A DNA stretch of 64,000 nt from a virus (taxonomy: Duplodnaviria > Heunggongvirae > Uroviricota > Caudoviricetes), in IMG/VR virus record IMGVR_UViG_2703718833_000007, positions 6,191 through 70,190 of that record. One strand, 5' to 3'. Numbering within the stretch: position 1 is the first letter of the stretch; the number at the start of each line of letters is the position of its first letter. Below the pieces are notes generated by a model, which was given only the letters and a program-made list of their open reading frames with translations, ran no database searches and was not told the origin of the DNA. Below are positions 1 through 64,000 of this stretch, piece after piece. The position numbers were made by a program, and so were the translations under genes.

Positions 1-236
1 ACGACAATGATGCTATCTCGTTTGCCCTGTTCGCCTTCAAAAATATAGACATTAACAAACCTGTTAGGACTAAGTGATTGTTTATTCTCAACTTTCCCCA
101 TTGGGGGTAGTTGAATTATCCCCCTCTGTGCCATGCGTTCTATAGACTGTTTTACTTTATCGTGACGATTGCCTAGTAGTTCCGCAATTTCAAAACTATT
201 CATCTTAACAGCATCAAAAACCATTAAGTCACTCAT
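1..236 (-). CDS. Rha/antirepressor-family phage regulatory protein, N-terminal 78 codons (gene continues beyond window start)
   Basis: Own minus-strand translation from ATG at 234-236: MSDLMVFDAVKMNSFEIAELLGNRHDKVKQSIERMAQRGIIQLPPMGKVENKQ..., open to position 1; resembles Rha-family N-terminus. Confidence 0.45.
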   Translation of the reverse strand, partial: MSDLMVFDAVKMNSFEIAELLGNRHDKVKQSIERMAQRGIIQLPPMGKVENKQSLSPNRFVNVYIFEGEQGKRDSIIV

Positions 237-367
237 TGTAATTTCTCCGTAAAACGCTCTACAACGCAAAATCCCACCGCGTAACCCATTTGCACAGGTT
301 GCAGTGTCTTATTGCGTCAGAGGCGCTTTCAGGTGGCTAATTTTTGATTTACAGACTGGTAGGTAGG

Positions 368-469
368 TTATGGATTGACTAGAAGGAACAAACCGCCGAA
401 CAAAGCGACGTTAACAGCGATTGCCGCAGCGATGGCAAAAGCCAGGGCGAAAACGTGTTTACCGTCCAT
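368..469 (-). CDS. Small hydrophobic peptide (33 aa), hypothetical
   Basis: Own translation MDGKHVFALAFAIAAAIAVNVALFGGLFLLVNP; GAGGA-like SD upstream; same strand as flanking early genes. Confidence 0.25.
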   Translation of the reverse strand: MDGKHVFALAFAIAAAIAVNVALFGGLFLLVNP

Positions 470-602
470 TTTAAAATCCTCTCTAAAACGCTCTCTAACG
501 AGCTAAACCGCTAAAGGTATGCAAGTGTAGCACCCAATGCTTTTTAGCTCGCTGGTGGGCTTGTTTTGTTGGTGATTTTTGATTTTTGCGTATTGTGGTT
601 GG

Positions 603-1655
603 TCAAATAGCGCCTGCGCGTGTATCGCGTAGCGTTTTTGGTTTAAGCAGGAAATCAAGTGTCGCAGTGAAGCCATCGCCGAAGTAAAAGTCCGAAGCCT
701 TGATCTTGAACGCTTCAAAGTAGGCGATAAAGCCGTTAATGCTTTTGTCTTTCAGGTAGTCAGTGAACGCATAGATCTTACGTTCCAAATCCCGATCCAG
801 TTCAGCAGGTGGCAACAGGCCATCAAACGTGATGTTAAACTCATTAACCACATCGGCAGCGTTTACAGTAGATGACAGCTTGCGCCATTGTTCAGCGTCA
901 GCCAGATACCCATCGAATTTAGTTACCCGGCAAATGTTGATAGGCTTAGGTGTTCCGCCACGGCTACGCCATTGCGTTAAAGCCCACTCAATCACTAATG
1001 TGATCTCATCCTCCGTATACGCTTTGCGTGTTTTTGTTTCTGTCAGTAGTTCGATGAATGGCTTAGCATCACGACATTTGCATCCTGCCTTGTCGTTGTA
1101 GAATGCCAGGCAACGCAATGCAGCATCGCTTATCTGATAGTCACTATCCTGATTGACTTCTTTTCTTTTTATATTTTTCTTTTCTTCTTCTGTTTCTTTT
1201 TCTTCTTCTAATTCTATTTCTAATTCATGACCCTTTCCTGACCCGGTCATGACCATATCATGACCTTTTGTTGTTGGATTGATTAACTTCTCTAATTTTA
1301 ATTGCTCCTTAGCTGTGTTTATGGCTGCCCTGTATGCGCTTTTAGAAGTCATTGATTGGTCCAGCCTTTTCAATAACTTTAAACAAGTTATGTGGCCTTG
1401 AGAGCATTCGAATAAACCAATTTCGATAAAGTATTTCATCATTTCTTCTATGCGTTTTTCAGTCGATCCGACGTTTCGCGCGATGATTCTGGCGTCATGT
1501 CGTAGGTCAAATGTAAGGTTGTGCTGATCTACGTCATAAGTTATCAGTTCTAGGCAATACCAATAAAGCCCGTAGCCTTCCAGGCCATAATCTAATAAAA
1601 CGTTTTGAAGTTTTTCATCGCGGTTCGCATCGCTATCATGCTTAAACCACTTCAT
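603..1655 (-). CDS. Phage replication initiation / replisome organiser protein (DUF4373, Lin1244-like N-terminal domain)
   Basis: Track ORF 350 aa; N-terminus MKWFKHDSDANRDEKLQNVLLDYGLEGYGLYWYCLELI typical of this family; acidic/Lys-rich linker; adjacent to immunity region. Confidence 0.6.
   Translation of the reverse strand: MKWFKHDSDANRDEKLQNVLLDYGLEGYGLYWYCLELITYDVDQHNLTFDLRHDARIIARNVGSTEKRIEEMMKYFIEIGLFECSQGHITCLKLLKRLDQSMTSKSAYRAAINTAKEQLKLEKLINPTTKGHDMVMTGSGKGHELEIELEEEKETEEEKKNIKRKEVNQDSDYQISDAALRCLAFYNDKAGCKCRDAKPFIELLTETKTRKAYTEDEITLVIEWALTQWRSRGGTPKPINICRVTKFDGYLADAEQWRKLSSTVNAADVVNEFNITFDGLLPPAELDRDLERKIYAFTDYLKDKSINGFIAYFEAFKIKASDFYFGDGFTATLDFLLKPKTLRDTRAGAI
1150..1230. other. 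Candidate replication origin (AT-rich pyrimidine tract with TTCTAATTC direct repeats inside replication gene linker)
   Basis: ttcttttctttttatatttttcttttcttcttc...ttctaattctatttctaattc encodes the EEEKETEEEKK linker; analogous to lambda ori inside gene O. Confidence 0.3.
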
Positions 1656-1658
1656 AGA

Positions 1659-1916
1659 TCATTCCTCCGGCAACATCACTACATAGACATCACTGAATGC
1701 ATCAAGACGACAAACAAATCCTTTATCCATTAATGCGGCGAATGCATCATGTACCGTATGAACAGGAAGTTCACACATTGCGGCTACTTCTTTGCGTGAT
1801 GCATCATGTACCCGTCCTTTGTTATCTGCCTTTTCAGCCAGAGCCATTAAGACAAGTTTTTGAATCGGGCTGTTAAGTTTTACGTTCCATGCTTTGCTAA
1901 TAATGTTCATGCTCAT
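1659..1916 (-). CDS. Winged-HTH DNA-binding protein, first gene of leftward early operon (Cro-position regulator or origin-binding helper)
   Basis: Track ORF 85 aa; strong AGGAGA SD; HTH-like KLVLMALAEKADNKGRVHDASRKEVAAMCELPVHTV. Confidence 0.5.
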   Translation of the reverse strand: MSMNIISKAWNVKLNSPIQKLVLMALAEKADNKGRVHDASRKEVAAMCELPVHTVHDAFAALMDKGFVCRLDAFSDVYVVMLPEE

Positions 1917-2222
1917 TGTATTTTCTCCTATGGTTAAAATGAACGCGCTGGCGGGTATCCCATTAGCATTAGATAGCAGTGACTGACCGCTGAACAGATC
2001 CCGCCGTTGCGTGATATTTGTTTTTCGCTTCGCAGCGACACCGGATTTTTAAAGAGCTTTTAAGGTATGTGCCTTTTGTGCTTTCCATTATCTTTTTTCT
2101 TGCATCCTTGCAAGTATGGCCTTACCTTGTCTGCAAGTTTACAGAATGGCGTTAACAGGTCAAGGATTGAAAATTACATTTTGTGACTTGCATCAAATTT
2201 TTTTAGGTTATAGGGTAGCGAC
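1917..2222. promoter_or_regulatory. Divergent immunity control region (PR-like / PRM-like promoters, putative operators)
   Basis: 306-bp gap between divergent wHTH gene and repressor gene; repeated CTTGCA(A/T)G palindromic motifs near 2097-2195; minus-strand TTGCAA-17-TAATGG promoter-like element. Confidence 0.45.
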
Positions 2223-2870
2223 ATGAAAACAAAATGGTATGACTTAGCGAAACAACTCATGCGGGCGCAGGGTATGAGTCAGGATTCATTGGCAGATCTC
2301 ATGGGGATCACAAAAGGCGGCTTGTCACACTGGCTTAACGGTCGCCGCGAGCCGAATCTTGAAGACATTGCGCGGATCATGCGGGCGCTTGGGCGTCGGC
2401 AATTCACTGTTACACATGATGGAATGGTCATTGATGATTCTGTTTCTAACACGTTGCCGGGAGCGCCACCGCGTGATTTAGGCAGTTACCCGGTTGTTGA
2501 CTGGAAGGATGTAGTAAACAATATGGAAGATGCAAGGCGATCAACATTACCACACGTTACGACTAGCGTTATTTGTTCAGATGATAGTTACTGGCTGGTA
2601 GCTAAAGGCGAATCAATGAACGCGCCGCAAGGATTGAGTATACCAGCGGGGACGATGATACTTGTCGATCCGCACGCGCCAGCTATTGATGGCAAACTGG
2701 TTATAGCCCAATTGGAGGAGGGGCAGATACCGACGTTTAAACAGTTGATTATTGATGGAGGCAGAAAACTTTTGCGTTCACTGAATCCGTTGTATCCGCC
2801 AATCCCTATGAATCCAGAATCTAAAATCATAGGCGTGGTAGTGGATGCGAAGATCGTAAACCTGCCATAA
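2223..2870 (+). CDS. CI-like prophage repressor (HTH_XRE + LexA-like S24 peptidase domain)
   Basis: Track ORF 215 aa; N-terminal HTH (SQDSLADLMGITKGGLSHWLNGRREP); C-terminal GESM Ser motif and FKQL Lys motif as in LexA/lambda CI. Confidence 0.8.
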   Translation: MKTKWYDLAKQLMRAQGMSQDSLADLMGITKGGLSHWLNGRREPNLEDIARIMRALGRRQFTVTHDGMVIDDSVSNTLPGAPPRDLGSYPVVDWKDVVNNMEDARRSTLPHVTTSVICSDDSYWLVAKGESMNAPQGLSIPAGTMILVDPHAPAIDGKLVIAQLEEGQIPTFKQLIIDGGRKLLRSLNPLYPPIPMNPESKIIGVVVDAKIVNLP

Positions 2871-2876
2871 ACATTA

Positions 2877-2900
2877 GCCGCCTGGTGGCGGCTTTTCTTT
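2877..2900 (+). terminator. Rho-independent terminator after repressor gene
   Basis: gccgcc-tggt-ggcggc stem-loop followed by ttttcttt. Confidence 0.6.
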
Positions 2901-2993
2901 GCCATAAAAACACCAAAACGTAAACAGAAAACGTTATTTATTGTTTAAATATCAATGACATATAAAATATTTTAAAAAAGTATACAAAATGGA

Positions 2994-3022
2994 TTGACTC
3001 GGTGTTTTACGTGGCGTATATT
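2994..3022 (+). promoter_or_regulatory. Sigma70 promoter (PL analogue) for rightward early operon
   Basis: TTGACT - 17 nt - TATATT preceded by AT-rich UP-like tract. Confidence 0.5.
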
Positions 3023-3063
3023 GCGAGTCAAAGGAGGAAGCAAGGCAGGGAAAGAAGGTTACT

Positions 3064-3101
3064 TGCTCTTTAACAATCTGGTCAGCCGCTGGAAGTGCGG
3101 C
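3064..3101 (+). promoter_or_regulatory. nut-like site: rrn-type boxA (TGCTCTTTAACAA) plus boxB-like hairpin
   Basis: Exact 13-nt boxA consensus, then 8-nt spacer and GCCGC-UGGAAGU-GCGGC hairpin, between promoter and N-like gene. Confidence 0.5.
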
Positions 3102-3156
3102 AATTAACGAAGATGATTTTTATTAAGTATCATCAAGGATATAAGGAGATCAGATC

Positions 3157-3447
3157 ATGACCGTTACAATCATGTATGGCAAATGTGATAGCAAAATAAA
3201 CGCCAGGGAACGCAGAAGAATAAAAAGAGAAAACGAAAGAAAATCATCACCTGCAATTAATAAAACAGACAATGTGGATAAAGCTATTCGCTTTGCAAAC
3301 GAGGAAAGATGCAAACCAAATAGCATTAAAGAACGTCGCAAAGGAGCAGTAAAATGGTATACGGAAAATGAAAGCGGCAACTACTACCACGCAACGCAAC
3401 CACGCCAGTTAGGGGAAAAACCCCTTGATAAAGTCCGTTACCATTAA
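3157..3447 (+). CDS. N-like transcription antiterminator (P22 gp24 / lambda N analogue)
   Basis: Track ORF 96 aa; strong AAGGAG SD; N-terminal MTVTIMYGK and arginine-rich motif ARERRRIKRENERK; immediately downstream of nut-like site. Confidence 0.65.
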   Translation: MTVTIMYGKCDSKINARERRRIKRENERKSSPAINKTDNVDKAIRFANEERCKPNSIKERRKGAVKWYTENESGNYYHATQPRQLGEKPLDKVRYH

Positions 3448-3477
3448 TACAAAATGTAAATAATCGGAGGTGACATT

Positions 3478-3600
3478 ATGGTTATTCAGGCGCTCCAATT
3501 CAAACTGGCGGTAGCGGAAATGCTTCATGATGCCGAAATGTGGAGCGCCGCGAATAAAGCCTTGTATGTAGTGTTAACAGCGAAGGAGATCAAAGAGTGA
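3478..3600 (+). CDS. Hypothetical protein (40 aa)
   Basis: Own translation MVIQALQFKLAVAEMLHDAEMWSAANKALYVVLTAKEIKE; GGAGGTGA SD; stop overlaps erf start. Confidence 0.35.
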   Translation: MVIQALQFKLAVAEMLHDAEMWSAANKALYVVLTAKEIKE

Positions 3601-4250
3601 AAACAGAGTTACACAAAAAACTGTGGACGATTCAGCAAACGCTGAACGCGCCTAAAAATCAGCGTAATAATTTCGGCGGGTATAATTACAGATCAGCGGA
3701 GGATATTTTAGAAGCGGTTAAACCACTGCTTCAAAATATCACGCTGACTGTTAGTGATGAAATTGTCCTGATCGGCAATCGCTATTACGTGAAAGCAACG
3801 GCGACGCTAAGCGACGGTGAAGATGAAATAGCGGTAACGGCTTACGCCAGGGAGGAAGAAAGCAAGAAGGGAATGGACGCAAGCCAGCTAACAGGAGCAA
3901 CATCAAGTTACGCGCGGAAATATGCTTTGAACGGATTGTTCTGCATTGACGACGCCCGCGATCCTGATACTGACGCATACGCGAAGCAGACAGGCCAGCA
4001 GCCACGCCAGCAGAAAAATACGCCAAAACAGCAACCTAATCAGAAACCACAGCAGCAGAAAGCGCCGCCAAATCCTGATGAGGTGTTAGCACGTTTTTGT
4101 GATGCGGCAGCGAAAGCGCAGGACGAAAAAACACTAAGGGAAATATTCGGTAAATGTTGGAAGCTGTTACCTGAAAATTCAGAGCAACGGCAGAAAGCGC
4201 AAGATTGTTACCAGATCCGTAAGGATGAACTGAATGGAACAATTAACTAA
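3597..4250 (+). CDS. erf: Erf-family single-strand annealing recombination protein
   Basis: Track ORF 217 aa (GTG start); LNAPKNQRNNFGGYNYRSAEDILEAVKPLL and GATSSYARKYALNGLF closely match remembered P22 Erf. Confidence 0.85.
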   Translation: MKTELHKKLWTIQQTLNAPKNQRNNFGGYNYRSAEDILEAVKPLLQNITLTVSDEIVLIGNRYYVKATATLSDGEDEIAVTAYAREEESKKGMDASQLTGATSSYARKYALNGLFCIDDARDPDTDAYAKQTGQQPRQQKNTPKQQPNQKPQQQKAPPNPDEVLARFCDAAAKAQDEKTLREIFGKCWKLLPENSEQRQKAQDCYQIRKDELNGTIN

Positions 4251-4830
4251 AAAATGCACAAAATGCGGCAGAATCCTGCCGCTTAACTCTTTCCTGAAGC
4301 ACAAATCATGCAAATACGGCGTAGCTGGTACATGTAAGGATTGCGCAAAGGTATACAGGGAAGCCAATAAAGACAAAATAGCCGAGCAAAATAGAAGATG
4401 GAGGGAAAAACACAAGGAAGAAATTCGAGAAAAGGATAGAAAATACTACGAAGAACACAAAGAAGAATGTAATAAGCGAGCGAAAGAGTATCGTAAAAAT
4501 AACAAAGAAAAAATATTGGAAAAGAAAAATAATTGGGTAAGAAGAAACGAGGAAAGGTTAAAGGAGTATAGGAGACAATACCACGAAGATTATAAAGAAA
4601 GAAATAAGGCGGAACTAAAGGCAAGAACAAAACTAAGCAACGCCATTAGAGATGGTAAAGTATTAAGGCCAAATAAATGTGATAGGTGCGGGAAAAAGTG
4701 CACTCCTGATGGGCATCATTGGAATTATGCATATCCGCTAAATGTTGTTTGGTTATGCCGTTCTTGTCATAAGATAGTGCATTTTAAGTTTGGGTGTATA
4801 CACGAAAACATTAACGGGGAGATCGGTTAA
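4234..4830 (+). CDS. HNH-motif zinc-ribbon protein (putative HNH endonuclease)
   Basis: Track ORF 198 aa; N-terminal CxxC...CxxC, K/E/R-rich middle, C-terminal CDRCGKKCTPDGHHWNYAYPLNVVWLCRSCHKIVH. Confidence 0.5.
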   Translation: MEQLTKKCTKCGRILPLNSFLKHKSCKYGVAGTCKDCAKVYREANKDKIAEQNRRWREKHKEEIREKDRKYYEEHKEECNKRAKEYRKNNKEKILEKKNNWVRRNEERLKEYRRQYHEDYKERNKAELKARTKLSNAIRDGKVLRPNKCDRCGKKCTPDGHHWNYAYPLNVVWLCRSCHKIVHFKFGCIHENINGEIG

Positions 4831-5234
4831 TGAGCTTAAATTTAATCACACTTGGCGGTAATATTGGGAATGATATGAAAGTTCGCTACACGCAAAACGG
4901 GAAGGCGATTGGTAGTTTTTCGTTAGCTGTAACGAATGGATACGGTGATAATAAACGGACAATGTGGATCACTTGTCTGGTATTTGGCGAGCGTGCGGAA
5001 AAATTAGCGCCACATATCCGCAAGGGCGGGAAAATAGTGGTAAGCGGTCGCCTGGACGTTCGGCAATATGACTGGAACGACGGCACGAAGGGGACTGCGG
5101 TAGAAGTGGCGGTTAATGAGTTCGAATTTTGCAGCAGAAACGATCAGCAACCACAGCAACAGCAGCAACAGCAGAATAATGGCGGTGGATATGAAGAGCC
5201 GCCAATGGATTTTGATGATTCAATTCCTTTTTAA
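4830..5234 (+). CDS. ssb: Single-stranded DNA-binding protein
   Basis: Track ORF 134 aa; OB-fold-like N-terminus, Gln-rich linker, acidic C-terminal tail DFDDSIPF. Confidence 0.9.
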   Translation: MSLNLITLGGNIGNDMKVRYTQNGKAIGSFSLAVTNGYGDNKRTMWITCLVFGERAEKLAPHIRKGGKIVVSGRLDVRQYDWNDGTKGTAVEVAVNEFEFCSRNDQQPQQQQQQQNNGGGYEEPPMDFDDSIPF

Positions 5235-5249
5235 ATCAATAGGTTAGCG

Positions 5250-5528
5250 ATGGTCGATTATTTAAAACCGCCACCGCCACCGCGAACAAAAGAGCAAGTA
5301 TTAAAAGAAGCCCGTGATCAAATCGATCATGGGCTTTTTTTATGTGGCACGGCAGCGGAACGGATGGCAAAAAGATTCAGTGACCTGTACGCAAAACAAA
5401 TATGGTTCGACAACTGGCAGGCAAGTTTTTATCCACTGCAAAGAAAACCGGATATGCACTGGCCTGAATATGTCGATCCGCGTATGCGCAAATATCGCGG
5501 GCGTATGGGCCAGGTCATTAACGATTAA
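5250..5528 (+). CDS. Hypothetical protein
   Basis: Track ORF 92 aa, + strand, packed with neighbours; no family recognised. Confidence 0.4.
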   Translation: MVDYLKPPPPPRTKEQVLKEARDQIDHGLFLCGTAAERMAKRFSDLYAKQIWFDNWQASFYPLQRKPDMHWPEYVDPRMRKYRGRMGQVIND

Positions 5529-5767
5529 TGAGGTATCAAATCATGATCGAAGAAAAAGAAGTTGATAAGGAAATGCCTGACACAGCAGATGACTACGTTA
5601 CTTTTGATGGCGGCCTGTATGAGTTCGATACGTCGGCTGGGTGGACGGATAAGTGGCCTCTTCCTACTCGCCAGGAATTAATGGCGCGCAAATCATTCGG
5701 CGAAGATGCGGAACGCCTTGCCAATAACAAATGGCTTGATAAGTTCATTGCGGAGGGTGGCAAATGA
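5528..5767 (+). CDS. Hypothetical protein (start uncertain, possibly 5543)
   Basis: Track ORF 79 aa; stop overlaps next ATG. Confidence 0.35.
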   Translation: MRYQIMIEEKEVDKEMPDTADDYVTFDGGLYEFDTSAGWTDKWPLPTRQELMARKSFGEDAERLANNKWLDKFIAEGGK

Positions 5768-5877
5768 ACCTTGCAAAAATTGCCGCATTGCTTGCGGCTT
5801 TGTCTATCGCTGTGCTGTATCTCAGTGTATCGCTTTATATCACGGTAGCGATCATTAAACTCATTACTAACATGTGA
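5764..5877 (+). CDS. Small hydrophobic peptide (37 aa)
   Basis: Own translation MNLAKIAALLAALSIAVLYLSVSLYITVAIIKLITNM; ATGA overlap with upstream stop. Confidence 0.35.
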   Translation: MNLAKIAALLAALSIAVLYLSVSLYITVAIIKLITNM

Positions 5878-5885
5878 GGTTAATC

Positions 5886-6005
5886 ATGAAAGTCGGTAAG
5901 GATATTGTAACGGTCGCGTTTTGCATTATTTGCTTCCTGTTTGTGGTTGTGTTTTGTGGCGGATTTGCTGCGTTGGTTAGCCTTATTTTTAGGGGGTTGC
6001 TGTAA
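5886..6005 (+). CDS. Small hydrophobic peptide (39 aa)
   Basis: Own translation MKVGKDIVTVAFCIICFLFVVVFCGGFAALVSLIFRGLL; GAGG SD; stop overlaps next ATG. Confidence 0.35.
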   Translation: MKVGKDIVTVAFCIICFLFVVVFCGGFAALVSLIFRGLL

Positions 6006-6277
6006 TGAAAACATGGGATGCAAAGGCTGGCGATCTTGTTGTATTGCCTGAATATCGTGATGACCCTGGCATGGTTGTGCTGAATAAGACGTATAACGAT
6101 TTTGAGCGCCCACTATTGGTTAAATATCTGGACGGAGAAATCATAGAACCGCGCTACTTTGATGAGATTGAACTAAAGGCACGCAATGTCCGCGTTAAGC
6201 CGTTCCGGGCTTATGTTGAAGACCACTGGCGTAAATTGTTCGCCGGACTGAATGGGATGTACGGCGTATGGCTATAA
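6005..6277 (+). CDS. Hypothetical protein
   Basis: Track ORF 90 aa, packed in operon. Confidence 0.4.
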   Translation: MKTWDAKAGDLVVLPEYRDDPGMVVLNKTYNDFERPLLVKYLDGEIIEPRYFDEIELKARNVRVKPFRAYVEDHWRKLFAGLNGMYGVWL

Positions 6278-6468
6278 AATTAGTGAAAGTTAAACACCTG
6301 AAAGGCGGTGAGACGATCCGCGCGTGGTATGGATACGAATTTACTGTATCTGCATTTTATTTCGGTCCTGGTGGTCAGGTGACACTATTTGACGAAGATT
6401 TATGCGAGGTTGGGCAATGGCATCTTGAACAATATGTTGAGGTGTTAAATGAAAATCAAGTTTTATAA
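6268..6468 (+). CDS. Hypothetical protein
   Basis: Track ORF 66 aa, overlaps neighbours by a few nt. Confidence 0.35.
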   Translation: MAIKLVKVKHLKGGETIRAWYGYEFTVSAFYFGPGGQVTLFDEDLCEVGQWHLEQYVEVLNENQVL

Positions 6469-6781
6469 AAGTTATGATTCAGCTACTAACAAGCTATCAC
6501 TATTTATTGAGTTCGAACGCCGGATCGTGGTTGTTCCTTATTCTCGGCGCTTTAATGATGCAGCAGGGCGGCGACAGTTCGCGTTAGATATGTTGTTACG
6601 CGGTTGCGGCCTTATGCGCCCGCTATCTGATTTAAAACGGATGATGCCTGGATCGTTCGGTCAGATTGATGAAATAGAAATAAGTCAGGAAGAACTAAAA
6701 CGGGCGCGTGATTTATTCCTTTCAAGCGAAGGAAACCAGTTTAATCCAGAAACTGAAATGAAATGGCATCACCCACTATAA
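6449..6781 (+). CDS. Hypothetical protein
   Basis: Track ORF 110 aa. Confidence 0.4.
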   Translation: MKIKFYKSYDSATNKLSLFIEFERRIVVVPYSRRFNDAAGRRQFALDMLLRGCGLMRPLSDLKRMMPGSFGQIDEIEISQEELKRARDLFLSSEGNQFNPETEMKWHHPL

Positions 6782-6794
6782 AAGGATAAATATC

Positions 6795-7415
6795 ATGAAC
6801 GACATCAAAACAGCTTATTCACTCGGCAGCGAAGGCATGTTAATCACTCGCTACACTGAAGACGCAAGTTTTCATGAAGTAGAAATTAAAGATTATCACG
6901 AAGTATTGAAAGATATGGAAGCTGGCAAGTATGACGCTGATTTGAATCTGGCGTTACAGATTGTTGATATTGTGATGGATGCAAACATCCGCGATTATGT
7001 GTCTTTAAGTGCGGAAGAAAAAACATCGGTAGCTCGCTATGTCTTCTGTCTTGCTTTCGTAAAACGCATGGAAGAGGAATATGGGCGCGTACCAGTGCCG
7101 GAAGAGATTGACCCGCTTGCGTTCGGAAGCGCTGTTATCTTCCCGCTTGATGAAAACCGTATGGGAAGCATTGCGCTGTATTCTATGCGTGGCATGATGA
7201 AAAAACTCTTTGAAGTTAAGGTGATGCAGAAATGTATTGATGAAGGCCACAAAGAGGAAGAAATAAAATTTTTCATGCCATTGTTTTACGGTGAAATGGT
7301 CGGAAATGATATGCGTGCAAATGATCTAGGTGTACAGGCGGCTATTGCGGTGCTTAATGATGCACGGAAAAATTCACAGCCAATGCCGGAACCGGAAAAA
7401 CGTGTACTGCATTAA
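6795..7415 (+). CDS. Hypothetical protein
   Basis: Track ORF 206 aa; no family recognised. Confidence 0.45.
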   Translation: MNDIKTAYSLGSEGMLITRYTEDASFHEVEIKDYHEVLKDMEAGKYDADLNLALQIVDIVMDANIRDYVSLSAEEKTSVARYVFCLAFVKRMEEEYGRVPVPEEIDPLAFGSAVIFPLDENRMGSIALYSMRGMMKKLFEVKVMQKCIDEGHKEEEIKFFMPLFYGEMVGNDMRANDLGVQAAIAVLNDARKNSQPMPEPEKRVLH

Positions 7416-7512
7416 CAGCGTGATTGCGATCACATGAACATACATTTTGTGTTGTGATTGCATATCCGTTTTGTAAACTTAAATTAAAGGTTTACATCGC
7501 GGAGGAAAGTAA

Positions 7513-7732
7513 GATGGAACGTGAATACATGCTTTATTGCGTTGAGGGTGGCGTAGGTAGCGATGCCTACGTCGCCGGGAAAAGCTATCCAGCAGATGAA
7601 GTGCTTTCTAATATGCACTTCCGTGAAAATGAAAACCAGGTGTCTGTGTGGAAGCGATGCGTTGATGGTATTGAAGTCGTTAGCCTTGAAAGATATTTGG
7701 GTAAATTCGACTACGGATTAATTGAGGCTTAA
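7513..7732 (+). CDS. Hypothetical protein (73 aa from MEREYML)
   Basis: Track ORF 7424-7732 trimmed to internal ATG preceded by GGAGGAAAG SD. Confidence 0.35.
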
Positions 7733-7830
7733 CTATGGACGAATCATTGCTATTCATGTGCATTTGCTGGGGTTTTATTGCCTTATGCCTGTTTATCAGG
7801 TGGTTTATTGAATACCACATGAGGTGATAT

Positions 7831-8025
7831 ATGGAACAGAAAACTGATTATAGAATACCTGACAACCTGAAATTGGTTGGTATTGGTTTTGGTTGTCGTT
7901 TTGTATCTGACGTAAACGGGGCTATTTATTTAGTGCGCATCATTGATGGCGTTCAGCATATAAGAAGGCTAGGACTTTATATCAAAGCATTCAGGAGAGG
8001 TTATTTGAAAACTCATGAAATTTAA
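7831..8025 (+). CDS. Hypothetical protein
   Basis: Track ORF 64 aa. Confidence 0.3.
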   Translation: MEQKTDYRIPDNLKLVGIGFGCRFVSDVNGAIYLVRIIDGVQHIRRLGLYIKAFRRGYLKTHEI

Positions 8026-8218
8026 ACAGTATAAAGAATGGAAGATTCCAGAAGAAGCAACAAAGGCAGCGCCAGGAAGTTTTTCTGGCGTTTACTTTTA
8101 TATGGGTGGTAAATGGTATTTCGGCAGCAGGCCGGATCACTATTATCAAGAAGTATGCAAATCTCACACCTGGGATATTAATGAACGCGTGCAAGGTGGT
8201 GTAATAGACGAGGTTTAA
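8015..8218 (+). CDS. Hypothetical protein
   Basis: Track ORF 67 aa. Confidence 0.3.
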   Translation: MKFKQYKEWKIPEEATKAAPGSFSGVYFYMGGKWYFGSRPDHYYQEVCKSHTWDINERVQGGVIDEV

Positions 8219-8219
8219 A

Positions 8220-8456
8220 ATGGTTAGGGCTTTTTTAAAGTGGTTAGGTGAGTGGCTTTTGGCTACGCTTTTCGTTTTTTTGACGTTCATTGCAGTAATG
8301 ATCATCTTTCTTCTTTCCATGATGTTCCTTACATGGTCAGTACCAGAGTTTATGGATATTGGTAAGGTTCTTGATTTCGCTCGTGCTTTGTTGCTTTGTA
8401 GTGCATTTATTGGTTTTTGCAGGACTGTTTCGCCTGATTGGGATGATGAATGGTGA
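8220..8456 (+). CDS. Hypothetical membrane protein (2 predicted TM helices)
   Basis: Track ORF 78 aa, hydrophobic segments LLATLFVFLTFIAVMIIFLLSMMFL and ALLLCSAFIGF. Confidence 0.35.
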   Translation: MVRAFLKWLGEWLLATLFVFLTFIAVMIIFLLSMMFLTWSVPEFMDIGKVLDFARALLLCSAFIGFCRTVSPDWDDEW

Positions 8457-8460
8457 TCCT

Positions 8461-8694
8461 ATGGCCTTGTTCAATATGTCAGAGCCGCAATTTAACGCCG
8501 TAAAGACTGCCGCCCGCGCAGCGCTTTCGGCCTGCAAAGCGGAAGTAGAGAAAAACGGCTACAGCGATAAAGCTACGCGGCTGATATTAGAAAAGCATTA
8601 TCGCAAGGTCGCCCCACTAATCAGCATTGAGCGCTTTGTGTGGTTGGTGGGGTATTTAAACAACCGTTGGGGAACGGAACAGGATTATTTCTAA
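8461..8694 (+). CDS. Hypothetical protein
   Basis: Track ORF 8359-8694 trimmed to ATG after upstream stop. Confidence 0.3.
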   Translation: MALFNMSEPQFNAVKTAARAALSACKAEVEKNGYSDKATRLILEKHYRKVAPLISIERFVWLVGYLNNRWGTEQDYF

Positions 8695-8703
8695 GGGGGC
8701 GTA

Positions 8704-9243
8704 ATGAAAAATGATTTTGGAGGCAGCCACACTCCTAAGGAAATTAAAGATCTATGGCAGACGCCTAAACCAGTTTTCAGAGGAATGGATCGGGAATTTG
8801 AATTCGTCGCGGATGTGGCGGCAAACAAGGCAAACGCGCTAGTTCCGCGATATATAACCGAAGAAATGGACACGTTGCATTATCCGTGGGGAGCGGTGGC
8901 AATGCCTGGCGAGTATGTCTGGCTTAATCCGCCATATTCTAAACCGGGGCCATTCGTTGAGAAGGCGGCATTAGAACATCAACGAAATCACATTGGCTGT
9001 GTAATGCTGTTGCCCGCTGACATTTCTGTTAGCTGGTTCATGAACGGCGTGGAGACGGCAAACGAATGCCGATTAATCACGCGCGGGCGTCTGGCGTTTA
9101 TCAATGCTGAGACAGGGAAACCAGCAAGCGGAAACAACAAAGGCAGCTTGTTTTTGATCTGGCATCCACGGTGCAGACATGAATGTATTTTTACGCAGAT
9201 AACACGTAAAGAGCTATATGCAAGAGGTGCAGATAATGACTAG
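8704..9243 (+). CDS. Phage DNA N6-adenine methyltransferase (Dam-like, orphan)
   Basis: Track ORF 179 aa with catalytic NPPY motif (WLNPPYSKPGPF); no adjacent restriction gene. Confidence 0.8.
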   Translation: MKNDFGGSHTPKEIKDLWQTPKPVFRGMDREFEFVADVAANKANALVPRYITEEMDTLHYPWGAVAMPGEYVWLNPPYSKPGPFVEKAALEHQRNHIGCVMLLPADISVSWFMNGVETANECRLITRGRLAFINAETGKPASGNNKGSLFLIWHPRCRHECIFTQITRKELYARGADND

Positions 9244-9664
9244 TGCGGCAGATTTACTACGAATCGCAGCGGAAACAATAGAGCAAAGGGGTAAACAAAA
9301 CGGATACGACAGAAAAGAGGAAAAATCAGCGCCAAAAATAGCCACTATTTACAACGCTAAGAAGGGTACAAATTTAACCCCGCTTGATGTATGGGATCTG
9401 TTGATTTGTCTCAAGGAGGCGCGTTTAGAGGCCATTTTGGTAAATGGTTCTGACCCTACTGATACTTTGGTTGACTTGATTAGCTACAGCGCACTAAAAG
9501 CTGAGCAGATATTAAGCGATCATGAGGAAGAGCAAAAGAAAAAACAGTTCACTGCTCTTAATCCTCAATGTGGTTGTATTTCAACTCGGCTTGATTTGAG
9601 TTTTGACAGATCTGAAGCTATTCGCGATAAGAGGTATGACCCAAATGAAAAAGGTGGCAATTGA
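9236..9664 (+). CDS. Hypothetical protein
   Basis: Track ORF 9218-9664 trimmed to ATG (MTSAADLL) overlapping Dam stop. Confidence 0.4.
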   Translation: MTSAADLLRIAAETIEQRGKQNGYDRKEEKSAPKIATIYNAKKGTNLTPLDVWDLLICLKEARLEAILVNGSDPTDTLVDLISYSALKAEQILSDHEEEQKKKQFTALNPQCGCISTRLDLSFDRSEAIRDKRYDPNEKGGN

Positions 9665-10148
9665 CAGGTTATTAGCCTGCGTTTATGTCGCCGTTTTCGT
9701 GATCATCAACCTTATTGTTAACCATTGCGGCCCGTGGGTAATTCCGATCACCACGGTAGCCGCTGTGTGTGTCAATATGATGATCCGTGACTTCTTGCTG
9801 TATGACGGCGGCTTGAAATGGTCTGCTACAACATGCGCCGCCGCTGGCGCAATCACGGTAATGATAAATTACGATGCTGGAATGGTAGCGATCGCGTCAT
9901 TCGTTGCGGTTGTTTCCGGTGCGCTTATATCTGGAGGTGTTTACCGGGTTTTGCCTGGTGATTTCGATTCTAAGCGCTGGCCTGCAAACATAGCTTCAGC
10001 CATCGGGGATGCGTTAATTTTCCCGACGCTATCGTTTATGGCGTTTATGCCGGAAATATCAGCGATGCAGTTTATCTCAAAAATGGCAGCGGTAACGGTG
10101 ATCACTATCATCATGCGCCGCTATTTCACGTTTGAGGGTAGAAAATGA
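9645..10148 (+). CDS. Multi-pass inner-membrane protein, possibly VUT/YhhQ-like (queuosine-precursor transporter family)
   Basis: Track ORF 9603-10148, start taken at MKKVAIDRLL with AAGAGG SD; 4-5 hydrophobic segments; family assignment from loose pattern resemblance only. Confidence 0.35.
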   Translation: MKKVAIDRLLACVYVAVFVIINLIVNHCGPWVIPITTVAAVCVNMMIRDFLLYDGGLKWSATTCAAAGAITVMINYDAGMVAIASFVAVVSGALISGGVYRVLPGDFDSKRWPANIASAIGDALIFPTLSFMAFMPEISAMQFISKMAAVTVITIIMRRYFTFEGRK

Positions 10149-10672
10149 ATTGGGATGATTATTTTATATACAATCCGGACACAGGTAAGTTGTACTGGAA
10201 ATATAGAAATGACATAGAAGAATCAAGGCGTAAACAATGGAATGCGTGTAATGCTGGTCATGAGGTTGGACATATTGGCGGAAGCGGTGGGTGTCTTAAT
10301 ACAGCGCTTACCGTTGGCGGAAAGCGTTATAATTTAAAAGTACATAGAATATGTTACGAGATGTACTATGGGCCAATACCTGAAGGTAAGGAGGTTGATC
10401 ATATAAATCACGTTAAAACAGATAATCGAGCCGTCAATCTTGGATTAAAAGACCATAAAGATAATATGCGCAACATGTCTTTAATGGTAAACAATACCAG
10501 TGGGTGCGCTGGTATCCATAAAAATAAACATGGTAAATGGGTTGTTAGAATCGGTGGAGGCAAAAGAGGTAATAGAATTTATATAGGGTGTTTTTCTGAT
10601 ATCAATGACGCAATAAAAGCTAGGCGCGACGCTGAAAGAAAGTATGGCTATCATGAAAATCACGGCAAATAG
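10145..10672 (+). CDS. HNH homing endonuclease (HNH_3 + AP2-like DNA-binding domain), paralogue 1 of 4
   Basis: Track ORF 175 aa; INW-DYF start motif, GPIPEG-EVDHINH HNH core, C-terminal AP2-like (AGIHKNKHGKWVVRI). Confidence 0.85.
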   Translation: MNWDDYFIYNPDTGKLYWKYRNDIEESRRKQWNACNAGHEVGHIGGSGGCLNTALTVGGKRYNLKVHRICYEMYYGPIPEGKEVDHINHVKTDNRAVNLGLKDHKDNMRNMSLMVNNTSGCAGIHKNKHGKWVVRIGGGKRGNRIYIGCFSDINDAIKARRDAERKYGYHENHGK

Positions 10673-10869
10673 AACAACCACGCCACCGCCGCGCGGCTTT
10701 GCCCGTGCTGTATTCCTGGCTAACGACCGGGCCATCAATCGTGCTACGCTCAACCGCGTTTTACCGGACTGAAATTTACAAAATGGCGTCATTGCGTGAT
10801 GTGGATCACATAATGGCGCTTTTCACCTTGTTCTGACGTATCCGTTTTGTATACTTCAAACAAGCAAAA

Positions 10870-10902
10870 TGCTCTTTAAAAATCCGGCAGCGCTGAAATG
10901 CG
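10870..10902 (+). promoter_or_regulatory. Second boxA-like element (TGCTCTTTAAAAA) with weak downstream hairpin; possible nutR analogue
   Basis: boxA-like 10/13 match; only a 3-bp stem CGC-UGAAAU-GCG follows, so weaker than site at 3064. Confidence 0.25.
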
Positions 10903-10931
10903 TAGAAATCACCTGAAAAGGAGAGAGCATT

Positions 10932-11108
10932 ATGCCTTTTGATAATTACCAATGGCATGACGACTATGAACGAGAAAGCGTCATGCGTGCAATGTGCAAT
11001 GTATGCAGCACGAAGAAAGGAGACTGCAACGAGTGCAACGAATGTTTAGATCATTGGCTAAGGGCCGGACACGCCGAAAGGCGGAGCGAAACAGAAAATC
11101 AAAAATAA
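10932..11108 (+). CDS. NinF-like small Cys-rich protein (putative)
   Basis: Own translation MPFDNYQWHDDYERESVMRAMCNVCSTKKGDCNECNECLDHWL...; GGAGAGAG SD; directly upstream of ninG. Confidence 0.3.
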   Translation: MPFDNYQWHDDYERESVMRAMCNVCSTKKGDCNECNECLDHWLRAGHAERRSETENQK

Positions 11109-11122
11109 TCGGGGTGATTTTT

Positions 11123-11728
11123 ATGCAGAACCCTAAAAAACCCATAAGACGCCGTTGCAAATGCTGCGGCGTTTTTTTTGAACCTAAATATCACAATCAA
11201 ACGTGGTGCAGCGATGAATGTCTGGAAGAACTGAAGTTTGATCAGCTATGCCGCGATCGTGAAAAGGCTATGAAGGCTATGGAGCGGAAGAAACGCCGCG
11301 ATAGCCAGCGTGAGGAACGCAACCGGAAGCGGAAGCAGTTAAATCCGCGTAGTTATTGGTTAAAGCAGGCGCAAAACGTGTTTAACGCATATATTCGCGA
11401 ACGTGACGCAGGACAGCCGTGTATATCTTGCGGGACTTATTATTATGAGCAATGCGGAGCAGATGCGGGGCATTACAGGACGGTAGCAGCAGCTGGACAC
11501 CTTCGATTTAACGAGGATAACGTAAACCTACAATGTCGACATTGCAATCAGGTATTAGACGGAAACATAGAGGCATATCGTCCGGCACTGATTCGAAAAA
11601 TTGGCCTTGCCAGGGTGGAGGCGTTGGAGAACAACAACGAAACCCATAAATGGACGATCGAAGAATGCAAGGAGATCATTAAAGTTTACCAGGCGAAATT
11701 GGACGCCCTAAGGAGAAAGGCGGCATGA
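11123..11728 (+). CDS. ninG: NinG/Rap-family recombination-associated protein
   Basis: Track ORF 10994-11728 trimmed to MQNPKKPIRRRCKCCGVFFEP; Cys clusters and YRPALIRKIGL region typical of lambda NinG. Confidence 0.75.
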   Translation: MQNPKKPIRRRCKCCGVFFEPKYHNQTWCSDECLEELKFDQLCRDREKAMKAMERKKRRDSQREERNRKRKQLNPRSYWLKQAQNVFNAYIRERDAGQPCISCGTYYYEQCGADAGHYRTVAAAGHLRFNEDNVNLQCRHCNQVLDGNIEAYRPALIRKIGLARVEALENNNETHKWTIEECKEIIKVYQAKLDALRRKAA

Positions 11729-12132
11729 ATGAATATACATTTAGCCTACCTTACCCGCCATCGAATAATAGGTATTACCGGCATTCACGAGGTTTTCATT
11801 ATATCAGTAAAGTGGGGAAAGAATACCGGGAACAGGTAAGAGACATCATCGAGCTATTAAATTTAAACATCAACCTATCTTGCCGACTGGCAATTACCAT
11901 TCATGCCGCGCCGCCGGATAACCGGATAAGAGATCTGGATAATATCACCAAATGCCTTTTTGATAGCCTTACTTACGCCGGATTCTGGACCGACGACGGG
12001 CAGATCGATTCTATAAAAATTGTTCGCTGCCGGAAGGTAAAAGGCGGGCGCTTGTTTATTAAGATCCGCGAACGCGGCGACCTACTACCGGATATTGACG
12101 AATACGAGACTAATATGTGGGGTGAGCAATGA
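11725..12132 (+). CDS. rusA: RusA-family Holliday-junction resolvase
   Basis: Track ORF 135 aa; LPYPPSNNRYYR...GFHYISKVGKEYR and DLDNITKCLFDSL motifs. Confidence 0.85.
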   Translation: MNEYTFSLPYPPSNNRYYRHSRGFHYISKVGKEYREQVRDIIELLNLNINLSCRLAITIHAAPPDNRIRDLDNITKCLFDSLTYAGFWTDDGQIDSIKIVRCRKVKGGRLFIKIRERGDLLPDIDEYETNMWGEQ

Positions 12133-12311
12133 AAAACGAAGTTAAAGATCTGCAAATAGATATTCAGTGCGATGAGCATGATTTAGCTACAGTCAGAAAA
12201 ATCCAGGCTTTTCATATGCGAGAATTGCTTGCATTGAAAGAGCTTGAGAGGAAGTTAGTCCAGTCTATTTCTGATCGTAAACGCCTTATTGCTCGTTACG
12301 GGGGCAAATAA
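12129..12311 (+). CDS. Hypothetical protein
   Basis: Track ORF 60 aa between rusA and Q. Confidence 0.4.
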   Translation: MKNEVKDLQIDIQCDEHDLATVRKIQAFHMRELLALKELERKLVQSISDRKRLIARYGGK

Positions 12312-13033
12312 TGAATCTGGAGTCAATTCTTAAATTCCACTTCCCAAAATCACCGCATTTGTCAGATGAAAGTCGTGGCACGTCACCGGACGCGCTTAAT
12401 ACTACGGATGCGCTAACTGCCGCTGGTATGGCGCAATCGCGCGTAGAGCTTGGTTATAGCGCTTTTTTAGGGAAGATGGAACTATCACAAGCCGAAAAGC
12501 ACAGGGCCGTAGTTTTGCTTACAGAGCGTTTAAGAGCTATGGCAAAAGATTATAAATACGTTATGGAACTGGACGAGGTGCGACGAAATGATCTCATTAT
12601 TCTTGTTGCCGTTTTCGCATTTCGGGATTATTGCCAGAGTGCCGCGACGGAAAAAACTTGTATGGAGTGCGGCGGATATAAATTTACGTTTGACGAGTAT
12701 GGGGAAAAACACCTTTGCAAAAAATGCAAGGGGCATGGGAAAGTTCTTAATCATTGCAAACAATGCAAGGGCCGTGGAGAAGTGCCTGATAAAGCAGCCA
12801 GCGAAGCGGCGGAAATGCCCGTGTTCAAAACGTGCCAGCATTGCGGCGGGCGCGGGTACTCGCGTTTCCCTGTAGATCTTGTCCGGCAGGCGGTTAATCA
12901 GCTTGTCTTTCCTGTAAGCCGATCAACATGGTGGAAGAAATACCGTGCTTTCTATGAAGACGCCATTGCTGAATTGTTCAAAGAAGAGGCGCGGGCTGAT
13001 AACGAAATTAAACGAGTGACGCGGGGTGAATGA
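12311..13033 (+). CDS. Late-gene antiterminator Q (lambda Q family)
   Basis: Track ORF 240 aa; N-terminus MNLESILKFHFPKSPHLSDESRGTSPDALNTTDALTAAGMAQS and zinc-finger region closely parallel remembered lambda Q. Confidence 0.85.
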   Translation: MNLESILKFHFPKSPHLSDESRGTSPDALNTTDALTAAGMAQSRVELGYSAFLGKMELSQAEKHRAVVLLTERLRAMAKDYKYVMELDEVRRNDLIILVAVFAFRDYCQSAATEKTCMECGGYKFTFDEYGEKHLCKKCKGHGKVLNHCKQCKGRGEVPDKAASEAAEMPVFKTCQHCGGRGYSRFPVDLVRQAVNQLVFPVSRSTWWKKYRAFYEDAIAELFKEEARADNEIKRVTRGE

Positions 13034-13233
13034 TGGATAAGCTGGAAATAAACGATAAGTTTGCCGTTATCTTGTTCGAAGATAAAACGGGCGGTGCTTG
13101 GTGTAAGAAAGTTACTGGTGCTGAAGCGCGTTTAATATTGGGCATGGCAAGCGCATTAAACGAAGGTGAATTGCCAGCCGTGCCAGTTAAGCCAGTACAT
13201 ATTTACGGACGGAGCAAAGACAATGAAGCCTAA
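13030..13233 (+). CDS. Hypothetical protein
   Basis: Track ORF 67 aa; ATGA overlap with Q stop. Confidence 0.4.
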   Translation: MMDKLEINDKFAVILFEDKTGGAWCKKVTGAEARLILGMASALNEGELPAVPVKPVHIYGRSKDNEA

Positions 13234-13492
13234 ATTAAAAGAACATCTATTTGCAAAGCTGGTTAATGACCTGACGTTATCAGCGCGGTTGTGCGGTGAT
13301 ACGCAACAATTGAGGGCATGGATAGCAAGGGATTTAAAAAAATATATTGAGCCTGGCGGGCCTGGTGACGAAATGACTATGGACAAGGCCATCAATCGCC
13401 GTTCGGCTGAATGGTCAGTGAGTAACACCGGATTAACCGGATACATTGAAGGCTATAACGACTGTTTACAGGATCATAGCGATGGCAAATAA
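13223..13492 (+). CDS. Hypothetical protein
   Basis: Track ORF 13166-13492 trimmed to MKPKLKEHLF. Confidence 0.35.
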   Translation: MKPKLKEHLFAKLVNDLTLSARLCGDTQQLRAWIARDLKKYIEPGGPGDEMTMDKAINRRSAEWSVSNTGLTGYIEGYNDCLQDHSDGK

Positions 13493-13781
13493 ACACTTAC
13501 ATTTGAATTTAAAAGGAGAATACTTCCACGCTATCAGGGCGGGGAAGAAGGTCGAGGAATACCGGCTTTATAATGACTATTGGCGCAAACGCCTTGAGGG
13601 GCGCGACTATACAAGATTGATTCTTAAATGGGGATACCCTGCAAACGACGATAAGGAAAGAATCCTTGTTCTCCCTTACATGGGGTACAAGATAAAGACT
13701 ATTCAGCATCCTTTGTTCGGTGATGAACCTGTTAAGGTTTTTGCTATCCACTGCGATATTTATTGGCAATATAGGTTTTAG
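13482..13781 (+). CDS. Hypothetical protein, possibly ASCH-like
   Basis: Track ORF 13446-13781; LHLNLKGEYFHAIRAGKKVEEYRL resembles ASCH beta-barrel N-terminus. Confidence 0.35.
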   Translation: MANKHLHLNLKGEYFHAIRAGKKVEEYRLYNDYWRKRLEGRDYTRLILKWGYPANDDKERILVLPYMGYKIKTIQHPLFGDEPVKVFAIHCDIYWQYRF

Positions 13782-13784
13782 AAT

Positions 13785-13997
13785 ATGAAAAGTAACCGCA
13801 AGCGCCTTGTAAGGGCATACGACAAAGCATTAAAGGCTTTTGATGATCTGCGACGCAATAAGCGCCAGCGCCGTAAAGTTGCGCGCATGTTTGTAAGGTG
13901 GTTGCATAATGAGGATTATTTCCTTAATGCTAGGCACATGACGCAGGATGTAGCAGACGCATTGGCTGACGAGAACGTTTATTATATGATGTGGTGA
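13785..13997 (+). CDS. Hypothetical protein
   Basis: Track ORF 70 aa. Confidence 0.35.
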   Translation: MKSNRKRLVRAYDKALKAFDDLRRNKRQRRKVARMFVRWLHNEDYFLNARHMTQDVADALADENVYYMMW

Positions 13998-14001
13998 TAA
14001 T

Positions 14002-14367
14002 ATGCAAATAATCATTGATTATCTTTGCCATGCTGCAAATACAATTTTTGGCATGTATCAACAACCATTCCTTCAGGAATGGGATGATATGCTAAACGAC
14101 ATCCTCGACAAAGGATTAATAATGGATGTTGACGAGCTTACAATCAGATTTAATTATGAGGGTGAAGAATATCTAATTTGGGTTGGTAATAGATGGTATT
14201 CATACGGTCATATTTATTCAATTGGTGGTAAGTTCATTAAAAGAAACCAGGAATTTAGACCGCGCTTCCGCACAATGCGCCGCCTGCATGATCTGCATAT
14301 GAAATTATTCGAAGATCAGGAAGCACGGGAATTATTCAAAATTTACGGGGATAAATCATGGAGCTAA
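14002..14367 (+). CDS. Hypothetical protein
   Basis: Track ORF 121 aa. Confidence 0.4.
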   Translation: MQIIIDYLCHAANTIFGMYQQPFLQEWDDMLNDILDKGLIMDVDELTIRFNYEGEEYLIWVGNRWYSYGHIYSIGGKFIKRNQEFRPRFRTMRRLHDLHMKLFEDQEARELFKIYGDKSWS

Positions 14368-14588
14368 AAATCTGGCAGGCTATCGACGTGGTTGATAACG
14401 AATTATCTATGTTTGCCACTGACGGGAAACGCGTGGTGATCGCTACATGGACACGCAACCACGATGATATTGCTTTTCGTCGCAAGGCGGCGGAATGGCT
14501 TTTCTCTGATGGCGGCTACACGATGAACATCGCACAGCTTGCCAGAATGAAAGATGAAAAGCTGGTGGACAGCTACACAACTGCGTAA
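14358..14588 (+). CDS. Hypothetical protein
   Basis: Track ORF 76 aa. Confidence 0.35.
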   Translation: MELKIWQAIDVVDNELSMFATDGKRVVIATWTRNHDDIAFRRKAAEWLFSDGGYTMNIAQLARMKDEKLVDSYTTA

Positions 14589-14598
14589 TGGGGTAAAT

Positions 14599-14829
14599 AT
14601 GCGTATCTATGAGCACAAGCGGGATAAAACCCGCTTTTTTGTTCGTGCTGGCGTGGCGTACCAGTATCACGAATGCGGTTACATTGAGGCGCTTGCTTAC
14701 GATCTGGACTTCGAGCAAGAAAAGGCATGGTTCGATTTTAAAATTTACCGTAAGCGCAAACCTACGCGCGACGAGCGCCACGCTATCCGGGACTTTTTAA
14801 TCAGCATTGAGCGTTGGGAGTCAGATTAA
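14599..14829 (+). CDS. Hypothetical protein
   Basis: Track ORF 14554-14829 trimmed to MRIYEHK. Confidence 0.35.
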   Translation: MRIYEHKRDKTRFFVRAGVAYQYHECGYIEALAYDLDFEQEKAWFDFKIYRKRKPTRDERHAIRDFLISIERWESD

Positions 14830-15056
14830 TGAAAGTCAAATTCTTGCACGATCACGGTTATCCATCACTGAAACAGGTTGTTGGTAAGGTTGTTGATGTA
14901 GTTCATAGCGATAATGTCACTTGCATGATTAACGGTGCTGACCTAATTGCCGCTGGCGCTGATGACCATTACATAAATCCGGCATGGTCGTATACGTTCA
15001 GCCTGGGCGACTTCGTTGGCGACAAGGGGCGCGGGCTGGAAGTAGTCGAGGGTTAA
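14829..15056 (+). CDS. Hypothetical protein
   Basis: Track ORF 14814-15056 trimmed to MKVKF (ATGA coupling). Confidence 0.35.
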   Translation: MKVKFLHDHGYPSLKQVVGKVVDVVHSDNVTCMINGADLIAAGADDHYINPAWSYTFSLGDFVGDKGRGLEVVEG

Positions 15057-15060
15057 CATC

Positions 15061-15309
15061 ATGGACGTTTACGAAGATCTATACCTCCAGACAGACACCA
15101 ACACTTTTTATTTTCTTAAAAACGGCGTCGTGTATCGCAGTGACGACGGGGTGATAATGAAAGAGTGGTTATTTAAGCGTGAAGACCTACTCGACGATCT
15201 GGTTTTTGCCGGGGTATTTCGTAAACGTCCGGCTAACATGAAAGAAGAGATGTTGATTGAGGTTATTAAAAATGAAAATCAGGGTAAGTTATTTCCGGGC
15301 GAAAGATAA
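15061..15309 (+). CDS. Hypothetical protein
   Basis: Track ORF 82 aa. Confidence 0.35.
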   Translation: MDVYEDLYLQTDTNTFYFLKNGVVYRSDDGVIMKEWLFKREDLLDDLVFAGVFRKRPANMKEEMLIEVIKNENQGKLFPGER

Positions 15310-15523
15310 GGCAACAGGAAAGCAGGTGGCGATCCTGGTTAACGAGGCGCAGTACATGTTTGTCCTTCAACCGTGGTGTATAGCTGACTATAACGATGAT
15401 TATCGCCGTCACGCTGCGCGGAGTGCTGTAGGAATGAAAGGATGGCAGCCGCGCGACATGGAAAACTATTGTGATTGGAAATTGGTGGCAAAATACACGG
15501 TAGACTATAAAGGGGTTTTCTGA
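15272..15523 (+). CDS. Hypothetical protein
   Basis: Track ORF 15257-15523 trimmed to MKIRVSYF. Confidence 0.35.
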   Translation: MKIRVSYFRAKDKATGKQVAILVNEAQYMFVLQPWCIADYNDDYRRHAARSAVGMKGWQPRDMENYCDWKLVAKYTVDYKGVF

Positions 15524-15525
15524 TT

Positions 15526-15741
15526 ATGTTTGCAAGATGCGTTTACTCTGACACTGCGTGCTTTACTGTTGGTGAATTATATAGCGTTGATCTTCTTAAC
15601 GGGTGCAAGCGCGGCGCTGGCGGCATTCATTATGTAAAGGATAATGATGGCGATGCGTGGCAAATTTACGGCGATCATGCAAAGTGGGCTGTTAAGGGAA
15701 GTTTTGACAATCGCGTGATGGCGCGTTTTGTTAAGTGGTAA
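15526..15741 (+). CDS. Hypothetical protein
   Basis: Track ORF 71 aa. Confidence 0.35.
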   Translation: MFARCVYSDTACFTVGELYSVDLLNGCKRGAGGIHYVKDNDGDAWQIYGDHAKWAVKGSFDNRVMARFVKW

Positions 15742-16153
15742 TGTCGTTTACATCAATAAATGTGATCTACCACGCAAAGTTTACGAAATGGCATTGTTTC
15801 GGCAGTGCCATTTTGTTATATATAAGCCACTGAAAGACGGATGGTGCAAAATCATGAAAAGCGACAAATTCATTGCGTGCTGTTTTGTTGAAGTGCCTAA
15901 AGGTGATTTTTTCTTCAATTATGAATTTAAAGATAGTTTAGGAAGATCTCATGTTGTCGCTGGTAAGCGTGGAGACTGGTTGTATATCACTGATGGGGAC
16001 AGGATCTTCACTAAAAACCAGTTATTCAGAATAAAGGCAGAAAATAATGAAATACCAGTAGGCAATATGGGGATTATGAATTATCACGCTGGTTTATCGT
16101 TAAAGCACGATGCGGTAAATAAAGCGCGTAGCTTACCTGGTGCGGAGTTTTAA
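15728..16153 (+). CDS. Hypothetical protein (start uncertain)
   Basis: Track ORF 141 aa. Confidence 0.35.
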   Translation: MLSGNVVYINKCDLPRKVYEMALFRQCHFVIYKPLKDGWCKIMKSDKFIACCFVEVPKGDFFFNYEFKDSLGRSHVVAGKRGDWLYITDGDRIFTKNQLFRIKAENNEIPVGNMGIMNYHAGLSLKHDAVNKARSLPGAEF

Positions 16154-16155
16154 TT

Positions 16156-16410
16156 ATGGTTGTGATCAGACTATGGCGCGGCAATAGCCGATTTGATGGT
16201 GAGTACGTCCGCGTGATTGAAGATGTTAATCGTGGTCGGTTTTATGAATTGGTATACAGCGAAAAAAGGGAGAAAGAATATCTGAACGAATCGACCCCTA
16301 TGTGGCGTAAAGTGGCTGGCCTTGCCTTAATTCTGCGCCGCGGGTTTTATACAGATCACAACACACTAACAGATGCGGAACTAGTGACAATTCTTTACAA
16401 AGGAGAATAA
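16156..16410 (+). CDS. Hypothetical protein
   Basis: Track ORF 84 aa. Confidence 0.35.
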   Translation: MVVIRLWRGNSRFDGEYVRVIEDVNRGRFYELVYSEKREKEYLNESTPMWRKVAGLALILRRGFYTDHNTLTDAELVTILYKGE

Positions 16411-16413
16411 CAA

Positions 16414-16737
16414 ATGTCTAAATTTATCAGCGTTAATGTTTTCCGTGGCAATTTTCCAGAAGATAAAGAAATTGGACAATTCGCAGGTGAACGTGGCGTA
16501 TGTTTCCGTGTAGCTACTGAAGACGATGCGCACGTTAAATGCTTTCACGTATCTGAACCGCCTTTTAATGCAGACCATCTTGAAGACCTGAATAGAATTA
16601 AAAGCCTTATTTTTGCTTATCTGGCGTTCCCTGGTATTGGTGATACTGATGTCGAATTACTTGGCGCTGAACTGTTTGCGGAATACAAAATGACTGAAGG
16701 GGTAGAAGGGGGAATTGAAATTGAGCGCATCAAATAA
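16414..16737 (+). CDS. Hypothetical protein
   Basis: Track ORF 107 aa. Confidence 0.4.
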   Translation: MSKFISVNVFRGNFPEDKEIGQFAGERGVCFRVATEDDAHVKCFHVSEPPFNADHLEDLNRIKSLIFAYLAFPGIGDTDVELLGAELFAEYKMTEGVEGGIEIERIK

Positions 16738-16750
16738 GCTGTATAAAGTC

Positions 16751-16972
16751 ATGTGTAAAGGTGAATATCATGGCTTTACGGTTGGTTGCGAATACCTGGG
16801 CCACATTGGGTACGGCCCTTTCGGTGAACTGGGAATGAATACGATGGACGACGATGGAGACAGCAGGACGCTTGATCTTGATTCTGATGATTTCGAATAC
16901 ATCCCGCCGGTAACTTACCGCGACGTTGATGATTTCCTGGCTGAACATGAAGACGAGGACGATGATGATTGA
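16751..16972 (+). CDS. Hypothetical protein with poly-acidic C-terminus (start uncertain)
   Basis: Track ORF 16715-16972; ends DDFLAEHEDEDDDD. Confidence 0.3.
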   Translation: MCKGEYHGFTVGCEYLGHIGYGPFGELGMNTMDDDGDSRTLDLDSDDFEYIPPVTYRDVDDFLAEHEDEDDDD

Positions 16973-17162
16973 ATGCCTTATTGCTGTGATTGTTTTGCTT
17001 TATATCGCTGGCGCGATCCTGATGTCATGTTTTATTAAGGTTAGCGGCGCTGAACATGGTGGCCTTGAGATTCCCTTCTGGCCTGTATTGGTTTTTCTCG
17101 CTTTCTTTGATGCTACGGTAGTGCAGATCAAGCGAGCCATTAAGGAGCGCAAGAATGATTGA
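16947..17162 (+). CDS. Hypothetical membrane protein (start uncertain)
   Basis: Track ORF 16926-17162; two hydrophobic segments. Confidence 0.3.
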   Translation: MKTRTMMIECLIAVIVLLYIAGAILMSCFIKVSGAEHGGLEIPFWPVLVFLAFFDATVVQIKRAIKERKND

Positions 17163-17337
17163 AGATGGCATCTATGGTGTAAACCTTATTGAAAACGTAT
17201 TTTACATGGTTGATGGCGATACCGTGACAATCAGCGTAAACGGTGGTGAATATGTAGAGCCATTCTTCAAAACAACAAAGGAAGACATTAAGCGAAGCGT
17301 TGATAAAGGCGTACTATTTAAGGTTGGCGAACTATGA
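17155..17337 (+). CDS. Hypothetical protein
   Basis: Track ORF 60 aa. Confidence 0.3.
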   Translation: MIEDGIYGVNLIENVFYMVDGDTVTISVNGGEYVEPFFKTTKEDIKRSVDKGVLFKVGEL

Positions 17338-17510
17338 GCGAGATAGAAGACGGTATCTATTTTCACAAGGTATTTAACATCGTCTATTTACTTAGAGGTG
17401 AATCGGTGATGATAAAACCTGATGATGATCCGCATTGGGAATCAAGCGACATGGATCGGTGGCATATGCAAACATTGCTAGATAATGGCCTGATATACAG
17501 AAAGCAGTAA
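17334..17510 (+). CDS. Hypothetical protein (58 aa)
   Basis: Own translation MSEIEDGIYFHKVFNIVYLLRGESVMIKPDDDPHWESSDMDRWHMQTLLDNGLIYRKQ; ATGA coupling to upstream ORF. Confidence 0.3.
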   Translation: MSEIEDGIYFHKVFNIVYLLRGESVMIKPDDDPHWESSDMDRWHMQTLLDNGLIYRKQ

Positions 17511-17518
17511 AGCCGTAT

Positions 17519-25608: not shown

Positions 25609-26874
25609 ATGTCAGATTTAATTCAAGTAAACACAAAAATTTCATGTAATAAAATCCGCAGGGAGACGTACAACGGGAGGGAGCATCTCGTAGTTCCTTC
25701 GTATACACTCCCATTTGGTATCGTTATGAATCGGGAATATTACCCAGAAGCTGAAATCATTGCTAATTATCAATCTCTGGAAGGAACACTCGCACCGTTG
25801 GGCCATCCTACGGTTGACGGTGAATTTGTTTCCGCATTTAGCCCGGAAGGTCTGAATATTGGCTTTTGTGGAGCGTGGAACAGGAATGTTGAATTGCGCG
25901 GGAACCGTGTTTATGTGGAGAAATGGGTGGATGTTGAAACTGCCAGTCATTCAGAACAAGGACGCGAATTATTAAGCCGACTGGAAGCACTGGAAAAAGG
26001 CGAAAGCAAAGATCCGATCTGGTCATCTGTTGCCGTATATCGTCAGCGTATGCCAGCTACTGAAGAGATGAAAGCCCAGGGTGCTGATAGCGTTGTCAAA
26101 ATCATGTCAATTGACCATGACGCCATCTTACTGCATGAACCGCCAGCCGCATCGCCTGAACAGGGCGTTGGCCTGATGGTTAACACTGACCAGGCGAAGC
26201 CGTTAATGGCTGTGGCAATGAAAGAAAACAGCTATCGCACGCTTGAAAGACAATTGGAAGAAGCTGCGCGTGAACTGTTCCACGATGCAGATTATGTATA
26301 TGTTGTGGACTTCACTGATAAAGAAGTGACGATTGCCACTAATACCGAAAGTGCTCAAGTTTGCACATATGAAAAACAGGCTGATAAAATTATTCTCAAT
26401 AATGGCGAGCTTGCAACCAATGAGGAAAGTAAATCCTGGTTCGCTCAGTTCGCTGAACACTTATCTAATCTTTTCTCCCTGAATGAAAAAATTAAGGCCA
26501 ATAAATCGGAGGGTGAACCCATGCCTTTGACCAAAGAAGAACGCGCCGAACTGGTGAAAGAAATTAACGAAAGCATCACCGCTAATATGGCTAATGCAAT
26601 CGCTGAAGCACTTAAACCAGTACAGGCAAGCGTTGAAGAATTACAGACCAATCAAAAAGCGATTAAAGAAGAGATCGCAGCAAACGCAGATAAAGAAGTA
26701 GCAGAAAAACGCGCCGCAGTAGCAAAAGTACACGGCGAAATTGTTGCTAACGCATTAAATGGTGAAGCGTTAGAAGCAATGTTTAAATCCCTGGGCAAAG
26801 CCGCGCCGATGGCAACCAACGCAGCAAGCGAAGGTAAAAAAGGCGAAGTCCCGGACTTTAACACTTATTTCTAA
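25609..26874 (+). CDS. Head assembly protein (scaffold / prohead protease-scaffold candidate)
   Basis: Track ORF 25600-26874 trimmed to MSDLIQ with GGGAG SD; C-terminal half helical Ala/Glu/Lys-rich. Confidence 0.5.
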   Translation: MSDLIQVNTKISCNKIRRETYNGREHLVVPSYTLPFGIVMNREYYPEAEIIANYQSLEGTLAPLGHPTVDGEFVSAFSPEGLNIGFCGAWNRNVELRGNRVYVEKWVDVETASHSEQGRELLSRLEALEKGESKDPIWSSVAVYRQRMPATEEMKAQGADSVVKIMSIDHDAILLHEPPAASPEQGVGLMVNTDQAKPLMAVAMKENSYRTLERQLEEAARELFHDADYVYVVDFTDKEVTIATNTESAQVCTYEKQADKIILNNGELATNEESKSWFAQFAEHLSNLFSLNEKIKANKSEGEPMPLTKEERAELVKEINESITANMANAIAEALKPVQASVEELQTNQKAIKEEIAANADKEVAEKRAAVAKVHGEIVANALNGEALEAMFKSLGKAAPMATNAASEGKKGEVPDFNTYF

Positions 26875-26890
26875 TTAAAAGGGGATCACA

Positions 26891-27319
26891 ATGTTTCGTT
26901 TTCGTCGTGTAAATATTGATGGTAAATCCATCACCGAAACCCGCCTCGCTGGTGCTGAATTAAAACCGGGTGAACTGGTTAAACTGGCTGAAGGTAAATT
27001 CGCTAAAGCAGCCCTTGCAGATGTTGGCAAGGCCCAACTTTTCATCGTTAACCCGGCATTCCATGAAGGCAAAACCATTGCTGATGCAATCGCTGCAAAT
27101 GAAACCGTTGTAGCCGATTATGTGGAACAGGGGCGTGAATTTGCTCTTCGTGTTCCTGCTGCAACCTACACCAAAGGCGCAGCTATTGCTCTCTCTGCCA
27201 CTGGCATCAAGCTGTTTACCGCGCCTAGTGGTGATGATGCTGCGGACCCAATCATCGCATACTGCCAGGAAGACGTAAAACTGGAAGCGGAAGACTTCGT
27301 CCGCGTTCGCGTCGCTTAA
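26891..27319 (+). CDS. Capsid-associated protein (decoration/scaffold candidate)
   Basis: Track ORF 142 aa immediately upstream of major capsid gene. Confidence 0.4.
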   Translation: MFRFRRVNIDGKSITETRLAGAELKPGELVKLAEGKFAKAALADVGKAQLFIVNPAFHEGKTIADAIAANETVVADYVEQGREFALRVPAATYTKGAAIALSATGIKLFTAPSGDDAADPIIAYCQEDVKLEAEDFVRVRVA

Positions 27320-27336
27320 TTTAAAAGGGGAAAAAC

Positions 27337-28389
27337 ATGTACTTTACTAAAGAAAACCTTGCTACCAACGCCCGTATGCAGGGTCATTGGAGCGAACTGT
27401 GGGCGCAGCGCAATATCTTCAACGCTCAACATGACGCCATGATTGCAGCAAACAAGGCGAACATGACTTCCGAAATGTTGGCCTGCAACGCTGTTGGTGG
27501 CTTCGCAAAAGAGTTCTGGAAAGAAATTGATAACCAGATCATCGAACTGAACACCGAGGAAATCGGTATTGAAATCGTCAACGACCTGATGGGTGTGCAA
27601 ACCGTACTGCCTATCGGTAAAACGCTGAAAATGTACAGCGTATCCGGCGACATCAACGATGAAGTCGTAATGTCTATGGATGGTCAGGCGCCACACGGCT
27701 TTGATCACACCGAATACGGCAGCGATGGCGACCCGATCCCGATGTTCGCAGCGGGTTACGGTGTTAACTGGCGTTTAGCTCAGGGCTTAAATACTGTAGG
27801 CATTGACCTTGCCCTGGACAGCCAGCGCCTGAAACTGAAAAAATTCAACAAAGCCCGCGTTAAATTCTACCTTGATGGTAACGAAAACATGGTTGTTGAT
27901 GGTCATAAAGCTATGGGTATTAAAAACCACAAAAACACCCAACAACTGACCCTAACCACTAACCTGACCACTGCAAAATTTGACGCACTGATCGACTTCT
28001 TCACCATTGGTGAATTTGGTGTTCTGGCCCGCAATAACTTCGTTGCTAAATATGATGTTATGTGGGTATCACCTGAAATCATGGCTAACCTGGCCCGCCC
28101 GCACATCGTTAACGGTGCTGTAGTTGGCAGCGTGCTCAATACGGTTATGCCGTTCGCACCGGTTGGTGAAATCCGCCAGACCTTTGCACTGAAAGGCAAC
28201 GAAATCATTGCTTATCAGCGCCGTCGTGACGTTATCACCCCGCTGATCGGTATGACTACTGGCGTAGTACCTGTGCCGCGCACCATGCCTACCGATAACT
28301 ACAATTTCAAAATCATGTCTGCCGAAGGTTTACAAATCACCTGCGACATGCTGGGCCGTTCCGGAGTCGTTTACGGCAAAAATTCCTAA
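27337..28389 (+). CDS. Major capsid protein
   Basis: Track ORF 350 aa; strong SD; followed by strong terminator; position. Confidence 0.75.
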   Translation: MYFTKENLATNARMQGHWSELWAQRNIFNAQHDAMIAANKANMTSEMLACNAVGGFAKEFWKEIDNQIIELNTEEIGIEIVNDLMGVQTVLPIGKTLKMYSVSGDINDEVVMSMDGQAPHGFDHTEYGSDGDPIPMFAAGYGVNWRLAQGLNTVGIDLALDSQRLKLKKFNKARVKFYLDGNENMVVDGHKAMGIKNHKNTQQLTLTTNLTTAKFDALIDFFTIGEFGVLARNNFVAKYDVMWVSPEIMANLARPHIVNGAVVGSVLNTVMPFAPVGEIRQTFALKGNEIIAYQRRRDVITPLIGMTTGVVPVPRTMPTDNYNFKIMSAEGLQITCDMLGRSGVVYGKNS

Positions 28390-28407
28390 TATAACGTTTC
28401 CTGTAAC

Positions 28408-28437
28408 TCCCCGGCGCAATGCCGGGGATTTTTTTTG
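28408..28437 (+). terminator. Rho-independent terminator after major capsid gene
   Basis: ccccggc-gcaat-gccgggg hairpin followed by 8 T. Confidence 0.8.
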
Positions 28438-28454
28438 TATGTGGAGCAAACAAA

Positions 28455-28841
28455 ATGGTAACTACAGAACAGGCGCGGGAATATCTTGAAAGCCAGGGTA
28501 TTGACCTGCCAGACGTTATCTTATCTTTGCTGGTGGAGCAGGCAAATAGCGTTAATGAATGCCTTGATGCTAACTATCAGGCCTCCACTGCAACATTAAT
28601 TCAGCTTTATCTGATTGGCCTGTTGGGACTCACCCAGGCTAACAAATACGTTTCCTCGCATACTGGTACGAACGGCGCGAGCCAGTCATATCGCTATGTC
28701 GATTTTAATAAAAAATGGAAGGCGGCCTATTCGTTGCTTTACTCACTGGACAAACACCATTGCACAGCAGAACTGATTCCACCGGCTCCAGAAAACACCG
28801 CGCACGCCGGGCTGTGGATAGGTAAAAGCGGGAGGATGTAA
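28455..28841 (+). CDS. Head-tail connector/adaptor protein (putative)
   Basis: Track ORF 28419-28841 trimmed to MVTTEQ; position. Confidence 0.4.
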   Translation: MVTTEQAREYLESQGIDLPDVILSLLVEQANSVNECLDANYQASTATLIQLYLIGLLGLTQANKYVSSHTGTNGASQSYRYVDFNKKWKAAYSLLYSLDKHHCTAELIPPAPENTAHAGLWIGKSGRM

Positions 28842-28843
28842 CA

Positions 28844-29029
28844 ATGTGGAATGACCTGACATTACCGGATCCGCTATTACCGAAACCGTTTACCCGCGTA
28901 TGGGTGCAGACTGATACCGGGCGGCAGGTGGCGGCATATCTCAATGACGCTGGCGAATGGGTGATTCTATGCCCGCGCGTGGCGGAAACCTATCCGAAAA
29001 TCATCAAATGGAGTTGCGGATATGAGTAA
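28844..29029 (+). CDS. Hypothetical structural protein
   Basis: Track ORF 61 aa. Confidence 0.35.
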   Translation: MWNDLTLPDPLLPKPFTRVWVQTDTGRQVAAYLNDAGEWVILCPRVAETYPKIIKWSCGYE

Positions 29030-29390
29030 GATCGCGAGATTCAGCTATAAGGCATTAGCCACCATTTACCCCGTGACGCGTGACGACTGGACAAACTCCG
29101 ACGTATACGGAACGCCATATCTGATTGATTGTTCATGGGAACGCACTGACGGAACCGCAACAGACGCAAACGGGAATGAGGTTAGCAACACGATAACCGT
29201 ATATACCGAACTGCTTCACAAGATGCAGCCAGTGCAGCGCCCTGAAAAAGGGTGGATGCTTGCCACTGGTGACACTACTGCTATTTCTGACCCGCTGGCG
29301 GCTGGGGCCAACTTTATAACCGGGATCGTTGAATGGGACATGAGCATGTTTAACGACACGCCGGACTATAAGATCGTGACAGGAGGTTAA
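29022..29390 (+). CDS. Head closure / head-tail joining protein (putative)
   Basis: Track ORF 122 aa; position. Confidence 0.4.
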   Translation: MSKIARFSYKALATIYPVTRDDWTNSDVYGTPYLIDCSWERTDGTATDANGNEVSNTITVYTELLHKMQPVQRPEKGWMLATGDTTAISDPLAAGANFITGIVEWDMSMFNDTPDYKIVTGG

Positions 29391-29392
29391 TC

Positions 29393-29866
29393 ATGCCACT
29401 GAAAGGCGTCAGGCGTGTCCGTATGAAAATGACGGAAGAAATCAGGAATATAGCAGACAAAAAGACTTATGAAGTGCTATGGATTGTTGGCAATGTCGCG
29501 TCCGGCCTTGCATCTGGAATGACGCCAGTTGATACGGGTTTTTTAATTAACAGCATGTATCAGACAGTTGAGAAAAACGGTAACGGACTTTGCCTCAGGG
29601 TTGGATATACCGCCCGCTATGCTGAATGGGTGCATGACATGCCAGGTACATTAATGGGACAGCCTCGCGAGCATTTCGGGAAAACCAATAACCTTTCGGA
29701 TTTCGGCCCGAAACAGGTAATTGAGTTCGGCGGCGGTACTGGCAAGGGTGATTACTGGGATCCAAACGCAGAACCTGAATTTTTGCGCAAGGCGTTCGAG
29801 GAACCAGATAACTTCAATGAAATCTGGAACACGATCAAACTTGGATACTGGACGAAACAATCATGA
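29393..29866 (+). CDS. Head-tail joining protein (HK97 gp10-like, putative)
   Basis: Track ORF 157 aa; position. Confidence 0.4.
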   Translation: MPLKGVRRVRMKMTEEIRNIADKKTYEVLWIVGNVASGLASGMTPVDTGFLINSMYQTVEKNGNGLCLRVGYTARYAEWVHDMPGTLMGQPREHFGKTNNLSDFGPKQVIEFGGGTGKGDYWDPNAEPEFLRKAFEEPDNFNEIWNTIKLGYWTKQS

Positions 29867-30249
29867 AACGCAGCGAAGTATACGATGAAATAAGGGATTG
29901 GATTAAATCCCACGGGTACGACGAAGGTTATATTTTGCAGGCCCGTTTCTGGAATGAGCGATCCAATTCTAATAAAGACAGATACATTGTCATACAGCAA
30001 AACGGCGGCGCGGCTGGAGAAGAAGCAATAACCCGTGACTATTTCCGCATCCTGGTTATTTCAGCGCGCAATGACGCAAATATCAGCGAAGTGGAAGACC
30101 TCGCCGATGCAATACGGCAAAGTATGATAACCGAATATAAAACTGATAAAATTACACACATGAAGCCAGTTGGCGCTATTCCTGCAATGCAGACAAGAGA
30201 AGGGCGCTTTATTTTTACCGTAGCTTTTCAAACCATCATATCAAGATAA
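29863..30249 (+). CDS. Tail completion/terminator protein (putative)
   Basis: Track ORF 128 aa; position before major tail gene. Confidence 0.4.
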   Translation: MKRSEVYDEIRDWIKSHGYDEGYILQARFWNERSNSNKDRYIVIQQNGGAAGEEAITRDYFRILVISARNDANISEVEDLADAIRQSMITEYKTDKITHMKPVGAIPAMQTREGRFIFTVAFQTIISR

Positions 30250-30262
30250 GAGGTAACTAAAC

Positions 30263-30739
30263 ATGTCTCAGACTTGTGATAAAGGTTCGTTCTTAGGCCG
30301 CGACGTTGCCGTATTTTACGCTATCGCTTGCCCTAATGCGAAACCTAATGACGAAGCATATAAAGCGTTAGGCATGATGCGTGGTAAATCGCTTTCCGTA
30401 GAATGGGAAACCGCAGACGCCACCGCTGATAAATCAGCAGACTACACGAAAGAATCATTGGTAACTTACAAATCTGTTGCCTTCTCAGGTGACGGCGTAT
30501 CACGCACCGAAGAAATCCACAACCAGAAGGCACTTAAACGCCACGTTATTAACCCTGGCGAAACAACAGGTGCGCAGCCTTACGTCTGGTTGAAACTCGT
30601 TTCCCCGCTCGATGTAACCGAAGGTCCGTTTCTTTGCACCTCATTCAAAGAGGAGGATCCGCACGATGATGTGTCCACCTGGTCCATTGAATGCGAAAGC
30701 GCTGGCAAAGTCACGGTAGGTGACGTTCCGTCAGTGTAA
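30263..30739 (+). CDS. Major tail (tube) protein
   Basis: Track ORF 158 aa; followed by terminator; position. Confidence 0.65.
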   Translation: MSQTCDKGSFLGRDVAVFYAIACPNAKPNDEAYKALGMMRGKSLSVEWETADATADKSADYTKESLVTYKSVAFSGDGVSRTEEIHNQKALKRHVINPGETTGAQPYVWLKLVSPLDVTEGPFLCTSFKEEDPHDDVSTWSIECESAGKVTVGDVPSV

Positions 30740-30756
30740 CAGCAAATATTAACATC

Positions 30757-30782
30757 GGGGCCATTTGGCCCCTTTATTTTTT
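30757..30782 (+). terminator. Rho-independent terminator after major tail gene
   Basis: ggggcc-attt-ggcccc hairpin followed by tttatttttt. Confidence 0.7.
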
Positions 30783-31475
30783 ATGGTGACAGTTATGATC
30801 CATGTTCGAACAGGACAATTTGCGGTTGTTGTTGATGGCAGGCGTTACGAGTTTAACCCCTGCTTTGCTGCAATGGCTAAAATAGGCAGTGACAGAGAAC
30901 TGGTCGAATACTTCGCAACGGTGCACGGTGGCAAATATCCATCACGATTGCCAACGGATACAGACCTACGCAATCGCATTCTGGCGCGTTGTTATGGTGA
31001 ACTGGTGCAAACGTCCATCCACATACTTAAATGTTGCTCAGAATGCGAAATAGGCCCGTTATTGGGCGAATGTAGCTTTACTCCTTCTGGTAAGTTGAGA
31101 CTTAAACCTGGATTGATGCCCACCAGCGACGTTATCACGCTTGCGCAGCACTGCATGTTCCACGGTTTAATTGGTGACGGACCGGAGGAAGACGTTGGCG
31201 ATGAGCAGGAAGGCGACTATAAACAGACTTTTGACATCCTTGAATACGTTTACTCTGCCGTTGCTCACCTGGGATTGTCTGAATCTGAAGCATGGGGCAT
31301 GACAATGACCGGATACAGGGCCGCTGTACGCGCTAAAACGCCACCAGACGAAAGAAACGAGAAACGTAAGCCAAACGTTCATATAAATAAACGTGATTAT
31401 GATGAGCAAATGGAGGCCGCTAAAAGGGTGCTGGAATTGATGAAAAAACGCGAGCAAGAAAAAGCCCGGAATTAA
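30783..31475 (+). CDS. Tail assembly chaperone (putative, position-based)
   Basis: Track ORF 30765-31475 trimmed to first ATG after terminator. Confidence 0.4.
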   Translation: MVTVMIHVRTGQFAVVVDGRRYEFNPCFAAMAKIGSDRELVEYFATVHGGKYPSRLPTDTDLRNRILARCYGELVQTSIHILKCCSECEIGPLLGECSFTPSGKLRLKPGLMPTSDVITLAQHCMFHGLIGDGPEEDVGDEQEGDYKQTFDILEYVYSAVAHLGLSESEAWGMTMTGYRAAVRAKTPPDERNEKRKPNVHINKRDYDEQMEAAKRVLELMKKREQEKARN

Positions 31476-31490
31476 CCGGGCCTTTATCTT
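31459..31490. terminator. Bidirectional hairpin terminator between convergent genes
   Basis: gcccgg-aattaa-ccgggc with T-tracts on both strands. Confidence 0.55.
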
Positions 31491-31792
31491 TATTTGTATG
31501 CTGCAAATCTGCATCTTGCCTCATCCAGATCGTGAATATCGTACACGTTATCGTAAATGTAAGTTGCAACCTGTGCTTTCTGTACGTCAGTTGCGTTAGG
31601 GAACTCCATGCTTACAAAAGTCACTGCATCAACGTAGTTCTTAAACATTTTTTTGTTAACGCACAGTGCGTAAATCAATACACCAGGCCAGAAAATCAGC
31701 GCGCCAATGAATGCCATGAGCATATTCAGATGTTTTTTCTGCGCTACAGCCATAGTTACTACGAAGCCGATGAGTGCAATTACCAGTTCCAT
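31490..31792 (-). CDS. Opposite-strand moron: membrane protein (2 TM) with soluble C-terminal domain
   Basis: Track ORF 100 aa; GAGAGGTG SD; inserted between tail chaperone and tape-measure genes. Confidence 0.5.
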   Translation of the reverse strand: MELVIALIGFVVTMAVAQKKHLNMLMAFIGALIFWPGVLIYALCVNKKMFKNYVDAVTFVSMEFPNATDVQKAQVATYIYDNVYDIHDLDEARCRFAAYK

Positions 31793-32167
31793 GATACACC
31801 TCTCATTTACGTTTATCTTCGGTTGTCATTGCCAGCACTAGCACAGCCATCACATTAAATGCTAACCATTCTGTAATATATACATCTATAACCGTTTTGA
31901 TTGCGTCCATTTACCCGCCCCGCTTATTTCTTGTTTTTAAGTGCTTTCAGCATTTCTTCGATAAAGTCGGCATAGTGCTCATGCTCGTTGGGTCGGTAGT
32001 AGTTTTTCATTTTCTTATCCTCTTTTGCTTCCTCCGGTTAATCCGGCCTTCTAAATCCCTTTACTCTATCCCTTTCCTTTAGCCTCTTTATACAAAATGT
32101 ATTCGTTGAAGTGAAGCCATTTTGTATAAAATAGAGATCAGGATCACACTTTTTACGAGGTTAAATC

Positions 32168-34513
32168 ATGGCTACCAGTTTAGGTACAATTTATTACGAA
32201 GTTGATGCAAAAACTGGTCAACTTCTAGTCGCTCAGAGACAGGCTGATCAGGCTTTTGACAGTATAGAGCGCGGCGCAAAACGTGCCGACCGCCAGGTGA
32301 ACACGCTTAAGACTTCAATCAAAGCACTATCCAGGGTCATCCATCTGTTACTTGCTGCGGAGGCTGTGCGCCAGTTTATTGACATGGCGGAGCAAGCAAA
32401 AATGCTTCGTGTCAAAATTAAAATGCTCACAGGTGACGCAGAGGCTGCAGGACGTGTTTTTGACGGCCTGAAAAAAATATCAAAGGAAACCGGGCAAAGC
32501 CTTAAAGACACTGGCGAATTGTGGCAGGGCCTGGCTATTTCACTAAAGAACACTTCCGCTACGGAAGGCCAATTGCTCAACCTGGTTGGCACTATTCAGA
32601 AGATGGGTGCGTTAGGAGGCGCGTCAGCGGAACAGATGTCTAATTCTATGCGCCAGTTCCGCCAGTCTATAGACGGCGGCGTGCTGCGTGCTGAAGAGTT
32701 TAACAGCCTGTTAGAGAACACGCCGACCATCGTACAGACAATGGCCCGCCATATGGGGTTGTCAATGGGCCAGTTCCGCGCCGAAATGCTGGACGGCAAG
32801 ATCACGGCTGAAAGGATGGTTAACGCGATTCAGGCAGCTACACAGGAAACAAACGAGAAGTTTGCACAGTTGCCGCGCACGTCCGGCAAGGCTATCAATG
32901 AGCTTAAAGTTGAGGTGATGGGACTTGTCGAACAGTTAGACGATCTTTTCGGCATATCAGATGGCGTTGTGTCGGCAATAGACTTAATCACTGGTGGCGT
33001 TGAGGGATTAGGTAAAGGCGCAAAATTCGCCGCAACATGTTTCAATACACTAAAAACGGCTGGCAGTGAGTTCATAGACATGTTTGACGACGTGGCTGTT
33101 AAGGCTGGCGAGGTGGCGGAAGAAATCATTAGAATGGTAACGCCAATCAAGGCGCTAATGGATGGCTACAAATGGATGAAGGAGATTGTAGGAAAGCAAA
33201 CAGAAGAATATAACACCAATTATGAGAAGAAATACGGTAAAAGACTTGGTAAGGGAATGCAATTTTGGGATGATTGGCAGGCCGTACTTAACCAAACAAA
33301 AGAAAACAAAGGAACCGACACCGCTAACGACGGCAAGATCACCGGATTCGAGCCGCCAGTAGATAAGCCAGGAAAACCGAAAAAAGGCAAAAAAGACAAG
33401 AAATCTGAAGCTGATCGGCTTGGTGATGAAGGTGTAAGTGTCTCCGACCAGTACAACAAAGACGCCGCCGCTATGCGTAAAGCACTGGAGAACGGCAAGG
33501 CCATTGACGCTGCGTTTGCTCAGGGCAAAATAACCCTCCTTGAGTACAAGGCAGCGCAAAAGGGGATAGGCAAGGAACTGAAGGACGAATTGGCACAAAT
33601 CCCGGTAGAAGAATTGCAGGACAAATGGGCGCACATAGTAAGCCCGATGGATCAGCTTAAGGGCGAAATTGACCCAATCAAACAGGCGCAGAATGAATGG
33701 GCAGTAAGAAAGCAAATGTTATTAGACCTGGGCGCTACAGAGGCGCAACAGAGACAGGCGCAGTTAGAATATGAACAACAGATCCGCGATCTGAAGTGGG
33801 AGCAGTGGCAGGCGCAAAGCGACACAAACAGCCTGATCGGTGCTTGTGTTAGCGGCCTCAAAGGTGGCATGGGTAATGCTCTTACCGGCCTGCTAAACGG
33901 CACTCAATCATTAAGCGAGGTTTTCGCCAACCTGGGAAGCAGCATACTTAACACCGTTGGCAACAAACTCTCAGAAATAGCCGCTAACTGGATAGCAGAT
34001 CAGTTAATGATGGAAACGCAAAGCAAGGCTACCCAGGCAAGCACTGCGGCTGGCGCTGTGGCTGCCCAGGGTGAGATCGCGGCAGCGGCGGCCCCGGCAG
34101 CGGCGGCTACGGCTGCATCAACTGGCGGTAGTTGGGCTATGGCTGGTGCTGCGGCGCTTTCTGCGATCATGTCGCTGGCAACGTCAATTTTTGGCGGCGG
34201 GCGTTATAATGGTGGTTCTGTGAATGGTGGTAGTCTGTATCGCGTAGGGGAACACGGAATACCTGAGCTATTCCAGACGAGCAACGGGCGTCAGTATATG
34301 ATCCCTGGGGAAAATGGCAGGGTTATTCCTGGCCGCGATCTTTTCAGTGGTGGCGGCATTAATATGCCTGTTAACATCACTGTTCAGACCACAAACGGGT
34401 TTAGCGACGAGGACAGTCGCAGACTTGAGCAGACAATGGAACGTGTAGCGATGAAAATGATGGCAAGGGAATCGCAACGACCGGGCGGAATGTTGCAACC
34501 TCGCCGCAAATAA
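32168..34513 (+). CDS. Tail tape-measure protein
   Basis: Track ORF 781 aa; helical N-terminal two-thirds, Gly/Ala-rich C-terminal region; position. Confidence 0.9.
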   Translation: MATSLGTIYYEVDAKTGQLLVAQRQADQAFDSIERGAKRADRQVNTLKTSIKALSRVIHLLLAAEAVRQFIDMAEQAKMLRVKIKMLTGDAEAAGRVFDGLKKISKETGQSLKDTGELWQGLAISLKNTSATEGQLLNLVGTIQKMGALGGASAEQMSNSMRQFRQSIDGGVLRAEEFNSLLENTPTIVQTMARHMGLSMGQFRAEMLDGKITAERMVNAIQAATQETNEKFAQLPRTSGKAINELKVEVMGLVEQLDDLFGISDGVVSAIDLITGGVEGLGKGAKFAATCFNTLKTAGSEFIDMFDDVAVKAGEVAEEIIRMVTPIKALMDGYKWMKEIVGKQTEEYNTNYEKKYGKRLGKGMQFWDDWQAVLNQTKENKGTDTANDGKITGFEPPVDKPGKPKKGKKDKKSEADRLGDEGVSVSDQYNKDAAAMRKALENGKAIDAAFAQGKITLLEYKAAQKGIGKELKDELAQIPVEELQDKWAHIVSPMDQLKGEIDPIKQAQNEWAVRKQMLLDLGATEAQQRQAQLEYEQQIRDLKWEQWQAQSDTNSLIGACVSGLKGGMGNALTGLLNGTQSLSEVFANLGSSILNTVGNKLSEIAANWIADQLMMETQSKATQASTAAGAVAAQGEIAAAAAPAAAATAASTGGSWAMAGAAALSAIMSLATSIFGGGRYNGGSVNGGSLYRVGEHGIPELFQTSNGRQYMIPGENGRVIPGRDLFSGGGINMPVNITVQTTNGFSDEDSRRLEQTMERVAMKMMARESQRPGGMLQPRRK

Positions 34514-34519
34514 ACAAAA

Positions 34520-34547
34520 CCCCGGTACAATGCCGGGGCTATTTTTA
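34520..34547 (+). terminator. Rho-independent terminator after tape-measure gene
   Basis: ccccgg-tacaatg-ccgggg hairpin followed by T-rich tract. Confidence 0.7.
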
Positions 34548-34984
34548 GTTGTTCTCAAAACTTGTATATCCTCTTTCAATTTTTCCACCGTGTACGCTTC
34601 TGGCAAATACCGCGTCAGTATACCTGAAAAATGGGCATGTATATGTATCCCCTTTACTATCCATATATTTTAGCACCCATGCTATGCGTTTTACGTTGCT
34701 TTTATTTGCCGGATTTTTCATTTTATTTTTCCTCCGCAAATCACAATCTTCCGTTTCTTGCTATATAGCTGCGAGCAAACATCACCTGCCAGATGTTCCA
34801 AATCTCACGCCACGTAAATTCATCATCTTCCATATCTCACACCATCGCGCTTGTATGGTTCGCCATCAGCAAACGGGATTAACTCATCGTTTGCCACCAT
34901 TCGATTAAACCAGTCTTTCAGAACAACCAGGGAGAACCGGATCCCGTAACTGTGCAATTCGCGCCACCTCATTTATGTGCCACC

Positions 34985-35491
34985 CTATTTACCGTGATTT
35001 GGATGAAAACCGTATTTAATTTCGGATTCTTGCCTTGCCTTGATTGCATCATCTTTGCTTTTGAATACCCCTAAATGTTTTAATTTTCCGTTGATTCTGA
35101 TAACTGCGCACCATTTACGCAATCTTTCAAGCCAATAAACACCAGCACAGCCGGATTTATTATTATGGTTGCGACTTCTGTTGTGGTTATTGTCTTGGCA
35201 GGTAACTAGCCGCAAATTTTCTATATGGTTGTTTACCTTATTGTGATCGATATGATCTATTTCCATTCCTTCCGGGATTGGTCCGTTGTGCATTTCCCAT
35301 ATAATTCTATGCTCTTGGTATATCCTCCTGTTAAACCCTACATGTATATACCCACTTCGTTTATGAAGGCACCCGGCTCGCTTTCCCGCATATCTTGAAT
35401 TCCAGGTTTTGGAAACGCCATTTCTTGGCTTCCATAATATAGCGCCGTCACTGTATATAAAATAATCATTCCAGTTAATTACTTGTGACAT
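34985..35491 (-). CDS. HNH homing endonuclease (HNH_3 + AP2-like), paralogue 4 of 4, opposite strand
   Basis: Track ORF 168 aa; INWNDYFIY, GPIPEGMEIDHIDHN, SGCAGVYWLERLRKWCAVI motifs. Confidence 0.85.
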   Translation of the reverse strand: MSQVINWNDYFIYSDGAILWKPRNGVSKTWNSRYAGKRAGCLHKRSGYIHVGFNRRIYQEHRIIWEMHNGPIPEGMEIDHIDHNKVNNHIENLRLVTCQDNNHNRSRNHNNKSGCAGVYWLERLRKWCAVIRINGKLKHLGVFKSKDDAIKARQESEIKYGFHPNHGK

Positions 35492-35733
35492 CCGCGCACC
35501 CCTGACAATTCATTAAATTTGTGATGCTCGACGATTACCCATGCTTTCAAGTCCTGGCTATAAACACGCCAATCTAAATTGGCGCGGAAGGCGTAGCCGT
35601 AGCCGTCCTTTAATTTTTTGGGTGCAACATCCTTGTTTAAAAACGCGTTCAGAAGTGCTTTTGCTTTTTTGATTACGTGTCCAGGTGCGTTTTTCTGTGC
35701 TTTAAGATTTTTGTCAATCATTACCAATTTCAT
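35479..35733 (-). CDS. Hypothetical protein, possibly RelE/ParE-fold toxin-like
   Basis: Track ORF 84 aa; WRVYSQDLKAWVIVEHH loosely resembles the RelE/ParE C-terminal strand pattern; weak. Confidence 0.35.
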   Translation of the reverse strand: MKLVMIDKNLKAQKNAPGHVIKKAKALLNAFLNKDVAPKKLKDGYGYAFRANLDWRVYSQDLKAWVIVEHHKFNELSGVRGCHK

Positions 35734-35753
35734 AACTCACCCCACGCAATCCA

Positions 35754-35909
35754 TTAGTTGACCACTTTCAGGAAGAAATCACGGTATTCATCTTCTTTTG
35801 CGTTCATCATGAATTGACCGTATTTGAATGCGTCATCAAAGCCTTTTACAATCGCCACTTCCACCTGTTCGAATGCTTTGTTTAGCATTACCACTACATA
35901 GCGTTTCAT
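35754..35909 (-). CDS. Hypothetical small protein (51 aa), upstream partner of the 84-aa ORF
   Basis: Track ORF 35754-35960 trimmed to MKRYVVV with G-rich SD. Confidence 0.35.
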   Translation of the reverse strand: MKRYVVVMLNKAFEQVEVAIVKGFDDAFKYGQFMMNAKEDEYRDFFLKVVN

Positions 35910-36024
35910 GATGCCCCCCCTTTGTTGGTACTTCTTTCTCTTCTTGCTTTCTATATACATCTTGTTATGTCCTGTGTGAAGCCATTTTGTAAACTGGGTA
36001 TAATTCTTGTGACGAAGTTCTCAT

Positions 36025-36052
36025 TTTTCGCGTAGAAGCGCGTAAAGATGTA
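36025..36052 (+). promoter_or_regulatory. Conserved 28-bp near-palindromic element, copy 2 (TTTTCGCGTAGAAGCGCGTAAAGATGTA)
   Basis: 25/28 identical to copy at 22811-22838; lies between CCATTTTGTAAA/TATAAT element and gene M. Confidence 0.35.
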
Positions 36053-36079
36053 TGCAATATGTAACTTATAGGGGGAATC

Positions 36080-36433
36080 ATGCCGGAAGTTTTCAGATGG
36101 ACGCCACAAAGAAGCTACAGCGTGACCAGGGAACCAAATGTGTCGGTCGTTAAACTTGGTGATGGTTATGAACAGCGCCAGGCGAAAGGGATTAACACGT
36201 TGCTTGATAGCTACACCCTGGTTTTTAAAGGCAGTAGCGCAGGATGCGGTGATGGTGGGAACGTGGCGATCCAGGCAGAAGCATTCTTGAGGGCGCGCGG
36301 CGCTGTCGAGGCTTTTTACTGGTCGCCGTCTATGGATGGCGTGCAAAGGCTTTTTGTTTGCCGTAGCTGGAGTATGACAAAAGACGGGCCTGTATACACG
36401 CTAAACGCAACATTTGAGCAAGTTGTCAGCTAG
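36080..36433 (+). CDS. Minor tail protein M (lambda gpM-like)
   Basis: Track ORF 117 aa; GDGYEQRQAKGIN and C-terminal FEQVV match remembered lambda M. Confidence 0.8.
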   Translation: MPEVFRWTPQRSYSVTREPNVSVVKLGDGYEQRQAKGINTLLDSYTLVFKGSSAGCGDGGNVAIQAEAFLRARGAVEAFYWSPSMDGVQRLFVCRSWSMTKDGPVYTLNATFEQVVS

Positions 36434-36444
36434 TGGGGGTTAAT

Positions 36445-36630
36445 ATGTACGGGACTTGTGTAGTTGACAAAACTGACGCATTTACATTATTTGACGACTA
36501 TGAGATCAACGACCTTACTGTAAAGGCTGACAATGGCGATACATGGTATCTTCATGATGTTGGTGACGGGTATGTGGGGTGCAGATCCAGAGAAGGCAAG
36601 GAGGTTTTATTTTTGGTTGATGGCGTATAA
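36445..36630 (+). CDS. Hypothetical protein (61 aa)
   Basis: Track ORF 36433-36630 trimmed to ATG. Confidence 0.35.
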   Translation: MYGTCVVDKTDAFTLFDDYEINDLTVKADNGDTWYLHDVGDGYVGCRSREGKEVLFLVDGV

Positions 36631-36809
36631 TAACAACCCCGCTTCGCGCGGGGTTTTCTTGTCAGTAGTGAATGTACATCAAACTCATTGGGTGAGCGTG
36701 CGCCATATTATTGGCTATCGCCGCCCAGTCCCAATCGGCAGCATGAACGCCAAATACTATCAGTCCCATTATTATTAGCGCCAAAACTTCTATTTTCATA
36801 ATCTGTCAC

Positions 36810-37058
36810 CTATAAGTTATCACGCAGGTAATTAACGCCCTTATCAGTGACGAATGAATGGTTGACCTGGTTTTCATCCGTCATAATGATGAATAACTTT
36901 TCTTGTAGGTACTTAGCTTTCGGGTACAGCGTTAAACAGACCTGGTACAGTATCCCGCGCTCAATCAGCAAATCAATAAATTCGTGCTCATGATAACCGA
37001 TGATGCGAGCGGCCTGTTTCAACGTGTACACATAATCGCCGTGATTGCGCCGCGCCAT
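36810..37058 (-). CDS. Opposite-strand moron: hypothetical protein with HTH-like segment
   Basis: Track ORF 82 aa; YTLKQAARIIGYHEHEFIDLLIERG. Confidence 0.4.
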   Translation of the reverse strand: MARRNHGDYVYTLKQAARIIGYHEHEFIDLLIERGILYQVCLTLYPKAKYLQEKLFIIMTDENQVNHSFVTDKGVNYLRDNL

Positions 37059-37067
37059 ATTGCCGCC

Positions 37068-37418
37068 TTATTTATCGAACGCAGACAAATTATCGATACA
37101 GAAATCTTTTGCCGCTTTTTCGTATTCGCGTTTTGCTTCTGGAACGTCAACCGGAAAACCTTTTGCGTGTATTTCACCAGGGCAAGACTGATCCATAGAA
37201 TCCGCAAAATTAACATTGAAGCTAACATCAATATCTTTAGGGTTCATCTCTTCCACCATATCAGGTACTTGGACCGGAGTAATATCAAAATCACGAGCGT
37301 TAGACCAACAGCGAAGTAATTCGCGACCTTCATCACGCGCCGCAGCATATGTGTCAAATAGGCCCATGCGTTCCCATTCACATTTATCAGTCCAAATTTC
37401 TAAACTATATTTTTGCAT
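37068..37418 (-). CDS. Opposite-strand moron: hypothetical acidic protein
   Basis: Track ORF 116 aa. Confidence 0.4.
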   Translation of the reverse strand: MQKYSLEIWTDKCEWERMGLFDTYAAARDEGRELLRCWSNARDFDITPVQVPDMVEEMNPKDIDVSFNVNFADSMDQSCPGEIHAKGFPVDVPEAKREYEKAAKDFCIDNLSAFDK

Positions 37419-37431
37419 TTTTGTTAACCTC

Positions 37432-37605
37432 TCATTTGACAGGTTCTATCCTGTACCCCAAAACGCGGTCATCCTCAGCAAGTAAAAGCGCGTCAGTAAG
37501 TGCCTCGCCTTCATCCTTATACAGAGCTACAGTCATTTCCCTGCCATCCGCTAGGAATACCTTCAATCTCCACACCTTATCAACCATCTCACACCTCCGC
37601 GCCAT
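37432..37605 (-). CDS. Opposite-strand moron: hypothetical protein (57 aa)
   Basis: Track ORF 37432-37662 trimmed to MARRCEM. Confidence 0.35.
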   Translation of the reverse strand: MARRCEMVDKVWRLKVFLADGREMTVALYKDEGEALTDALLLAEDDRVLGYRIEPVK

Positions 37606-37715
37606 TTTGTTAACCCTGCTTTCTTTTGAGTACAATATACATATTGTAAAAAGCGCTATCAACCGTTTTGGTATGATTTAGCGTGACGGCGATCACAAAA
37701 TGACAAGGTGATAAA

Positions 37716-38420
37716 ATGCGCAGCATACCTACAGAAATGATTATTGATTCCGTGGATTCCGGAGTCGGCGCGGTAATTGACTTGTTTGAATTGGACCTCA
37801 CGCCCCTGGGTGGCGAGGTTATCCGCTTCCATTCCGGCGCGAATGGCTATTACGGCCCGGTTATCTGGAAGGGAGTGGCTTACAACAGCTACCCAATCGA
37901 GGTAACTGGCTTCGAAATGAAAAACGAAGGCGTTTACTCACGCCCACAAATGGTAGTAGCTAACATTGGCGGGCTAATCACTGGGATGAATAACGATTTT
38001 AACGACCTTCGAGGAATGAAGGTTACGCGCCGCCAGGTGGAAGTAAAATACCTTGACGCTATCAACTTCCCCAACGGCAACCCAGATGCAGATCCATCTA
38101 TTGAGGCTGTATCTTTTTACGTCGTTGAGGCGATGAGCGAAGAAACAGCCGACCAGGTGCAATATGAACTATCAACGCCAATTGATGCTGATAAAGCTGT
38201 TATCCCTGGGCGCACAATTCTCGCTGACGTTTGCCAATGGCAGTATCGCGGAGACGGTTGCGGATATAGTGGCGGCCCTGTAGCTACTGATAAAGACGAA
38301 TCGACCAGCGATCCAAAGATGGACAAATGCAGCCACCGCCTAAGCGGTTGCCGTTTGCGTTTCCCGCGCCCGAATCCGTTACCAATTTCATGTTTCCCTG
38401 GATCGAGCAAGGTGGGTTGA
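37716..38420 (+). CDS. Minor tail protein L (lambda gpL-like)
   Basis: Track ORF 234 aa; C-terminal Cys cluster; position. Confidence 0.8.
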   Translation: MRSIPTEMIIDSVDSGVGAVIDLFELDLTPLGGEVIRFHSGANGYYGPVIWKGVAYNSYPIEVTGFEMKNEGVYSRPQMVVANIGGLITGMNNDFNDLRGMKVTRRQVEVKYLDAINFPNGNPDADPSIEAVSFYVVEAMSEETADQVQYELSTPIDADKAVIPGRTILADVCQWQYRGDGCGYSGGPVATDKDESTSDPKMDKCSHRLSGCRLRFPRPNPLPISCFPGSSKVG

Positions 38421-38422
38421 TT

Positions 38423-39154
38423 ATGACGCTTGAAGATAAAATGATTCGCTATGCAGCAGCCCACCCAGAAGAGGAGGTGTGCGGGCTGGTGATAGATAAC
38501 GATTATTTTTACCCATGCTTAAACGTATCTGAAGCGCCGCACAACAGCTTTAAAATCTCGCCTGACGATTATATCAAAGCTGACGAATTAGGCGTTATAA
38601 CAGCCGTTTTCCACTCACATACTAATGATTCATTGGTATTGTCAGCACGGGATCGACAACAGCAGGTTATTTCCGGCCTGCCGTGGTTTTTGTGTTCCGG
38701 TGGCAGGGTGAGAAAATTCCGCCCGGTGGCGCACCTGTTAGGCCGTAAATTTGAGCACGGGAAAACGGATTGTTACTCGCTTTTCCGTGACGCCTATCAC
38801 CTTTGCGGCGTGGATCTGCCGGACTTTGAGCGCCACGATGGGTGGTGGCTGCGTGGGGAAAACCTGTACATAAAAAACCTGCCATTGAACGGTTTTTACA
38901 TGGTTGACGCGCAAAGCATTCAGCCCGGTGACGTGATTATCCGCCAGCCGTTTAAAGGCGCTGACCCATGTCACGCGATGATTTACCTGGGCGACAACAC
39001 TGTTTTGCATCATGACAATGCCGGACTGTTAAGCCGCCGCGAGCAAATGCGGCCAGCTTATGTTAGGCAGACTAATTCAATATGGAGATCTGACAAATGC
39101 TCAAATTTAGATTTACGGGCAATCTTCGAAGATATTACGGCAAGGTGTGTTTAA
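38423..39154 (+). CDS. Tail assembly protein K (JAB/MPN + NlpC/P60 domains)
   Basis: Track ORF 38327-39154 trimmed to MTLEDK; JAMM motif HSHTNDSLVLSARD and NlpC/P60-like Cys (DCYSLF). Confidence 0.8.
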   Translation: MTLEDKMIRYAAAHPEEEVCGLVIDNDYFYPCLNVSEAPHNSFKISPDDYIKADELGVITAVFHSHTNDSLVLSARDRQQQVISGLPWFLCSGGRVRKFRPVAHLLGRKFEHGKTDCYSLFRDAYHLCGVDLPDFERHDGWWLRGENLYIKNLPLNGFYMVDAQSIQPGDVIIRQPFKGADPCHAMIYLGDNTVLHHDNAGLLSRREQMRPAYVRQTNSIWRSDKCSNLDLRAIFEDITARCV

Positions 39155-39627
39155 ACGTTGACACGCCAGCGCAGGGACTTGGCTTGCTGGTTGCGCAGAA
39201 TCATGAGTTCAAAAAGGCGTTTTTAAGTACCCCATTGCGCTTGCGGATTGCCGGAAAAGATTATGACGAAAAGACCGCGCCAGCAGCGGTTAATAGTAAA
39301 TACCCTGACGGGACTACCGTCATTGTTGCGCCAGTGGTGGAAGGCGGTATTGCAGGAATTGGCGTTGTAGGCTGGATTTTGATCGGTGTTTCGGTTGTTA
39401 GCGTTGCGTTCTCGATCTTTATGTCTCGCAACATGAAGATAAAAACATCAGCAGAAAGTGCACAAGATAACACCATATCTAACAACACATACACCAGCGT
39501 TGAAAACAAAGTGGGCCAGGGTAGACCAGTGCCGATCCTGTTGGGTGAAATGAAAATAGGTTCAAACGTCGGATCGTTAGGCATAGACACAAGTAACAAC
39601 AAAGACGCCCTAGACGTTGTAAGTTAA
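39097..39627 (+). CDS. Tail assembly protein I (lambda gpI-like)
   Basis: Track ORF 176 aa; C-terminal hydrophobic segment; overlaps K end as in lambda. Confidence 0.75.
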   Translation: MLKFRFTGNLRRYYGKVCLNVDTPAQGLGLLVAQNHEFKKAFLSTPLRLRIAGKDYDEKTAPAAVNSKYPDGTTVIVAPVVEGGIAGIGVVGWILIGVSVVSVAFSIFMSRNMKIKTSAESAQDNTISNNTYTSVENKVGQGRPVPILLGEMKIGSNVGSLGIDTSNNKDALDVVS

Positions 39628-39640
39628 CAGGAGAAAAGCC

Positions 39641-42600
39641 ATGAGTAGCGGCGGCGGCAAAGCCAAAACACCAACATTATTAAACGATAACCTGTATCAT
39701 AAACAGTTTTATCGTGTTTTAGACATTCTCAGCGAGGGGCCGATATACGGTCCGGTAAACCAGAATGCGCCATTAAACAACGTAATGCTTAATGACACGC
39801 CTATCACTGACGCAAACGGAAACACATCAATCCCGGGGATTAGTATAGCCTGGCGCAACGGCACGGCTGACCAGTCGCCGATTAATGGTTTTAATGCTAT
39901 CGAATCAACCGTTATTGTTAACGCAAAGGTAACTCACGATACACCAATAATCAGGACTGTTTCAGATCCAAACGTTAACCGCGTAAGGCTGAATCTTGGC
40001 GTTGATTCTCTGGTTCAGTCAGATGATAAGGGCAATCAATATAATACATCCGTTATGTTGATGGTTGATGTTAAACCGTCATCATCTTCTACGTGGTCGC
40101 AAATTAAAATCATTACCATCGGACCAGGTAAACAGAGTGGTGAGTATCTTGAAGCTCATATCATAGATGCACCCAATGAAAAACCGTTTGATATTCGCGT
40201 GCGCCGCATAACAGCAGATAGCAACAGCGATCTATTGCAGAATGATACGCGATGGAGTAGCTACAGCGAAATCATAGACGATAATCTGTCTTACCCTCAC
40301 ACCGCTGTAGCTGGCGCCGTAATTGACCATGATCAGTATACTGATACGCCTACCCGTAACTATCACCTTCGCGGGCTGATTGTTGATGTGCCGGACAACT
40401 ATAACCCTGAAACGCGCACGTATTCCGGTTTATGGCTTGGTGGATTTAAAAAAGCGTACACCAATAACCCTGCGTGGCTTTTCCGGTATCTGGTTAAAAA
40501 TGAACGTTTCGGGCTTGCCCGTCACGCTGGTTACATTGACGTTGATGACGGCGCATTGTATACGCTTTCTCAATACTGTGACCAGTTGGTTAGCGACGGT
40601 TACGGCGGCTTTGAACCTCGCATGACGCTTAATGCTTACATCACGGAGCAAATGAGCGCACGCGACTTGCTGGATAATATTGCTGGCATGTTCCGTGGTA
40701 TCGCGTTATGGGATGGGCAACGCCTTACCGTGATGATTGATGCGCCACAGGATCCAATTGCCACCATCACAAACGCAAACGTCGTTGATGGTGTGTTTAC
40801 TCGCTCAAGTCTTCCGCTTGCAGAGTGTTACAACGCCGTGATCGTATCATGGACTGACCCGGAAAACGGCTGGGAGCAATCAAAAGAATACGTGGCAGAT
40901 GATGAATTGATCGCCCGCGATGGTTATAACGAAACCACGTTGGAGGCGTTCGGTTGCACGTCACGCGGTCAGGCGTACCGCGCTGGCAAATGGCTGATAG
41001 AAACAGCAAAACGCGAACCGTCAAAATTCACGTTTAAAATGGCCCGTGACGCAATTCACTTCACCCCCGGGGATATTATCGAGATACTCGACAATAACCG
41101 CGCTGGCGCACGTTTAGGCGGTCGTATCGTGTCAAACACTGGCAGGGTTATCACTGTCGATAAGGTTGATTCTGAATACATCGCCCCAGGTGACACCATT
41201 AGCCTGCTTGATAGTGATGGCAAGTTTAAAAAACACCAGATCACTGGGGTTAACGGAAACAAAATCACCCTTGCATCCGCCCCGTCATGGATTCGCAACG
41301 GGACTGTTTTCGCTGTATCAACCAACGCGGCAAAACCCGTATTGTGTCGAATCATCAGCGTAGCAGAAACAGAAAATAACAGCGTGTACACCATCGAGGC
41401 TGCGCAGCATGATCCGCACAAACAGGCCGTAGTTGATGAAGGCGCGATCTTCGAGGTAAACAACGACACCCTTAATCACTTCCGCGTGCCTAACATTGAA
41501 AACCTGAAGGTGTTAAATGTTGGTTCTGAGACAGTTCAATGCCGCGCGACATGGGAAACACAGACGACAACGCATCGCCTGACCTTTGAGATCCGCGTAT
41601 ATAACGCCGAAGGCCGCGTGGTGGAAACTTATGAAACCACGAATTACCGCTATGAATTTTATGGCCTCGACGCTGGCAGTTACACGCTTGGTATTCGCGG
41701 GCGTAATGACACTGGCATGAAGGGTGCGGAAAGTATTGTGGACCTGGTTATTGGTGTACCATTGGCCCCTGTCGGCGTTAATTGGGTTCCTGGTGTTTTC
41801 CAGGCAACAGTATACCCGATCAGCAAAACAACCATGACCACTGATACAGCATATGAGTTCTATTTCTCAGGTGAAAATCAGATCACAGACCCATCAAAAG
41901 TAACCACATTAGCGCAGTTCACCGGGCGTGGCTACCAATGGACTTTTGGCGGCATGAACACGGGCCATACCTATTACGTTTATGTCCGCACACGTAACGC
42001 TTTTGGTGTGTCAGATTTCGTTGAGGCATCAGGAAAACCAACTGAAAACTTCGATGAAATCAGCGACTACGTGACGAAGGATGTTATGGGGTCAGAACAG
42101 TTTAAGGACATGATTGGCGACATTAAAGATCTTGGCGACCGCACAGATGTTATTGAAAATGCTACAAATGAACTAAAAACAGCGACCGGCAACCTCAAAA
42201 CTGCAACTGATAATCTGACAAACATAACTGACGATTTAAGAACTGAAACCGACAACCTGACCAACATAACCGAAGATTTAAGAACTGACACTGACAACCT
42301 GATCACAGAAACAGGATCAATAAAAGCTGATACCGATACGCTAAAAAAAGAAACAGAAGATCTTTATAAAAAAGTTAAGGAAAACGCCGATGATATTGGT
42401 CAGCATGAGTCAAGAATTGACTCATTAGAAGTGTCCAGCGAAAAAGTTGGCAGCGAACTGGCGCAAGCAAAAGCAAGCCTGCAAAACGCGTCACTTGCTC
42501 TTATTAATAACTCACTTGCACAGACAAACACGCGCGTAACTCTTACCGCTCAGTACAATAAAGGCAGGGCAGAGACCAAAGCGCAAATTGACCGCATTGA

Positions 42601-44980
42601 CAACGTTATCGCTGAAGAGAAAAAAGCGACAGCGGAATCACTGGAAACCATCACGGCAGAAATGAACACGATGGATTCTAACCTTAAAGGTCAGATTTCT
42701 AACGTGCAGCGCGCAGTAGCTGACGAGGCCAGCGCCCGCGCTGAAGCTATTAACGGTGTAAATGCCTCAATAAGCAATCTTGATAAGAAAACTGACTCCA
42801 GCGTTAACCGCATTGATCAAGCGATCGCTGACGAGACGAGCGCACGGACTCAAGCCATCAGCGACGTAAATGCAAGTATCTCAACGCTAGACAAGAAAAC
42901 TGACGCCAGCGTTAAACGCTTGGATCAGGCAATTGCAGATGAAACCAGTGCAAGAACTGAAGCCATCAGCGGCGTGAATGCCTCAATTTCCACGCTTGAT
43001 GGCAAAGTTACAAGCAATATTAACCGCATTGATAAAGCGATTGCAGACGAAACGAAAGCACGCACCGACGCGATCAGTAGCGTGAATGCAAGTATTAGCA
43101 CACTTGAAAACAATACAGAATCAGAAGTAAGCAGACTGGATCAAGCGGTTGCAGATGAAACCAGTGCCCGCACCCAGGCCATTAGCGACGTTAACGCCTC
43201 AATAAGCAATCTTGAAAGCAAAACTGACGCGAGCGTTTCCCGTCTTGATAAAGCAATATCAGATGAAACGCAGGCAAGAAGCGACGCAGTAACAGAGGTT
43301 AAAGCTAATTTAACGACGCTTGAAAATAGCACAAACTCCAGTGTTAAGCGCCTTGATCAAGCCATCGCCGACGAATCAAGCGCCAGGGCGCAGGCAATAT
43401 CAGGCATCAGCGCTGAACTTGGTATAGTTGAAAAAGATGTTGACAAAAACAGCGACGAAATAAATCAGACTAAAGCAAGTCTGCAAAACGCCTCAATCGC
43501 ACTTATCAACAACTCTATCGCTCAGACCAACACGCGGGTTACTCTTACTGCCCAATATAAGAAAGGTCGCAGAGAAACCAACGCGCAAATTGACCGTATT
43601 GACAATGTTGTAGCAGAGGAGAAAAAAGCCACTGCAGAAGCCATTAGCTCTGTAAACGCATCGATAACCGAACTTGATAAGAAGACAGAAGCAAGCGTTA
43701 GCCGCCTTGATAGAGCGATTGCAGACGAAACGAGCGCCCGCAGCGAGGCCATCAGCGGTGTGAATGCCTCAATTTCCACGCTTGATGGCAAGGTGACAAG
43801 CAACGTAACCAGGATGGATAAGGCGATTGCAGACGAAACGAAGGCCCGTACTGACGCAATAAGTAGTCTTAACTCATCGCTTACCAGTACGATTAATTCT
43901 AAGGTATCAGAGGCGTCAACGGCACTTTCTACGCATGAAGCATCAAGCGCAGAAAAATTTAGCCAGATCTCTGCGTCTTTCGAATCTGTAAACTCAAGTA
44001 TTACAGAATGGTCGCAGGCAATGGCAACGGCTGACGAGGCATTATCAAGCAAAATTGATCAGTTGACAGTAACAGTTAACGGGAACAAAACGGCGATAGA
44101 GACGACATCGAAAGCGTTAACCGACTTCAAAGGTAATGTTGATGCGTCGTACTCTATCAAGCTGGCGACCGACAACAACGGAATGAAATACGCAACAGGT
44201 ATGTCGCTTGGCCTCACTGGTGACGGCACTAACTTTCAGTCGCAGTGTATTTTCCTTGTTGACCGTTTCGTGTTAATGACCGCAGCAAACGGCACATATA
44301 CAACGCCTTTCTATGTCACCAATGGCGCAATGTATGTAAGAGAAGCGTTTATTAAGGACGGCACTATCAACTCCGCCAAAATAGCTGATCTAATACAGTC
44401 AGTTAATTACAGCTGGGAAAACGGTACAGGATGGGCGATAAATAAAGACGGTAACGCAGTATTTAACCAGGTAACAGTAAGGGGTACGGTATACGCCACA
44501 AACGGTAAATTTACTGGTGAGATTCAGGCCACAAGCGGGACGTTTAAAGGGACTGTACAGGCTAACAAATTTGTCGGTGATATTGTGGCTATTCACACTT
44601 TCCCTGATTCCAGCACTGTCTATAACTCAAGCCAGCGTGTAGCGCGTTTCTGTTATCGCTATGTGGACTCAACATCCGAAGAGACTTATAAAAACGTTAT
44701 GTTCCAGGCAAGGTTATCAGGGGCTACCAACACATCACAGATCAATGCCTGGATAGCTGGTTCTCAGGTATTGGTTGGTAAGAAATACGGTAACGAAAAC
44801 TCAAACGGCATGTTCTGTTTCGGTATGGATGGTGTAACAAATCAGATTGTCGATGTTGTTATCGAGATCTACACTCCGTGGTCAACAGGTAACAACACTG
44901 GGATTACGTTAAGTTGTCCGACCATGTTTATAGGTCGCAGTAACGGCACATGGTCGAAATGGGAAGAATCACACGACTAA
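39641..44980 (+). CDS. Host-specificity / central tail fibre protein J (lambda gpJ-like) with long internal coiled-coil repeat region
   Basis: Track ORF 1779 aa; position after I; repeated ~38-aa units (ADETSARTQAISDVNASISTLDKKTD...). Confidence 0.9.
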   Translation: MSSGGGKAKTPTLLNDNLYHKQFYRVLDILSEGPIYGPVNQNAPLNNVMLNDTPITDANGNTSIPGISIAWRNGTADQSPINGFNAIESTVIVNAKVTHDTPIIRTVSDPNVNRVRLNLGVDSLVQSDDKGNQYNTSVMLMVDVKPSSSSTWSQIKIITIGPGKQSGEYLEAHIIDAPNEKPFDIRVRRITADSNSDLLQNDTRWSSYSEIIDDNLSYPHTAVAGAVIDHDQYTDTPTRNYHLRGLIVDVPDNYNPETRTYSGLWLGGFKKAYTNNPAWLFRYLVKNERFGLARHAGYIDVDDGALYTLSQYCDQLVSDGYGGFEPRMTLNAYITEQMSARDLLDNIAGMFRGIALWDGQRLTVMIDAPQDPIATITNANVVDGVFTRSSLPLAECYNAVIVSWTDPENGWEQSKEYVADDELIARDGYNETTLEAFGCTSRGQAYRAGKWLIETAKREPSKFTFKMARDAIHFTPGDIIEILDNNRAGARLGGRIVSNTGRVITVDKVDSEYIAPGDTISLLDSDGKFKKHQITGVNGNKITLASAPSWIRNGTVFAVSTNAAKPVLCRIISVAETENNSVYTIEAAQHDPHKQAVVDEGAIFEVNNDTLNHFRVPNIENLKVLNVGSETVQCRATWETQTTTHRLTFEIRVYNAEGRVVETYETTNYRYEFYGLDAGSYTLGIRGRNDTGMKGAESIVDLVIGVPLAPVGVNWVPGVFQATVYPISKTTMTTDTAYEFYFSGENQITDPSKVTTLAQFTGRGYQWTFGGMNTGHTYYVYVRTRNAFGVSDFVEASGKPTENFDEISDYVTKDVMGSEQFKDMIGDIKDLGDRTDVIENATNELKTATGNLKTATDNLTNITDDLRTETDNLTNITEDLRTDTDNLITETGSIKADTDTLKKETEDLYKKVKENADDIGQHESRIDSLEVSSEKVGSELAQAKASLQNASLALINNSLAQTNTRVTLTAQYNKGRAETKAQIDRIDNVIAEEKKATAESLETITAEMNTMDSNLKGQISNVQRAVADEASARAEAINGVNASISNLDKKTDSSVNRIDQAIADETSARTQAISDVNASISTLDKKTDASVKRLDQAIADETSARTEAISGVNASISTLDGKVTSNINRIDKAIADETKARTDAISSVNASISTLENNTESEVSRLDQAVADETSARTQAISDVNASISNLESKTDASVSRLDKAISDETQARSDAVTEVKANLTTLENSTNSSVKRLDQAIADESSARAQAISGISAELGIVEKDVDKNSDEINQTKASLQNASIALINNSIAQTNTRVTLTAQYKKGRRETNAQIDRIDNVVAEEKKATAEAISSVNASITELDKKTEASVSRLDRAIADETSARSEAISGVNASISTLDGKVTSNVTRMDKAIADETKARTDAISSLNSSLTSTINSKVSEASTALSTHEASSAEKFSQISASFESVNSSITEWSQAMATADEALSSKIDQLTVTVNGNKTAIETTSKALTDFKGNVDASYSIKLATDNNGMKYATGMSLGLTGDGTNFQSQCIFLVDRFVLMTAANGTYTTPFYVTNGAMYVREAFIKDGTINSAKIADLIQSVNYSWENGTGWAINKDGNAVFNQVTVRGTVYATNGKFTGEIQATSGTFKGTVQANKFVGDIVAIHTFPDSSTVYNSSQRVARFCYRYVDSTSEETYKNVMFQARLSGATNTSQINAWIAGSQVLVGKKYGNENSNGMFCFGMDGVTNQIVDVVIEIYTPWSTGNNTGITLSCPTMFIGRSNGTWSKWEESHD
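42100..43900 (+). repeat. In-frame tandem and segmentally duplicated coding repeats within gene J
   Basis: Repeated DQAIADETSAR...NASIS units and two copies of KASLQNAS(L/I)ALINNS(L/I)AQTNTRVTLTAQY block. Confidence 0.7.
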
Positions 44981-44985
44981 TACTA

Positions 44986-45008
44986 ACCCCGCTACGGCGG
45001 GGTTTATA
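44986..45008 (+). terminator. Rho-independent terminator after J
   Basis: ccccgc-tacg-gcgggg hairpin followed by tttata. Confidence 0.6.
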
Positions 45009-45088
45009 CATATAGTAAACACATATTCGTCTGCGTAATGATAAGGCGTTAAAATAGTATGGTTAATTAACATAATGGAGTCATTGCG

Positions 45089-47026
45089 ATGATTTACACA
45101 ACTGGAACAATTGCCATCAATGGCAACACCGTTACAGGTACGGGAACAGATTTTTCCGCGCCGCTTTCTCTCATCCGTGTAGGTTGCACGCTCATTGCCA
45201 TCGGCAATCCGGTGCAGATCTTTACCATTACGGAAATCAAAAACGGTACTGAACTGTCAGTTACGCCAGCGGCTAACCCTGCAATCCCTGCGGGAACAAA
45301 ATTTAGTATTCTGCTTTCTGATTCGATCTCAGTTGATGGGCTTGCCCAGGACGTAGCTGAAACGTTGCGCTACTATCAGAGTAAAGAAACAGAAGTAGCG
45401 GAAGCGCTTGAATGGAGTCAGAACCATATAGCAGACAAGATCGGGCTTGGTGCAGATCACCGCGACTGGCCTGATTGCAACGATCCTACTGGTTATATAG
45501 GTTTTTGCCGTGCTGTAGAAGCTGAATCACGTAACTTTCCGTCAATCGCATCTGGCGAAATTTACTTGGTTGGTTGGCTTGCGCGTGGTGACAATGCCGT
45601 TATTAACGGCTGTTTCGTTGGTACAATTAGCCTTTCACTGTACACATACAGATATAACCCAACAGATGGTACGAAAGTATGGACACGACACGCAAGAAAA
45701 GATGAGGTAAGCAGATTGGCCCAGGGTTCTGACGAATCAGCTTTATGGGCCGCAGGAGGGAAGCAAAAATTTGTTCTGTTGGATGGAGGTGATGGGAATA
45801 CTCTATCTTGGGGTGTTTGGGATGATGCTGTTAGTCAATGGAGTCCATTAGCAATAGCTCAGGGCGGTACTGGTGCGCTTGATGCTTTAACTGCTAGGAA
45901 CAATCTAGGGGTGGGTGTAGGTGACAGTCCTCAATTCAGGGATGTGAATCTATCACGCTCAACAGATGAATCATCTGGCTTGGTATCTGGTGGTATACAA
46001 AGTTCCATACTTCTGGGATCTGATGGTACTAAGCGTGCAGAAGGTTTATTTTATGTAGAACACCAACAAGATAAACCAACACAAGTAACGCTTTCTGTAA
46101 ATGGAGCTAACGAAGGTTATAAATATTTATGCTTTAATACAATGGGGCAGATTTTAGTAGATACAGCCATTTTCAGATCAAACGGCACTAATCCACTTAT
46201 TATTAAAAGCAACACACCAACAATCTTATTCGTTGAAGAGGATCGCCCAAACGGATCACCTTATTACAGCTTAAATTTTGATGATGGTAACTGGCGCATT
46301 CAGAAAAGTGGCAATGGGTATAATGGTGAATATGTAATAAACTACGACTATCAAAAAAATGAAATAGAGGTTCCAAAACTCAAAGCATCAAGAATGAGTA
46401 TTCTTGGGACAGGCAGTAGTTTAGAAATAAATAGCGCTGGAACAGCAGATGAAACGACGTCTATTCAATCATGGGGTAATAGATCTGATCGCTTGTCTGT
46501 TTTTGAGGTAAGTTTAGATACAGGCTATTTATTTTACGCGCAGAAAAATGCTGATAAAAGCATGGTTTTATCAGTCAACGGGAAGATAGAATGCGTGTCA
46601 TTATCCCAATCATCTGACAGGGATCTGAAGGATAACATCAAGATTATCAGTGACGCCACTGAAGCCATCCGTAAAATGAACGGGTACACCTACACGCTTA
46701 AAGAAAACGGCCTGCCTTACGCTGGCGTTATCGCTCAGGAGGTCATGGAGGCAATACCGGAAGCAATAGGGTCGTTCACAAAGTACGGTGAAGAACTGGC
46801 AGGCCCGACACAAAGCGGTCATGAACTGCGAGAAGAAACCCGTTTCCTTAGCGTTGACTACGCAGCAGTCACTGGTTTACTTGTCCAGGTGGCACGCGAA
46901 ACAGATAACCGCGTCACCGAACTTGAAGAGGAAAACGCCAGCCTGCGAGATAACATTGCCGCAATGGATGAGCGTATCGCAAAACTTGAAGCGCTTGTCA
47001 GCAAGTTGACTGGAAGCGAAAAATAA
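45089..47026 (+). CDS. Tail fibre/spike protein with C-terminal S74-type intramolecular chaperone domain
   Basis: Track ORF 645 aa; C-terminal SDRDLKDNI...NGYTYTLKENGLPYAGVIAQEV and terminal coiled coil. Confidence 0.75.
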   Translation: MIYTTGTIAINGNTVTGTGTDFSAPLSLIRVGCTLIAIGNPVQIFTITEIKNGTELSVTPAANPAIPAGTKFSILLSDSISVDGLAQDVAETLRYYQSKETEVAEALEWSQNHIADKIGLGADHRDWPDCNDPTGYIGFCRAVEAESRNFPSIASGEIYLVGWLARGDNAVINGCFVGTISLSLYTYRYNPTDGTKVWTRHARKDEVSRLAQGSDESALWAAGGKQKFVLLDGGDGNTLSWGVWDDAVSQWSPLAIAQGGTGALDALTARNNLGVGVGDSPQFRDVNLSRSTDESSGLVSGGIQSSILLGSDGTKRAEGLFYVEHQQDKPTQVTLSVNGANEGYKYLCFNTMGQILVDTAIFRSNGTNPLIIKSNTPTILFVEEDRPNGSPYYSLNFDDGNWRIQKSGNGYNGEYVINYDYQKNEIEVPKLKASRMSILGTGSSLEINSAGTADETTSIQSWGNRSDRLSVFEVSLDTGYLFYAQKNADKSMVLSVNGKIECVSLSQSSDRDLKDNIKIISDATEAIRKMNGYTYTLKENGLPYAGVIAQEVMEAIPEAIGSFTKYGEELAGPTQSGHELREETRFLSVDYAAVTGLLVQVARETDNRVTELEEENASLRDNIAAMDERIAKLEALVSKLTGSEK

Positions 47027-47056
47027 GAGGTGATGTGCGAAGAACATCGCCGCGCG

Positions 47057-47085
47057 AAACGAGGCTCACGCCTCGTTTCTTTTTG
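47057..47085 (+). terminator. Rho-independent terminator at right end of prophage 1
   Basis: acgaggc-tcac-gcctcgt hairpin followed by ttctttttg. Confidence 0.7.
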
Positions 47086-47459
47086 TGTACCAAATAGTGA
47101 CCAAATTTTAAAAAACAAAACTAAATCATACATAACACACTGTTTTTAAAGAGATAATATTTAACATTAACCATTCCAGACAGGACTGGTGAGTAAGTCC
47201 AGGGTATTGAAGTTGTGCGTAATCATTGAGATCCCGTTATTTTTATCAATTTTTGTTGCTATCCGATCGCAAAAAAGCCACGTCATATGATCAGATAATT
47301 CTGATAATGATAGACGCTATTTAACACTTCACACGGTTTGTATACGGATAAGCATTTTGCTTTTTGTATTCAATTTAGACAGAATTTTATTAATCATTTC
47401 AGGGTAATGGGGTGATGAGATGTTGCGTAACAGGGCCAGAAGGCTAGACTACAAAATAA

Positions 47460-48464
<1,005 letters not shown>

Positions 48465-48941
48465 CAAAAGCAATTTTTCCGGCTGTCTGTATACAAAAAC
48501 GCCGCAAAGTTTGAGCGAAGTCAATAAACTCTCTACCCATTCAGGGCAATATCTCTCTTGCAGGTGAATGCAACGTCAAGCGATGGGCGTTGCGCTCCAT
48601 ATTGTCTTACTTCCTTTTTTGAATTACTGCATAGCACAATTGATTCGTACGACGCCGACTTTGATGAGTCGGCTTTTTTTTGCCTGTTATTTATCAGCGT
48701 CTACCCTTTAAGAGTCCACCCAATGACCAGAGGGAAATATGACGACACTTATTTATTTGCAAATTCCTGTCCCTGAACCGATTCCTGGCGATCCTGTTCC
48801 AGTGCCCGATCCGATCCCTCGCCCGCAACCCATGCCTGACCCACCACCCGATGAAGAACCGATTAAATTGTCGCATCGTGAGCGTAGATCTGCGAGGATA
48901 CGCGCCTGCTAACTTTGCGTCGATGACCACGAGAATAGATT

Positions 48942-50315
48942 GTGACCGCTTTTTCTACCCTGAATGTTTTGCCTCCCGCCCAACTCACGAACCTTAATGA
49001 GTTGGGTTATTTAACCATGACGCCGGTGCAGGCCGCCGCGCTTCCGGCGATCCTTGCCGGAAAAGATGTTCGCGTGCAGGCGAAAACCGGCAGCGGCAAA
49101 ACGGCGGCTTTTGGCCTCGGCTTGTTACAGCAAATTGATGCGTCGCTATTTCAAACCCAGGCTTTAGTGCTGTGTCCTACGCGTGAACTGGCGGATCAGG
49201 TGGCAGGTGAATTGCGTCGGCTGGCGCGTTTTCTGCCAAATACCAAAATTTTGACGTTGTGCGGTGGTCAACCGTTCGGTATGCAGCGTGATTCGTTGCA
49301 ACATGCGCCGCATATTATCGTGGCAACGCCGGGGCGTTTGCTGGATCACCTGCAAAAAGGCACGGTATCACTGGATGCGTTGAATACGCTGGTGATGGAT
49401 GAGGCCGACCGCATGCTGGATATGGGATTTAGCGATGCCATTGATGATGTCATCCGTTTTGCGCCTGCATCTCGACAGACGCTTCTGTTTTCGGCAACCT
49501 GGCCGGAAGCCATCGCTGCAATCAGCGGACGAGTGCAACGCGATCCTTTGGCGATTGAAATTGACTCAACAGATGCTTTGCCACCCATTGAACAACAATT
49601 TTATGAGACATCCAGCAAAGGCAAAATTCCTCTGTTGCAACGGTTATTAAGCTTGCATCAGCCATCCTCTTGCGTGGTGTTTTGCAATACCAAAAAAGAT
49701 TGCCAGGCTGTCTGCGACGCGCTGAATGAAGTAGGGCAAAGTGCATTGTCATTACACGGCGATTTGGAGCAACGCGATCGCGATCAGACCCTGGTACGTT
49801 TTGCTAACGGTAGCGCCCGTGTACTGGTCGCGACTGATGTTGCTGCGCGTGGTCTGGATATTAAATCGCTTGAGCTGGTGGTGAACTTTGAGCTGGCGTG
49901 GGACCCTGAAGTTCATGTACATCGCATCGGTCGTACAGCTCGTGCAGGAAATAGCGGTCTGGCGATCAGTTTCTGTGCTCCGGAAGAAGCACAGCGGGCC
50001 AATATCATTTCTGACATGTTGCAGATAAAACTTAACTGGCAAACGCCGCCAGCTAATAGTTCCATTGCGACGCTGGAAGCAGAAATGGCAACGTTGTGTA
50101 TCGATGGCGGGAAAAAAGCCAAAATGCGCCCGGGTGATGTATTAGGTGCACTGACAGGAGATATCGGGCTTGATGGCGCAGATATTGGCAAAATCGCCGT
50201 GCATCCGGCGCATGTCTATGTCGCGGTCCGTCAGGCTGTTGCTCATAAAGCATGGAAACAGTTACAGGGCGGGAAGATTAAAGGAAAAACGTGCCGGGTG
50301 CGGTTATTAAAATAA
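48942..50315 (+). CDS. dbpA: ATP-dependent RNA helicase DbpA (DEAD-box), host gene
   Basis: Track ORF 457 aa; Walker A AKTGSGKT, DEAD box (VMDEAD), SAT, HRIGRTAR motifs. Confidence 0.95.
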   Translation: MTAFSTLNVLPPAQLTNLNELGYLTMTPVQAAALPAILAGKDVRVQAKTGSGKTAAFGLGLLQQIDASLFQTQALVLCPTRELADQVAGELRRLARFLPNTKILTLCGGQPFGMQRDSLQHAPHIIVATPGRLLDHLQKGTVSLDALNTLVMDEADRMLDMGFSDAIDDVIRFAPASRQTLLFSATWPEAIAAISGRVQRDPLAIEIDSTDALPPIEQQFYETSSKGKIPLLQRLLSLHQPSSCVVFCNTKKDCQAVCDALNEVGQSALSLHGDLEQRDRDQTLVRFANGSARVLVATDVAARGLDIKSLELVVNFELAWDPEVHVHRIGRTARAGNSGLAISFCAPEEAQRANIISDMLQIKLNWQTPPANSSIATLEAEMATLCIDGGKKAKMRPGDVLGALTGDIGLDGADIGKIAVHPAHVYVAVRQAVAHKAWKQLQGGKIKGKTCRVRLLK

Positions 50316-50335
50316 TGAAATGTTGAATTGCCGGG

Positions 50336-50432
50336 TGCAAGAGTAAACATCTTATTCGGGATTGCCGGATGCGACGCTGGCCGCGTCTTATCCGGCCTCC
50401 ATAAGAGTAGCCCGATACGCTTGCGCATCGGG
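50336..50432. repeat. REP/BIME-type repetitive extragenic palindromes between dbpA and ttcA
   Basis: tgccggatgcgacgctggccgcgtcttatccggcc and gcccgatacgcttgcgcatcgggc match the E. coli REP pattern. Confidence 0.7.
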
Positions 50433-50443
50433 CGCTATCCTGG

Positions 50444-51379
50444 TTATTTCACTTCAACCACATTCAGCCGTAACTCATCCAACTGATTTTCATCTTCTTC
50501 TGGCTGCCAGCACGCCGGTTGTAGTGGGATCTCTTCGCGATCAAACGCCAGATCACCCCCGTTAACCACTTCAGAACCGTGGGTGATGCCTTTGAAATCG
50601 AACAGGTTGGTATCGCACAGATGCGACGGCACCACATTCTGCATCGCGCTGAACATCGTCTCGATACGCCCTGGATAACGTTTATCCCAGTCACGCAACA
50701 TGTCAGCAATCACCTGACGTTGCAGGTTAGGCTGTGAACCGCACAGGTTGCACGGAATAATCGGGAACGCTTTTGCATCGGCAAATCGCTGAATATCTTT
50801 CTCGCGGCAGTAGGCCAGCGGACGAATAACGATATGTTTGCCATCATCGCTCATCAGTTTCGGAGGCATACCTTTCATCTTACCGCCGTAGAACATATTT
50901 AAGAACAACGTTTGCAGGATATCGTCACGATGGTGACCCAACGCGATCTTCGTCGCCCCCAGTTCCGTTGCGGTACGATAAAGGATACCGCGACGAAGGC
51001 GAGAACACAGTGAGCAAGTGGTTTTGCCCTCTGGAATCTTCTCTTTCACGATACCGTAAGTATTCTCTTCAACAATCTTGTACTCAACGCCCAGCTTTTC
51101 AAGATACTCGGGCAGAACGTGTTCCGGGAAGCCCGGTTGCTTTTGATCGAGGTTAACAGCCACCAGCGAAAAATTGATTGGCGCGCTTTGCTGCAAATTG
51201 CGCAGAATCTCCAGCATGGTATAGCTGTCTTTACCCCCGGAGAGGCAAACCATGATGCGATCGCCTTCTTCAATCATATTGAAGTCAGCAATGGCTTCGC
51301 CCACGTTACGACGCAGACGTTTTTGTAATTTGTTCAGATTGTATTGTTCTTTCTTTGTAATTTGTTGATTTTCTTGCAT
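50444..51379 (-). CDS. ttcA: tRNA 2-thiocytidine biosynthesis protein TtcA (5' end adjacent to Rac-type integrase)
   Basis: Track ORF 311 aa; PP-loop SGGKDS and Cys motifs. Confidence 0.9.
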
Positions 51380-51430
51380 TATTTCAGTTCTCTGGTACTA
51401 AATGGGGCAAATTGGGGGCAAACTTTGCAA

Positions 51431-52666
51431 CTACGATAACCGCGCATTCAACATGGCTATCTGTTCGTCGTTCATGTCATCAATCCACATACCGTAAATT
51501 TCATACACCATCTGCGCAGTTTCATGCCCCATTTGGCTGGCTATAAATGCCGGGTTCGCTCCTGCCGTCAACAGCCAGCAGGCAAAAGTATGCCGCGTAT
51601 GGTACGGATTACGGCGGCGAATACCAGCACGTTTTACTGCTGCATTCCACCTTGCCCCCAAACTGCTTACCGAGTAATAAGGTTTTTGTTTTCCGTTACA
51701 CACCCTGGGCATGAAAACAAAATGCAGTTTTTGCTTTTCGGTTCTGCCGTACTCCCGATGATAAAAGGTGATTTCGCTTTTGCGATGATGCCCGGTCAGT
51801 TTGTATTGCTCCTTCAGTGCTTCAAGAGCAGGCTGCAGTAGTGTTACTGTTCGGATCCCGGCATTTGTTTTTGGGGGACCGAACATATCAAGTATCGTCA
51901 GGTTTCTTCTGACATTCACTATTCCCTTTTCGAGATCCACATCCTCCCACGCCAGAGCTGCCAGTTCCCCGTGACGAAGTCCTGAGTAAACGGCAAATTT
52001 CCACAAGTTCTGGCTCTGTCCTTTTTCACTTTCCATTAATGCATTGAATTCTGTTTTAGATAACGGATCAGGCTTTATTCTGTTTCGCTGTAATTTTTTT
52101 ACTCCTTCAAATGGTTTGGTTGATATAAATCCCGACTGATACGCAAAACGCAACAGCGAACAGAGCAGGGCGATATAGTTATCAACTGTGCGCACGGTTC
52201 TTCCTTTTTTGTTGGATCTTGGATTATCCAGGTAAAGCGTTTCTCCATGCAGCAGTTCATTCCGGTAGTTTAAGATATCGCTATAACGAATATGTGATAT
52301 CGGGGTACTTTCACAAATTATTATTCTGAGTGTTTTTAATTGTGATTTTGTTTTCTTCATTGTGTATGTTGTTAACTCTGTCTCTTTAATTTTTGTCCAG
52401 ATATCACAAAGCTCTCCGAACGTTTTTATGACTCTCGTTGTCACCATTTTTGCCCCAGTGCTGGACTGGGGAAAACGTCTTAAATACTCAAATTCACCGG
52501 AGTTTATTTCATGAACTATCAGCGCTCTTAAATTTCCGGCCTTTTTAATATTACTGTTTGTAATCTCCCAGCCTTTTAATGTTTCCCGACATCGTTTTCC
52601 TCGAAACATGAACCAGATGCGAATGTATCTACCTCTAATCTCGACACCTGTTGGTAATTTAGACAT
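51431..52666 (-). CDS. intR: Rac prophage integrase (tyrosine recombinase)
   Basis: Track ORF 411 aa; C-terminal catalytic R...HxxR...Y region (NPYHTRHTFA). Confidence 0.9.
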   Translation of the reverse strand: MSKLPTGVEIRGRYIRIWFMFRGKRCRETLKGWEITNSNIKKAGNLRALIVHEINSGEFEYLRRFPQSSTGAKMVTTRVIKTFGELCDIWTKIKETELTTYTMKKTKSQLKTLRIIICESTPISHIRYSDILNYRNELLHGETLYLDNPRSNKKGRTVRTVDNYIALLCSLLRFAYQSGFISTKPFEGVKKLQRNRIKPDPLSKTEFNALMESEKGQSQNLWKFAVYSGLRHGELAALAWEDVDLEKGIVNVRRNLTILDMFGPPKTNAGIRTVTLLQPALEALKEQYKLTGHHRKSEITFYHREYGRTEKQKLHFVFMPRVCNGKQKPYYSVSSLGARWNAAVKRAGIRRRNPYHTRHTFACWLLTAGANPAFIASQMGHETAQMVYEIYGMWIDDMNDEQIAMLNARLS

Positions 52667-52667
52667 A

Positions 52668-52883
52668 TCATGAGTCTTTGATAAACTGATTTATCTTTGG
52701 ATAGTTGTACCAGATAATCCCTCGTTTGCTGTCTGGCTTACCTAAAGGAGATACTCGTTTGAAGTGGAAGCCCTCCACCCAACAGTTCTGGCGGTATGCT
52801 TCAATTTGTCTGGCCCCCAGACCAGTGCGAAGCATCAGGCCGTATTCAACCATCCACTCTTCATTAAAGATTACTTGTGCCAT
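52668..52883 (-). CDS. xisR: Rac prophage excisionase
   Basis: Track ORF 52668-52907 trimmed to [15 protein letters not shown]. Confidence 0.8.
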
Positions 52884-52961
52884 CGCATCACCTCTGGCAG
52901 GCGCCAATGTTAGACTGAAATTGACGCCCGATGTTGATTATTAATAATAAGCTATGAAGTT

Positions 52962-53171
52962 TTAATTTGAATACAATGCAATTCTCGAGGACTGAAGTTT
53001 CTCGCAATTAAAATTTATCAGTTTTACTTTCTGCTCTCTGGAAACGCCTGCTTCTTTTTTACCTGAGAGCATTTTTTCGCATTCTGATTTCGTTAGTTTA
53101 GATTTTGAATATCTTGTCCAGTTAGTAGGAGTGCCACCTTCCTTTTCAATAGTGGCGGTAATTTTATACAT
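52962..53171 (-). CDS. rcbA: Rac prophage protein RcbA (YdaC)
   Basis: Track ORF 52962-53243 trimmed to MYKITATIEKEGG. Confidence 0.75.
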   Translation of the reverse strand: MYKITATIEKEGGTPTNWTRYSKSKLTKSECEKMLSGKKEAGVSREQKVKLINFNCEKLQSSRIALYSN

Positions 53172-53358
53172 GAACACCTCCATTATTATTTCCAGTGGTT
53201 CGTTTATTCCATCTTTCGAGTGCTTCTTTTTCACCTCCACCATAACCGGTTCGGGATTCGCATCCGTTACACTTCGCTCGGTAATATCCTGAAATGGCTT
53301 TCACCGTTACTGATGGACAACCACAAAATGGACATGGTTTAACATTGTCATATCTCAT
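53164..53358 (-). CDS. ralR: Restriction-alleviation protein / type I TA toxin RalR (Lar)
   Basis: Track ORF 53164-53397 trimmed to MRYDNVKPCPFCGC; matches remembered Lar. Confidence 0.8.
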   Translation of the reverse strand: MRYDNVKPCPFCGCPSVTVKAISGYYRAKCNGCESRTGYGGGEKEALERWNKRTTGNNNGGVHV

Positions 53359-53414
53359 AATTTTTCTCATAAAAAATATTTCAAGTTGGCGGTGCATTAC
53401 ACCGCCAGGCTGAA

Positions 53415-54224
53415 TTATTCCTCTGAATTATCGATTACACTGTATTCCCCGGTTAATACAGAGGAATCTGCAGGATCGATTGTCAGTGGTTCCTTTTCAT
53501 CCATTGATACTGCACGCTGGATCTCAATTGATACGGGCAGATATTTGAACAGGCGACGAATAGCCGTTTTCTTTGCCATTTCTTCCCAGTGAGTTACCCA
53601 CGGCCCGTTATTACCAGCTTTACTCAGGCTGCGCACCAGCTCAATCTGTTTGCGCGTCATAACTTCAAACTGAGTACCTCCGTCTTTCAGTCTTGCGACA
53701 GCATAGACGTGGGTAACCGGGGCATCTTCGTTTTCTCCCGGGCGGTGTATTAACTTTTCATCAAGGCCAAATTCGAAGCTAAACTCGTCACCTTCACGGA
53801 CAACACGGGCTGACAGGCTGGCGATTTGACCAGAACGGCGAGCCAGATCAATCATGCCGCGATAGCCAATGATTAGCTGAACGTTCTTTTTACCGCTCTT
53901 TTCGTTTTTATTACCAAAAGGCAGTAAATATGCATGACCGAGGGCGCTACCTGGCTCAAGTCCGAGCTGTGAACACTGTACGATCGCACTGACAAAACTC
54001 ATAGTGTCACAGTTTCCTAACGCCGGAACTTTACGAATTTCTGTGGTGGCGATACGGATCATACGTTCAGCCGTCATATGGCGTGGAAGAGCTGCTGCCA
54101 GTTGCTCTTTCATTGATGGCTGGTTAATAAAACTAATCACGTCGCTATTTTTAACTGCTGCTGGTGCACGGTTTCCCTGAGTTTTTTGCAGATCGGTTTT
54201 TGCGATTGGTGGTTGCTTAGTCAT
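53415..54224 (-). CDS. recT: RecT single-strand annealing protein
   Basis: Track ORF 53415-54281 trimmed to [14 protein letters not shown] (269 aa). Confidence 0.95.
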
Positions 54225-56817
54225 TTGCATATTCCTTAGCCCAGCGGGGCAGTGATAATGTCTTAATAGCTGGCCATTCATCGGTATTCAGGCAGTCAGA
54301 CAGGGTTCGCAGATTGCGGTGATATTCCTGTTGACCTGCCAGTTTTGCTTCTTCGCCCATCATGAAAATTTCAACCGGATAACGTCCGCATTCAATAGTT
54401 GTGCTGGCAACCAGAAAAACGAAAGTTGGCTGCACTCCAAACTGTGCTTCATAACCGTCACTGTAGAATGCATCCTGAACGTGATAGCGGTAGTCGTAAT
54501 AAGCGGTTTTGAATCGTTGAATATCCGCCGTAGTTTTCACGTCCATGATCCAGTGAAATTCAGGGATAATTTTGTCCGGACGGCACCGACACAAAATTCC
54601 TGTTTCAGGATCTTCCCAGTAAATTGATGATTCAGCGTGTCCGGCGCTTTCAACAAGCCATTGCCCCAGCGGCAAAGCCATAACGCTTTGATACATGAGT
54701 TCAATTTTCCGGCCTTCTTCCGCAGTGATAACCGTTTTTCCTGTGCTTGCGCATTCCATCAGAAACGCTTTCTCTTCTTCTTTTCCGGCGTTTGTACGGC
54801 GGTTAAATTCAGGTGCTACGATAAAGCGGTTACTGAATTCCTCCGGTTCAAGTACCCGGCAGTGGAAAGCGGTTCCTAAATCGAGCGTTTTTGTCTTTGT
54901 GGTGTCCACGGGGGCATTTTTACGCCACAAATATAGTGCCGGAGTATCAGCAATGTCATCGAGCTGAGACTTACTGACACCGGGACCCGCGTGGTAATTC
55001 TCATTCGAAATTCCGTAATAAATACCTGGCTCTATGTCTTCTACGATTACGGGATCTGCGACTTCGCCAGTTTCATCACTGCAATCGCGATGCGGATCGC
55101 TGCCAGCATTCTCATTGTGCGGATGTTCAGCGCCTTCCATTTCCTCCGGATCATTTTCCTTAGCTTCAACCTGACTCTCTTCATCGAATGTTTCCTGGTA
55201 TGTTGCGTCGCCCATCACCGCACCACAGTCAGGGCAGTTATCCCCGCCAGTCTGGCCGCAGGCATTGCAGGCTATTTCCGGTTCCTGTTGCACTACTGGC
55301 TCAGGTTGATTCATATCCGGGCTGGTTTTTTCCGTTTCTGGCTGGTTCTGGTACACACAATCGCGAGTCTGGATCCCCTTTACCCATTTCGGATCGTTCG
55401 GGTCGCTAATTCCGTCAACAAATTCACCACGTGATGCAGCAAGCAATTTATCGGCATCGACAGGATTTTTTGATGGAATGTTTTTCCGGGCTTCATGGAG
55501 TTCTGCCCGCAGTTCCTGATATTTCGCATCAACAGAATTTACCTGTGACTGAGCATCCAGCGGCTGCGTGTCCTGATGATGTTCAGTTGCGTCCGGTTCC
55601 ATTGTTTCAGCCTCTCCCTGTTCAACTGCCGTTGTTCCAGATGGTTGCGGTTTTTCTTCATCATCCTGTTTTCCTTCTTCTGTTACTCGCTGCGGCATCG
55701 GGGCAGAGGAGCGACCGCAGGCAATATCCACGATTTCCGGATCAGGGTTGGCATGATCGGTTTCAGTCAGTACTTTGTTCAGATATTCAGTGACGTGCGC
55801 GGGGATGACCTCGATCCCAATTGGTGCTTCTTTTACGGACGCAACCACGATGGCGCGGGAATAATCCAGCCCGCCAGGCATGGTGATGAATTTGTCGCGG
55901 AAAACAGAAAAGGGCGGTTTATTTTCAGCGATAATTTCCTCAATGCGTTTAGCGTGTGCCGGATGAAGGTTATAGATGTCCAGATCCATTGAACGGGCCA
56001 GTACGCCAGTGGCTACGTCGCGCGCCAGTGACGTCAGATCGTGTACGAAACCTTCGCCGCGATCGGTGAGGTTTCCGCCGCCAGCATTAGCACCGGAAGC
56101 CGTGCGAGTGATGTGTGAAACACGATTACCCTTCATCCACTCTTTTGTCAGCAGTCCTCGATCGGTGTAGTCAGCGTTCAGGTATGCTTCGAAAAAAGCA
56201 GTTATCAGTCCCAGGTTTGAATTACCAGGATTAGGGAAAACTTTGTCAGTGTCACGAACCAGTTTGTGGAGTTCGCGAATTTCCAGCGGGTCGAGCAGGC
56301 TGGTTTTGTGGGAAACAGCCAGGGCAGTAACAGCCGGTAGTTCTTCAGCCCGAGCAATGTGTAATGCCTGGAGTCCGTCGCGTGAAACGTGCGTTACCGG
56401 TTTTTCGCTGCCGTGTTGAGCAAGCCAACGAATGGGCAGTTCCTGGCCAGAAATTGGGAGTAGCATATTCTCCTCAATCTCAGTCATGTCTTCGCCGTTG
56501 ACGTTGGTATTGCCTTGATAGTGAGCGTTGTCTGGTGCTGCTCCCGGTTTTAGTTCCCATGTCATGGAGTCTTTGCTGAGTTGATAGCGTTCACTCCAGG
56601 TAAAATCGATCTCACCTTCAGCGGGCAGGTCATTAACGACAGGAAAATTCGTGGCAACAGCTTTAAAATAGCTGCTCAGTTTTTTACCTGACTTAACGAT
56701 CAGGTAGTCCAGAGTGGCACAGGTCGATTCAAAATCGTTGCTTGCCCACAGGACGACGTCAGGTTCACCGGATGATTTTTTCGCTTTCCGTAACAGGAAG
56801 AGTGGTTTTGTGCTCAT
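54217..56817 (-). CDS. recE: Exodeoxyribonuclease VIII (RecE), full length
   Basis: Track ORF 866 aa; overlaps recT start as in K-12. Confidence 0.95.
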
Positions 56818-56918
56818 TGTTTTTTAACCTCAACTCAGATTAAAATTCGTTTTGTTCAGTGAATGATCTTGCCGGATACACACTGTTCATAGCCTGCGCC
56901 ATACGCAGGCTATTTCTT

Positions 56919-57194
56919 TCAGATTTCACCTTTTAATTTCATTGCAATTAGAGTTGCCAGAAATTCGGCTTTTTTTTCTGCGGGCAGATTCTTTCCGATA
57001 TGCACCAGGCACATTTTTTTGACACCTTCATCAAGTGTTTTTACGTTGCCTGATGGACCATCGATATCAACCACAGTGAATGGGGTTTCTTTATTTTCTG
57101 TTTTAATTACGTAGCCAATGCGCTTTCCTTCCAGATTCACCTCGTGAACAATGTCATCGGTAGTTACAACAGTGGCTTCATAATTGGTAATCAT
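56919..57194 (-). CDS. racC: Rac prophage protein RacC
   Basis: Track ORF 56919-57242 trimmed to MITNYEATVV. Confidence 0.8.
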   Translation of the reverse strand: MITNYEATVVTTDDIVHEVNLEGKRIGYVIKTENKETPFTVVDIDGPSGNVKTLDEGVKKMCLVHIGKNLPAEKKAEFLATLIAMKLKGEI

Positions 57195-57268
57195 GTTTTT
57201 CTCCTTAATTAAGGTTGAGCGAATACCTGCCATTTCTGGCATAAATTCAGTTTCGAATAGTCAATTAA

Positions 57269-57439
57269 TTAAAGTTCATGTGCCATCTGGTCTTTTTCGG
57301 CACAAGCTTCACTGCAATATTTTCTCGGTTCGTCTTTTGATAAAATCCCGTGCATGAAGTGAAGCATTCTTTCAATAGCTTTGCTTTCTTCAACGTCTTT
57401 TTTGCAAAGGTGGTAAGCACATTTTATTTTCTTAGTCAT
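57269..57439 (-). CDS. ydaE: Rac prophage small Cys-rich protein YdaE
   Basis: Own translation [56 protein letters not shown]. Confidence 0.6.
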   Translation of the reverse strand: MTKKIKCAYHLCKKDVEESKAIERMLHFMHGILSKDEPRKYCSEACAEKDQMAHEL

Positions 57440-57660
57440 CACCATGACTCCGCCTTTACAGGTAAACCATCACGACCGAGGAAGACTTTAATCATGCGGT
57501 CAGTAATGCATGTTTTTGTGGTCAGGTTACGAATATATAGTTTTCGCTTTTTAATATTGTTTGCCGAGGCAATATATGTCCGGCCTTCATGAAGAACATA
57601 ATCGCCAGGAGTCACACACTGACGTGGTATTTCATCAGTTCCGAAGTGATGTGCAATCAT
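57439..57660 (-). CDS. kilR: FtsZ inhibitor KilR
   Basis: Track ORF 57439-57672 trimmed to [14 protein letters not shown]. Confidence 0.8.
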
Positions 57661-58101
57661 AATTATCTCCATTTTTACAAATGAACTTTGTTGATGCGGT
57701 GCCTGGTGCCTCCAGGTGACTGCAACCAGTTAACAATTACAGTCGGCTTTCCCACCCAAACCAATAAGGACTAACATGACTTTTAACTGTGCCACGTGCG
57801 CTTAGCCGCATTCACCGCATCACAAAATTCACTTTAAAAAGGGCGGACATCAGCCGAACTTCAAGAAAAAAACTGATGCCGCCAGGACTACACACAGCAA
57901 TGTCGTTATTTACAACCGGAGGCGCACTCCCACCATTTAAATTTAACAGACAAGACCGACTCTTTATGGATATCGGAAATGCGCCTTCGTGTTGTGCCCG
58001 GTTTTATTTCACCACCTCCGGGCTTCGGTGGTCTCGGCTATACCCCTACAGCGAGAGCTTGTGTTAACATTTCAATACCCTTACAGTTGAGAGTTATTGA
58101 T

Positions 58102-64000: not shown

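Follow-up and report, generated by a model that had tools for sequence, protein, structure and literature searches.

The window, meaning the whole 64,000-nucleotide stretch of DNA that was analysed, carries an open reading frame of 1053 nt (603–1655, minus strand) encoding a replication initiator of 350 aa. Within this gene, a phased array of four short boxes (1225–1265) adjoins an AT-rich tract (1157–1224). The protein consists of a Lin1244_N/DUF4373 N-terminal domain, a linker and a C-terminal domain. It was assigned to Pfam PF14297 (Lin1244_N, DUF4373) over aa 3–87 (E 5.9e-11), with a score of 43.4 bits against a curated gathering cut-off of 25 bits, and its close homologues are named ‘Lin1244/Lin1753 domain-containing protein’ in RefSeq. 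The initiator matched PHROG 20981 (E 6.8e-142) and, over aa 1–349, phrog_345 ‘replication initiation O-like’ (E 2.8e-18), and its C-terminal half matched phrog_428. No family was matched in NCBIfam, and a sequence search of PDB returned nothing significant. The whole gene is 89–90% identical in nucleotide sequence to its counterparts in mEp515 and MagusPhagus.

Initiator domains and gene neighbourhood

The N-domain (aa 1 to ~100; encoded by 1356–1655, minus strand) was modelled with AlphaFold2 and compared with PDB structures using Foldseek. The model (mean pLDDT 74.8) has helices at aa 14–40, 55–62 and 66–78 and a beta-hairpin at aa 83–90, and its best matches were the wHTH domains of NtcA, CRP and MarR (prob 0.99, TM ~0.41, E ~0.08, a weak match); on this basis a winged-helix DNA-binding domain is predicted. 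The domain is strongly conserved among Vibrio, Pantoea and E. coli phages. Residues encoded by the boxes are disordered in the AlphaFold2 prediction. PLSDB plasmids were searched for Rep proteins with a Lin1244_N-type N-domain and gave no match, a point against the origin reading.

The C-terminal domain module (603–1124, minus strand) is presumed to recruit a helicase or replisome. It is shared with mEp021, mEp044 and mEp010 (91–93% nucleotide identity), which carry a different N-domain and different iterons, and similarity to O-like proteins extends from gene nt 532 onward. Across the family the C-domains are unrelated, and they differ with the replication partner.

Directly upstream of the initiator is an 85-aa helix-turn-helix gene (1659–1916, minus strand; phrog_4617, E 5.7e-23), the first gene in the operon whose transcription crosses the candidate origin. 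Its product resembles the N-termini of O-like initiators, and its position is kept in mEp515, mEp021 and MagusPhagus. A cI-type repressor gene (HTH_3 and Peptidase_S24; 2223–2870, plus strand), annotated as ‘cI repressor’ in mEp515, diverges from the replication operon. The order of HTH gene, initiator and divergent cI, shared with mEp515 and MagusPhagus, and the 89–90% identity of the initiator gene place the prophage in the mEpimmI (mEp021-like) group (PMC11893012), an assignment based on the immunity/replication region. The next gene after the initiator codes, in relatives, for a DnaB-type helicase, a lambda-P homologue (as after the DUF4373 gene of Pantoea phage PdC23; Pfam Phage_lambda_P, E 5.7e-57 for the lambda P homologue) or an IstB/DnaC-like ATPase. 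In mEp515, which belongs to the prophage’s own group, a DnaB-type helicase is encoded ~3 kb downstream in the same operon; the corresponding region of the prophage lies beyond the window, and the association is read from relatives.

The box array and the AT-rich tract

The array at 1225–1265 (gene nt 391–431) comprises four 8-bp boxes at an exact spacing of 11 bp, with the sequence GGTCATGA on the coding strand and a palindromic TCATGA core. Box 1 (1258–1265, minus strand; gene nt 391–398) is read as G-H-D and box 2 (1247–1254, minus strand; gene nt 402–409), in a different frame, as V-M-T; both are invariant in 29 distinct close copies of the gene. Box 4 (1225–1232, minus strand; gene nt 424–431) is read as G-H-E and is likewise invariant in close copies. 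Box 3 (1236–1243, minus strand; GGTCAGGA) is degenerate because canonical TCATGA in its frame would read TCA-TGA, a stop; in relatives it appears as TCATGT, TCATGG, TCATGC or TCAGAA. Substitutions among the 29 close copies are confined to box 3 and the 3-nt spacers. The window has 7 occurrences of GGTCATGA, where 1.7 would be expected, and four of the seven lie inside 41 bp. Three methods found the array independently: a repeat-family search, TRF (1224–1269, period 11, 4.2 copies) and a phased-array scan, which detected no second 4-copy array of this kind in the 64 kb and none at all in 30 shuffled sequences of preserved composition. With a period of 11, the boxes do not share a reading frame (encoded peptide GHDMVMTGSGKGHE), and what is repeated is the DNA sequence and not the peptide. 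Translation starts at the internal box ATGs were considered and rejected, as the box 4 ATG of the E. coli clade is out of frame with a stop two codons on.

Next to box 4, on the side towards the 3' end of the gene as in lambda, lies the AT-rich tract (1157–1224, minus strand; gene nt 432–499), which is purine-rich on the coding strand, encodes the acidic linker (including ...GHELEIELEEEKETEEEKKNIKRKE...) and is presumed to be the DNA-unwinding element. Over its 68 bp it has 21% GC, and its plus strand is 88% pyrimidine and 69% T. The most strand-asymmetric 64-nt window of the 64 kb begins at 1158 (9% purine on the plus strand), and in the profile window 1161–1240 GC content was 0.25, GC skew -0.70 and AT skew -0.70. 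By calculated stability, the tract ranks sixth among the least stable 60-bp segments of the 64 kb (~3.3 SD above the mean). A further purine-rich AT tract occurs at ~4487–4560 inside an unrelated K/E-rich ORF, so that a tract of this kind alone is weak evidence for an origin.

The original prediction had placed a lambda-like origin at a pyrimidine-rich AT tract with TTCTAATTC direct repeats, inside a DUF4373-type initiator gene and encoding its acidic linker. The tract at 1150–1230 is real (22% GC, 81% pyrimidine on the plus strand) and lies where described, in the linker-coding part of the Lin1244_N ORF, and the repeats are present as exactly two copies in the 64-kb window, at 1206–1214 and 1218–1226, 12 bp apart. 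What the prediction had taken for the origin is, however, only its presumed unwinding half: the boxes at 1225–1265 had been overlooked. The placement of a lambda-like origin in the initiator gene gained comparative support (below). The proposed check by cumulative skew was uninformative; within the window, which leaves 8–9 kb of the left prophage arm outside, the GC-skew minimum at 1839 tracks the switch of gene orientation at the divergent cI/replication promoter region.

Both TTCTAATTC copies are part of a GAAWTA hexamer run (1202–1226, minus strand). On the coding strand the repeat is (GAATTA)n, a slippage-prone hexamer with ~1–4 copies among 29 distinct close relatives. As its copy number differs between strains, TTCTAATTC was rejected as an iteron and is unlikely as a binding site; the initiator-binding sites are likely to be the four GGTCATGA boxes. 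In E. coli phages the GAAWTA run corresponds to GATTAGATTAGA of the Vibrio clade, a motif with ~90% conservation there. No part of the gene varies more among close E. coli relatives than the sequence of the tract; this clade keeps its composition only, which a charged linker peptide would give too. A palindrome, GATAGTCACTATC (1136–1148), was considered as a lambda-like flanking inverted repeat and rejected, since it is not kept even in the closest allele, MIN12.

Conservation and exchange of the element

Among phages of E. coli, Vibrio, Pantoea and Pseudoalteromonas, 42 non-redundant relatives have the N-domain followed by TCATGA boxes 10–11 bp apart and then by a purine-rich AT tract. Relatives carry three to seven boxes, and successive CATG spacings in the 42 genes were 11 (47 times), 21 (34 times) and 10 (4 times). 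The 60 nt after the boxes have on average 30% GC and 71% purine, compared with 40% GC for the whole gene. The family as a whole numbers 692 clusters at 50% identity (counted at E <= 1e-30; the 150 sequences listed are all of the near clade).

Synonymous codons were compared in 21 divergent genes (N-domain nucleotide identity 70–87%). Synonymous-codon identity was 0.52 in codons 1–105 but rose to 0.90 in the boxes and to 0.97 in the first 12 codons of the tract. Codon choice is fixed in this island (His CAT, Ser TCA and Arg AGA, each 21/21; Leu TTA, 19/19), while outside it the same genes scored 0.16 at Arg97 and 0.18 at Leu98. The top 24-codon window starts at codon 117 (0.92 vs <=0.59 elsewhere; Mann-Whitney p = 4e-11, an approximate value with related sequences counted as independent). 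Residues 121 (V/I) and 128 (P/V/I) vary while the C preceding ATG stays, and box 4 is read as G-H-E in the E. coli clade and as V-M-Q in the Vibrio clade with the DNA motif unchanged. Read from synonymous sites, this comparison shows purifying selection at the DNA level on the boxes and the start of the tract.

The boxes also change with the N-domain. In a divergent sub-lineage of the LSU61 type, five CCATG(G) boxes are spaced at an 11-bp phase, and the N-domain differences cluster in the predicted wing (ITCLKL to VRCLSL). The mEp021-type sisters (mEp021, mEp044, mEp554 and mEp010) agree with the present phage in genome position, upstream small HTH gene and C-terminal domain, and have repeats and an AT-rich segment at the same place in the gene. 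They differ in having an HTH_36 O-like N-domain (PF13730 vs PF14297 here) with four 22–23-bp iterons (GGTAGTGGCAsArAGCAACC). A palindrome, ATACACTTCGTGTAT, is common to the sisters and the mEp515 and LSU61-type alleles; the window’s allele is without it and has a longer purine tract in its place. These sequence comparisons support an exchange of boxes together with N-domain type, that is, specificity swapping.

Candidate origin, alternatives and known systems

The segment 1157–1265, which falls where the prophage's own initiator gene codes for the linker, is probably the origin from which this mEp021-group (mEpimmI) prophage replicates. DNA-level purifying selection, swapping of boxes with N-domains, the helicase/loader neighbourhood, and an order and polarity like those of lambda ori all point to origin function.

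Several other explanations were weighed against this reading. The boxes may be a real array, bound by the initiator or by another phage or host protein, that serves autoregulation or acts as a transcriptional roadblock, with the origin elsewhere. The array lies within the initiator’s own operon, so that binding could throttle read-through, and places for another origin can be named: the AT-rich intergenic segment 2935–2995 (GC 13%), to which no other 60-bp segment of the 64 kb comes second in instability, and the left 8–9 kb of the prophage beyond the window. An operator, however, needs no adjoining tract conserved in composition and, in the Vibrio clade, in sequence; the mEp021-type sisters have classical iterons and an AT-rich region at exactly the same position, and the layout agrees with lambda ori. 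No repeats were found at 2880–3160 and no other iteron-like arrays in 1–9000, and this alternative was considered unlikely. That the tract and boxes have no DNA-level function, and merely encode a conserved, charged, flexible linker (HD-VM-S-MQDKIRL / ELEEEKE) in AT-biased codons, would fit the peptide motif HD..M in 95/146 cluster representatives (among those listed, all near clade), the commonness of charged E/K linkers, the variability of the tract among close relatives and the similar purine tract in the unrelated ORF at ~4487–4560. It is made highly improbable by the frozen synonymous sites, by residues 121 and 128, which vary with the nucleotide kept, by a period that is no multiple of 3, by the clade-dependent frame of box 4 under a constant DNA motif, by a box 3 that takes the nearest sense versions of TCA-TGA, and by the predicted disorder of the peptide.

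An RNA-level element was judged very unlikely. It would be either an mRNA hairpin of boxes 1–2, which fold into 9 bp (z = -2.2), or an antisense intrinsic terminator, GGTCATGACC-ATA-TCATGACC followed by TTTTGTTGTT, for which a terminator scan lists 1245–1265 (plus strand) with a T-run, and a weak plus-strand promoter-like site is present at 1077–1104 (9/12 matches). Such promoter-like matches are at chance level (7 vs 6.1 expected), and the T-run is not kept in the Vibrio clade, which has AAA or AAG for Lys116 in a different context. The hairpin follows automatically from palindromic boxes, whose invariance leaves covariation no variation to read, and it leaves boxes 3–4, the arrays of 4–7 boxes, the helical phasing and the conserved purine tract unexplained. 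Finally, the island could be a recombination ‘linker’ at a module boundary, kept similar by exchange between phages and not by biochemical function. The locus is a mosaic junction: the type of box, the tract allele and the C-domain are each combined independently of the others (window and MIN12 vs mEp515; L051 vs LSU61; mEp021), and C-domains are unrelated across the family. Recombination would nevertheless homogenise the flank too, and the island is far more conserved than the always-linked 5' N-domain DNA; 11-bp phasing and stop-codon avoidance are unexpected of a mere homology patch. Lambdoid origins are themselves recombination junctions, which makes such exchange compatible with origin function, and as a substitute for it this explanation is scarcely credible.

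For the segment acting as an origin, the following course is proposed. Transcription of the operon diverging from cI would yield the 350-aa initiator, whose winged-helix N-domain would bind the four GGTCATGA boxes; being one helical turn apart, these would all lie on one face of the DNA. The nucleoprotein complex would then stress the adjoining 68-bp tract until it melts, and the C-terminal domain would recruit the phage DnaB-type helicase, expected to be encoded further down the operon, outside the window.

A bolder version, tentative and rather doubtful, is that the element is the double-coded origin of a very large initiator family, in which the boxes are read as duplex and the purine strand as single-stranded DNA. 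The same initiator would, just as speculatively, read both the near-universal TCATGA boxes and a conserved purine motif, CATGCAAGATAAGATTAGATTAGA, that is roughly 5-nt periodic, an arrangement likened to DnaA boxes plus DnaA-trios. If so, origins and N-domains would be interchangeable among Vibrio, Pantoea and Escherichia phages, given the conservation of the site between host genera. In that case the DNA code would also account for the peptide signature HD-VM-SC as a side effect, and the signature could mark origins in thousands of phage genomes.

The proposed origin would provide a precise candidate for the mEpimmI coliphages, whose prevalence in human gut samples is reportedly equal to that of lambdoid phages. 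For many different marine Vibrio/Pseudoalteromonas phages, whose initiator is annotated as ‘DUF4373, unknown function’, an origin is predicted as well, and the proposal suggests origin binding as the function of Pfam Lin1244_N in these phages. As a case of overlapping constraints, this putative cis-acting DNA array, whose boxes are translated in three frames and include one that is degenerate because a stop codon had to be avoided, is relevant to gene annotation and to studies of codon usage and selection. In the literature on mEp021, DUF4373 and Lin1244, no paper was found in which an origin of these proteins or phages is discussed, and the sole paper on the mEpimmI group (PMC11893012) says nothing about one.

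Lambdoid origins consist of iterons and an AT-rich region in the middle of O, with 4–6 iterons in lambdoid and Stx phages (PMC7466680). In the lambda record (NC_001416), iterons at O gene nt 349–433, annotated as 18 bp long with starts 20–24 bp apart, are followed by a tract of 22% GC that is A-rich on the coding strand. The element described here has the features of a lambda-type embedded origin: a position between domains, at least three candidate sites, a downstream AT-rich segment and, in relatives, a helicase/loader gene. As in lambda, it lies mid-gene between a predicted DNA-binding N-domain and a presumed partner-contacting C-domain; four repeated sites with internal dyad symmetry precede a ~40–70-bp AT-rich tract whose coding strand is purine- or A-rich; the early operon diverges from cI; and related phages swap the N-domain and its sites together. 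Neither N-domain homology (Pfam, NCBIfam, PHROG) nor repeat length and spacing, however, places it in the lambda O/ori-lambda family proper. The boxes are 8 bp long at 11-bp spacing, whereas classical lambda iterons are 18–19 bp at ~20–24 bp; the N-domain is Lin1244_N, for which Pfam gave no match to lambda O and PHROG only remote similarity to ‘O-like’ families; the boxes are not phage-specific, being conserved between phages whose hosts belong to different genera; and the partner is apparently a phage-encoded DnaB-type helicase in place of P and host DnaB.

Iteron plasmid origins (RK2 TrfA, F RepE) have a Rep protein that also binds one strand of the AT-rich unwinding element. They are alike in their winged-helix initiator (predicted here), in direct repeats beside an AT-rich unwinding element and, possibly, in a sequence-specific role of the tract (GATTAGATTAGA, conserved in the Vibrio clade), and unlike in having iterons of 17–22 bp, usually outside the rep gene. 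The octamer type-I iterons at ori/crr of satellite phage P4 are a precedent for very short (7–8 bp) repeated sites, and PhoB/OmpR-type winged-helix proteins bind direct repeats at 10–11-bp phase, one helical turn apart. The proteins of both systems are unrelated to the initiator, the P4 origin is not in a linker-coding region, and PhoB sites are promoters. The mechanism would be the expected lambda-like solution in a different, uncharacterised initiator family, useful but not surprising to the specialist.

Initiator gene and its prophage setting

The initiator was encoded by a 350-aa ORF (603-1655, minus strand) with Pfam Lin1244_N (DUF4373) at aa 3-87 and matches to the PHROG families 'replication initiation O-like' and 'replication initiation protein'. 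An 85-aa helix-turn-helix (HTH) gene lay upstream (1659-1916, minus strand), and beyond it a divergent cI-type repressor gene (2223-2870, plus strand). Escherichia phages mEp515 and MagusPhagus were 89-90% identical to the initiator region; their group is that of the mEp021-like 'mEpimmI' temperate coliphages (PMC11893012). An origin is not discussed in that paper, and none was found for the initiator family or the phage group in the searched literature on DUF4373, Lin1244 and mEp021. The window start truncates the prophage, leaving its helicase-to-integrase arm (~8.6 kb in mEp515) outside the window; in mEp515 the operon runs on through an Ant-like gene, an exonuclease and an HNH gene to a DnaB-type helicase, with the integrase at the end. 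FnrS sRNA (48560-48677, plus strand) and the rac-prophage antitoxin sRNA RalA (52987-53165, plus strand) were matched at Rfam gathering scores, and the right part of the window was therefore assigned to E. coli chromosome or to a remnant of rac.

Initiator residues 1-135 were modeled with AlphaFold2 from a 40-sequence alignment (pLDDT 74.8), giving a long helix, then a helix-turn-helix (55-62, 66-78) and, at 83-90, a beta-hairpin, with the box-encoded residues 124-135 disordered. The best PDB structure matches of the N-domain were NtcA/CRP/MarR winged-helix domains and were weak (E ~0.08, TM ~0.41); a PDB sequence search gave no significant match.

Other repeats were recorded in and near the operon. 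Four of the five ATGCATCA copies in the window (1697, 1742, 1797 on the minus strand, and 1799) fell at 1695-1812, within the HTH gene. They include two exact copies of the 14-mer ATGCATCATGTACC, at 1742 and 1799, along with the 10-bp palindrome TGATGCATCA (1797-1806). At 45 and 57 nt, the ATGCATCA spacings keep the reading frame, and the copies code for VHDA/LDAF; the cluster may therefore reflect repetition in the peptide rather than a DNA site. An imperfect 25-nt direct repeat (2074-2098, 2179-2203) and an overlapping palindrome CATCCTTGCAAGTATG (2103-2118), between the replication operon and cI, are candidate operators. At 2935-2995 lay the window's least stable 60-bp segment (GC 13%); it was intergenic, just past the cI terminator (2876-2893), and adjoined the best sigma-70-like promoter match (2994-3022) in the scanned region 400-3100; a repeat search at 2935-2995 found none.

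Boxes and AT-rich tract at 1157-1265

The original prediction placed a candidate origin within the initiator gene, at a pyrimidine-rich AT tract with direct repeats. This location was supported and sharpened to a candidate at 1157-1265, comprising four phased boxes and a presumed unwinding tract. A selected cis-acting DNA element is almost certainly present here, and it is probably the replication origin. An origin within the initiator gene is of a well-known kind.

The tract (1157-1224) was as described: its GC content was 21%, its plus strand held 88% pyrimidine with T at 69%, and it coded for the linker peptide ELEIELEEEKETEEEKKNIKRKE. No other 64-nt segment in the 64 kb was more strand-asymmetric, and only five 60-bp segments were less stable. 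The predicted TTCTAATTC repeat was found at 1206 and 1218 only; its unit reads (GAATTA)n in the coding direction, and close relatives had ~1 to 4 copies of it. Alone, without other features, the tract is weak evidence for an origin; a similar tract occurs at ~4487-4560 in an unrelated K/E-rich ORF. The latter serves as a negative control: purine-rich AT tracts exist without adjoining phased boxes. This ORF (4234-4830, plus strand; 198 aa) is also cysteine-rich, and its purine-rich AT tract (4380-4560, ~80-83% purine, GC ~21%) holds a period-17 tandem repeat.

Directly adjoining the tract, and overlooked in the original prediction, were four 8-bp boxes at an exact 11-bp spacing (1225-1265, coding strand minus; repeat search, TRF period 11), reading GGTCATGA tat GGTCATGA ccg GGTCAGGA aag GGTCATGA along the coding strand. 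GGTCATGA occurred 7 times in the window vs 1.7 expected, with 4 of the 7 in the array, and when the 64 kb were scanned for 4-copy phased 7-mers the box locus was the only match (0 in 30 shuffles). Since a period of 11 is not divisible by 3, the boxes are read in different frames (G-H-D, V-M-T, S-G, G-H-E) and the encoded peptide is non-repetitive. Box 3, the sole degenerate copy, lies in a frame that would give TCA-TGA, a stop; relatives carry the nearest sense versions there (TCATGT, TCATGG, TCATGC or TCAGAA). This pattern marks a DNA motif held against coding constraints. Boxes 1, 2 and 4 were unchanged in all 29 distinct close E. coli copies, substitutions being confined to the spacers and box 3.

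Conservation and specificity among relatives

Pairwise identity of synonymous codons was measured across a gap-free alignment of 21 divergent genes (N-domain nt identity 70-87%). It was 0.52 over the N-domain (codons 1-105), 0.44 ahead of the boxes (codons 106-116), 0.90 over the boxes (codons 117-131) and 0.97 at the tract start (codons 129-140). The top 24-codon window began at codon 117 (0.92; highest elsewhere, 0.59), with a Mann-Whitney p = 4e-11 that is approximate, the sequences being related. Codons were fixed at His118 (CAT, 21/21), Ser125 (TCA, 21/21), Arg134 (AGA, 21/21) and Leu135 (TTA, 19/19); comparison codons in these genes scored 0.16 (Arg97) and 0.18 (Leu98). At aa 121 (V/I; GTC/ATC) and aa 128 (P/V/I; CCC/GTC/ATC) the residue varied while the nucleotide required for CATG was constant. 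The 90% consensus was TCATGAnnnnnTCATGAnnnAnTCAGnnnnnnnCATGCAAGATAAGAnTAGATTAGA.

Genes were sampled from 9 E. coli prophages, 6 isolated phages with annotated genes (Vibrio, Pantoea and Pseudoalteromonas phages) and 80 of 336 confirmed IMG/VR relatives (contigs). A single layout was shared by the 42 non-redundant genes: a conserved N-domain ending in ...KRLDxSMTSN, rrTCATGA boxes ~50 nt further, then a purine-rich AT tract. Successive CATG spacings in the box segment were 11 in 47 cases, 21 in 34 and 10 in 4, at a density of 17 per kb vs 4.6 per kb in the remainder of the genes; the 60 nt past the last box averaged 30% GC and 71% purine. C-terminal domains were unrelated between lineages, and the conserved unit is the N-domain, boxes and tract. 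The following gene encoded a DnaB-type helicase, a lambda-P homologue (E 5.7e-57) or an IstB/DnaC-like ATPase, and the DUF4373 protein therefore holds the 'O' position. The family comprised 692 clusters at E <= 1e-30; among the 146 top representatives that were examined, 95 carried the box-encoded HD..M peptide. Representatives without it (P0241-P0386 set) carried 5-residue charged repeats past the N-domain (KNRID-KNRID, EENRT-EENRT, EEKRI-EEKR), corresponding to a 15-nt purine-rich DNA periodicity that may reflect either the DNA element or a property of the peptide.

Alleles differed in box type. In an LSU61-type sub-lineage (E. coli LSU61, MFDS1019527 and the IMG/VR contigs L050 and L051) the N-domain differed most in the predicted wing (ITCLKL to VRCLSL), and the box site held five CCATG(G/A/T) boxes in 11-bp phase, coding an unrelated peptide. 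Phages mEp021, mEp044, mEp554 and mEp010 share the C-domain of the window's initiator but pair it with an O-like N-domain of the HTH_36 type; at the box position, mEp021-type phages carry four 22-23-bp direct repeats (GGTAGTGGCAsArAGCAACC; ~3627-3714 of L002, the mEp021 sequence), then an AT-rich segment and a palindrome. This 15-bp palindrome, ATACACTTCGTGTAT, is common to O-like and DUF4373 alleles (mEp515, LSU61 and most E. coli) and is lacking in the window's allele. Box type, tract allele and C-domain assorted independently, as would be expected were the N-domain to recognise the repeats.

Alternative readings and comparison with lambda ori

Selection on the linker peptide alone, with no DNA role, was contradicted by the synonymous-site data, by the period of 11 and by a box 4 frame that differs between the E. 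coli and Vibrio clades. An RNA hairpin or antisense terminator was suggested by the terminator scan, in which boxes 2 and 1 form GGTCATGACC ATA TCATGACC followed by the T-run TTTTGTTGTT (1245-1275, plus strand), and by an RNA fold z of -2.2. Such a hairpin is the automatic outcome of palindromic boxes and was judged a by-product: the RNA reading leaves boxes 3 and 4, the phasing and the tract unexplained, and the T-run is unconserved. A weak promoter-like site ~140 nt upstream of the hairpin (TTTGCA-16-TAGAAT, 1077-1104, plus strand) was a chance-level match; with the hairpin it would yield a ~170-nt pyrimidine-rich antisense RNA across the tract.

A role as recombination linker does not explain an island conserved above its permanently linked flank. 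The most serious rival, which keeps a small probability, holds that the boxes are an operator or roadblock and that the origin lies elsewhere; against it, no other iteron-like array was found in window positions 1-9000, and the mEp021-type allele has textbook iterons at the equivalent spot.

An origin at 1157-1265 can be set beside lambda ori. Lambdoid origins consist of iterons and an AT-rich region in mid-O, and AT-rich single strand is also bound by the O protein (PMC7466680). The lambda record places four 18-bp iterons at nt 349-433 of the O gene, followed by ACAAAAGAAAAAAGAAAAGATTATT (22% GC, coding strand A-rich) and an inverted repeat. Here the boxes occupy gene nt 391-431, with the purine tract next at nt 432-499, in the order and polarity of lambda. 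Each helical turn holds an 8-bp box, whereas lambda iterons are 18-19 bp, and the N-domain lacks the Pfam lambda-O domain. The element is therefore classed by analogy, as one that would work like lambda ori without belonging to the lambda O/ori family.

Follow-up and report, generated by a model that had tools for sequence, protein, structure and literature searches.

The gap at positions 1917-2222 of the window (the whole 64,000-nucleotide stretch of viral DNA analysed here) is the left control region of the immunity module of an mEp021-like (mEpimmI) prophage. Its sequence makes it likely that the CI-like repressor of this module binds 13-bp dyads of the type ATACA-N3-TGTAT, and not the CTTGCA motifs that cluster in the same gap, and that the prophage is of a kind for which SOS induction is not expected.

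As a locus, the region is already known: the phage group has been published, together with the group's repressor and nut sites. Positions 1600-3200 of the window match MagusPhagus and six mEp021-group phages of E. coli from Mexico at 87-97% DNA identity, and the repressor module matches the six mEp phages at 89-97%, with the matched phage features carrying the annotations 'cI repressor' and 'terminator'. The module is present in 35 of 5426 complete E. coli genomes, where identity is never above 94%, and IMG/VR holds 43 loci with repressors 92-99% identical to the window repressor; a scan of genome contigs with the repressor returned no relatives. No phage record is more than 97% identical to the window, which represents an allele of its own within the published phage group. 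Plasmid-expressed Rep021 (gp15 of mEp021) blocks all six immunity-I mEp phages, and the N-like protein Gp17 works at three nut sites, with nutL positioned upstream of gp15 and nutR1 in the corresponding place before gp17 (PMC11893012). The gene order of mEp021 and the mEpimmI phages is identical to that of the window, and nutL, nutR1 and an N-like gene are found in both, a difference in layout being a segment of ~215 bp (gp16) that lies between the rightward promoter and nutR1 in mEp021 and is lacking in the window. The operators of the repressor were left undefined in this 2025 mEpimmI paper (PMC11893012).

The repressor gene (2223-2870, plus strand) encodes a 215-aa CI-like immunity repressor that is homologous to Rep021, with an HTH_3 domain (PF01381, E 4.9e-13) followed by a Peptidase_S24 domain (PF00717, E 1.4e-18). 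The closest solved structure by sequence is that of lambda CI, chain 3bdn_A (E 1.1e-18). The EGNSM and TFKKL motifs of lambda CI harbour the catalytic residues Ser149 and Lys192, and it is with these motifs that Ser131 (GESM) and Lys173 (TFKQ) of the window repressor align. Whereas lambda keeps the cleavage site, the window repressor has lost it: the position of the lambda Ala-Gly aligns with Val-Val, YPVVDWKDVVNN stands where relatives have SWVSAG, and the sole AG or CG dipeptide of the protein is found at residue 143, within the S24 domain. In the cleavage-site column of 46 family repressors, the dipeptide is TV, VV, AA, VA or AV, with AG occurring in three loci only (the L040/L042 type). 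Loss of the cleavage site is thus not universal in the group, as the L040 and L042 type keeps the canonical Ala-Gly.

The lack of the canonical Ala-Gly in the window repressor is shared with Rep021, which is described as having no cleavage site (PMC11893012), and the same paper, with reference to Kameyama 1999, describes mEpimmI lysogens as not induced by UV. In addition, the 64-kb window contains no LexA box of the form CTGT-N8-ACAG, so that none is available to control an antirepressor. The initial annotation of this DNA had described a divergent control region beside a CI-like repressor with an S24 domain, and in this respect, as in its description of the flanking genes, it was accurate; the further step from the S24 domain to SOS-inducible autocleavage is not supported. 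The domain does not imply such cleavage here because Val-Val occupies the Ala-Gly position, the LexA box is absent, and non-induction by UV has been published. From its sequence, a Val-Val repressor would not be expected to undergo RecA-stimulated self-cleavage, and hence would not be expected to respond to SOS induction.

On the other side of the gap, the first gene of the leftward operon (1659-1916, minus strand) encodes an 85-aa protein that corresponds to the N-terminal DNA-binding domain of O-like replication initiators. It matches phrog_4617, 'replication initiation protein', with an E value of 5.7e-23 over profile positions 1-90 of 223, and has no Pfam match. The next gene (603-1655) encodes a 350-aa replication protein with a Lin1244_N domain. 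The initiator match, together with the Lin1244_N replication gene, therefore identifies the leftward operon as a replication module whose first gene is no Cro, and a view of this gene as a Cro-type partner of the repressor is not supported. No conserved small ORF was found in the gap at 1917-2222. In a sister type, represented by L050-L053, the repressor is 56% identical to that of the window and the recognition helix is identical; here, L050 has an HTH_3 cro at a place where the mEpimmI phages have none.

The gap also holds a nut site, nutL (2025-2057, minus strand), that was missed in the initial annotation. It consists of boxA GCTCTTTAAAAA (reverse complement of 2046-2057), which is an inverted match to the boxA of nutR1, and a boxB hairpin UCGCU-GCGA-AGCGA (reverse complement of 2025-2038), which is present in both the MFE and the centroid folds. 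A 17-mer, GCTCTTTAAAAATCCGG, is shared between nutL and the nutR2 region at 10870-10886, where the nutR2-like sequence TGCTCTTTAAAAATCCGG spans 10869-10886. This sharing fits the remark in PMC11893012 that nutL and nutR2 are the most alike of the nut sites. The block 1971-2057, which includes nutL, is nearly invariant across the family.

Two promoters can be placed in the gap. In the case of the leftward early promoter P_L (2136-2163, minus strand), a promoter scan identified a -35 hexamer TTGACC (2163-2158) and a -10 hexamer TAAACT (2141-2136) separated by a 16-nt spacer. All 45 family loci have the same -10, and the -35 appears as GGTCAA or GATCAA on the plus strand, keeping TTGA, while the spacer varies; fixed hexamers flanking a variable spacer are the pattern expected of a working promoter. 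The homologous promoter of L050 is TTGAAC-16-TAAACT. Judging from the position of these hexamers, transcription from P_L would start near 2129. For the repressor gene, a putative maintenance promoter lies at 2188-2216 on the plus strand, with a -35 TTGCAT (2188-2193), a 17-nt spacer and a -10 TAGGGT (2211-2216) positioned 6 nt from the ATG codon. Its hexamers are conserved in the family and the spacer at 2198-2209 varies. Counterparts can be recognised in L050 (TTGAAT-17-TAGGAT-6-ATG), L048 (TATAAT-6-ATG), L054 (TATGAT-6-ATG) and L058 (TAGGTA-5-ATG). The hexamers of this promoter are weak, and it was not called by the consensus promoter scan, which proposed a rightward promoter TTAACA-17-TACATT at 2152-2180; the latter was rejected, as both of its hexamers vary within the family. 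No clear Shine-Dalgarno sequence precedes the cI ATG, and the repressor mRNA is probably leaderless, starting at the A of the ATG codon. A leaderless cI mRNA is likewise produced at lambda PRM.

The assignment of operators rests on relatives of the repressor. A protein search recovered relatives at 36-56% identity whose HTH regions are closely similar (ITKGGLSHWLNGRREP, ITKGAVSHWLNARREP, ITQGGLGHWLNGRREP) and most of which keep SWVSAG; limited to the 72 N-terminal aa, the homologue search recovered nothing beyond fragments of that same protein. In four of the relatives' loci (L048, L054, L055 and L058), three 13-bp dyads of the form ATAC(A/G)-N3-(T/C)GT(A/G)T are found between a divergent HTH_3 cro and cI, with their starts 33 and 25-27 bp apart. 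A symmetrised position weight matrix (PWM) was built from 14 sites of these four loci, with no site taken from the window. In three held-out loci (L063, L064 and L065), the top three matches to the PWM fall in the cro-cI gap with the same spacing, the sites starting at 620/653/679 or 618/651/677 and the ATG lying at 701. L063 has a second dyad triplet downstream of the repressor gene. CTTGCA is absent from the cro-cI gaps of all seven relatives, that is, the four that provided the PWM and the three that were held out.

When applied to the window, the PWM gave 10 matches of at least 12 bits versus 1.4 expected (maximum of 6 in 100 simulations), and 5 matches of at least 14 bits versus 0.4 expected. 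The core TACAAAAYGG is present in six exact copies (at 2983, 7466, 10777, 10842, 32117 and 35982), all of which are outside long ORFs. If one mismatch is allowed, there are 26 matches versus 11.3 expected, a number reached by none of 100 shuffles. A full-text literature search for the operator core sequences returned unrelated primer matches only.

Two candidate operators of this type can be discerned at the divergent promoters of the gap. O_a (TTACAGAATGGCG, 2139-2151) overlaps the -10 and the spacer of P_L, and the majority allele of the site, TTACAAAATGGAA, is found in 26 of 45 family loci; the window allele reaches only 4.5 bits on the foreign PWM. The site starts 84 bp before the cI ATG versus 81 bp for site 1 of the relatives, and the L050 counterpart, TTACGAATTGGTA, lies 85 bp before the ATG. 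The overlap of O_a with the leftward -10 amounts to 3 bp, like that of site 1 in L058, as read from the sequence. O_b (TTACATTTTGTGA, 2174-2186) abuts the -35 of the cI promoter, with its centre 43 bp upstream of the cI ATG, and scores 9.2 bits (rank 16 of ~64,000 positions). The alleles ATACATTTTGTGA and ACACGTTTTGTGA account for 12 and 26 of the 45 family loci, respectively. O_b starts 49 bp before the ATG versus 48 bp for site 2 of the relatives, and the distance between O_a and O_b is 35 bp versus 33 bp in the relatives. The gap of the sister type L050 conserves TGCAAGTTTAC, TCAAG, CATTTTGTGACTTG(A)ATCAA and a -10-like hexamer 6 nt before the ATG. No clear third, OR3-like site is seen in the gap; at ~2201-2213, agreement with the consensus, as counted by eye, is limited to 5 of 10 bases. 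The stretch 2227-2239 may be an additional site, but it falls in codons 2-6 of the repressor gene and is inseparable from coding constraint.

The repressor gene is followed by an intrinsic terminator (2876-2893, plus strand), with a 7-pair stem and then TTTTCTTT, that is annotated as a terminator in mEp021 and mEp515. Beyond it lies the rightward early promoter (2982-3022 including its sites, plus strand), composed of TTGACT (2994-2999), a 17-nt spacer and TATATT (3017-3022), and matching the consensus at 10 of 12 positions. Two candidate operators are present here, with centres 25 bp apart. ATACAAAATGGAT (2982-2994) abuts the -35, scores 15.0 bits (rank 5 of ~64,000) and is identical in 39 of 45 loci, and TTACGTGGCGTAT (3007-3019) covers the spacer and the -10 with a score of 7.7 bits (rank 25 of ~64,000). 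L050 has ATACAAAATGGTA and TCACAAGGCGTAT at the same places, and the rightward promoter of L050-L053 conserves TATACAAAATGG and GGCGTATA. CTTGCA is absent from 2871-3156, a stretch that includes the rightward early promoter. An inverted repeat around this promoter (TTGACTCG and CGAGTCAA) was considered as an operator and rejected, as its right arm varies (3027 is changed from G to A in several loci including mEp021). Downstream, nutR1 (3064-3101, plus strand) comprises boxA TGCTCTTTAACAA (3064-3076) and a boxB hairpin GCCGC-UGGAAGU-GCGGC (3085-3101), as recognised from the sequence, its fold and PMC11893012. The gene at 3157-3447 (plus strand) encodes a Gp17-like N-type antiterminator that matches phrog_271, 'anti-termination protein N-like' (E 5.9e-11), aligns with mEp021_17, and has a weak match to the Pfam N_peptide domain.

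From this arrangement a regulatory scheme can be put forward. Sigma-70 polymerase would fire leftward from P_L, through the CTTGCA dyad at 2114-2099, a potential hairpin, and nutL (2057-2025) into the replication genes, and the weak TTGCAT/TAGGGT promoter would fire rightward to give the leaderless repressor mRNA. Repressor bound at O_a (2139-2151) would cover the leftward -10 and shut off P_L, and repressor bound at O_b, centred 43 bp upstream of the ATG, would have the geometry for activation of the cI promoter. It is from that ~43-bp geometry that lambda CI, when bound at OR2, activates PRM. At the other end of the module, repressor at 2982-2994 and 3007-3019 would silence the rightward early promoter serving nutR1 and the N-like gene. 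What the analysis shows directly is sequence, homology, motif statistics and conservation of position; protein binding, start sites, activation and non-cleavage are what we infer for this scheme, with non-cleavage backed by the published failure of UV to induce.

The CTTGCA cluster, for its part, is found where the initial annotation had placed it. In the 64-kb window, CTTGCA has 32 matches on both strands, of which five are within 2099-2192 (2099-2104, 2107-2112 and 2187-2192 on the plus strand; 2109-2114 and 2132-2137 on the minus strand), the matches at 2107 and 2109 being the two strands of a single 8-bp palindrome, CTTGCAAG. In 500 order-2 Markov simulations of the window, CTTGCA never reached five copies per 100 bp, the maximum being four (in 5 of 500), and among the 2080 strand-collapsed hexamers, a density of at least five per 100 bp is reached only by CTTGCA and the low-complexity words AAAAAA, AAGAAA and AATTAA. 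As no simulation matched the cluster, and only low-complexity words cluster equally, it is real, and it is statistically the most striking complex hexamer cluster of the window. The reported overlap with promoter-like hexamers on both strands was likewise confirmed: TGCAAG at 2132-2137 overlaps the leftward -10 (TAAACT, 2141-2136), and CTTGCA at 2187-2192 overlaps TTGCAT (2188-2193), read as the cI promoter -35. Conservation within the family is partial. At 2099-2114, 27 of 45 family loci carry the 16-mer CTTGCGTCTTTGCAAG, and no more than 7 of 45 have the exact palindrome of the window, CTTGCATCCTTGCAAG; for this dyad, as for O_b, the window allele is a minority form in the mEpimmI family. 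TGCAAG at 2132 is changed to AGCAAG in 8 of 45 loci (T2132 = A), and ACTTGCAT at 2186-2193 is retained in 41 of 45.

We propose that the cluster is composite, and consists of two operator flanks and a separate dyad in the leader. When 2132-2151 (TGCAAGTTTACAGAATGGCG) is compared with the reverse complement of 2173-2192 (TGCAAGTCACAAAATGTAAT), 14 of 20 positions agree, as counted by eye, which makes TGCAAGT the conserved outer flank of O_a as well as O_b, with AAGT/ACTT adjoining the core. AAGT or AGT is found directly outside ATACA in many foreign sites too. To judge from their position, the flank bases at 2132 and 2187 would double as the P_L start region and the cI promoter -35, respectively.

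The dyad CTTGCA-TCCT-TGCAAG (2099-2114), which can also be read as a tandem CTTGCAWS repeat, is a separate element in the leftward leader, at ~+15 to +31 of the leftward transcript. It is unlike the operator family (PWM score below 2 bits), and its only invariant cores in the family are CTTGC, TC and TTGCAA. It is absent from the sister type L050, in which cro begins right after the promoter. As RNA, 2099-2114 would form a 6-bp hairpin (-6.4 kcal/mol, z -2.1); a conserved RNA hairpin was nevertheless rejected, as the changes seen in the family only erode the stem, with no compensatory pairs, and the whole leftward leader folds no better than shuffles (z -1.16). A CII-dependent promoter acting through TTGC-N4-TTGC at 2100-2111 was also rejected, with 9 occurrences versus 5.2 expected, a number that 9 of 100 shuffles reach, and with a placement that is uninformative. 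Initiator iterons were rejected as the main reading of CTTGCA, as a better iteron-like array of TCATGACC-like repeats in 11-bp phase exists at 1225-1265, where it adjoins a pyrimidine-rich stretch; that reading is also weakened by the fact that dyad variants do not follow swaps of the neighbouring gene. A search of 1800-3300 against Rfam at a permissive threshold gave two chance-level matches only.

Three other explanations of these sequences have to be set against binding of the repressor to ATACA-type dyads. In the initial annotation, the CI-like repressor was taken to use the CTTGCA(A/T)G palindromes as its operators at both divergent promoters and to be inactivated by SOS self-cleavage. 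Such a model would account for the highly non-random cluster and for the overlap of its copies with the leftward -10 and the cI promoter -35, and it is consistent with the intact Ser/Lys dyad and with the retention in L050, with one mismatch, of ACTTGCA / TGCAAGT at 2132 and 2186. However, the motif is missing from the rightward promoter (2994-3022) and from the operator-like sites at 7440-7476 and 10840, and in the seven relatives the operator positions hold a different tripartite dyad with no CTTGCA. Furthermore, of 45 loci sharing a single immunity only 7 have the exact palindrome, the 2099-2114 element is missing from L050, and Val-Val replaces Ala-Gly in a group reported not to be UV-inducible. 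We regard this model as very improbable. An idea that is unlikely, though less so, is that of a two-protein switch, in which the 2099-2114 dyad, perhaps with other copies, is the site of a second regulator, either a Cro analogue or the 85-aa protein regulating its own synthesis. The invariance of the CTTGC and TTGCAA cores in the family and the location of the dyad a short way past the leftward start, where roadblocks are typically placed, would both suit a protein-binding site, and some other antagonist is plausible in mEpimmI, which has no cro where the sister type has one. Yet the allele of the neighbouring gene has been swapped in several loci (with homology resuming from ~1921) and the dyad variants do not follow these swaps, the iteron-like array for the initiator is elsewhere (1225-1265), and no candidate binding protein was found.

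A protein other than the repressor could also be the binder of the ATACA-type sites, in which case the true operators of the repressor would be elsewhere. The best PWM matches of the window are outside the immunity region (32090, 3447, 37637 and 10840), the strongest including sites in the late region (32090/32115, 35980 and 37637), and the copies within the immunity region are weaker, as this explanation would have it. What speaks against it is position: in the seven relatives, the sites fall in the cro-cI gap at fixed distances from the ATG, O_a and O_b keep these distances, and at the two early promoters the sites overlap the -10 or lie against the -35. The recognition helix is, moreover, closely similar across the clade, and the likelihood of a different binder appears slight. 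Recognition of the ATACA-N3-TGTAT dyads by the repressor thus stays the preferred reading.

With this reading, the locus can be compared to known immunity switches. A CI-like repressor with HTH and S24 domains is common to lambda and the window, as is a repressor gene flanked on either side by an early promoter with a nut site downstream, together with an N-like antiterminator. In both, a repressor site (in the window, the candidate O_b) is centred ~43 bp upstream of the cI start, which in the window is probably leaderless. The two differ in that lambda has a cro, which is lacking in the window, and in that lambda has three operators spaced 23-24 bp apart, whereas the window has two candidate sites at the divergent promoters, 35 bp apart. 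The operator sequence of lambda also differs from the sites of the window, and in the window nutL lies directly in the gap. Judged from its sequence, the window would thus work like a lambda-type immunity region, but without three classical features of the CI/Cro SOS switch, namely cro, Ala-Gly and a clear third site. A closer comparison is with enterobacterial prophage repressors that begin M(K/N)..KWYDLAK (P0014, P0018, P0028, P0032, P0041 and L048), which are 36-52% identical to the window repressor, with a closely similar HTH. These relatives resemble the window in the operator core, in how far sites 1 and 2 lie from the ATG, and in a -10-like hexamer 5-6 nt before the ATG. They differ in possessing SWV(S/Q)AG, a cII-type gene, a cro that is transcribed divergently and, over the cI promoter, a third operator. 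The first three are absent from the lineage of the window, in which the third operator is not evident either.

Sites of the same type are also seen away from the immunity region. Some would belong to extra early promoters, at ~7440-7476 and at 10777/10840 just before nutR2, and others would be conserved paired sites in the late/tail region (32090/32115, 35980, 37637 and 47331/47357). Tentatively, the mEpimmI repressor may be a naturally non-cleavable S24 protein that has its catalytic dyad, operates without Cro, and governs a dispersed ATACA regulon of about a dozen sites, with the CTTGCA dyad of the leader as a separate and previously undescribed control element; this wider picture is possible, though doubtful.

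The analysis adds an operator assignment for a repressor whose operators were left undefined in PMC11893012, explains why the S24 domain does not imply SOS induction in this case, and corrects the reading of the leftward gene as a Cro-like partner. If the dispersed sites are true, a common group of gut coliphages would have a CI-type repressor that is not cleavable through RecA, has no adjacent Cro, and touches several operons, which would bear on how such prophages are induced in the gut.

In the GenBank record of coliphage mEp021, the repressor is annotated as mEp021_15 (597 bp, 2853-3449 of family locus L001), which is 17 codons shorter than the CI-like reading frame of the window at 2223-2870 (+). 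The true repressor is likely the longer protein, since its upstream start, MKTKWYDLAK, is conserved as far as relatives with 36% identity. Residues 96-97 of the repressor (window 2508-2513) occupy the alignment position of the Ala-Gly cleavage site, a column that is hypervariable inside one immunity group and reads TV, VV, AA, VA or AV. Ala-Gly itself is kept by a minority of loci (L040 and L042), so that cleavable and non-cleavable repressor alleles may coexist in a single immunity group. The LexA-box core CTGT-N8-ACAG does not occur within window 1-64000, and thus no LexA-controlled antirepressor is evident.

A sister phage type, loci L050-L053 (protein P0013), shares with the window the early gene order of N-like gene, ERF and SSB, and encodes a repressor that is 56% identical to that of the window, with an identical recognition helix. 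The sister type differs in possessing a true HTH_3 cro gene and a 124-bp gap, with nutL placed downstream of cro, and in L050 a gene of the ANT/pRha antirepressor type is present.

The divergent gap of the window carries a 25-nt direct repeat (2074-2098 and 2179-2203, 76% identical), the left copy of which is located between the leftward start and nutL. Each copy opens with the operator core's right half, TTTTGTG, and the two are separated by 105 bp, or about ten helical turns; CTTTTGTGC is conserved in the family.

On the rightward side, most family members carry a segment of ~215 bp between the promoter and nutR1 that corresponds to the small gp16 ORF of mEp021 (for instance, L001 3623-3859), and that is absent from seven loci in total and from the window, where the insertion point lies between 3049 and 3050. 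Inside this segment is a hairpin, CTTGCT/AGCAAG, replaced in L040 and L043 by TCACT/AGTGG, a swap that looks like a compensatory change. In the rightward early leader of the window (3039-3067), AGCAAG (3039-3044) is able to pair with CUUGCU (3062-3067), which overlaps the nutR1 boxA at its 5' end. This pairing resembles the GCAAG/CUUGC stem of the leftward leader, and the fold at 3039-3067 is no better than that of shuffled sequences (z -0.82).

Inside the 350-aa replication gene, four TC(A/C)TGACC repeats in 11-bp phase (1225-1265) adjoin a long pyrimidine-rich stretch, and together (1140-1265) they look like the replication origin; TCATGACC is found 7 times in the whole window versus 1.7 expected.

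Strong matches to the operator motif of the repressor family are dispersed across the phage, almost all of them intergenic and frequently paired at a spacing of 24-26 bp. These lie at 3447-3459, 7440-7452, 7464-7476, 10776-10788 and 10840-10852 in the early part, and further right at 32090-32102, 32115-32127, 35980-35992, 37637-37649, 45006-45018, 47331-47343 and 47357-47369. Upstream of the tape-measure-like gene (781 aa), the block CTTTATACAAAATGTATTCGTTGAAGTGAAGCCATTTTGTATAAAATAGAGA (32085-32145) contains two operator-like sites and is conserved in mEp515 and mEp013. The block marks a mosaic junction, because homology of mEp013 to the window starts exactly there, after an unrelated upstream cassette. 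The pair 7440/7464 is conserved in mEp515, as is the site at 10840, directly before nutR2. The dispersed candidate sites, with these kept in mEp515, suggest that the phage possesses additional repressor-controlled promoters.

Follow-up and report, generated by a model that had tools for sequence, protein, structure and literature searches.

Organization of the early region

The window (the complete stretch of 64,000 nucleotides analysed here) carries on its plus strand a gene for a CI-like prophage repressor, an intrinsic terminator, an early promoter, a boxA-spacer-boxB element and an ORF for a gp17-type protein (Table 1). The repressor gene, which directly precedes the unit and shares its strand, is a homolog of gp15/Rep021 of coliphage mEp021 (annotated as 'putative repressor protein'). 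The terminator behind it corresponds to TERM_1 (t1) of mEp021 and is annotated at this location in both mEp021 and mEp554. The TTGACT-17-TATATT promoter proposed in the first-pass annotation was recovered at its position on the plus strand and is the top sigma-70-like match (10/12) within positions 1500-12500. Because promoter-like sites are not enriched in this region (15 found versus 24 expected), the promoter is called from its position and conservation and not from the scan; both hexamers are kept in 50 of the 52 family loci. Its designation as PL-type agrees with the synteny (repressor, terminator, promoter, nut, N, kil, erf), which mirrors PL of lambda and P22, but not with the term 'rightward' that is used for this direction in mEp021 (Negrete-Mendez et al., 2025; PMC11893012).

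A comparison of the two promoter regions for operator repeats had as its sole outcome a near-repeat of 16 nt (2229-2244 and 2984-2999). A predicted long-range pairing between boxA and the purine-rich leader (3034-3071) was rejected, because relatives with a long leader place 216 nt between the two segments and alter the sequence. Neither the nut region nor the 216-nt insertion matched an Rfam family when the whole window and the leader of mEp021 were scanned at gathering thresholds.

The ORF was found as first described, with its MTVTIMYGK... start and an arginine-rich motif (ARM), NARERRRIKRENERK, at residues 15-29 (ARERRRIKRENERK at residues 16-29). It is preceded by a ribosome binding site (RBS; AAGGAG, 3143-3148) 8 nt upstream of the ATG and ends in a conserved C-terminal block (residues 67-96). 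Eleven codons differ between the ORF and gp17 of mEp021, and as nine of these differences are synonymous the ORF is under purifying selection. N15, A16, R17, R20 and R24 are invariant in the family alignment, and the protein of the window has R17, R19, R20, R21 and R24. The invariant residues agree with R17, R19, R20 and R24, which PMC11893012 gives as the conserved residues of Gp17.

Table 1. Features of the early region and of the operon downstream (positions in the window).
Feature	Position	Strand	Evidence
nutL	2025..2058	-	boxA AGCUCUUUAAAAA 2058-2046; spacer UCCGGUG; boxB UCGCU-GCGA-AGCGA 2038-2025; 56.9 bits
CI-like prophage repressor (HTH_3 + Peptidase_S24)	2223..2870	+	Pfam HTH_3 4.9e-13, Peptidase_S24 1.4e-18
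Intrinsic terminator 3' of repressor gene	2876..2893	+	terminator scan; AGCCGCC-TGGT-GGCGGCT then TTTTCTTT
Early promoter (TTGACT 2994-2999; 17-nt spacer; TATATT 3017-3022)	2994..3022	+	predicted, sigma-70-like scan
nutR1 boxA TGCTCTTTAACAA	3064..3076	+	exact match to rrnG ugcucuuuaacaa
nutR1 boxB hairpin, 5-bp stem GCCGC/GCGGC, loop UGGAAGU	3085..3101	+	minimum-free-energy fold; stem covariation
gp17 homolog, 96-aa N-like antiterminator	3157..3447	+	97.9% identity to mEp021 Gp17 (tblastn); phrog_271 5.9e-11
Terminator inside gp17 operon	5782..5798	+	scan; GCCGCATTGCTTGCGGC then TTTG; identical to mEp021 TERM_2 / t2
Intrinsic terminator-like hairpin + T-tract	8068..8092	+	scan; position of mEp021 TERM_3
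Long hairpin then TTTT	10785..10823	+	identity to annotated mEp021 TERM_4; ~50 nt upstream of nutR2
nutR2	10870..10903	+	boxA UGCUCUUUAAAAA 10870-10882; spacer UCCGGCA; boxB GCGC-UGAAAU-GCGU 10890-10903; 60.5 bits
Q-like late antiterminator	12311..13033	+	phrog_127, 1.5e-78

The gp17 homolog is a remote relative of N proteins

The likeness to P22 gp24 had been proposed from a sequence of that protein which proved accurate. In sequence comparisons the relation is real but remote and limited to the first ~56 residues. BLASTP aligned P22 gp24 over only 17 residues (E = 0.028) and gave no detectable similarity to lambda N (E = 29). The match to the PHROG family phrog_271, 'anti-termination protein N-like' (E = 5.9e-11), spans residues 2-95, and this family also takes P22 gp24 and lambda N. 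An hhalign comparison with the P22 gp24 family (81% probability, E = 1.2e-5) covers residues 2-56 and aligns three separate motifs, TVxIxYGK, NA[KR]xRR and DxVxKAI. The score against Pfam N_peptide (PF25694) is 16.9 bits (E = 0.0096), below the gathering threshold of 27.9, and P22 gp24 itself scores 149 bits; the protein is therefore a remote relative and not a member of PF25694. Sub-threshold N_peptide matches are found in 17 of 19 family members, the best with E = 4.8e-4. Pfam N36 (PF11438, the lambda N ARM peptide) gave no match at E ≤ 0.1, and neither the single sequence nor the family profile found an N peptide or N-TAC chain in the PDB.

Three nut sites in the window

The boxA of nutR1, TGCTCTTTAACAA, consists of the core UGCUCUUUA (3064-3072) and the first bases of a 12-nt spacer, ACAAUCUGGUCA (3073-3084), and is identical to the first 13 nt of the rrnG boxA-spacer RNA ugcucuuuaacaauuua (sequence from PMC2724277). 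It agrees with the rrn consensus boxA, UGCUCUUUA(ACAA), exactly over 13 nt, and the exact 12-mer GCTCTTTAACAA occurs once in the window. Loose boxA matches alone are meaningless, since with up to two mismatches 10 were found in the window versus 7.0 expected. The perfect rrn-type boxA noted in the first-pass annotation is thus present at 3064-3076, but it is a minority allele (9 of 52 loci) and no family trait. All nine loci lack the 216-nt leader insertion: by leader type, the perfect boxA is found in 9 of 12 short leaders and in none of 38 long ones. The form with short leader and perfect boxA is also found in mEp554 and eight other loci.

The GCCGC-UGGAAGU-GCGGC hairpin lies where it had been placed, and folding of the nut region returned it as the minimum-free-energy structure. 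Its energy is ordinary (z = -0.26). Because the energies of the single hairpins are indistinguishable from those of shuffled sequences (z -0.44 to +0.14), thermodynamic stability was dropped as evidence and covariation was used instead. A comparison across 52 related loci revealed compensatory changes in the boxB stems. Orthologous nutR1 stems read GCCGC/GCGGC, GCUAC/GUAGC, UCGC/GCGA, GCAC/GUGC and UGCAC/GUGCA; the inner three pairs are paired in 97.9% of cases, with double changes in two of the three. The hairpin is not an intrinsic terminator, as no U-tract follows it. A second conserved hairpin, which is A/U-rich, is located at 3112-3134 between boxB and the RBS.

A covariance model run over the 64 kb identified exactly three boxA-spacer-hairpin modules (53.9-60.5 bits; next-best hit 9.8 bits), and the window thus holds two nut sites, nutL and nutR2, beyond the one recognized earlier. 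The match at nutR1 covers 3064-3111 (53.9 bits). nutL is located downstream of a leftward promoter (TTGACC-16-TAAACT, 2163-2136), and nutR2 lies directly upstream of ninG-rusA-Q and matches without change the segment that separates TERM_4 from ninF in mEp021. A candidate promoter for nutR2 itself (TTGTTC-16-TATACT) lies at about 10829-10856. In other loci the outer boxB pair of nutR2 is changed on both sides, from G.U to C-G. All three modules coincide with the placements given in PMC11893012, in which the experimentally characterized, lambda N-like early antiterminator Gp17 acts at nutR1 (upstream of gp17 itself), nutR2 and nutL; the agreement extends to nutL, which has the repressor gene on one side and the leftward replication operon on the other. 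From its described position and variability the element at 3064-3101 would be the published nutR1.

The three boxB loops differ from each other: UGGAAGU in nutR1, UGAAAU (U-GAAA-U) in nutR2 and UGCGAA (U-GCGA-A) in nutL. At nutR1 the 5-bp stem of a boxB is present; in lambda (GAAAA/GAAGA) and P22 (GACAA) the loop is a GNRA-like pentaloop with U-A closure. The nutR1 loop has 7 nt and would fit either a GGAAG pentaloop with U.U closure or, if one U is bulged out, a GGAA tetraloop closed by U.G. It co-varies with the C-terminal half of the ARM, whereas the loops of nutL and nutR2 do not.

Downstream operon and relatives of the unit

Downstream on the plus strand the genes are ordered kil-like, erf, ssb, Dam-type methyltransferase, ninG, rusA, Q, endolysin, Rz and terminase. 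By gene order, the earlier claim that the N-driven operon extends along one strand through nin and Q as far as the lysis and structural genes is correct, but the late genes are most likely Q-dependent and not directly N-driven. The Q-like gene is the downstream end of the early operon that gp17 would open. The three terminators between gp17 and nutR2 are identical or near-identical to mEp021 TERM_2, TERM_3 and TERM_4; the hairpin at 10785..10823 escaped the simple scan, its loop being too long. The terminator at 5782..5798 is a presumed read-through target, and its mEp021 counterpart t2 is listed as experimentally demonstrated in PMC11893012.

The unit belongs to a prophage of gut E. coli, and there is little doubt that 2994-3447 is the early antitermination unit of this mEp021-group (mEpimmI) prophage, which the window carries. 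A 601-nt region is 92-97% identical to that of the Escherichia phages mEp554, mEp013, mEp044, mEp515, mEp010, mEp021 and MagusPhagus. A tblastn search of 50,697 phage records with the 96-aa ORF (E ≤ 10) matched seven mEp-type phages only, with no match to P22-like or lambda-like phages. A scan of GTDB species-representative genomes yielded no relative, and the family is therefore restricted to prophages of E. coli, viral contigs and metagenomes from the gut. RefSeq copies of the gp17-type gene are present in 35 of 5,426 complete E. coli genomes and are labelled 'hypothetical protein' in every case. The window shows the synteny of the mEp021 group (int, leftward replication genes, repressor, gp17, erf, ssb ... 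Q, lysis and structural genes). An integrase gene at 51431-52666 was rejected as part of the mEp021-type prophage: it lies beyond the host FnrS and adjoins RalA, and prophages of this family have their integrase at the opposite end.

Proposed mechanism and alternative explanations

The reading of the locus as a coherent N/nut antitermination unit is supported. When the CI-like repressor is inactive, the early promoter would fire, and the nascent RNA would present nutR1 before the region coding for the 96-aa N-like protein. By analogy with the N proteins of lambda and P22, the N-terminal arginine-rich motif (N15-K29) would bind boxB and host NusB/NusE would bind boxA, with NusA and NusG joining. 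The resulting RNA-tethered complex would render RNA polymerase resistant to terminators, for which those at 5782, 8068 and 10785 are candidates chosen by the same analogy. Transcription could thus reach ninG-rusA-Q, just before which nutR2 would reload the complex; nutL would serve the leftward replication operon likewise, and Q would then switch on the lysis and structural genes. This scheme joins the sequence elements, conservation, covariation, N-family homology and gene order observed in the window with the Gp17-dependent antitermination at three nut sites that PMC11893012 reports for a 98%-identical protein and with the Nus dependence that it reports for these phages. The contacts of the ARM with boxB and of NusB/E with boxA, and the identity of the terminators overridden, are modelled on lambda and P22.

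Host-only antitermination by NusB/E/A/G, in which the perfect rrn-type boxA acts alone and hairpin and ORF are irrelevant to read-through here, would fit the exact 13-nt identity to the rrnG boxA-spacer, and an rrn boxA-spacer is enough against Rho-dependent terminators, while a consensus boxA boosts N activity (PMC2724277). We regard it as very unlikely: the perfect boxA is missing at nutR1 in 43 of the 52 loci, yet the hairpin and the ORF are kept in all, the boxB stem covaries, the downstream terminators are intrinsic, and Gp17 dependence is reported for mEp021 in PMC11893012. Even less probable is that the ORF encodes another small basic regulator, for example a DNA-binding or translation-regulating protein, whose N-like features are a compositional coincidence. 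The arginine-rich stretch is of low complexity, and the short BLASTP alignment to P22 gp24, the lack of one to lambda N, the sub-threshold Pfam score and the RefSeq label of the prophage copies point in that direction. The phrog_271 match, however, covers nearly the whole protein, the three motifs aligned by hhalign are more than a basic patch, the ORF directly follows a boxA-boxB element and a repressor-controlled early promoter as in lambda and P22, and a 98%-identical protein has a published function, as the same text describes.

The nutR1 hairpin is situated in the 5' leader of the ORF, 55 nt before the ATG, a second hairpin precedes the RBS, and of the three loops only that of nutR1 co-varies with the ARM. 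These features would suit an element that is mainly translational or involved in processing (an autoregulatory operator or an RNase III site) instead of an antitermination signal, and so does the fact that lambda N represses its own translation via nutL. Such a role is compatible with nut function, however, and the hairpin follows boxA at a P22-like distance (12 nt), like the other two sites; as nutR1 is moreover reported as a functional nut in PMC11893012, the probability of this explanation is close to negligible. On a further, rather unlikely reading, nutR1 could be specialized, for example in autoregulation of gp17 translation or in a partly Gp17-independent, rrn-like loading of Nus factors, and the ARM could read true GNRA tetraloops with non-canonical U.U/U.G closure. 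If so, the two leader alleles would differ in the timing of early gene expression, and boxB would be recognized in a mode distinct from that of lambda and P22.

Beyond annotation the significance is small, as this is a textbook-style N/nut module with a 98%-identical mEp021 counterpart that is experimentally characterized. The 'hypothetical protein' copies in RefSeq could be given a new name, and the three nut sites and the terminators can now be annotated in the prophage. The table of boxB variants offers natural compensatory mutants for work on the reading of non-pentaloop boxB hairpins by a P22-like ARM.

Comparison with known systems

The boxA and the first four spacer bases of nutR1 are identical to those of E. 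coli rrnG (UGCUCUUUAACAA). The upstream CAC, which enhances NusA binding in rrn, is absent and replaced by ACT. In contrast to rrn, the element is phage-encoded, is associated with an N-like protein and has after its boxA a boxB hairpin that is conserved and covaries. In rrn, boxB precedes boxA.

With lambda the locus shares the layout of repressor gene, terminator, early promoter, boxA-spacer-boxB and N gene, and the ARMs align without gaps (DAQTRRRERR in lambda, NARERRRIKR in the window). Both proteins belong to the same PHROG, and the mEp phage collection is reported as Nus-dependent in PMC11893012. The lambda boxA, CGCUCUUA, is without the extra U of the boxA in the window, and the equivalent of lambda Trp18, residue 31, is Ser and not aromatic. 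Unlike in lambda, the N gene lies on the operon that leads to Q, with the replication genes on the opposite operon.

The likeness to P22 comprises the N-terminal motifs MTVxIxYGK, NA(K/R)xRR and DxVxKAI of gp24, a boxA with CUUUA core followed by an 11-12-nt spacer (GCTCTTTAACAATCTG in nutR1 versus GCTCTTTACCAATCTG in P22 nutR), the 5' half of boxB (CGCUG) and the operon synteny N, kil, erf, abc2. Over its last 40 residues the protein bears no relation to gp24, and the loops UGGAAGU, UGAAAU and UGCGAA differ from the P22 pentaloop GACAA closed by U-A. There are three nut sites instead of two, and the operon leads to nin-Q-late genes instead of xis-int.

The closest counterpart is mEp021, whose Gp17/nutR1-nutR2-nutL early antitermination was reportedly described by Valencia-Toxqui et al. 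in 2023 (Arch Virol 168:92). Of the 96 residues of the protein, 94 are identical (97.9%); promoter, boxB hairpin, RBS and flanking genes are the same, terminator t2 is identical, and nutL and nutR2 show no difference in sequence or position. In mEp021 the places corresponding to nutR1, nutR2 and nutL are 12220-12260, 20170-20210 and ~11000 (minus strand). mEp021 has a ~216-nt leader insertion (annotated gp16) between promoter and nutR1 that the window lacks, and its nutR1 boxA reads CGCTCATTAACAA instead of TGCTCTTTAACAA. HNH endonuclease genes replace or interrupt some accessory genes in the window, one of them (10145-10672) at the site of the cytosine methyltransferase of mEp021. The system is real but ordinary and was already known, a near-identical version from mEp021 having been published in 2023.

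Relationship to coliphage mEp021

Positions 2880-3480 (601 bases) share 92-97% identity with seven sequenced coliphages (mEp554, mEp013, mEp044, mEp515, mEp010, MagusPhagus, and mEp021), and the homolog of the window ORF in mEp021 is gene 17 (gp17). The study of mEp021 Gp17 reportedly dates from 2023 (Arch Virol 168:92). According to PMC11893012, Gp17 acts on three nut sites: nutR1 precedes gp17, nutR2 lies downstream of a methyltransferase gene, and nutL is located upstream of the repressor gene. The same paper reports full conservation of arginines 17, 19, 20, and 24 and experimental demonstration of terminators t1, t2, and t5, and describes mEp021-type phages as Nus-dependent, yet non-lambdoid. 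Near-identity to the mEp phages together with these statements identifies the unit, by its sequence, as nutR1 and gp17 of an mEp021-group prophage. We infer that the published nutR1 is 3064-3101 by position and reported variability pattern, not base by base. The unit was already known; the first-pass annotation had correctly read a well-formed N/nut unit of a phage group described in 2023-2025. Of 5,426 complete E. coli genomes, 35 carry it in prophage form, still under the label 'hypothetical protein'.

In the right part of the window, Rfam detected two small RNAs (Table), and ORFs of 327, 457, 311, and 411 aa presumably represent zntB, dbpA, ttcA, and the Rac integrase intR, which they fit by size. 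This places the end of the mEp-type prophage near 47.0-47.4 kb, next to a Rac-like prophage, and 47481-53165 is E. coli chromosome, not mEp-type prophage.

Table. Features of the N/nut region, its operons and the prophage boundary (window positions unless stated otherwise)
Feature	Position	Strand	Details
Replication initiator-like genes	1659-1916; 603-1655		Opposite operon, behind nutL
nutL	2058-2025	-	AGCUCUUUAAAAA-UCCGGUG-UCGCU GCGA AGCGA; downstream of leftward promoter TTGACC-16-TAAACT
CI-like repressor	2223-2870	+	HTH_3 + Peptidase_S24
Intrinsic terminator of repressor gene	2876-2893	+	Terminator scan
gp17 promoter	2994-3022	+	TTGACT (2994-2999), 17-nt spacer, TATATT (3017-3022)
nutR1 boxA	3064-3076	+	TGCTCTTTAACAA
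nutR1 hairpin	3085-3101	+	GCCGC/GCGGC around UGGAAGU
A/U-rich hairpin	3112-3134		GAUGAU-N11-AUCAUC
gp17 homolog	3157-3447	+	ATG start, MTVTIMYGK; ARM ARERRRIKRENERK
Kil-like ORF, 40 aa	3478-3600	+	Pfam Lambda_Kil 2.2e-4 (below cut-off); phrog_2055 1.3e-3
Erf	3597-4250	+	
HNH-type ORF	4234-4830		erf/ssb gap
SSB	4830-5234	+	
Many small ORFs		+	Between SSB and DNA methyltransferase
Intrinsic terminator	5782-5798		Identical to mEp021 TERM_2
Terminator	8068-8092		Corresponds to mEp021 TERM_3
DNA methyltransferase	8704-9243	+	
HNH endonuclease	10145-10672	+	Place of the mEp021 cytosine methyltransferase; nutR2 comes next
Terminator	10785-10823		Corresponds to mEp021 TERM_4
Candidate promoter	10829-10856		TTGTTC-16-TATACT
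nutR2	10870-10903	+	UGCUCUUUAAAAA-UCCGGCA-GCGC UGAAAU GCGU
NinG	10994-11728	+	
RusA	11725-12132	+	
Q-like antiterminator	12311-13033	+	
Endolysin	17694-18311	+	
HNH-type ORF	18301-18822		endolysin/Rz gap
Rz	18810-19280	+	
Terminase	20810-22776	+	Portal also downstream
FnrS sRNA	48560-48677		Rfam
RalA antitoxin sRNA	52987-53165		Rfam
Leader insertion gp16	L001 (a family locus) 4170-4385 = mEp021 12000-12210		

Promoter and nut sites

The promoter, boxA and hairpin reported at first reading are present as described. The promoter scores 10/12 and is the top sigma-70-like site within 1500-12500; the promoter scan alone proves little, since such sites are not enriched in this region (15 observed vs 24 expected from shuffles). 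A 16-nt near-repeat, ACAAAATGG(T/A)(A/T)TGACT, at 2229-2244 and 2984-2999 overlaps the repressor ORF start and the -35 region of the gp17 promoter, respectively, and is either an operator-like element or chance. The boxA 13-mer is identical to the first 13 nt of the rrnG boxA-spacer RNA ugcucuuuaacaauuua used in PMC2724277. The window contains the exact 12-mer GCTCTTTAACAA a single time, and with two mismatches allowed 10 matches were found vs 7.0 expected, so only exact or near-exact boxA copies are informative. In the local RNA, the minimum-free-energy fold is the nutR1 hairpin, but its energy does not stand out from shuffled sequence (z = -0.26). The A/U-rich hairpin between boxB and the gp17 RBS is conserved in mEp021 and may have a processing or translational role in the leader of the N-like gene.

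A search of the window for boxA-like sequence returned two one-mismatch copies besides nutR1, each with a short hairpin after it, spaced as at nutR1. Both sit exactly where PMC11893012 places nutL and nutR2, and their sequences are identical to those of mEp021. All three sites were tabulated over 52 family loci (the window, three mEp-type phage records, four contigs found via diverged Gp17 homologs and 44 viral contigs). nutL hardly varies, nutR2 changes its outer pair from G.U to C-G, and nutR1 is the most variable site, with stems GCCGC/GCGGC, GCUAC/GUAGC, UCGC/GCGA, GCAC/GUGC, and UGCAC/GUGCA. In an alignment of 16 distinct variants, the three inner boxB pairs are 97.9% paired, two of them show double changes, and the observed covariation score was reached by no shuffle. 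A covariance model built from this alignment scores the three nut sites at 53.9-60.5 bits, a match by construction; the informative part is the absence of other matches, as nothing else in the 64 kb exceeded 9.8 bits. The hairpin is therefore a conserved structure and the window holds exactly three nut modules. A U-tract is absent after all three hairpins, which are thus not intrinsic terminators.

The boxB loops of the window differ among sites (UGGAAGU, UGAAAU, UGCGAA), and a single ARM would have to read all three. They might be interpreted as GNRA-type loops closed by U.U, U.G or U-A. The 5' half CGCUG of P22 nutL boxB GCGCUGACAAAGCGC is common to the three window boxB sites. Among Gp17 subtypes, the nutR1 loop changes along with the C-terminal half of the ARM while nutL and nutR2 stay constant. 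Four family loci (L005, L006, L007, and L052) encode Gp17 subtypes 63-75% identical, with nutR1 loop UGAAAU or UGAAAA, not UGGAAGU, and ARM C-terminal half MKRAAEQ or LKRAGKV, vs IKRENERK of the window type; in these loci nutL and nutR2 show no change.

Leader length and boxA allele

An insertion of about 216 nt, annotated gp16 (37 aa), lies between promoter and nutR1 in mEp021 and most relatives; the window lacks it, and it would fall between 3050 and 3051. Its fold is somewhat more stable than that of shuffled sequence (z = -2.0), and Rfam gives no match for it. The leader is long in 38 of the 52 loci, none of which carries the perfect 13-mer, their usual boxA being CGCTCATTAACAA. It is short in 12, and nine of these, the window and mEp554 included, carry the perfect boxA. 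The perfect rrn-type boxA is therefore a minority allele that goes with the short leader and does not characterize the system as a whole, and as mEp554 is sequenced and published, the allele is not new.

The N-like protein

The N-like ORF encodes 96 aa with the ARM, as annotated, at residues 16-29, and AAGGAG lies 8 nt upstream of its ATG. The protein is 94-98% identical to its homologs in the seven mEp-type coliphages, and 11 codons differ from mEp021 gp17, 9 of them synonymously. Only about 50 clusters came out of the family searches; every one derives from E. coli or a gut metagenome, and identity goes down to 63%. Invariant residues in the family alignment include N15, A16, R17, R20, and R24, and a C-terminal block, WY.ENESGNY.HATQPR.LGE.PLDKVRYH, is strongly conserved.

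The first-pass annotation had compared the protein with P22 gp24, whose sequence it gave correctly. In BLASTP this likeness extends over 17 residues (E = 0.028) and no further, and no similarity to lambda N was found. The ORF matches PHROG 271, 'anti-termination protein N-like' (E = 5.9e-11, residues 2-95), which also takes P22 gp24 (1.4e-38) and lambda N (2.5e-22). Its score against Pfam PF25694 N_peptide, the P22 gp24 family, is 16.9 bits, below the threshold of 27.9, so that it lies outside this family by the family's own criterion; of 19 members of the Gp17 family, 17 give a sub-threshold match of this kind. Profile-profile comparison with an alignment of 16 P22-type proteins gave 81% probability (E = 1.2e-5, residues 2-56), pairing TVTIMYGK with TVITYGK, NARERR with NAKTRR and DNVDKAIRFA with IDRVTKAISLA. 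Together, these matches make the protein a remote member of the N superfamily, with an N-terminal half nearest the P22 type and an unrelated C-terminal third. The ARMs align by eye gap-free (lambda DAQTRRRERR, P22 NAKTRRHERR, window NARERRRIKR); the equivalent of lambda N Trp18 is Ser31. No PDB chain was matched by the protein.

Proposed mechanism

A coherent N/nut antitermination unit, as had been proposed, fits the sequence elements and their conservation, the homology of the protein and the order of the genes. Processive antitermination in the lambda/P22 style is the best-supported mechanism and very probably the correct one, given these four lines and the Gp17 and Nus dependence reported for a 98%-identical protein in PMC11893012. 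By analogy, the ARM would bind boxB and NusB/NusE would bind boxA, while NusA and NusG would complete an RNA-tethered complex rendering RNA polymerase termination-resistant. Loading sites for this complex would be nutR1 and nutR2 in rightward transcription and nutL in leftward transcription. Alternatively, boxA might act alone in rrn fashion, the protein might be a basic regulator other than N, or the hairpin might be a purely translational operator. Even taken together these three are improbable: the retained and covarying hairpin, the protein homology over several motifs and the published function of Gp17 speak against each of them. For lambda/P22-style antitermination, the three intrinsic terminators between nutR1 and Q are plausible read-through targets.

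Operon context and comparison with lambda and P22

Between the TERM_4-like hairpin and nutR2 lies a candidate promoter, also conserved in mEp021; were this promoter active, nutR2 would act on a separate transcript as well as on the one that carries nutR1. Two of the three HNH-type endonuclease ORFs match phrog_99; the third, a Cys-rich protein carrying a CxxC...H motif, gave no confident family match. They look like homing-endonuclease insertions that set the window prophage apart from mEp021.

The repressor gene and its terminator precede the unit on its own strand, which gives the repressor-terminator-promoter-nut-N order of lambda and P22 PL, and the Kil-like ORF directly after gp17 holds the position of kil in the P22 PL operon. 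Unlike in lambda, the operon continues on the same strand into nin, Q, lysis and structural genes, as first described; it is presumably Q, however, that opens the late genes, not the N-like protein acting directly. DnaB, NinB, and integrase also belong to the nutL-side operon in complete prophages. Compared with lambda and P22, the N-kil-recombination segment is here joined to the nin-Q-late segment, and replication lies on the other arm.

Follow-up and report, generated by a model that had tools for sequence, protein, structure and literature searches.

Fourteen small genes that probably form the conserved middle of the rightward early operon in an mEp021-group prophage of Escherichia coli

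The closest described relatives of the locus analysed here are the phages of the mEpimmI group (Negrete-Mendez et al. 2025, PMC11893012), for whose member mEp021 the role of the antiterminator Gp17 and its nut sites have been described (PMC11893012). Overexpression of mEp021 Ipe ('inducer of pleiotropic effects') is reported, as related second-hand in that paper, to bring about HlyE-vesicle haemolysis and altered morphology, and mEp021 lysogens are reported as haemolytic through Ipe. A second point of reference is P22 Abc2 (anti-RecBCD protein 2), with structures under PDB 8B1T/8B1U (Wilkinson et al. 2022, PMC9836394).

Our window (the whole 64,000-nucleotide stretch of DNA analysed) is an E. 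coli prophage that belongs with the published mEpimmI (mEp021) coliphages. The block under study shares 81-90% nucleotide identity over its whole length with seven mEpimmI phage genomes, is also matched in 35 E. coli chromosomes, and corresponds to gp21-gp29 in the annotation of mEp021. Consistent with the first-pass annotation, which had placed it downstream of ssb in the early operon, a promoter-like site, a nutR1 motif and Gp17 all lie 5' of the block, while Dam and other methylase genes come after it and another boxA-like motif, at 10870, agrees with the nutR2 described in mEp021. Upstream we find:

2994-3022, + strand: early promoter-like site, sigma-70-like, 10/12, the best promoter match in the region
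3064-3072, + strand: boxA-like nutR1 motif (TGCTCTTTA)
3157-3447, + strand: N-like antiterminator Gp17, 98% identical to mEp021 Gp17
3597-4250, + strand: Erf recombinase (PHROG 155, E 1e-49)
4234-4830, + strand: HNH endonuclease, inserted (PHROG 2340, E 1e-33)
4830-5234, + strand: SSB (PHROG 44, E 1e-44), directly upstream of Abc2

We consider it highly probable that a temperate siphophage of the mEp021 (mEpimmI) group, resident in E. coli as a prophage, has this block as the conserved middle part of its rightward early operon. Transcription would most likely start at the promoter-like site, Gp17 acting at nutR1 would probably make polymerase termination-resistant, and polymerase would then read Erf-HNH-SSB followed by 14 mostly translationally coupled genes.

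The ORF list bears out a tightly packed run of 14 small ORFs at positions 5250-8694, all co-directional on the + strand, partly overlapping and about 96% coding, with 143 of 3,445 nt non-coding and several stop and start codons overlapping. ORFs were called membrane proteins where their maximum Kyte-Doolittle 19-residue hydropathy (KD19) exceeded 2.2. The block's features are:

5250-5528, + strand: ORF1, 92 aa, predicted Abc2-family anti-RecBCD protein (PHROG 656 'abc2 anti-RecBCD', E 5e-32)
5543-5767, + strand: ORF2, 74 aa, acidic (pI 4.4), probably DUF2737-like by profile and position
5764-5877, + strand: ORF3, predicted 37-aa single-pass membrane peptide (KD19 2.39; GGAGG upstream)
5886-6005, + strand: ORF4, predicted 39-aa single-pass membrane peptide (KD19 3.04; GAGG upstream)
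6005-6277, + strand: ORF5, 90 aa (lineage-specific phrog_28396 only; pN/pS 0.23)
6268-6468, + strand: ORF6, 66 aa, acidic (phrog_34199 only; pN/pS 0.27)
6449-6781, + strand: ORF7, 110 aa, basic (phrog_34371; pN/pS 0.17), first gene of the ORF7-8-9 module
6795-7415, + strand: ORF8, 206 aa, acidic (phrog_1515, E 7e-56)
7416-7513, + strand: 98-nt gap between ORF8 and ORF9, the block's only sizeable non-coding gap, with two conserved stem-loops on the mRNA strand
7514-7732, + strand: ORF9, 72 aa, acidic (phrog_28996; pN/pS 0.19), third gene of the ORF7-8-9 module
7735-7827, + strand: ORF10, predicted 30-aa membrane peptide (KD19 2.25; GAGG upstream)
7831-8025, + strand: ORF11, 64 aa, basic (phrog_37004)
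8015-8218, + strand: ORF12, 67 aa, DUF7274 (PF23939, 35.6 bits, above the gathering score of 24.5)
8068-8102, + strand: predicted intrinsic terminator inside ORF12, with a stem of 11 bp and a T-rich tract after it (terminator scan)
8220-8456, + strand: ORF13, predicted 78-aa membrane protein with two hydrophobic segments (KD19 2.96)
8461-8694, + strand: ORF14, 77 aa, Ipe (PHROG 303)

A longer TTG ORF from 8359 had been taken as the last gene and was replaced by 8461-8694 (77 aa, Ipe). With the smallest gene at 30 aa (7735-7827), the size range first given as 37-206 aa keeps its upper limit and therefore becomes 30-206 aa.

All 14 ORFs, including those of 30, 37 and 39 aa, behave as real protein-coding genes. 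Searching by tblastn, we recovered every one of them, colinear, in 41 of 41 related phage or prophage loci, and in the 41-sequence alignment third codon positions hold most of the variation in each ORF while pN/pS runs from 0.05 to 0.48 across the 14, indicating purifying selection. For the three smallest, the annotated frame is alone among six in having zero stops in all 41 sequences and has the lowest pN/pS of the six (0.23 for 37 aa, 0.46 for 39 aa, 0.28 for 30 aa), and a GAGG or GGAGG motif lies 5-12 nt 5' of each. The tandem hydrophobic mini-ORFs reported at 5764-5877 and 5886-6005 thus sit exactly there and are genuine by frame, pN/pS and Shine-Dalgarno sites. Were they accidental, 5764-6005 would be a non-coding regulatory spacer with the mEp021-annotated terminator TERM_2, as might be read from the lack of a CDS there in mEp021 and RefSeq, a terminator annotated in mEp021 at the counterpart of 5782-5798, and a 6-bp GC-rich hairpin at that position here. 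We find this hardly credible: both annotated frames are open in 41/41 sequences, against 5-248 stops in the other five, pN/pS is 0.23 and 0.46 and indels keep the frame, the Shine-Dalgarno motifs are good with start/stop coupling, PHANOTATE calls both genes in mEp010, and the hairpin, whose T tract is poor, gives way to another one in 'MKKIAM' variants.

Anti-defence islands typically show presence/absence flux among close relatives. Gene content here is invariant, with 14 of 14 genes present and colinear in 41 of 41 relatives, so the block resembles a core of the lineage more than a variable anti-defence island, making the initial label 'accessory' doubtful. That most of these small ORFs nevertheless inhibit bacterial immunity, gathered between recombination genes and methylases, strikes us as unlikely. 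Such an island would account for genes that are early-expressed, small and without families, for a block that opens with Abc2, neutraliser of the RecBCD immunity hub, and has Dam and other methylase genes after it, for allelic replacement or fast divergence in ORF11 and ORF13 as under an arms race, and for several small acidic, DNA-mimic-like products (ORF2, 6, 8, 9). But most genes are under ordinary purifying selection, content is identical among the relatives as above, and none of the ORFs hit the profile of any known anti-defence or defence family, which does not support the proposal of anti-defence candidates. As host-takeover candidates, also proposed at first, two genes stand: ORF1 as an Abc2-type RecBCD modifier and ORF14 as Ipe, whose expression perturbs the host.

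Turning to families, most ORFs had none of known function in Pfam, NCBIfam, PADLOC and PDB searches, and a function was obtained for none of 10 of the 14 genes. The earlier statement that the run has no recognisable family consequently holds for most ORFs and fails for ORF1 (Abc2), ORF12 (DUF7274), ORF14 (Ipe) and probably ORF2 (DUF2737-like); broad matches to housekeeping phage proteins were not found, Abc2 excepted. Because two ORFs fall in studied families, four are tiny membrane proteins and the rest were assigned no function, we interpret the block as ordinary phage 'dark matter' and not a new kind of system.

ORF1 is assigned by sequence to the Abc2 family, being 35-46% identical to Abc2 of JEP4, HK620, Sf6 and HK542 (tblastn), with identity of only 32-37% to P22-type Abc2 proteins. 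A profile including ORF1 matches P22 Abc2 in PDB 8B1T (E 2e-42), an entry not reached by direct single-sequence search with ORF1; its P62 aligns with P22 Abc2 P68, the PpiB site, the proline is conserved, and pN/pS is 0.11. Abc2 completes the Erf-SSB recombination module. Going by homology and the literature, ORF1 would bind RecC and recruit PpiB through the conserved proline, so that host RecBCD no longer degrades linear phage DNA but assists Erf recombination, and ORF2 would accompany ORF1 as in P22-like phages. ORF2 is probably DUF2737-like: PF10930 reaches 15.5 bits, under the gathering score of 25, alongside matches to PHROG 4684 (E 1.7e-6) and PHROG 1117 (E 5e-4), 15 invariant columns between its C-terminal half and HK620 HkaI (DUF2737), and placement directly after abc2 as in HK620. 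Its frame also opens at 5528 here, but the start is most likely 5543 (74 aa); counted from 5528, the fourth codon is a stop in most relatives.

Among the genes that follow, the soluble ORF5-9 and ORF11 may be lineage-specific binders of host proteins, which is speculative, as is the idea that ORF7-8-9 act together as a unit. Matches of ORF5 by tblastn were in mEpimmI phages only and none in plasmids, and its 'toxin-antitoxin subunit' label (RefSeq, mEp021) found no profile support in Pfam, NCBIfam, PADLOC or PDB. In relatives ORF6 ends three codons earlier, at 63 aa. ORF8 is intact in 41/41 relatives (pN/pS 0.21) and nearly lineage-restricted: in a set of 1.84 billion proteins it has only 6 representative clusters, and just one full-length homologue, P0135 at 29% identity, is truly distant. 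It has no PDB sequence match, and AlphaFold2 run on the single sequence gave a poor model (pLDDT 49). The ORF7-8-9 module is common to one distant lineage, in whose contig L052 an ORF7 homologue (53% identical) lies directly upstream of the ORF8 homologue and an ORF9 homologue (35% identical) downstream of it. That contig also carries the ATACRTTTTGT and TATCCGTTTTGTA motifs of the 7416-7513 gap. RNAalifold gives the gap a consensus energy of -27 kcal/mol with 98.4% of cells paired, 13 pairs varying only via G-U-compatible transitions and a shuffle control that was not significant; its 3' helix overlaps the ORF9 Shine-Dalgarno site, and Rfam returned no match for it. ORF11 occurs as two allelic types among relatives (alignment), with identities of 40-98%.

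ORF12, with weak tblastn relatives in Klebsiella T1-like phages (Webervirus), carries what sequence identifies as a conserved predicted intrinsic terminator, TERM_3 in the mEp021 annotation and ARNold terminator T5 in mEp010. Relatives keep the stem via paired synonymous changes (CCA..TCT to CCC..TCG), with covariation at a single base pair and pair counts of CG 9, AU 6, UG 2, GU 1 and broken 2. By homology and the literature, it would make expression of ORF13, ipe and dam depend on antitermination.

ORF14 is 97% identical to mEp021 Ipe (pN/pS 0.05), with alternative in-frame starts at 8443, 8446 and 8476 that give the same four starts (83, 82, 77, 72 aa) as described for mEp021 ORF-4; it is the orthologue of Ipe. 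Homologues occur in 816 phage records, mostly of Klebsiella and Escherichia phages, the six examined all being Drexlerviridae, and the AlphaFold2 model is helical with four helices (pLDDT 89.7). From homology and the literature, this small helical protein, found also in T1-like virulent phages, would perturb the cell envelope when overproduced.

Two adjacent membrane mini-genes had been described; both stand, and hydropathy raises the number to four (5764-5877, 5886-6005, 7735-7827, 8220-8456). ORF3, intact in 39/41 relatives (pN/pS 0.23), and ORF4 (pN/pS 0.46) are annotated as hypothetical protein mEp010_29 and as mEp010_30, and neither has a family in Pfam, PHROG or NCBIfam searches. ORF10 (mEp010_37) is intact in 38/41 (pN/pS 0.28); it is missing from the list of the first-pass annotation. 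No gene of the block diverges more than ORF13 (at most 65% identity to any of the 41 relatives; pN/pS 0.48), which keeps a conserved TWSxPEF loop and PDWDDEW tail, with DUF350 and YejM matches only below threshold; its RefSeq label 'FtsK' is without support from any profile search. Speculatively, the four (37, 39, 30 and 78 aa) would insert into the inner membrane and modulate the envelope or membrane proteins in early infection, for example in exclusion or host shut-off, as hydrophobicity and position suggest. A different reading would have the mini-ORFs, possibly with ORF13 and Ipe, as prophage-expressed toxic or exclusion 'moron' genes (type I-toxin-like peptides, superinfection-exclusion factors) that act in the lysogen and not in lytic growth. 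The 30-39 aa single-pass helices do resemble Hok- or TisB-class toxins, RefSeq labels ORF5 a toxin subunit, and mEp021 lysogens are reported as haemolytic through Ipe, implying some prophage expression; but the 'toxin' label lacks any profile support, no type I toxin family similarity was found and no Rfam antitoxin RNA in 5000-9000, the genes have no promoter-like site of their own and are translationally coupled within a repressor-controlled early operon, and the characterised exclusion proteins of the mEpimmI group are Lpp lipoproteins encoded elsewhere. We regard it as improbable.

Compared with P22 Abc2, ORF1 has the same length class, a C-terminal PEYxDPRxRxY motif and the P68-equivalent proline, and likewise goes with a single-strand annealing protein and SSB; it differs in a divergent N-terminal half and identity of only 32-37%, RecC and PpiB binding being putative, and no abc1 or arf homologue was recognised alongside it. 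HK620 and JEP4 share the order annealase, SSB, Abc2, DUF2737, then small early genes. In the 'ea' (early accessory) region of P22-like and lambdoid phages (for example HK620 hkaI-hkaD after abc2), small, mostly uncharacterised early genes, Abc2 first and DUF2737 next, likewise lie 3' of the recombination module, with internal terminators passed by N-type antitermination, but no genes are common beyond Abc2 and the DUF2737-like protein, the operon here heads to methylase, nin-like and Q genes and not to xis and int, and gene content here is fixed within the lineage.

The T1-like PHROG 303 proteins (Drexlerviridae, for example Tls, NBD2 and NJS1; 75-79 aa) are 24-47% identical to Ipe, share N12, F59, W61, G64, Y65 and R69 with it, and are likewise encoded among small early genes, whereas their carriers are virulent, with the gene upstream of the small terminase subunit and no phenotype reported for those proteins. 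Closest of all are mEp021 gp21-gp29 (MH706966), mEp010, 013, 044, 515, 554 and MagusPhagus (mEpimmI), with the same genes in the same order at that 81-90% nucleotide identity; against mEp021 the antiterminator is 98% and Ipe 97% identical, and the embedded terminator is common to both. The HNH endonuclease between erf and ssb is found here and in mEp554 and is absent in mEp021, and the present copy differs from the mEpimmI phages in its own ORF13 allele (<=65% to any relative), small start/stop differences in ORF2 and ORF6, and residence as a prophage in an E. coli chromosome.

The segment at 5250-8694 is real but ordinary: we read it as a further copy of a phage region that has been published, in which four genes can be named and ten more are conserved but uncharacterised. 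The prophage in the window belongs to the mEpimmI group, whose members are temperate siphophages that are non-lambdoid, Nus-dependent and common in human faeces (PMC11893012). The block shares 81-90% nucleotide identity with seven sequenced mEp021-group phages, is found in 35 of 5426 complete E. coli genomes, and encodes a 206-aa protein (ORF8) for which an identical sequence exists in NCBI, encoded on a 258-kb E. coli contig.

Open reading frames of the block, numbered in order (coordinates, strand, product)
5250-5528, +, ORF1, 92 aa
5528/5543-5767, +, ORF2, 79/74 aa
5764-5877, +, ORF3, 37 aa, hydrophobic
5886-6005, +, ORF4, 39 aa, hydrophobic
6005-6277, +, ORF5, 90 aa
6268-6468, +, ORF6, 66 aa
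6449-6781, +, ORF7, 110 aa
6795-7415, +, ORF8, 206 aa
7514-7732, +, ORF9, 72 aa
7735-7827, +, ORF10, 30 aa
7831-8025, +, ORF11, 64 aa
8015-8218, +, ORF12, 67 aa
8220-8456, +, ORF13, 78 aa
8461-8694, +, ORF14, 77 aa

Only 143 nt of the block are non-coding, with 98 of these in a single gap (7416-7513), while several neighbouring ORFs overlap (through ATGA, TAATG or 10-20 nt) and a GAGG-type motif precedes every ORF start. Scanning IMG/VR with ORF8 as the query yielded 40 further loci, and all 14 proteins were detected and colinear in the 41 related phage or prophage loci that we aligned. With the window sequence as reference, pN/pS was 0.05-0.48 for every ORF and third-position variation was in excess; for ORF3, ORF4 and ORF10 the annotated frame alone among the six was free of stops in every sequence, and pN/pS was lowest there. 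Given this conservation, these pN/pS values and the stop-free frames, the block ORFs are therefore real genes, and the same evolutionary evidence led us to reject a non-coding reading of the mini-ORFs, which PHANOTATE calls in mEp010 and which the mEp021 record and RefSeq leave unannotated. Apparent frameshifts among the relatives were alignment artefacts arising from in-frame indels upstream. The start of ORF2 is most likely 5543, because the frame opening at 5528 meets a stop at codon 4 in most relatives, and a GAGG lies 9 nt upstream of 5543; ORF6 is 63 aa long in relatives, and the final gene of the block is the 77-aa frame starting at 8461.

Strongly hydrophobic segments were seen in ORF3, ORF4, ORF10 and ORF13. 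The first-pass annotation had described two adjacent mini-membrane peptide genes at 5764-5877 and 5886-6005, coordinates that agree exactly with our ORF list; both genes are real, and the count of two falls short, as the block holds four membrane proteins.

The surroundings of the block place it in a regulatory setting, the elements of which are as follows.

Regulatory features in and around the block (coordinates, strand, description)
upstream of the block, LexA/CI-type repressor gene
2994-3022, upstream of the block, promoter-like site, the best of the region with 10 of 12 positions matched
3064-3104, +, boxA-like TGCTCTTTA (3064-3072) and then a hairpin, at the position expected for nutR1
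7416-7513, + (mRNA strand), structured spacer of 98 nt with two conserved hairpins before ORF9
8068-8102, inside ORF12, intrinsic terminator with an 11-bp hairpin and T-rich tail
10870-10878, +, second boxA-like motif, at the position expected for nutR2

Upstream of the block lies a gene for an orthologue (98% identical) of Gp17, which has been characterised as the N-like antiterminator of mEp021, and the location of the boxA-like site at 10870 agrees with that published for nutR2 of mEp021. From the positions of the promoter-like site, the nut sites and Gp17, the block is therefore flanked by nutR1 and nutR2 within the rightward early operon, so that its first-pass description as early was correct. 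The features of an N-antiterminated operon are all present, namely an N-like arginine-rich protein, a nut-type site (a boxA-like motif and hairpin) downstream of the promoter-like site and an internal terminator at 8068-8102, and we assign the block to a lambda-like, N-antiterminated early operon of the kind shown for mEp021, in which read-through itself is predicted. A further boxA-like motif lies on the minus strand at 2050-2058, where nutL of the mEp021 system is expected; the motif takes the forms TGCTCTTTA and AGCTCTTTA in the window, with the longer string GCTCTTTAAAAATCCGG common to the sites at 10870 and 2050.

The terminator lies within a gene that itself can be named. ORF12 is, by profile comparison, a DUF7274 protein (PF23939; 35.6 bits, E 9e-9, above the Pfam gathering cut-off of 24.5), and a terminator is also annotated at the equivalent of 8068-8102 in the records of mEp021 and mEp010. 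Among 20 distinct sequences the stem has one variable position, at which both sides are changed by synonymous codons (a Pro codon goes from CCA to CCC where the paired Ser codon goes from TCT to TCG), and pairing is kept in 18 of the 20. With this terminator inside ORF12, Gp17 should be needed for ORF13, ipe and dam to be expressed. A hairpin at 5782-5798 (TERM_2 of mEp021) was also considered as a terminator and set aside, because it is weak and some variants do not conserve it.

Several other elements of the window were recorded alongside the operon. An HNH/endonuclease VII-like gene at 4234-4830 (PHROG 2340, E 1e-33), probably a homing endonuclease, is inserted between erf and ssb; the insertion is absent from mEp021, and in mEp554 the gene annotated immediately upstream of the block is an ‘endonuclease VII’. 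Downstream of dam, in the same operon and outside the block, come a DUF6378 protein (9218-9664, Pfam E 6e-8), a 181-aa multi-pass membrane protein (9603-10148, PHROG 4899) and then a second HNH-like ORF (10145-10672). Rfam matches the host sRNA FnrS and the Rac-prophage RalA antitoxin RNA at 48560-48677 and 52987-53165; to the right, the window therefore consists of host or Rac DNA, with the mEp021-like prophage ending before ~48.5 kb.

The earlier reading also held that the block proteins belong to no recognisable family, which proved wrong for ORF1, ORF12 and ORF14 and is probably wrong for ORF2. ORF1 is an Abc2-family (anti-RecBCD) protein, matching PHROG 656 over its full length (E 5e-32) and, by tblastn, annotated Abc2 genes of P22-like/lambdoid phages (35-46% identity, E 2e-7 to 2e-10). 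As a single query it did not reach the P22 Abc2 structure in PDB (8B1T), and a four-sequence profile including ORF1 matched that entry (8B1T_A) at E 2e-42. In the alignment, P62 of ORF1 occupies an invariant column with P68 of P22-type Abc2, the residue that enters the PpiB active site in the RecBCD-Abc2-PpiB structures (PMC9836394); the proposed role of Abc2 is to steer RecBCD towards the loading of Erf (PMC9836394). Directly upstream of ORF1 are Erf (3597-4250) and SSB (4830-5234), an order of genes that HK620 and JEP4 also have. Binding of RecC and alteration of RecBCD activity by ORF1 would be a property predicted from its family. ORF2 we call DUF2737-like rather than a DUF2737 member, its score against PF10930 being 15.5 bits, below the Pfam gathering cut-off of 25; its C-terminal half resembles DUF2737, it matches PHROG 4684 (E 1.7e-6), and it has 15 invariant columns in common with HkaI of HK620, which lies directly after abc2, exactly the position of ORF2 in the window.

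ORF14, judged by sequence, is the orthologue of Ipe (‘inducer of pleiotropic effects’, gp29 of mEp021), with 75 of 77 residues identical (97%) and a match to PHROG 303 at E 9e-25. Four in-frame ATG starts (8443, 8446, 8461 and 8476, giving 83, 82, 77 and 72 aa) are present, the same four as in mEp021. The 77-aa form of mEp021 Ipe, when expressed, is reported to cause haemolysis via vesicles with host HlyE and to alter cell morphology (PMC11893012), and the title of the primary paper on Ipe names cell death as well. Ipe is a helical protein common to hundreds of virulent T1-like phages, such that its PHROG 303 family spans these and the temperate mEp021-like phages; in the T1-like phages we found neither a membrane-protein gene preceding the Ipe homologue nor linkage of the homologue to dam. 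In one of them, Phagiculus, a 39-aa hydrophobic peptide gene (1739-1858 of that locus) lies directly downstream of the Ipe homologue; tiny membrane peptides feature in that early region too, this one with no visible relation to those of the window.

For the ten remaining proteins (ORF3-11 and ORF13), searches of Pfam, NCBIfam, PADLOC and PDB gave no match, and the hits obtained were limited to lineage-specific PHROGs of unknown function. For ORF3, ORF4 and ORF10, Pfam and NCBIfam gave no match even at E up to 10, and Rfam searching of 5000-9000 returned nothing besides a sub-threshold Thr leader; in these searches the 30-39-aa peptides showed neither a match to type I or small membrane toxin families (Hok, TisB, Ldr, Ibs and others) nor a cis-encoded antisense RNA. 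Two database labels likewise lack support here. ORF5 is labelled ‘toxin-antitoxin subunit’ in mEp021 and RefSeq, yet it matched no toxin or antitoxin family in Pfam, NCBIfam, PADLOC or PDB, and its homologues occur in mEpimmI phages only, with none in plasmids; RefSeq names ORF13 ‘cell division protein FtsK’, and in this protein we see two hydrophobic segments together with a conserved TWSxPEF loop and an acidic PDWDDEW tail. No other gene of the block diverges as much as ORF13: the window allele shares no more than 65% identity with any of the 41 relatives, while its flanking neighbours reach 97-99%. ORF11 falls into two allelic types that are ~40% identical. This suggests local allelic replacement or fast evolution of ORF11 and ORF13 in an otherwise fixed block.

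ORF7, ORF8 and ORF9 appear to form a unit, because their order is kept in a short, distant metagenomic contig of distinct lineage (L052; ENA ERZ27253218 k141_50865), where 282-1581 carries homologues at 53%, 28% and 35% identity, respectively, equivalent to window 6449-7732 and preceded by a different gene. Among 1.84 billion representative proteins ORF8 had one truly distant relative only; the full-library HMMER search returned six clusters, one of which (P0136, a GAF-repeat protein) we regard as spurious. A genome-contig scan with ORF8 found no relatives, a metagenome scan with the ORF7 alignment found close relatives only, and a single-sequence AlphaFold2 model of ORF8 was poor (pLDDT 49). 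In the spacer between ORF8 and ORF9, the 3' helix overlaps the ORF9 Shine-Dalgarno site, 98.4% of cells are paired, and variation consists mainly of G-U-compatible transitions, which does not hold for the opposite strand; covariation was not significant, being no higher than in the shuffle control. The spacer of L052 is similar and retains the motifs ATACRTTTTGT and TATCCGTTTTGTA, and the element could be translational, processing-related or a protein-binding site.

Small early ORFs such as these had been proposed as host-takeover or anti-defence candidates, and we evaluated the corresponding possibility of a variable anti-defence island. This explanation is weakened for the block as a whole, since gene content is invariant and colinear (14 of 14 ORFs in 41 of 41 loci), presence/absence variation among close relatives was looked for in these loci and not seen, and no block ORF matched a known anti-defence protein. 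Differences among the loci are limited to homing-endonuclease-sized insertions in three of them and the ORF11/ORF13 allelic divergence. For individual genes the anti-defence reading still stands as a candidate, ORF11 and ORF13 being the fastest-changing and the acidic ORF2, ORF6, ORF8 and ORF9 the most plausible. The insertions inside the block (L036-L038) measure ~300-750 nt, and one variant there with a disrupted ORF10 begins with sequence resembling the HNH-like ORF at 10145-10672.

Our preferred reading of the block is a conserved early-operon segment in four parts: Abc2 and the DUF2737-like protein complete the recombination module, small membrane proteins form a second group and small soluble proteins with an uncharacterised role a third, and Ipe comes at the end. 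A bolder joint reading, which we hold to be improbable, is that ORF3, ORF4, ORF10, ORF13 and Ipe form an envelope-directed host-takeover set belonging to the core of the mEpimmI lineage, in which Ipe would act on a conserved host target, the disturbance would lead to vesiculation, and the ORF12 terminator and the ORF8-ORF9 spacer would time expression of the set. If true, phages would possess, in the Ipe/PHROG 303 family, an effector of the Gram-negative envelope that is widespread and has gone unrecognised. Returning to the ordinary copy of a published region that we favour, its value for annotation lies in the real 30-39-aa genes and in the two unsupported labels. Three modest leads follow, which leave current ideas on phage early regions standing: the target of an Ipe family common to temperate and virulent phages, the role of three membrane peptides retained in every member of a phage group that is frequent in the human gut, and a terminator maintained within coding sequence through paired synonymous changes. 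Because just the Abc2 and DUF2737-like genes, the first two of the block, are shared, we do not count the block as a member of the P22/HK620 ‘ea’ region, which it nonetheless resembles in position and style.

Follow-up and report, generated by a model that had tools for sequence, protein, structure and literature searches.

Temperate phages place their repressor operators in several ways. In lambda-type switches, the operators of CI are shared by Cro. The immC regions of Salmonella phages ST64T and L encode an HTH_3 plus S24 repressor whose gene is flanked on both sides by arrays of two or three 13-bp sites, (A/G)TAC-N5-GTAT, lying 25-33 bp apart, O2 overlying the -35 and O1 the -10 hexamer. 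C1 of phage P1, a plasmid prophage, binds 17-bp asymmetric sites as a monomer; more than 14 such operators, single or paired, are dispersed over the prophage and overlap promoters, and their consensus contains a -10-like sequence. In mycobacteriophages L5 and Bxb1 (gp71-type stoperators) and Streptomyces phage phiC31 (CIR), one repressor serves tens of short intergenic sites genome-wide; the stoperators of L5 are asymmetric, oriented with transcription, block elongation and do not lie on -35 or -10 hexamers. A different type of element is used by the antiterminator Q of lambda, which binds, in monomeric form, an asymmetric site of 13 bp located between the -35 and -10 hexamers. Phages of the immunity I group have been reported to match lambdoid phages in frequency in human faecal E. 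coli, and the operators of their repressor have not yet been defined (PMC11893012).

In this study, we analyzed a stretch of 64,000 nucleotides (the window), which contains an E. coli prophage of the mEp021 type (mEpimmI). The exact 12-mer CCRTTTTGTAWA occurred six times in the window, where dinucleotide-preserving shuffles predict 0.06 occurrences (none of 100 shuffles reached six), and 11 times with one mismatch allowed (1.97 expected), so that its frequency is above chance. The first-pass annotation had placed this motif upstream of four operon starts, which proved to be incomplete: about 18 related sites are present on both strands, several of them paired 24-25 bp apart. Three of the four copies lie where it had put them (7466-7477, 10842-10853 and 32117-32128), whereas the fourth is at 35982-35993, 20 bp from the position given (35962-35973), and two exact minus-strand copies (2981-2992 and 10775-10786) had been absent from the list. 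The GTGAAG directly 5' of the copies at 32117 and 35982 was found as described, as was the TATAAT after the fourth copy, which is kept in relatives. A 7-bp inverted repeat reported at the first copy does exist (TGTAAAC 7472-7478, GTTTACA 7490-7496), but its second arm reads GTATACA in the most divergent relative and is not strictly kept. Finally, the ACATTTTGTG upstream of the repressor gene (2176-2185) had been taken for a merely similar sequence; it is rather the canonical member. The 13-bp dyad, the O2/O1 pairs 25 bp apart and the use of the same operator by homologous repressors elsewhere had been missed at first reading.

Our results suggest that the motif, including its dispersed copies, is the operator of the CI-like immunity repressor Rep, a reading to which we assign a probability of about 0.7. 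Both halves of the earlier proposal, a phage-specific promoter or a regulator-binding element, would then hold, as the O1 copies overlap and partly form sigma-70 -10 hexamers. The argument draws on sequence and comparison, namely the anatomy of the sites, their -35/-10 register, the 25-bp pairing, their conservation and their co-occurrence with the repressor family. The site type is ordinary, and its distribution is moderately unusual. Coordinates are collected in Table 1.

Table 1. Operator-like sites, promoters and neighbouring features of the prophage (window coordinates; scores in bits).
Feature	Position	Strand	Sequence and score	Context
nutL boxA	2046-2057	-	GCTCTTTAAAAA	downstream of PL
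PL	2163-2158 (-35), 2141-2136 (-10)	-	TTGACC, 16 bp, TAAACT	overlaps site B
Site B	2139-2151	-	CGCCATTCTGTAA	operator-like, O1 position of PL; kept in relatives; left half-site atypical, low PWM score
Site A	2174-2186	+	TTACATTTTGTGA; 11.5 bits	operator-like; out-group form CCATTTTGTGACTTGAATCAA; overlaps -10 of promoter-like TTAACA (2152)-17-TACATT (2175-2180), ahead of repressor gene
Rep	2223-2870	+	recognition helix GITKGGLSHWLNGRREP	CI/LexA-like repressor, HTH_3 and Peptidase_S24; presumed binding protein
Site C (O_R2)	2982-2994	-	ATCCATTTTGTAT; 18.6 bits	last base is first T of PR -35 (TTGACT 2994-2999)
O_R1	3007-3019	+	TTAC-GTGGC-GTAT	25 bp from O_R2; last 3 bases open PR -10 (TATATT 3017-3022)
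nutR1 boxA	3065-3076			after PR
Site P	3447-3459	-	TTACATTTTGTAT; 17.5 bits	isolated; at stop codon of N-like gp17 (3157-3447)
Cassette P_E	7440-7476	+	O2 (D) ATACATTTTGTGT 7440-7452; O1 (E) ATCCGTTTTGTAA 7464-7476	-35 TTGTGA 7452-7457; -10 TAAACT 7474-7479; gene start 7514
Site F	9293-9305	-	ATCCGTTTTGTTT; 13.5 bits	isolated; inside ORF after Dam gene; kept in out-group (L313 7150-)
Site G	10776-10788	-	CGCCATTTTGTAA	64 bp 5' of H
Site H	10840-10852	+	19.2 bits	O1 of P_H; -35 TTGTTC 10828-10833; -10 TATACT 10850-10855
nutR2 boxA	10871-10882			immediately after P_H
Cassette I/J	15781-15818	+	O2 (I) 15781-15793 (T-rich strand minus); O1 (J) TGCCATTTTGTTA 15806-15818	-35 TTGTTT 15794-15799; -10 TATATA 15817-15822
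Cassette K/L	32090-32127	.	K ATACATTTTGTAT 32090-32102, perfect consensus, 21.0 bits; L AGCCATTTTGTAT 32115-32127, 15.2 bits	bidirectional; between leftward gene cluster and tape-measure gene (32168)
Cassette M	35955-35992	+	O2 (M2) ATACATCTTGTTA 35955-35967; O1 (M) AGCCATTTTGTAA 35980-35992	candidate -10s TAAACT 35990-35995 and TATAAT 35999-36004; 5' of minor tail gene (36080)
Sites N and N2	37600-37649	+	N CGCCATTTTGTTA 37600-37612; N2 ATACATATTGTAA 37637-37649, 15.4 bits	overlap -35 (TTGTTA 37607) and -10 (TACAAT 37631) of rightward promoter ahead of tail gene 37716, and -10 of face-to-face leftward promoter TTGATA-17-TATATT (37662-37634)

The closest solved structure to Rep is lambda CI (3BDN), and Rep021 confers immunity (PMC11893012). 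Rep homologues with the recognition helix T(K/Q)G(G/A)(L/V/I)(S/G)HWLN(G/A)RREP are encoded by six independent phages or prophages (Enterobacter L322, Citrobacter L323, Tatumella L324, Serratia L325, Salmonella phage ST64T L327 and Erwinia phage Midgardsormr38 L328), which are unrelated lambdoid or P22-like phages. All six carry ATAC-N5-GTAT three times between cro and the repressor gene, spaced by 33 and 25-26 bp, and two or three more copies with 25-bp spacing either 5' of the N-like gene and boxA or on the other flank of the repressor gene; in the roughly 47 kb of DNA fetched, no copy of 11 bits or more lay outside these arrays. A further homologue (L326), with a P22 C2-type helix, served as negative control and lacked any such site. 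The site sequence thus tracks the recognition helix of the repressor across phages, from which we infer that Rep binds the sites in the window. When a PWM was derived from the relatives' operators alone, it picked out 11 prophage sites scoring 12 bits or higher, where 1.9 were expected (maximum 4), and no site in 15.5 kb of host DNA. Among the 11 are C, P, D, E, F, H, K and L, all copies of the motif; N2 and two others make up the rest. The resemblance to immC of ST64T and L extends from the homologous repressor and its helix pattern to the site, its arrays and its position on the promoter hexamers. However, in the DNA fetched, ST64T and the lambdoid prophages have sites only at OL and OR, whereas the mEp021-type prophage has at least ten further internal copies, most with a degenerate xxCC left half. 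Scans of IMG/VR with the exact 15-mer, a 14-mer and paired copies returned only mEp021 relatives and chance matches in AT-rich contigs, and a literature search for operator sequences yielded nothing relevant.

Could the main binder be another regulator, either a host factor or the Cro-like protein that the leftward operon encodes first? Cro does share the operators of CI in lambda-type switches, and CRP-like palindromes are found beside many cassettes. However, the Cro-like proteins belong to different families (85 aa, without a Pfam match and annotated as MarR-like in the mEp group, but HTH_3 in the out-group and the lambdoid relatives), while an identical site is present in all of them and tracks the Rep helix; we thus regard this possibility as very improbable. 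In a comparison by eye, no match to the IHF, Fis, LexA, CpxR, PhoP, OmpR, TyrR or GalR consensus was seen at the sites. The Cro-like partner probably also uses the operator that we attribute to Rep.

The functional unit appears to be a 13-bp pseudo-palindrome, (A/T)T(A/C)C-RTTTY-GTAW, of which the originally described 12-mer represents positions 3-14. Agreement of the outer positions with ATAC/GTAT was complete at K (8/8), high at C, D, H, P, O_R1 and N2 (7/8), intermediate at E, F, L and M2 (6/8) and A and M (5/8), and low at B, G and I (4/8) and J and N (3/8). The centre, RTTTY, is asymmetric both in the window and in the relatives' operators. Most dispersed copies are poor dyads with xxCC in place of ATAC in the left half, and the five with three or four matching outer positions (B, G, I, J and N) scored below 7 bits with the PWM. 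The strict conservation of CC is not explained by a symmetric dimer site and speaks against the operator reading. Beyond the paired copies, no dyad partner was found at a fixed offset from the 12-mer.

Five pairs in the window are spaced by 24 bp (D-E) or 25 bp (C-O_R1, I-J, K-L and M2-M), whether the T-rich strands are direct or inverted, compared with 25-26 and 33 bp in the relatives. A single 38-bp frame, O2(13)-12-O1(13), accommodates PR, P_E, P_J, K/L and M base for base, together with PL and PR of ST64T and the lambdoid prophages. Orientation varies between equivalent positions, C, I and K being inverted with respect to D and M2, and the register with -35 and -10 stays fixed. The upstream O2 ends on the first T of the -35 hexamer and the downstream O1 fills the last 10 bp of the spacer, its final TAW beginning the -10 hexamer, which is why the motif resembles a spacer plus TAWACT. 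A separation of 24-25 bp, as in lambda, amounts to about 2.3 helical turns and would permit cooperative pairs of dimers; repressor dimers on O2 and O1 would exclude RNA polymerase.

The same resemblance raises the question of whether the motif is simply a sigma-70 core, a TAWACT -10 with a conserved T-rich spacer read by host polymerase alone, whose A-tract acts like an UP element for a back-to-back divergent partner. At B, E and H, a spacing of 16 bp separates TAWACT from a conserved TTGNNN; at B, C, I, L and M, the CC end is 1-2 bp from an opposite -35, so that CAAAA falls at about -40 to -44; and a start codon follows the motif by 34-39 nt at A, E, J and L. However, polymerase needs no invariant CCRTTTYG at -20 to -13, and the -7 T is missing or unconserved at I (in relatives), J, K, L, N, P and F. 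A full core (-11 A, -7 T and a -35 16-18 bp upstream) is present at B, E and H, partial at K and M and absent at C, G, I, J, L, N, P and F. At N the motif overlies the -35 instead of the -10, the mEp group and the out-group have it in opposite orientations 5' of the helicase gene, and the OL/OR arrays of the same 13-mer in other phages with the same helix would be left unexplained. Such a reading therefore seems quite improbable to us. The UP-like, back-to-back geometry was rejected as well: the five contacts between CC end and -35 are the O2 position seen in the wrong frame, and the 13-bp frame gives pairs 24-25 bp apart. In a simple sigma-70 scan and with a PWM, PR ranked first, PL fourth and P_RM twelfth, and most motif copies scored poorly alone.

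In the early region, operator copies are found on either side of the repressor gene, in the intergenic regions, where they overlap the early promoters (A/B, 2139-2186; C/O_R1, 2982-3019). PL is followed by the published nutL boxA, and P_H likewise by the published nutR2 boxA. Comparison was extended to an out-group phage whose Q and Rep are 49% and 56% identical and whose recognition helix is identical. It keeps the sites at orthologous positions: O_R2 is placed in the same way despite a differing PR spacer, the O_R1 equivalent reads TCAC-AAGGC-GTAT, both operators are present in the P_E orthologue (TTGTCT-16-TATTCT), and site P is retained as the DNA sequence ACGTTTTGTATA even though the C-terminus of the protein differs. 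A search for tape-measure homologues, meant to reach the out-group's tail region, returned close relatives only, and the out-group comparison covers the sites other than K/L, M and N.

The conservation data also bear on the view that only the copies at PL/PRM and PR work, the others being relics or passengers of cassettes spread by recombination and serving as module boundaries for mosaic exchange or moron insertion, with repressor control incidental. Mosaic break-points do fall at cassettes: the flanks of I/J diverge completely, the sequence downstream of PR exists in two variants that split about 15 bp past the -10, and relative L316 carries the I/J cassette in duplicate, one on each side of an inserted gene; several dispersed copies are, in addition, weak dyads. 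However, every base of each dispersed site is retained in 10-38 unique relatives, next to intergenic bases that vary, and sites persist in the out-group, where the DNA has otherwise diverged. In these footprints the operator and the TTG of the -35 are invariant and the nucleotides between them vary; at P_H, for instance, TTGTT and the operator are invariant around six variable nucleotides (18-38 relatives). Moreover, the 24-25 bp spacing and the -35/-10 register are kept at every pair, which recombination alone does not require. We thus consider the relic view unlikely, and the dispersed copies (P_E, P_H, I/J, K/L, M, N and the isolated P, F and G) are inferred from these patterns to be functional Rep operators.

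At least ten copies lie at internal promoters, up to 35 kb away. Besides PL/PRM and PR, at least five promoter-operator cassettes with the 25-bp O2-O1 spacing, among them the promoter 5' of nutR2 and the tail-gene restarts, are spread over 36 kb, and they are kept in more than 30 relatives as well as in the distant out-group. I/J forms a conserved island with variable flanks downstream of the Q gene (29 unique orthologues) and is a candidate late promoter. The site of Q-lambda in the PR' spacer is 13 bp long and contains no repeat (PMC9388147), so a QBE for the lambda-Q family protein encoded at 12311-13033 (Pfam PF03589) was considered as well: the asymmetric-looking site of about 13 bp is found in promoter spacers, including those of late-region restarts. 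However, a QBE is single, at PR', and accompanied by a sigma-dependent pause element, and neither feature was seen here: the copies number about 18 and include the early promoters PL and PR, and direct reading of the site contexts found no -10-like pause element at a fixed downstream distance. In a lambdoid Citrobacter phage whose Q is 40% identical, the motif is missing from the Q-lysis gap, and across phages the motif follows the repressor helix and not Q. This reading is extremely unlikely. The cassettes L and M have weak -35 hexamers, and no promoter was recognisable at P, F and G or at the relatives' copies just 5' of the helicase ribosome-binding site. We also rejected the minus-strand sites C, G, I and P as sources of antisense promoters or small RNAs, with no conserved -35 or Rfam match, the -7 T absent at P and lost at I in mEp044 and mEp554, and the downstream sequence of G and I unconserved. 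Rfam likewise gave no match at the sites, and in the window reported only host FnrS (48560-48677) and a sub-threshold Thr leader. CRP-like palindromes adjoin many of the cassettes, and on this ground host factors are probably involved in these regions.

Compared with other dispersed systems, the proposed Rep operators resemble those of P1 C1 in being numerous, scattered and promoter-overlapping, but C1 is an unrelated protein in another regulatory circuit. They differ from L5 stoperators by occurring in both orientations, in fixed promoter register and with lambda-like 25-bp pairing. A broader model, to which we give an even chance, is a distributed immunity circuit in which Rep directly controls at least seven cassettes genome-wide and the 38-bp O2-O1 cassette is a portable module copied with gene insertions. 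Its members would be PL/PRM, PR, P_E, the nutR2 promoter P_H, I/J after Q and the bidirectional tail-region cassettes, the last of which may restart tail-gene transcription after each reversed gene cluster.

An operator consensus can now be proposed for the immunity I repressor, and it could be used to predict prophage immunity specificity from sequence; the compact 38-bp promoter-operator cassette also offers a ready-made regulatory part. If the dispersed copies are functional, Rep would directly silence at least seven promoter regions and not PL and PR alone. Expression of ipe has been reported in mEp021 lysogens (PMC11893012) and, if Rep represses P_E, would need another promoter. A repressor-controlled promoter of its own for nutR2 would be a simple reason for the unusual third nut site of the group. 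The predicted direct silencing of internal, late and tail-region promoters by a CI-type repressor has an architecture that is known in P1, L5 and phiC31 and is unexpected in a coliphage dependent on Nus, N and Q. Under the distributed circuit, the late and tail genes of these phages would be controlled directly by the repressor, and not only through Q.

The first 48 kb of the window constitute a prophage that shares 90-92% identity with the mEp021-type coliphages mEp044, mEp554, mEp010 and mEp021, and 85% with MagusPhagus. The gene for the host sRNA FnrS was found at 48560-48677 (134.8 bits, Rfam); thus, host DNA lies rightward and the prophage ends before ~48.5 kb, in agreement with an integration site in the ydaM region, as reported for the mEp021-type group. 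The published account of mEp021 (PMC11893012) covers a CI-like repressor, Rep021, the N-like antiterminator Gp17 and, as its three nut sites, nutL, nutR1 and nutR2; it leaves operators undescribed, mentions promoters once and states that operator sequences may differ from those of lambda.

The motif CCRTTTTGTAWA occurred six times exactly, against 0.06 expected, and with one mismatch 11 copies were found in the window against 1.97 expected, which bears out the recurrent motif of the first-pass annotation. Three of the four positions given there were correct, whereas the fourth copy lies at 35982-35993 and not at 35962-35973; the GTGAAG ahead of two copies, the TATAAT behind the last copy and ACATTTTGTG ahead of the repressor gene were all present. 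Two exact minus-strand copies had been overlooked (2981-2992 and 10775-10786), and looser searches added further copies, among them those on the minus strand at 2138 (one mismatch), 3445-3456, 9292, 15780 and 32089, and on the plus strand at 7442, 15808 and 37602.

The final bases of the motif, with the two that follow, form TAWACT, a plausible -10, and a TTGNNN hexamer lies exactly 16 bp upstream at three copies (2138 minus, 7466 plus and 10842 plus), two of which are followed by boxA; thus, these copies probably lie in real promoters. Among the remaining copies, some had no -35, some no T at -7, some no downstream gene, and some lay on a promoter -35 rather than a -10. At five places the CC end of the motif adjoined the -35 of an opposite-strand promoter. 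Neither a UP-like role nor antisense promoters accounted for every copy, and the same was true of a binding element for Q, considered because Q of this prophage belongs to the lambda family; the target of lambda Q is an asymmetric 13-bp spacer site (PMC9388147).

The 12-mer corresponds to positions 3-14 of a 13-mer site of the ATAC-N5-GTAT type. A 38-bp frame, O2(13)-12-O1(13), with O2 on the -35 and O1 on the -10, is shared base for base by PR and the cassettes listed in the table, as well as by PR and P_E of an out-group metagenomic phage and by PL of ST64T and four lambdoid prophages. Where the CC end lies 1-2 bp from a divergent -35, the copies are O2 sites. At PL (site B) and at P_H (site H), O1 stands alone in the same register. 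Paired sites were spaced by 24-25 bp with their T-rich strands either direct (D/E, M2/M) or inverted (C, that is O_R2, with O_R1; I/J; K/L), which argues that the dyad frame, and not the asymmetric 12-mer, is the working unit.

Coordinates of promoters, operator-like sites and neighbouring elements in the window
Feature	Position	Description
PR	-35 2994-2999; -10 3017-3022	TTGACT, 17 bp, TATATT; best sigma-70 match in the prophage
O_R2	2982-2994	ATACAAAATGGAT; final T is the first base of the PR -35
O_R1	3007-3019	TTAC-GTGGC-GTAT; 25 bp beyond O_R2; last three bases open the PR -10
P_E cassette	7440-7476	38-bp frame
I/J cassette	15781-15818	38-bp frame
K/L cassette	32090-32127	38-bp frame; both directions
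M cassette	35955-35992	38-bp frame
boxA	2046-2057	GCTCTTTAAAAA; minus strand; position fits published nutL
boxA	10871-10882	GCTCTTTAAAAA, same sequence; position fits nutR2
CRP-like palindrome	7419-7434	
CRP-like palindrome	10795-10810	
CRP-like palindrome	15757-15772	
CRP-like palindrome	32133-32148	
CRP-like palindrome	36008-36023	
CRP-like palindrome	37682-37697	

An 8-bp inverted repeat (TTGACTCG at 2994-3001 and CGAGTCAA at 3024-3031) encloses PR, and a different but equivalent pair (TTGCATTGAA and TTCGAGGCAA) encloses PR of the out-group. At 37631-37639, the junction of a reversed gene cluster with tail gene L, two promoters stand face to face with overlapping -10 hexamers (rightward TTGTTA-18-TACAAT, leftward TTGATA-17-TATATT); the operator-like sites N and N2 cover both promoters.

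Among solved structures, lambda CI (3BDN) is the closest to Rep, the CI-like repressor of the prophage. The N-terminal HTH domain of Rep is nearly unchanged in the out-group, GITKGGLSHWLNGRREP being identical, and distant homologues retain T(K/Q)G(G/A)(L/V/I)(S/G)HWLN(G/A)RREP. We fetched the DNA around such homologues (~47 kb) from six phages that share the helix and are otherwise unrelated, classically lambdoid or P22-like: Enterobacter, Citrobacter, Tatumella and Serratia phages, Salmonella phage ST64T (the record of which notes the similarity of its c2 to c2 of phage L) and Erwinia phage Midgardsormr38. All six carry three ATAC-N5-GTAT copies between cro and the repressor gene, with spacings of 33 and 25-26 bp. 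Two or three more, spaced by 25 bp, precede the N-like gene/boxA; in Midgardsormr38 this second group is instead on the far side of the repressor gene. Typical sequences are ATACATTTTGTAT and ATACGTTTTGTAT, and in Citrobacter TTCCATTTTGTAT and ATCCGTTTTGTAT. As is established for lambda-type immunity regions, such arrays on both sides of the repressor gene correspond to the OR and OL operators. Beyond these arrays, no further copies of at least 11 bits were present in the ~47 kb from the six phages, and a homologue whose recognition helix is that of P22 C2, used as negative control, had no site of the ATAC-N5-GTAT type. The site covaries with the repressor helix.

A weight matrix trained solely on the relatives' operators recovered 11 sites scoring 12 bits or more in the window prophage, against 1.9 expected (shuffle maximum 4), and none in the host part of the window. 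These comprised the motif copies at 2982, 3447, 7440, 7464, 9293, 10840, 32090 and 32115, a new site at 37637 and two others. Five dispersed copies scored poorly on this matrix, and in most dispersed copies the left half is xxCC, not ATAC. Our guess is that the invariance of CC may reflect the GGL-type helix: the Citrobacter phage, whose helix is of this type, has CC variants too.

Four phage records and ~60 IMG/VR loci retain each site at its orthologous position. Footprints of 10-38 unique sequences had an invariant motif and an invariant -35 TTG, with variable flanks and a variable 6 nt in between. Outside the mEp021-type group, the motif occurred at chance level only. The out-group keeps the gene order with much diverged proteins (Q 49% and Rep 56% identical), and has orthologous sites upstream of PR, as a tandem pair ahead of the P_E gene, in the G/H region, within the ORF behind Dam and at the N-like gene's stop codon, where the DNA site is retained though the encoded C-terminus differs. 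About one-third of relatives, including mEp021 and mEp044, lack a 24-bp stretch (10725-10748) that lies between site G and the methyltransferase gene; thus, the sequence leftward of site G is not conserved.

Several other elements were observed nearby. CRP-like palindromes (TGTGA-N6-TCACA, 0-2 mismatches) adjoin nearly all dispersed operator cassettes, and in relatives their arms are conserved and their central bases variable, the signature of a dimeric factor site. Counted from the start of the -35, their centres lie 25.5 bp upstream at P_E, at P_H and at the leftward K promoter, and 35.5 bp upstream at the leftward promoter beside M, spacings that resemble the class I CRP positions -61.5 and -71.5; with respect to the rightward L and M promoters, the same palindromes lie directly downstream of the -10 hexamers. 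A boxA-like TTCTCTAACAAT (17545-17556) stands just before the strong terminator (17575-17593; t5 of the mEp021 papers) preceding the holin gene, with GCGCTTTTAAACAAT at the same place in the out-group; it may represent a fourth nut-like element or belong to the late control region. In the out-group, the H-type promoter is not followed by boxA, and a consensus boxA (CGCTCTTTAACAA; 9385-9397 of its DNA, L313) with a GAAAG-loop hairpin lies between its NinG and RusA genes; thus, the extra nut site has no fixed position in the wider lineage. CTTGCA/TGCAAG repeats in the PL/PRM region (2099-2114, 2132-2137 and 2186-2191), with a perfect palindrome CTTGCA-TCCT-TGCAAG in the leftward transcript leader, may be sites of a second regulator, such as the MarR-like Cro analogue.

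As a type, the site is best read as an ordinary CI/C2 operator like those of ST64T; its sequence was not found in the literature searched, although older phage L literature could contain it. Its distribution differs from that in lambda, P22 and lambdoid relatives, as the window prophage has ~10 extra copies, forming lambda-like O2/O1 pairs at internal promoters in the early, the late and the tail region. P1 C1, L5 gp71 and phiC31 are known cases of dispersed repressor sites, but those repressors are unrelated and follow another site logic.

Recombination may instead have moved cassettes and carried some copies along as passengers. Cassettes coincide with mosaic break-points, and in one relative (L316) the I/J cassette is doubled, flanking an inserted gene. 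In L316, whose Q is 76% identical, the cassette and its CRP-like site lie at 14985-15050 and 15815-15880, with a 251-aa PAPS-reductase-like gene between them, which suggests that the cassette was copied, or served as a recombination joint, upon gene insertion. The -35 hexamers at the L and M cassettes are weak.

Sequence and comparison show the anatomy and conservation of the sites, their register and spacing, and their covariation with the repressor helix. From these we infer that Rep dimers would bind the 13-mers, as the Cro-like protein probably would too, that the internal promoters would be active, and that the isolated sites 3447-3459, 9293-9305 and 10776-10788 would be functional. Occupancy of O1 would block the -10 and that of O2 the -35, by cooperative dimer pairs as with lambda CI. 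Besides PL/PRM and PR, control by Rep would then extend to P_E, to P_H with nutR2 directly behind it, to the conserved I/J island downstream of Q, and to K/L, M and N/N2 at each junction of a reversed gene cluster with the next tail block.
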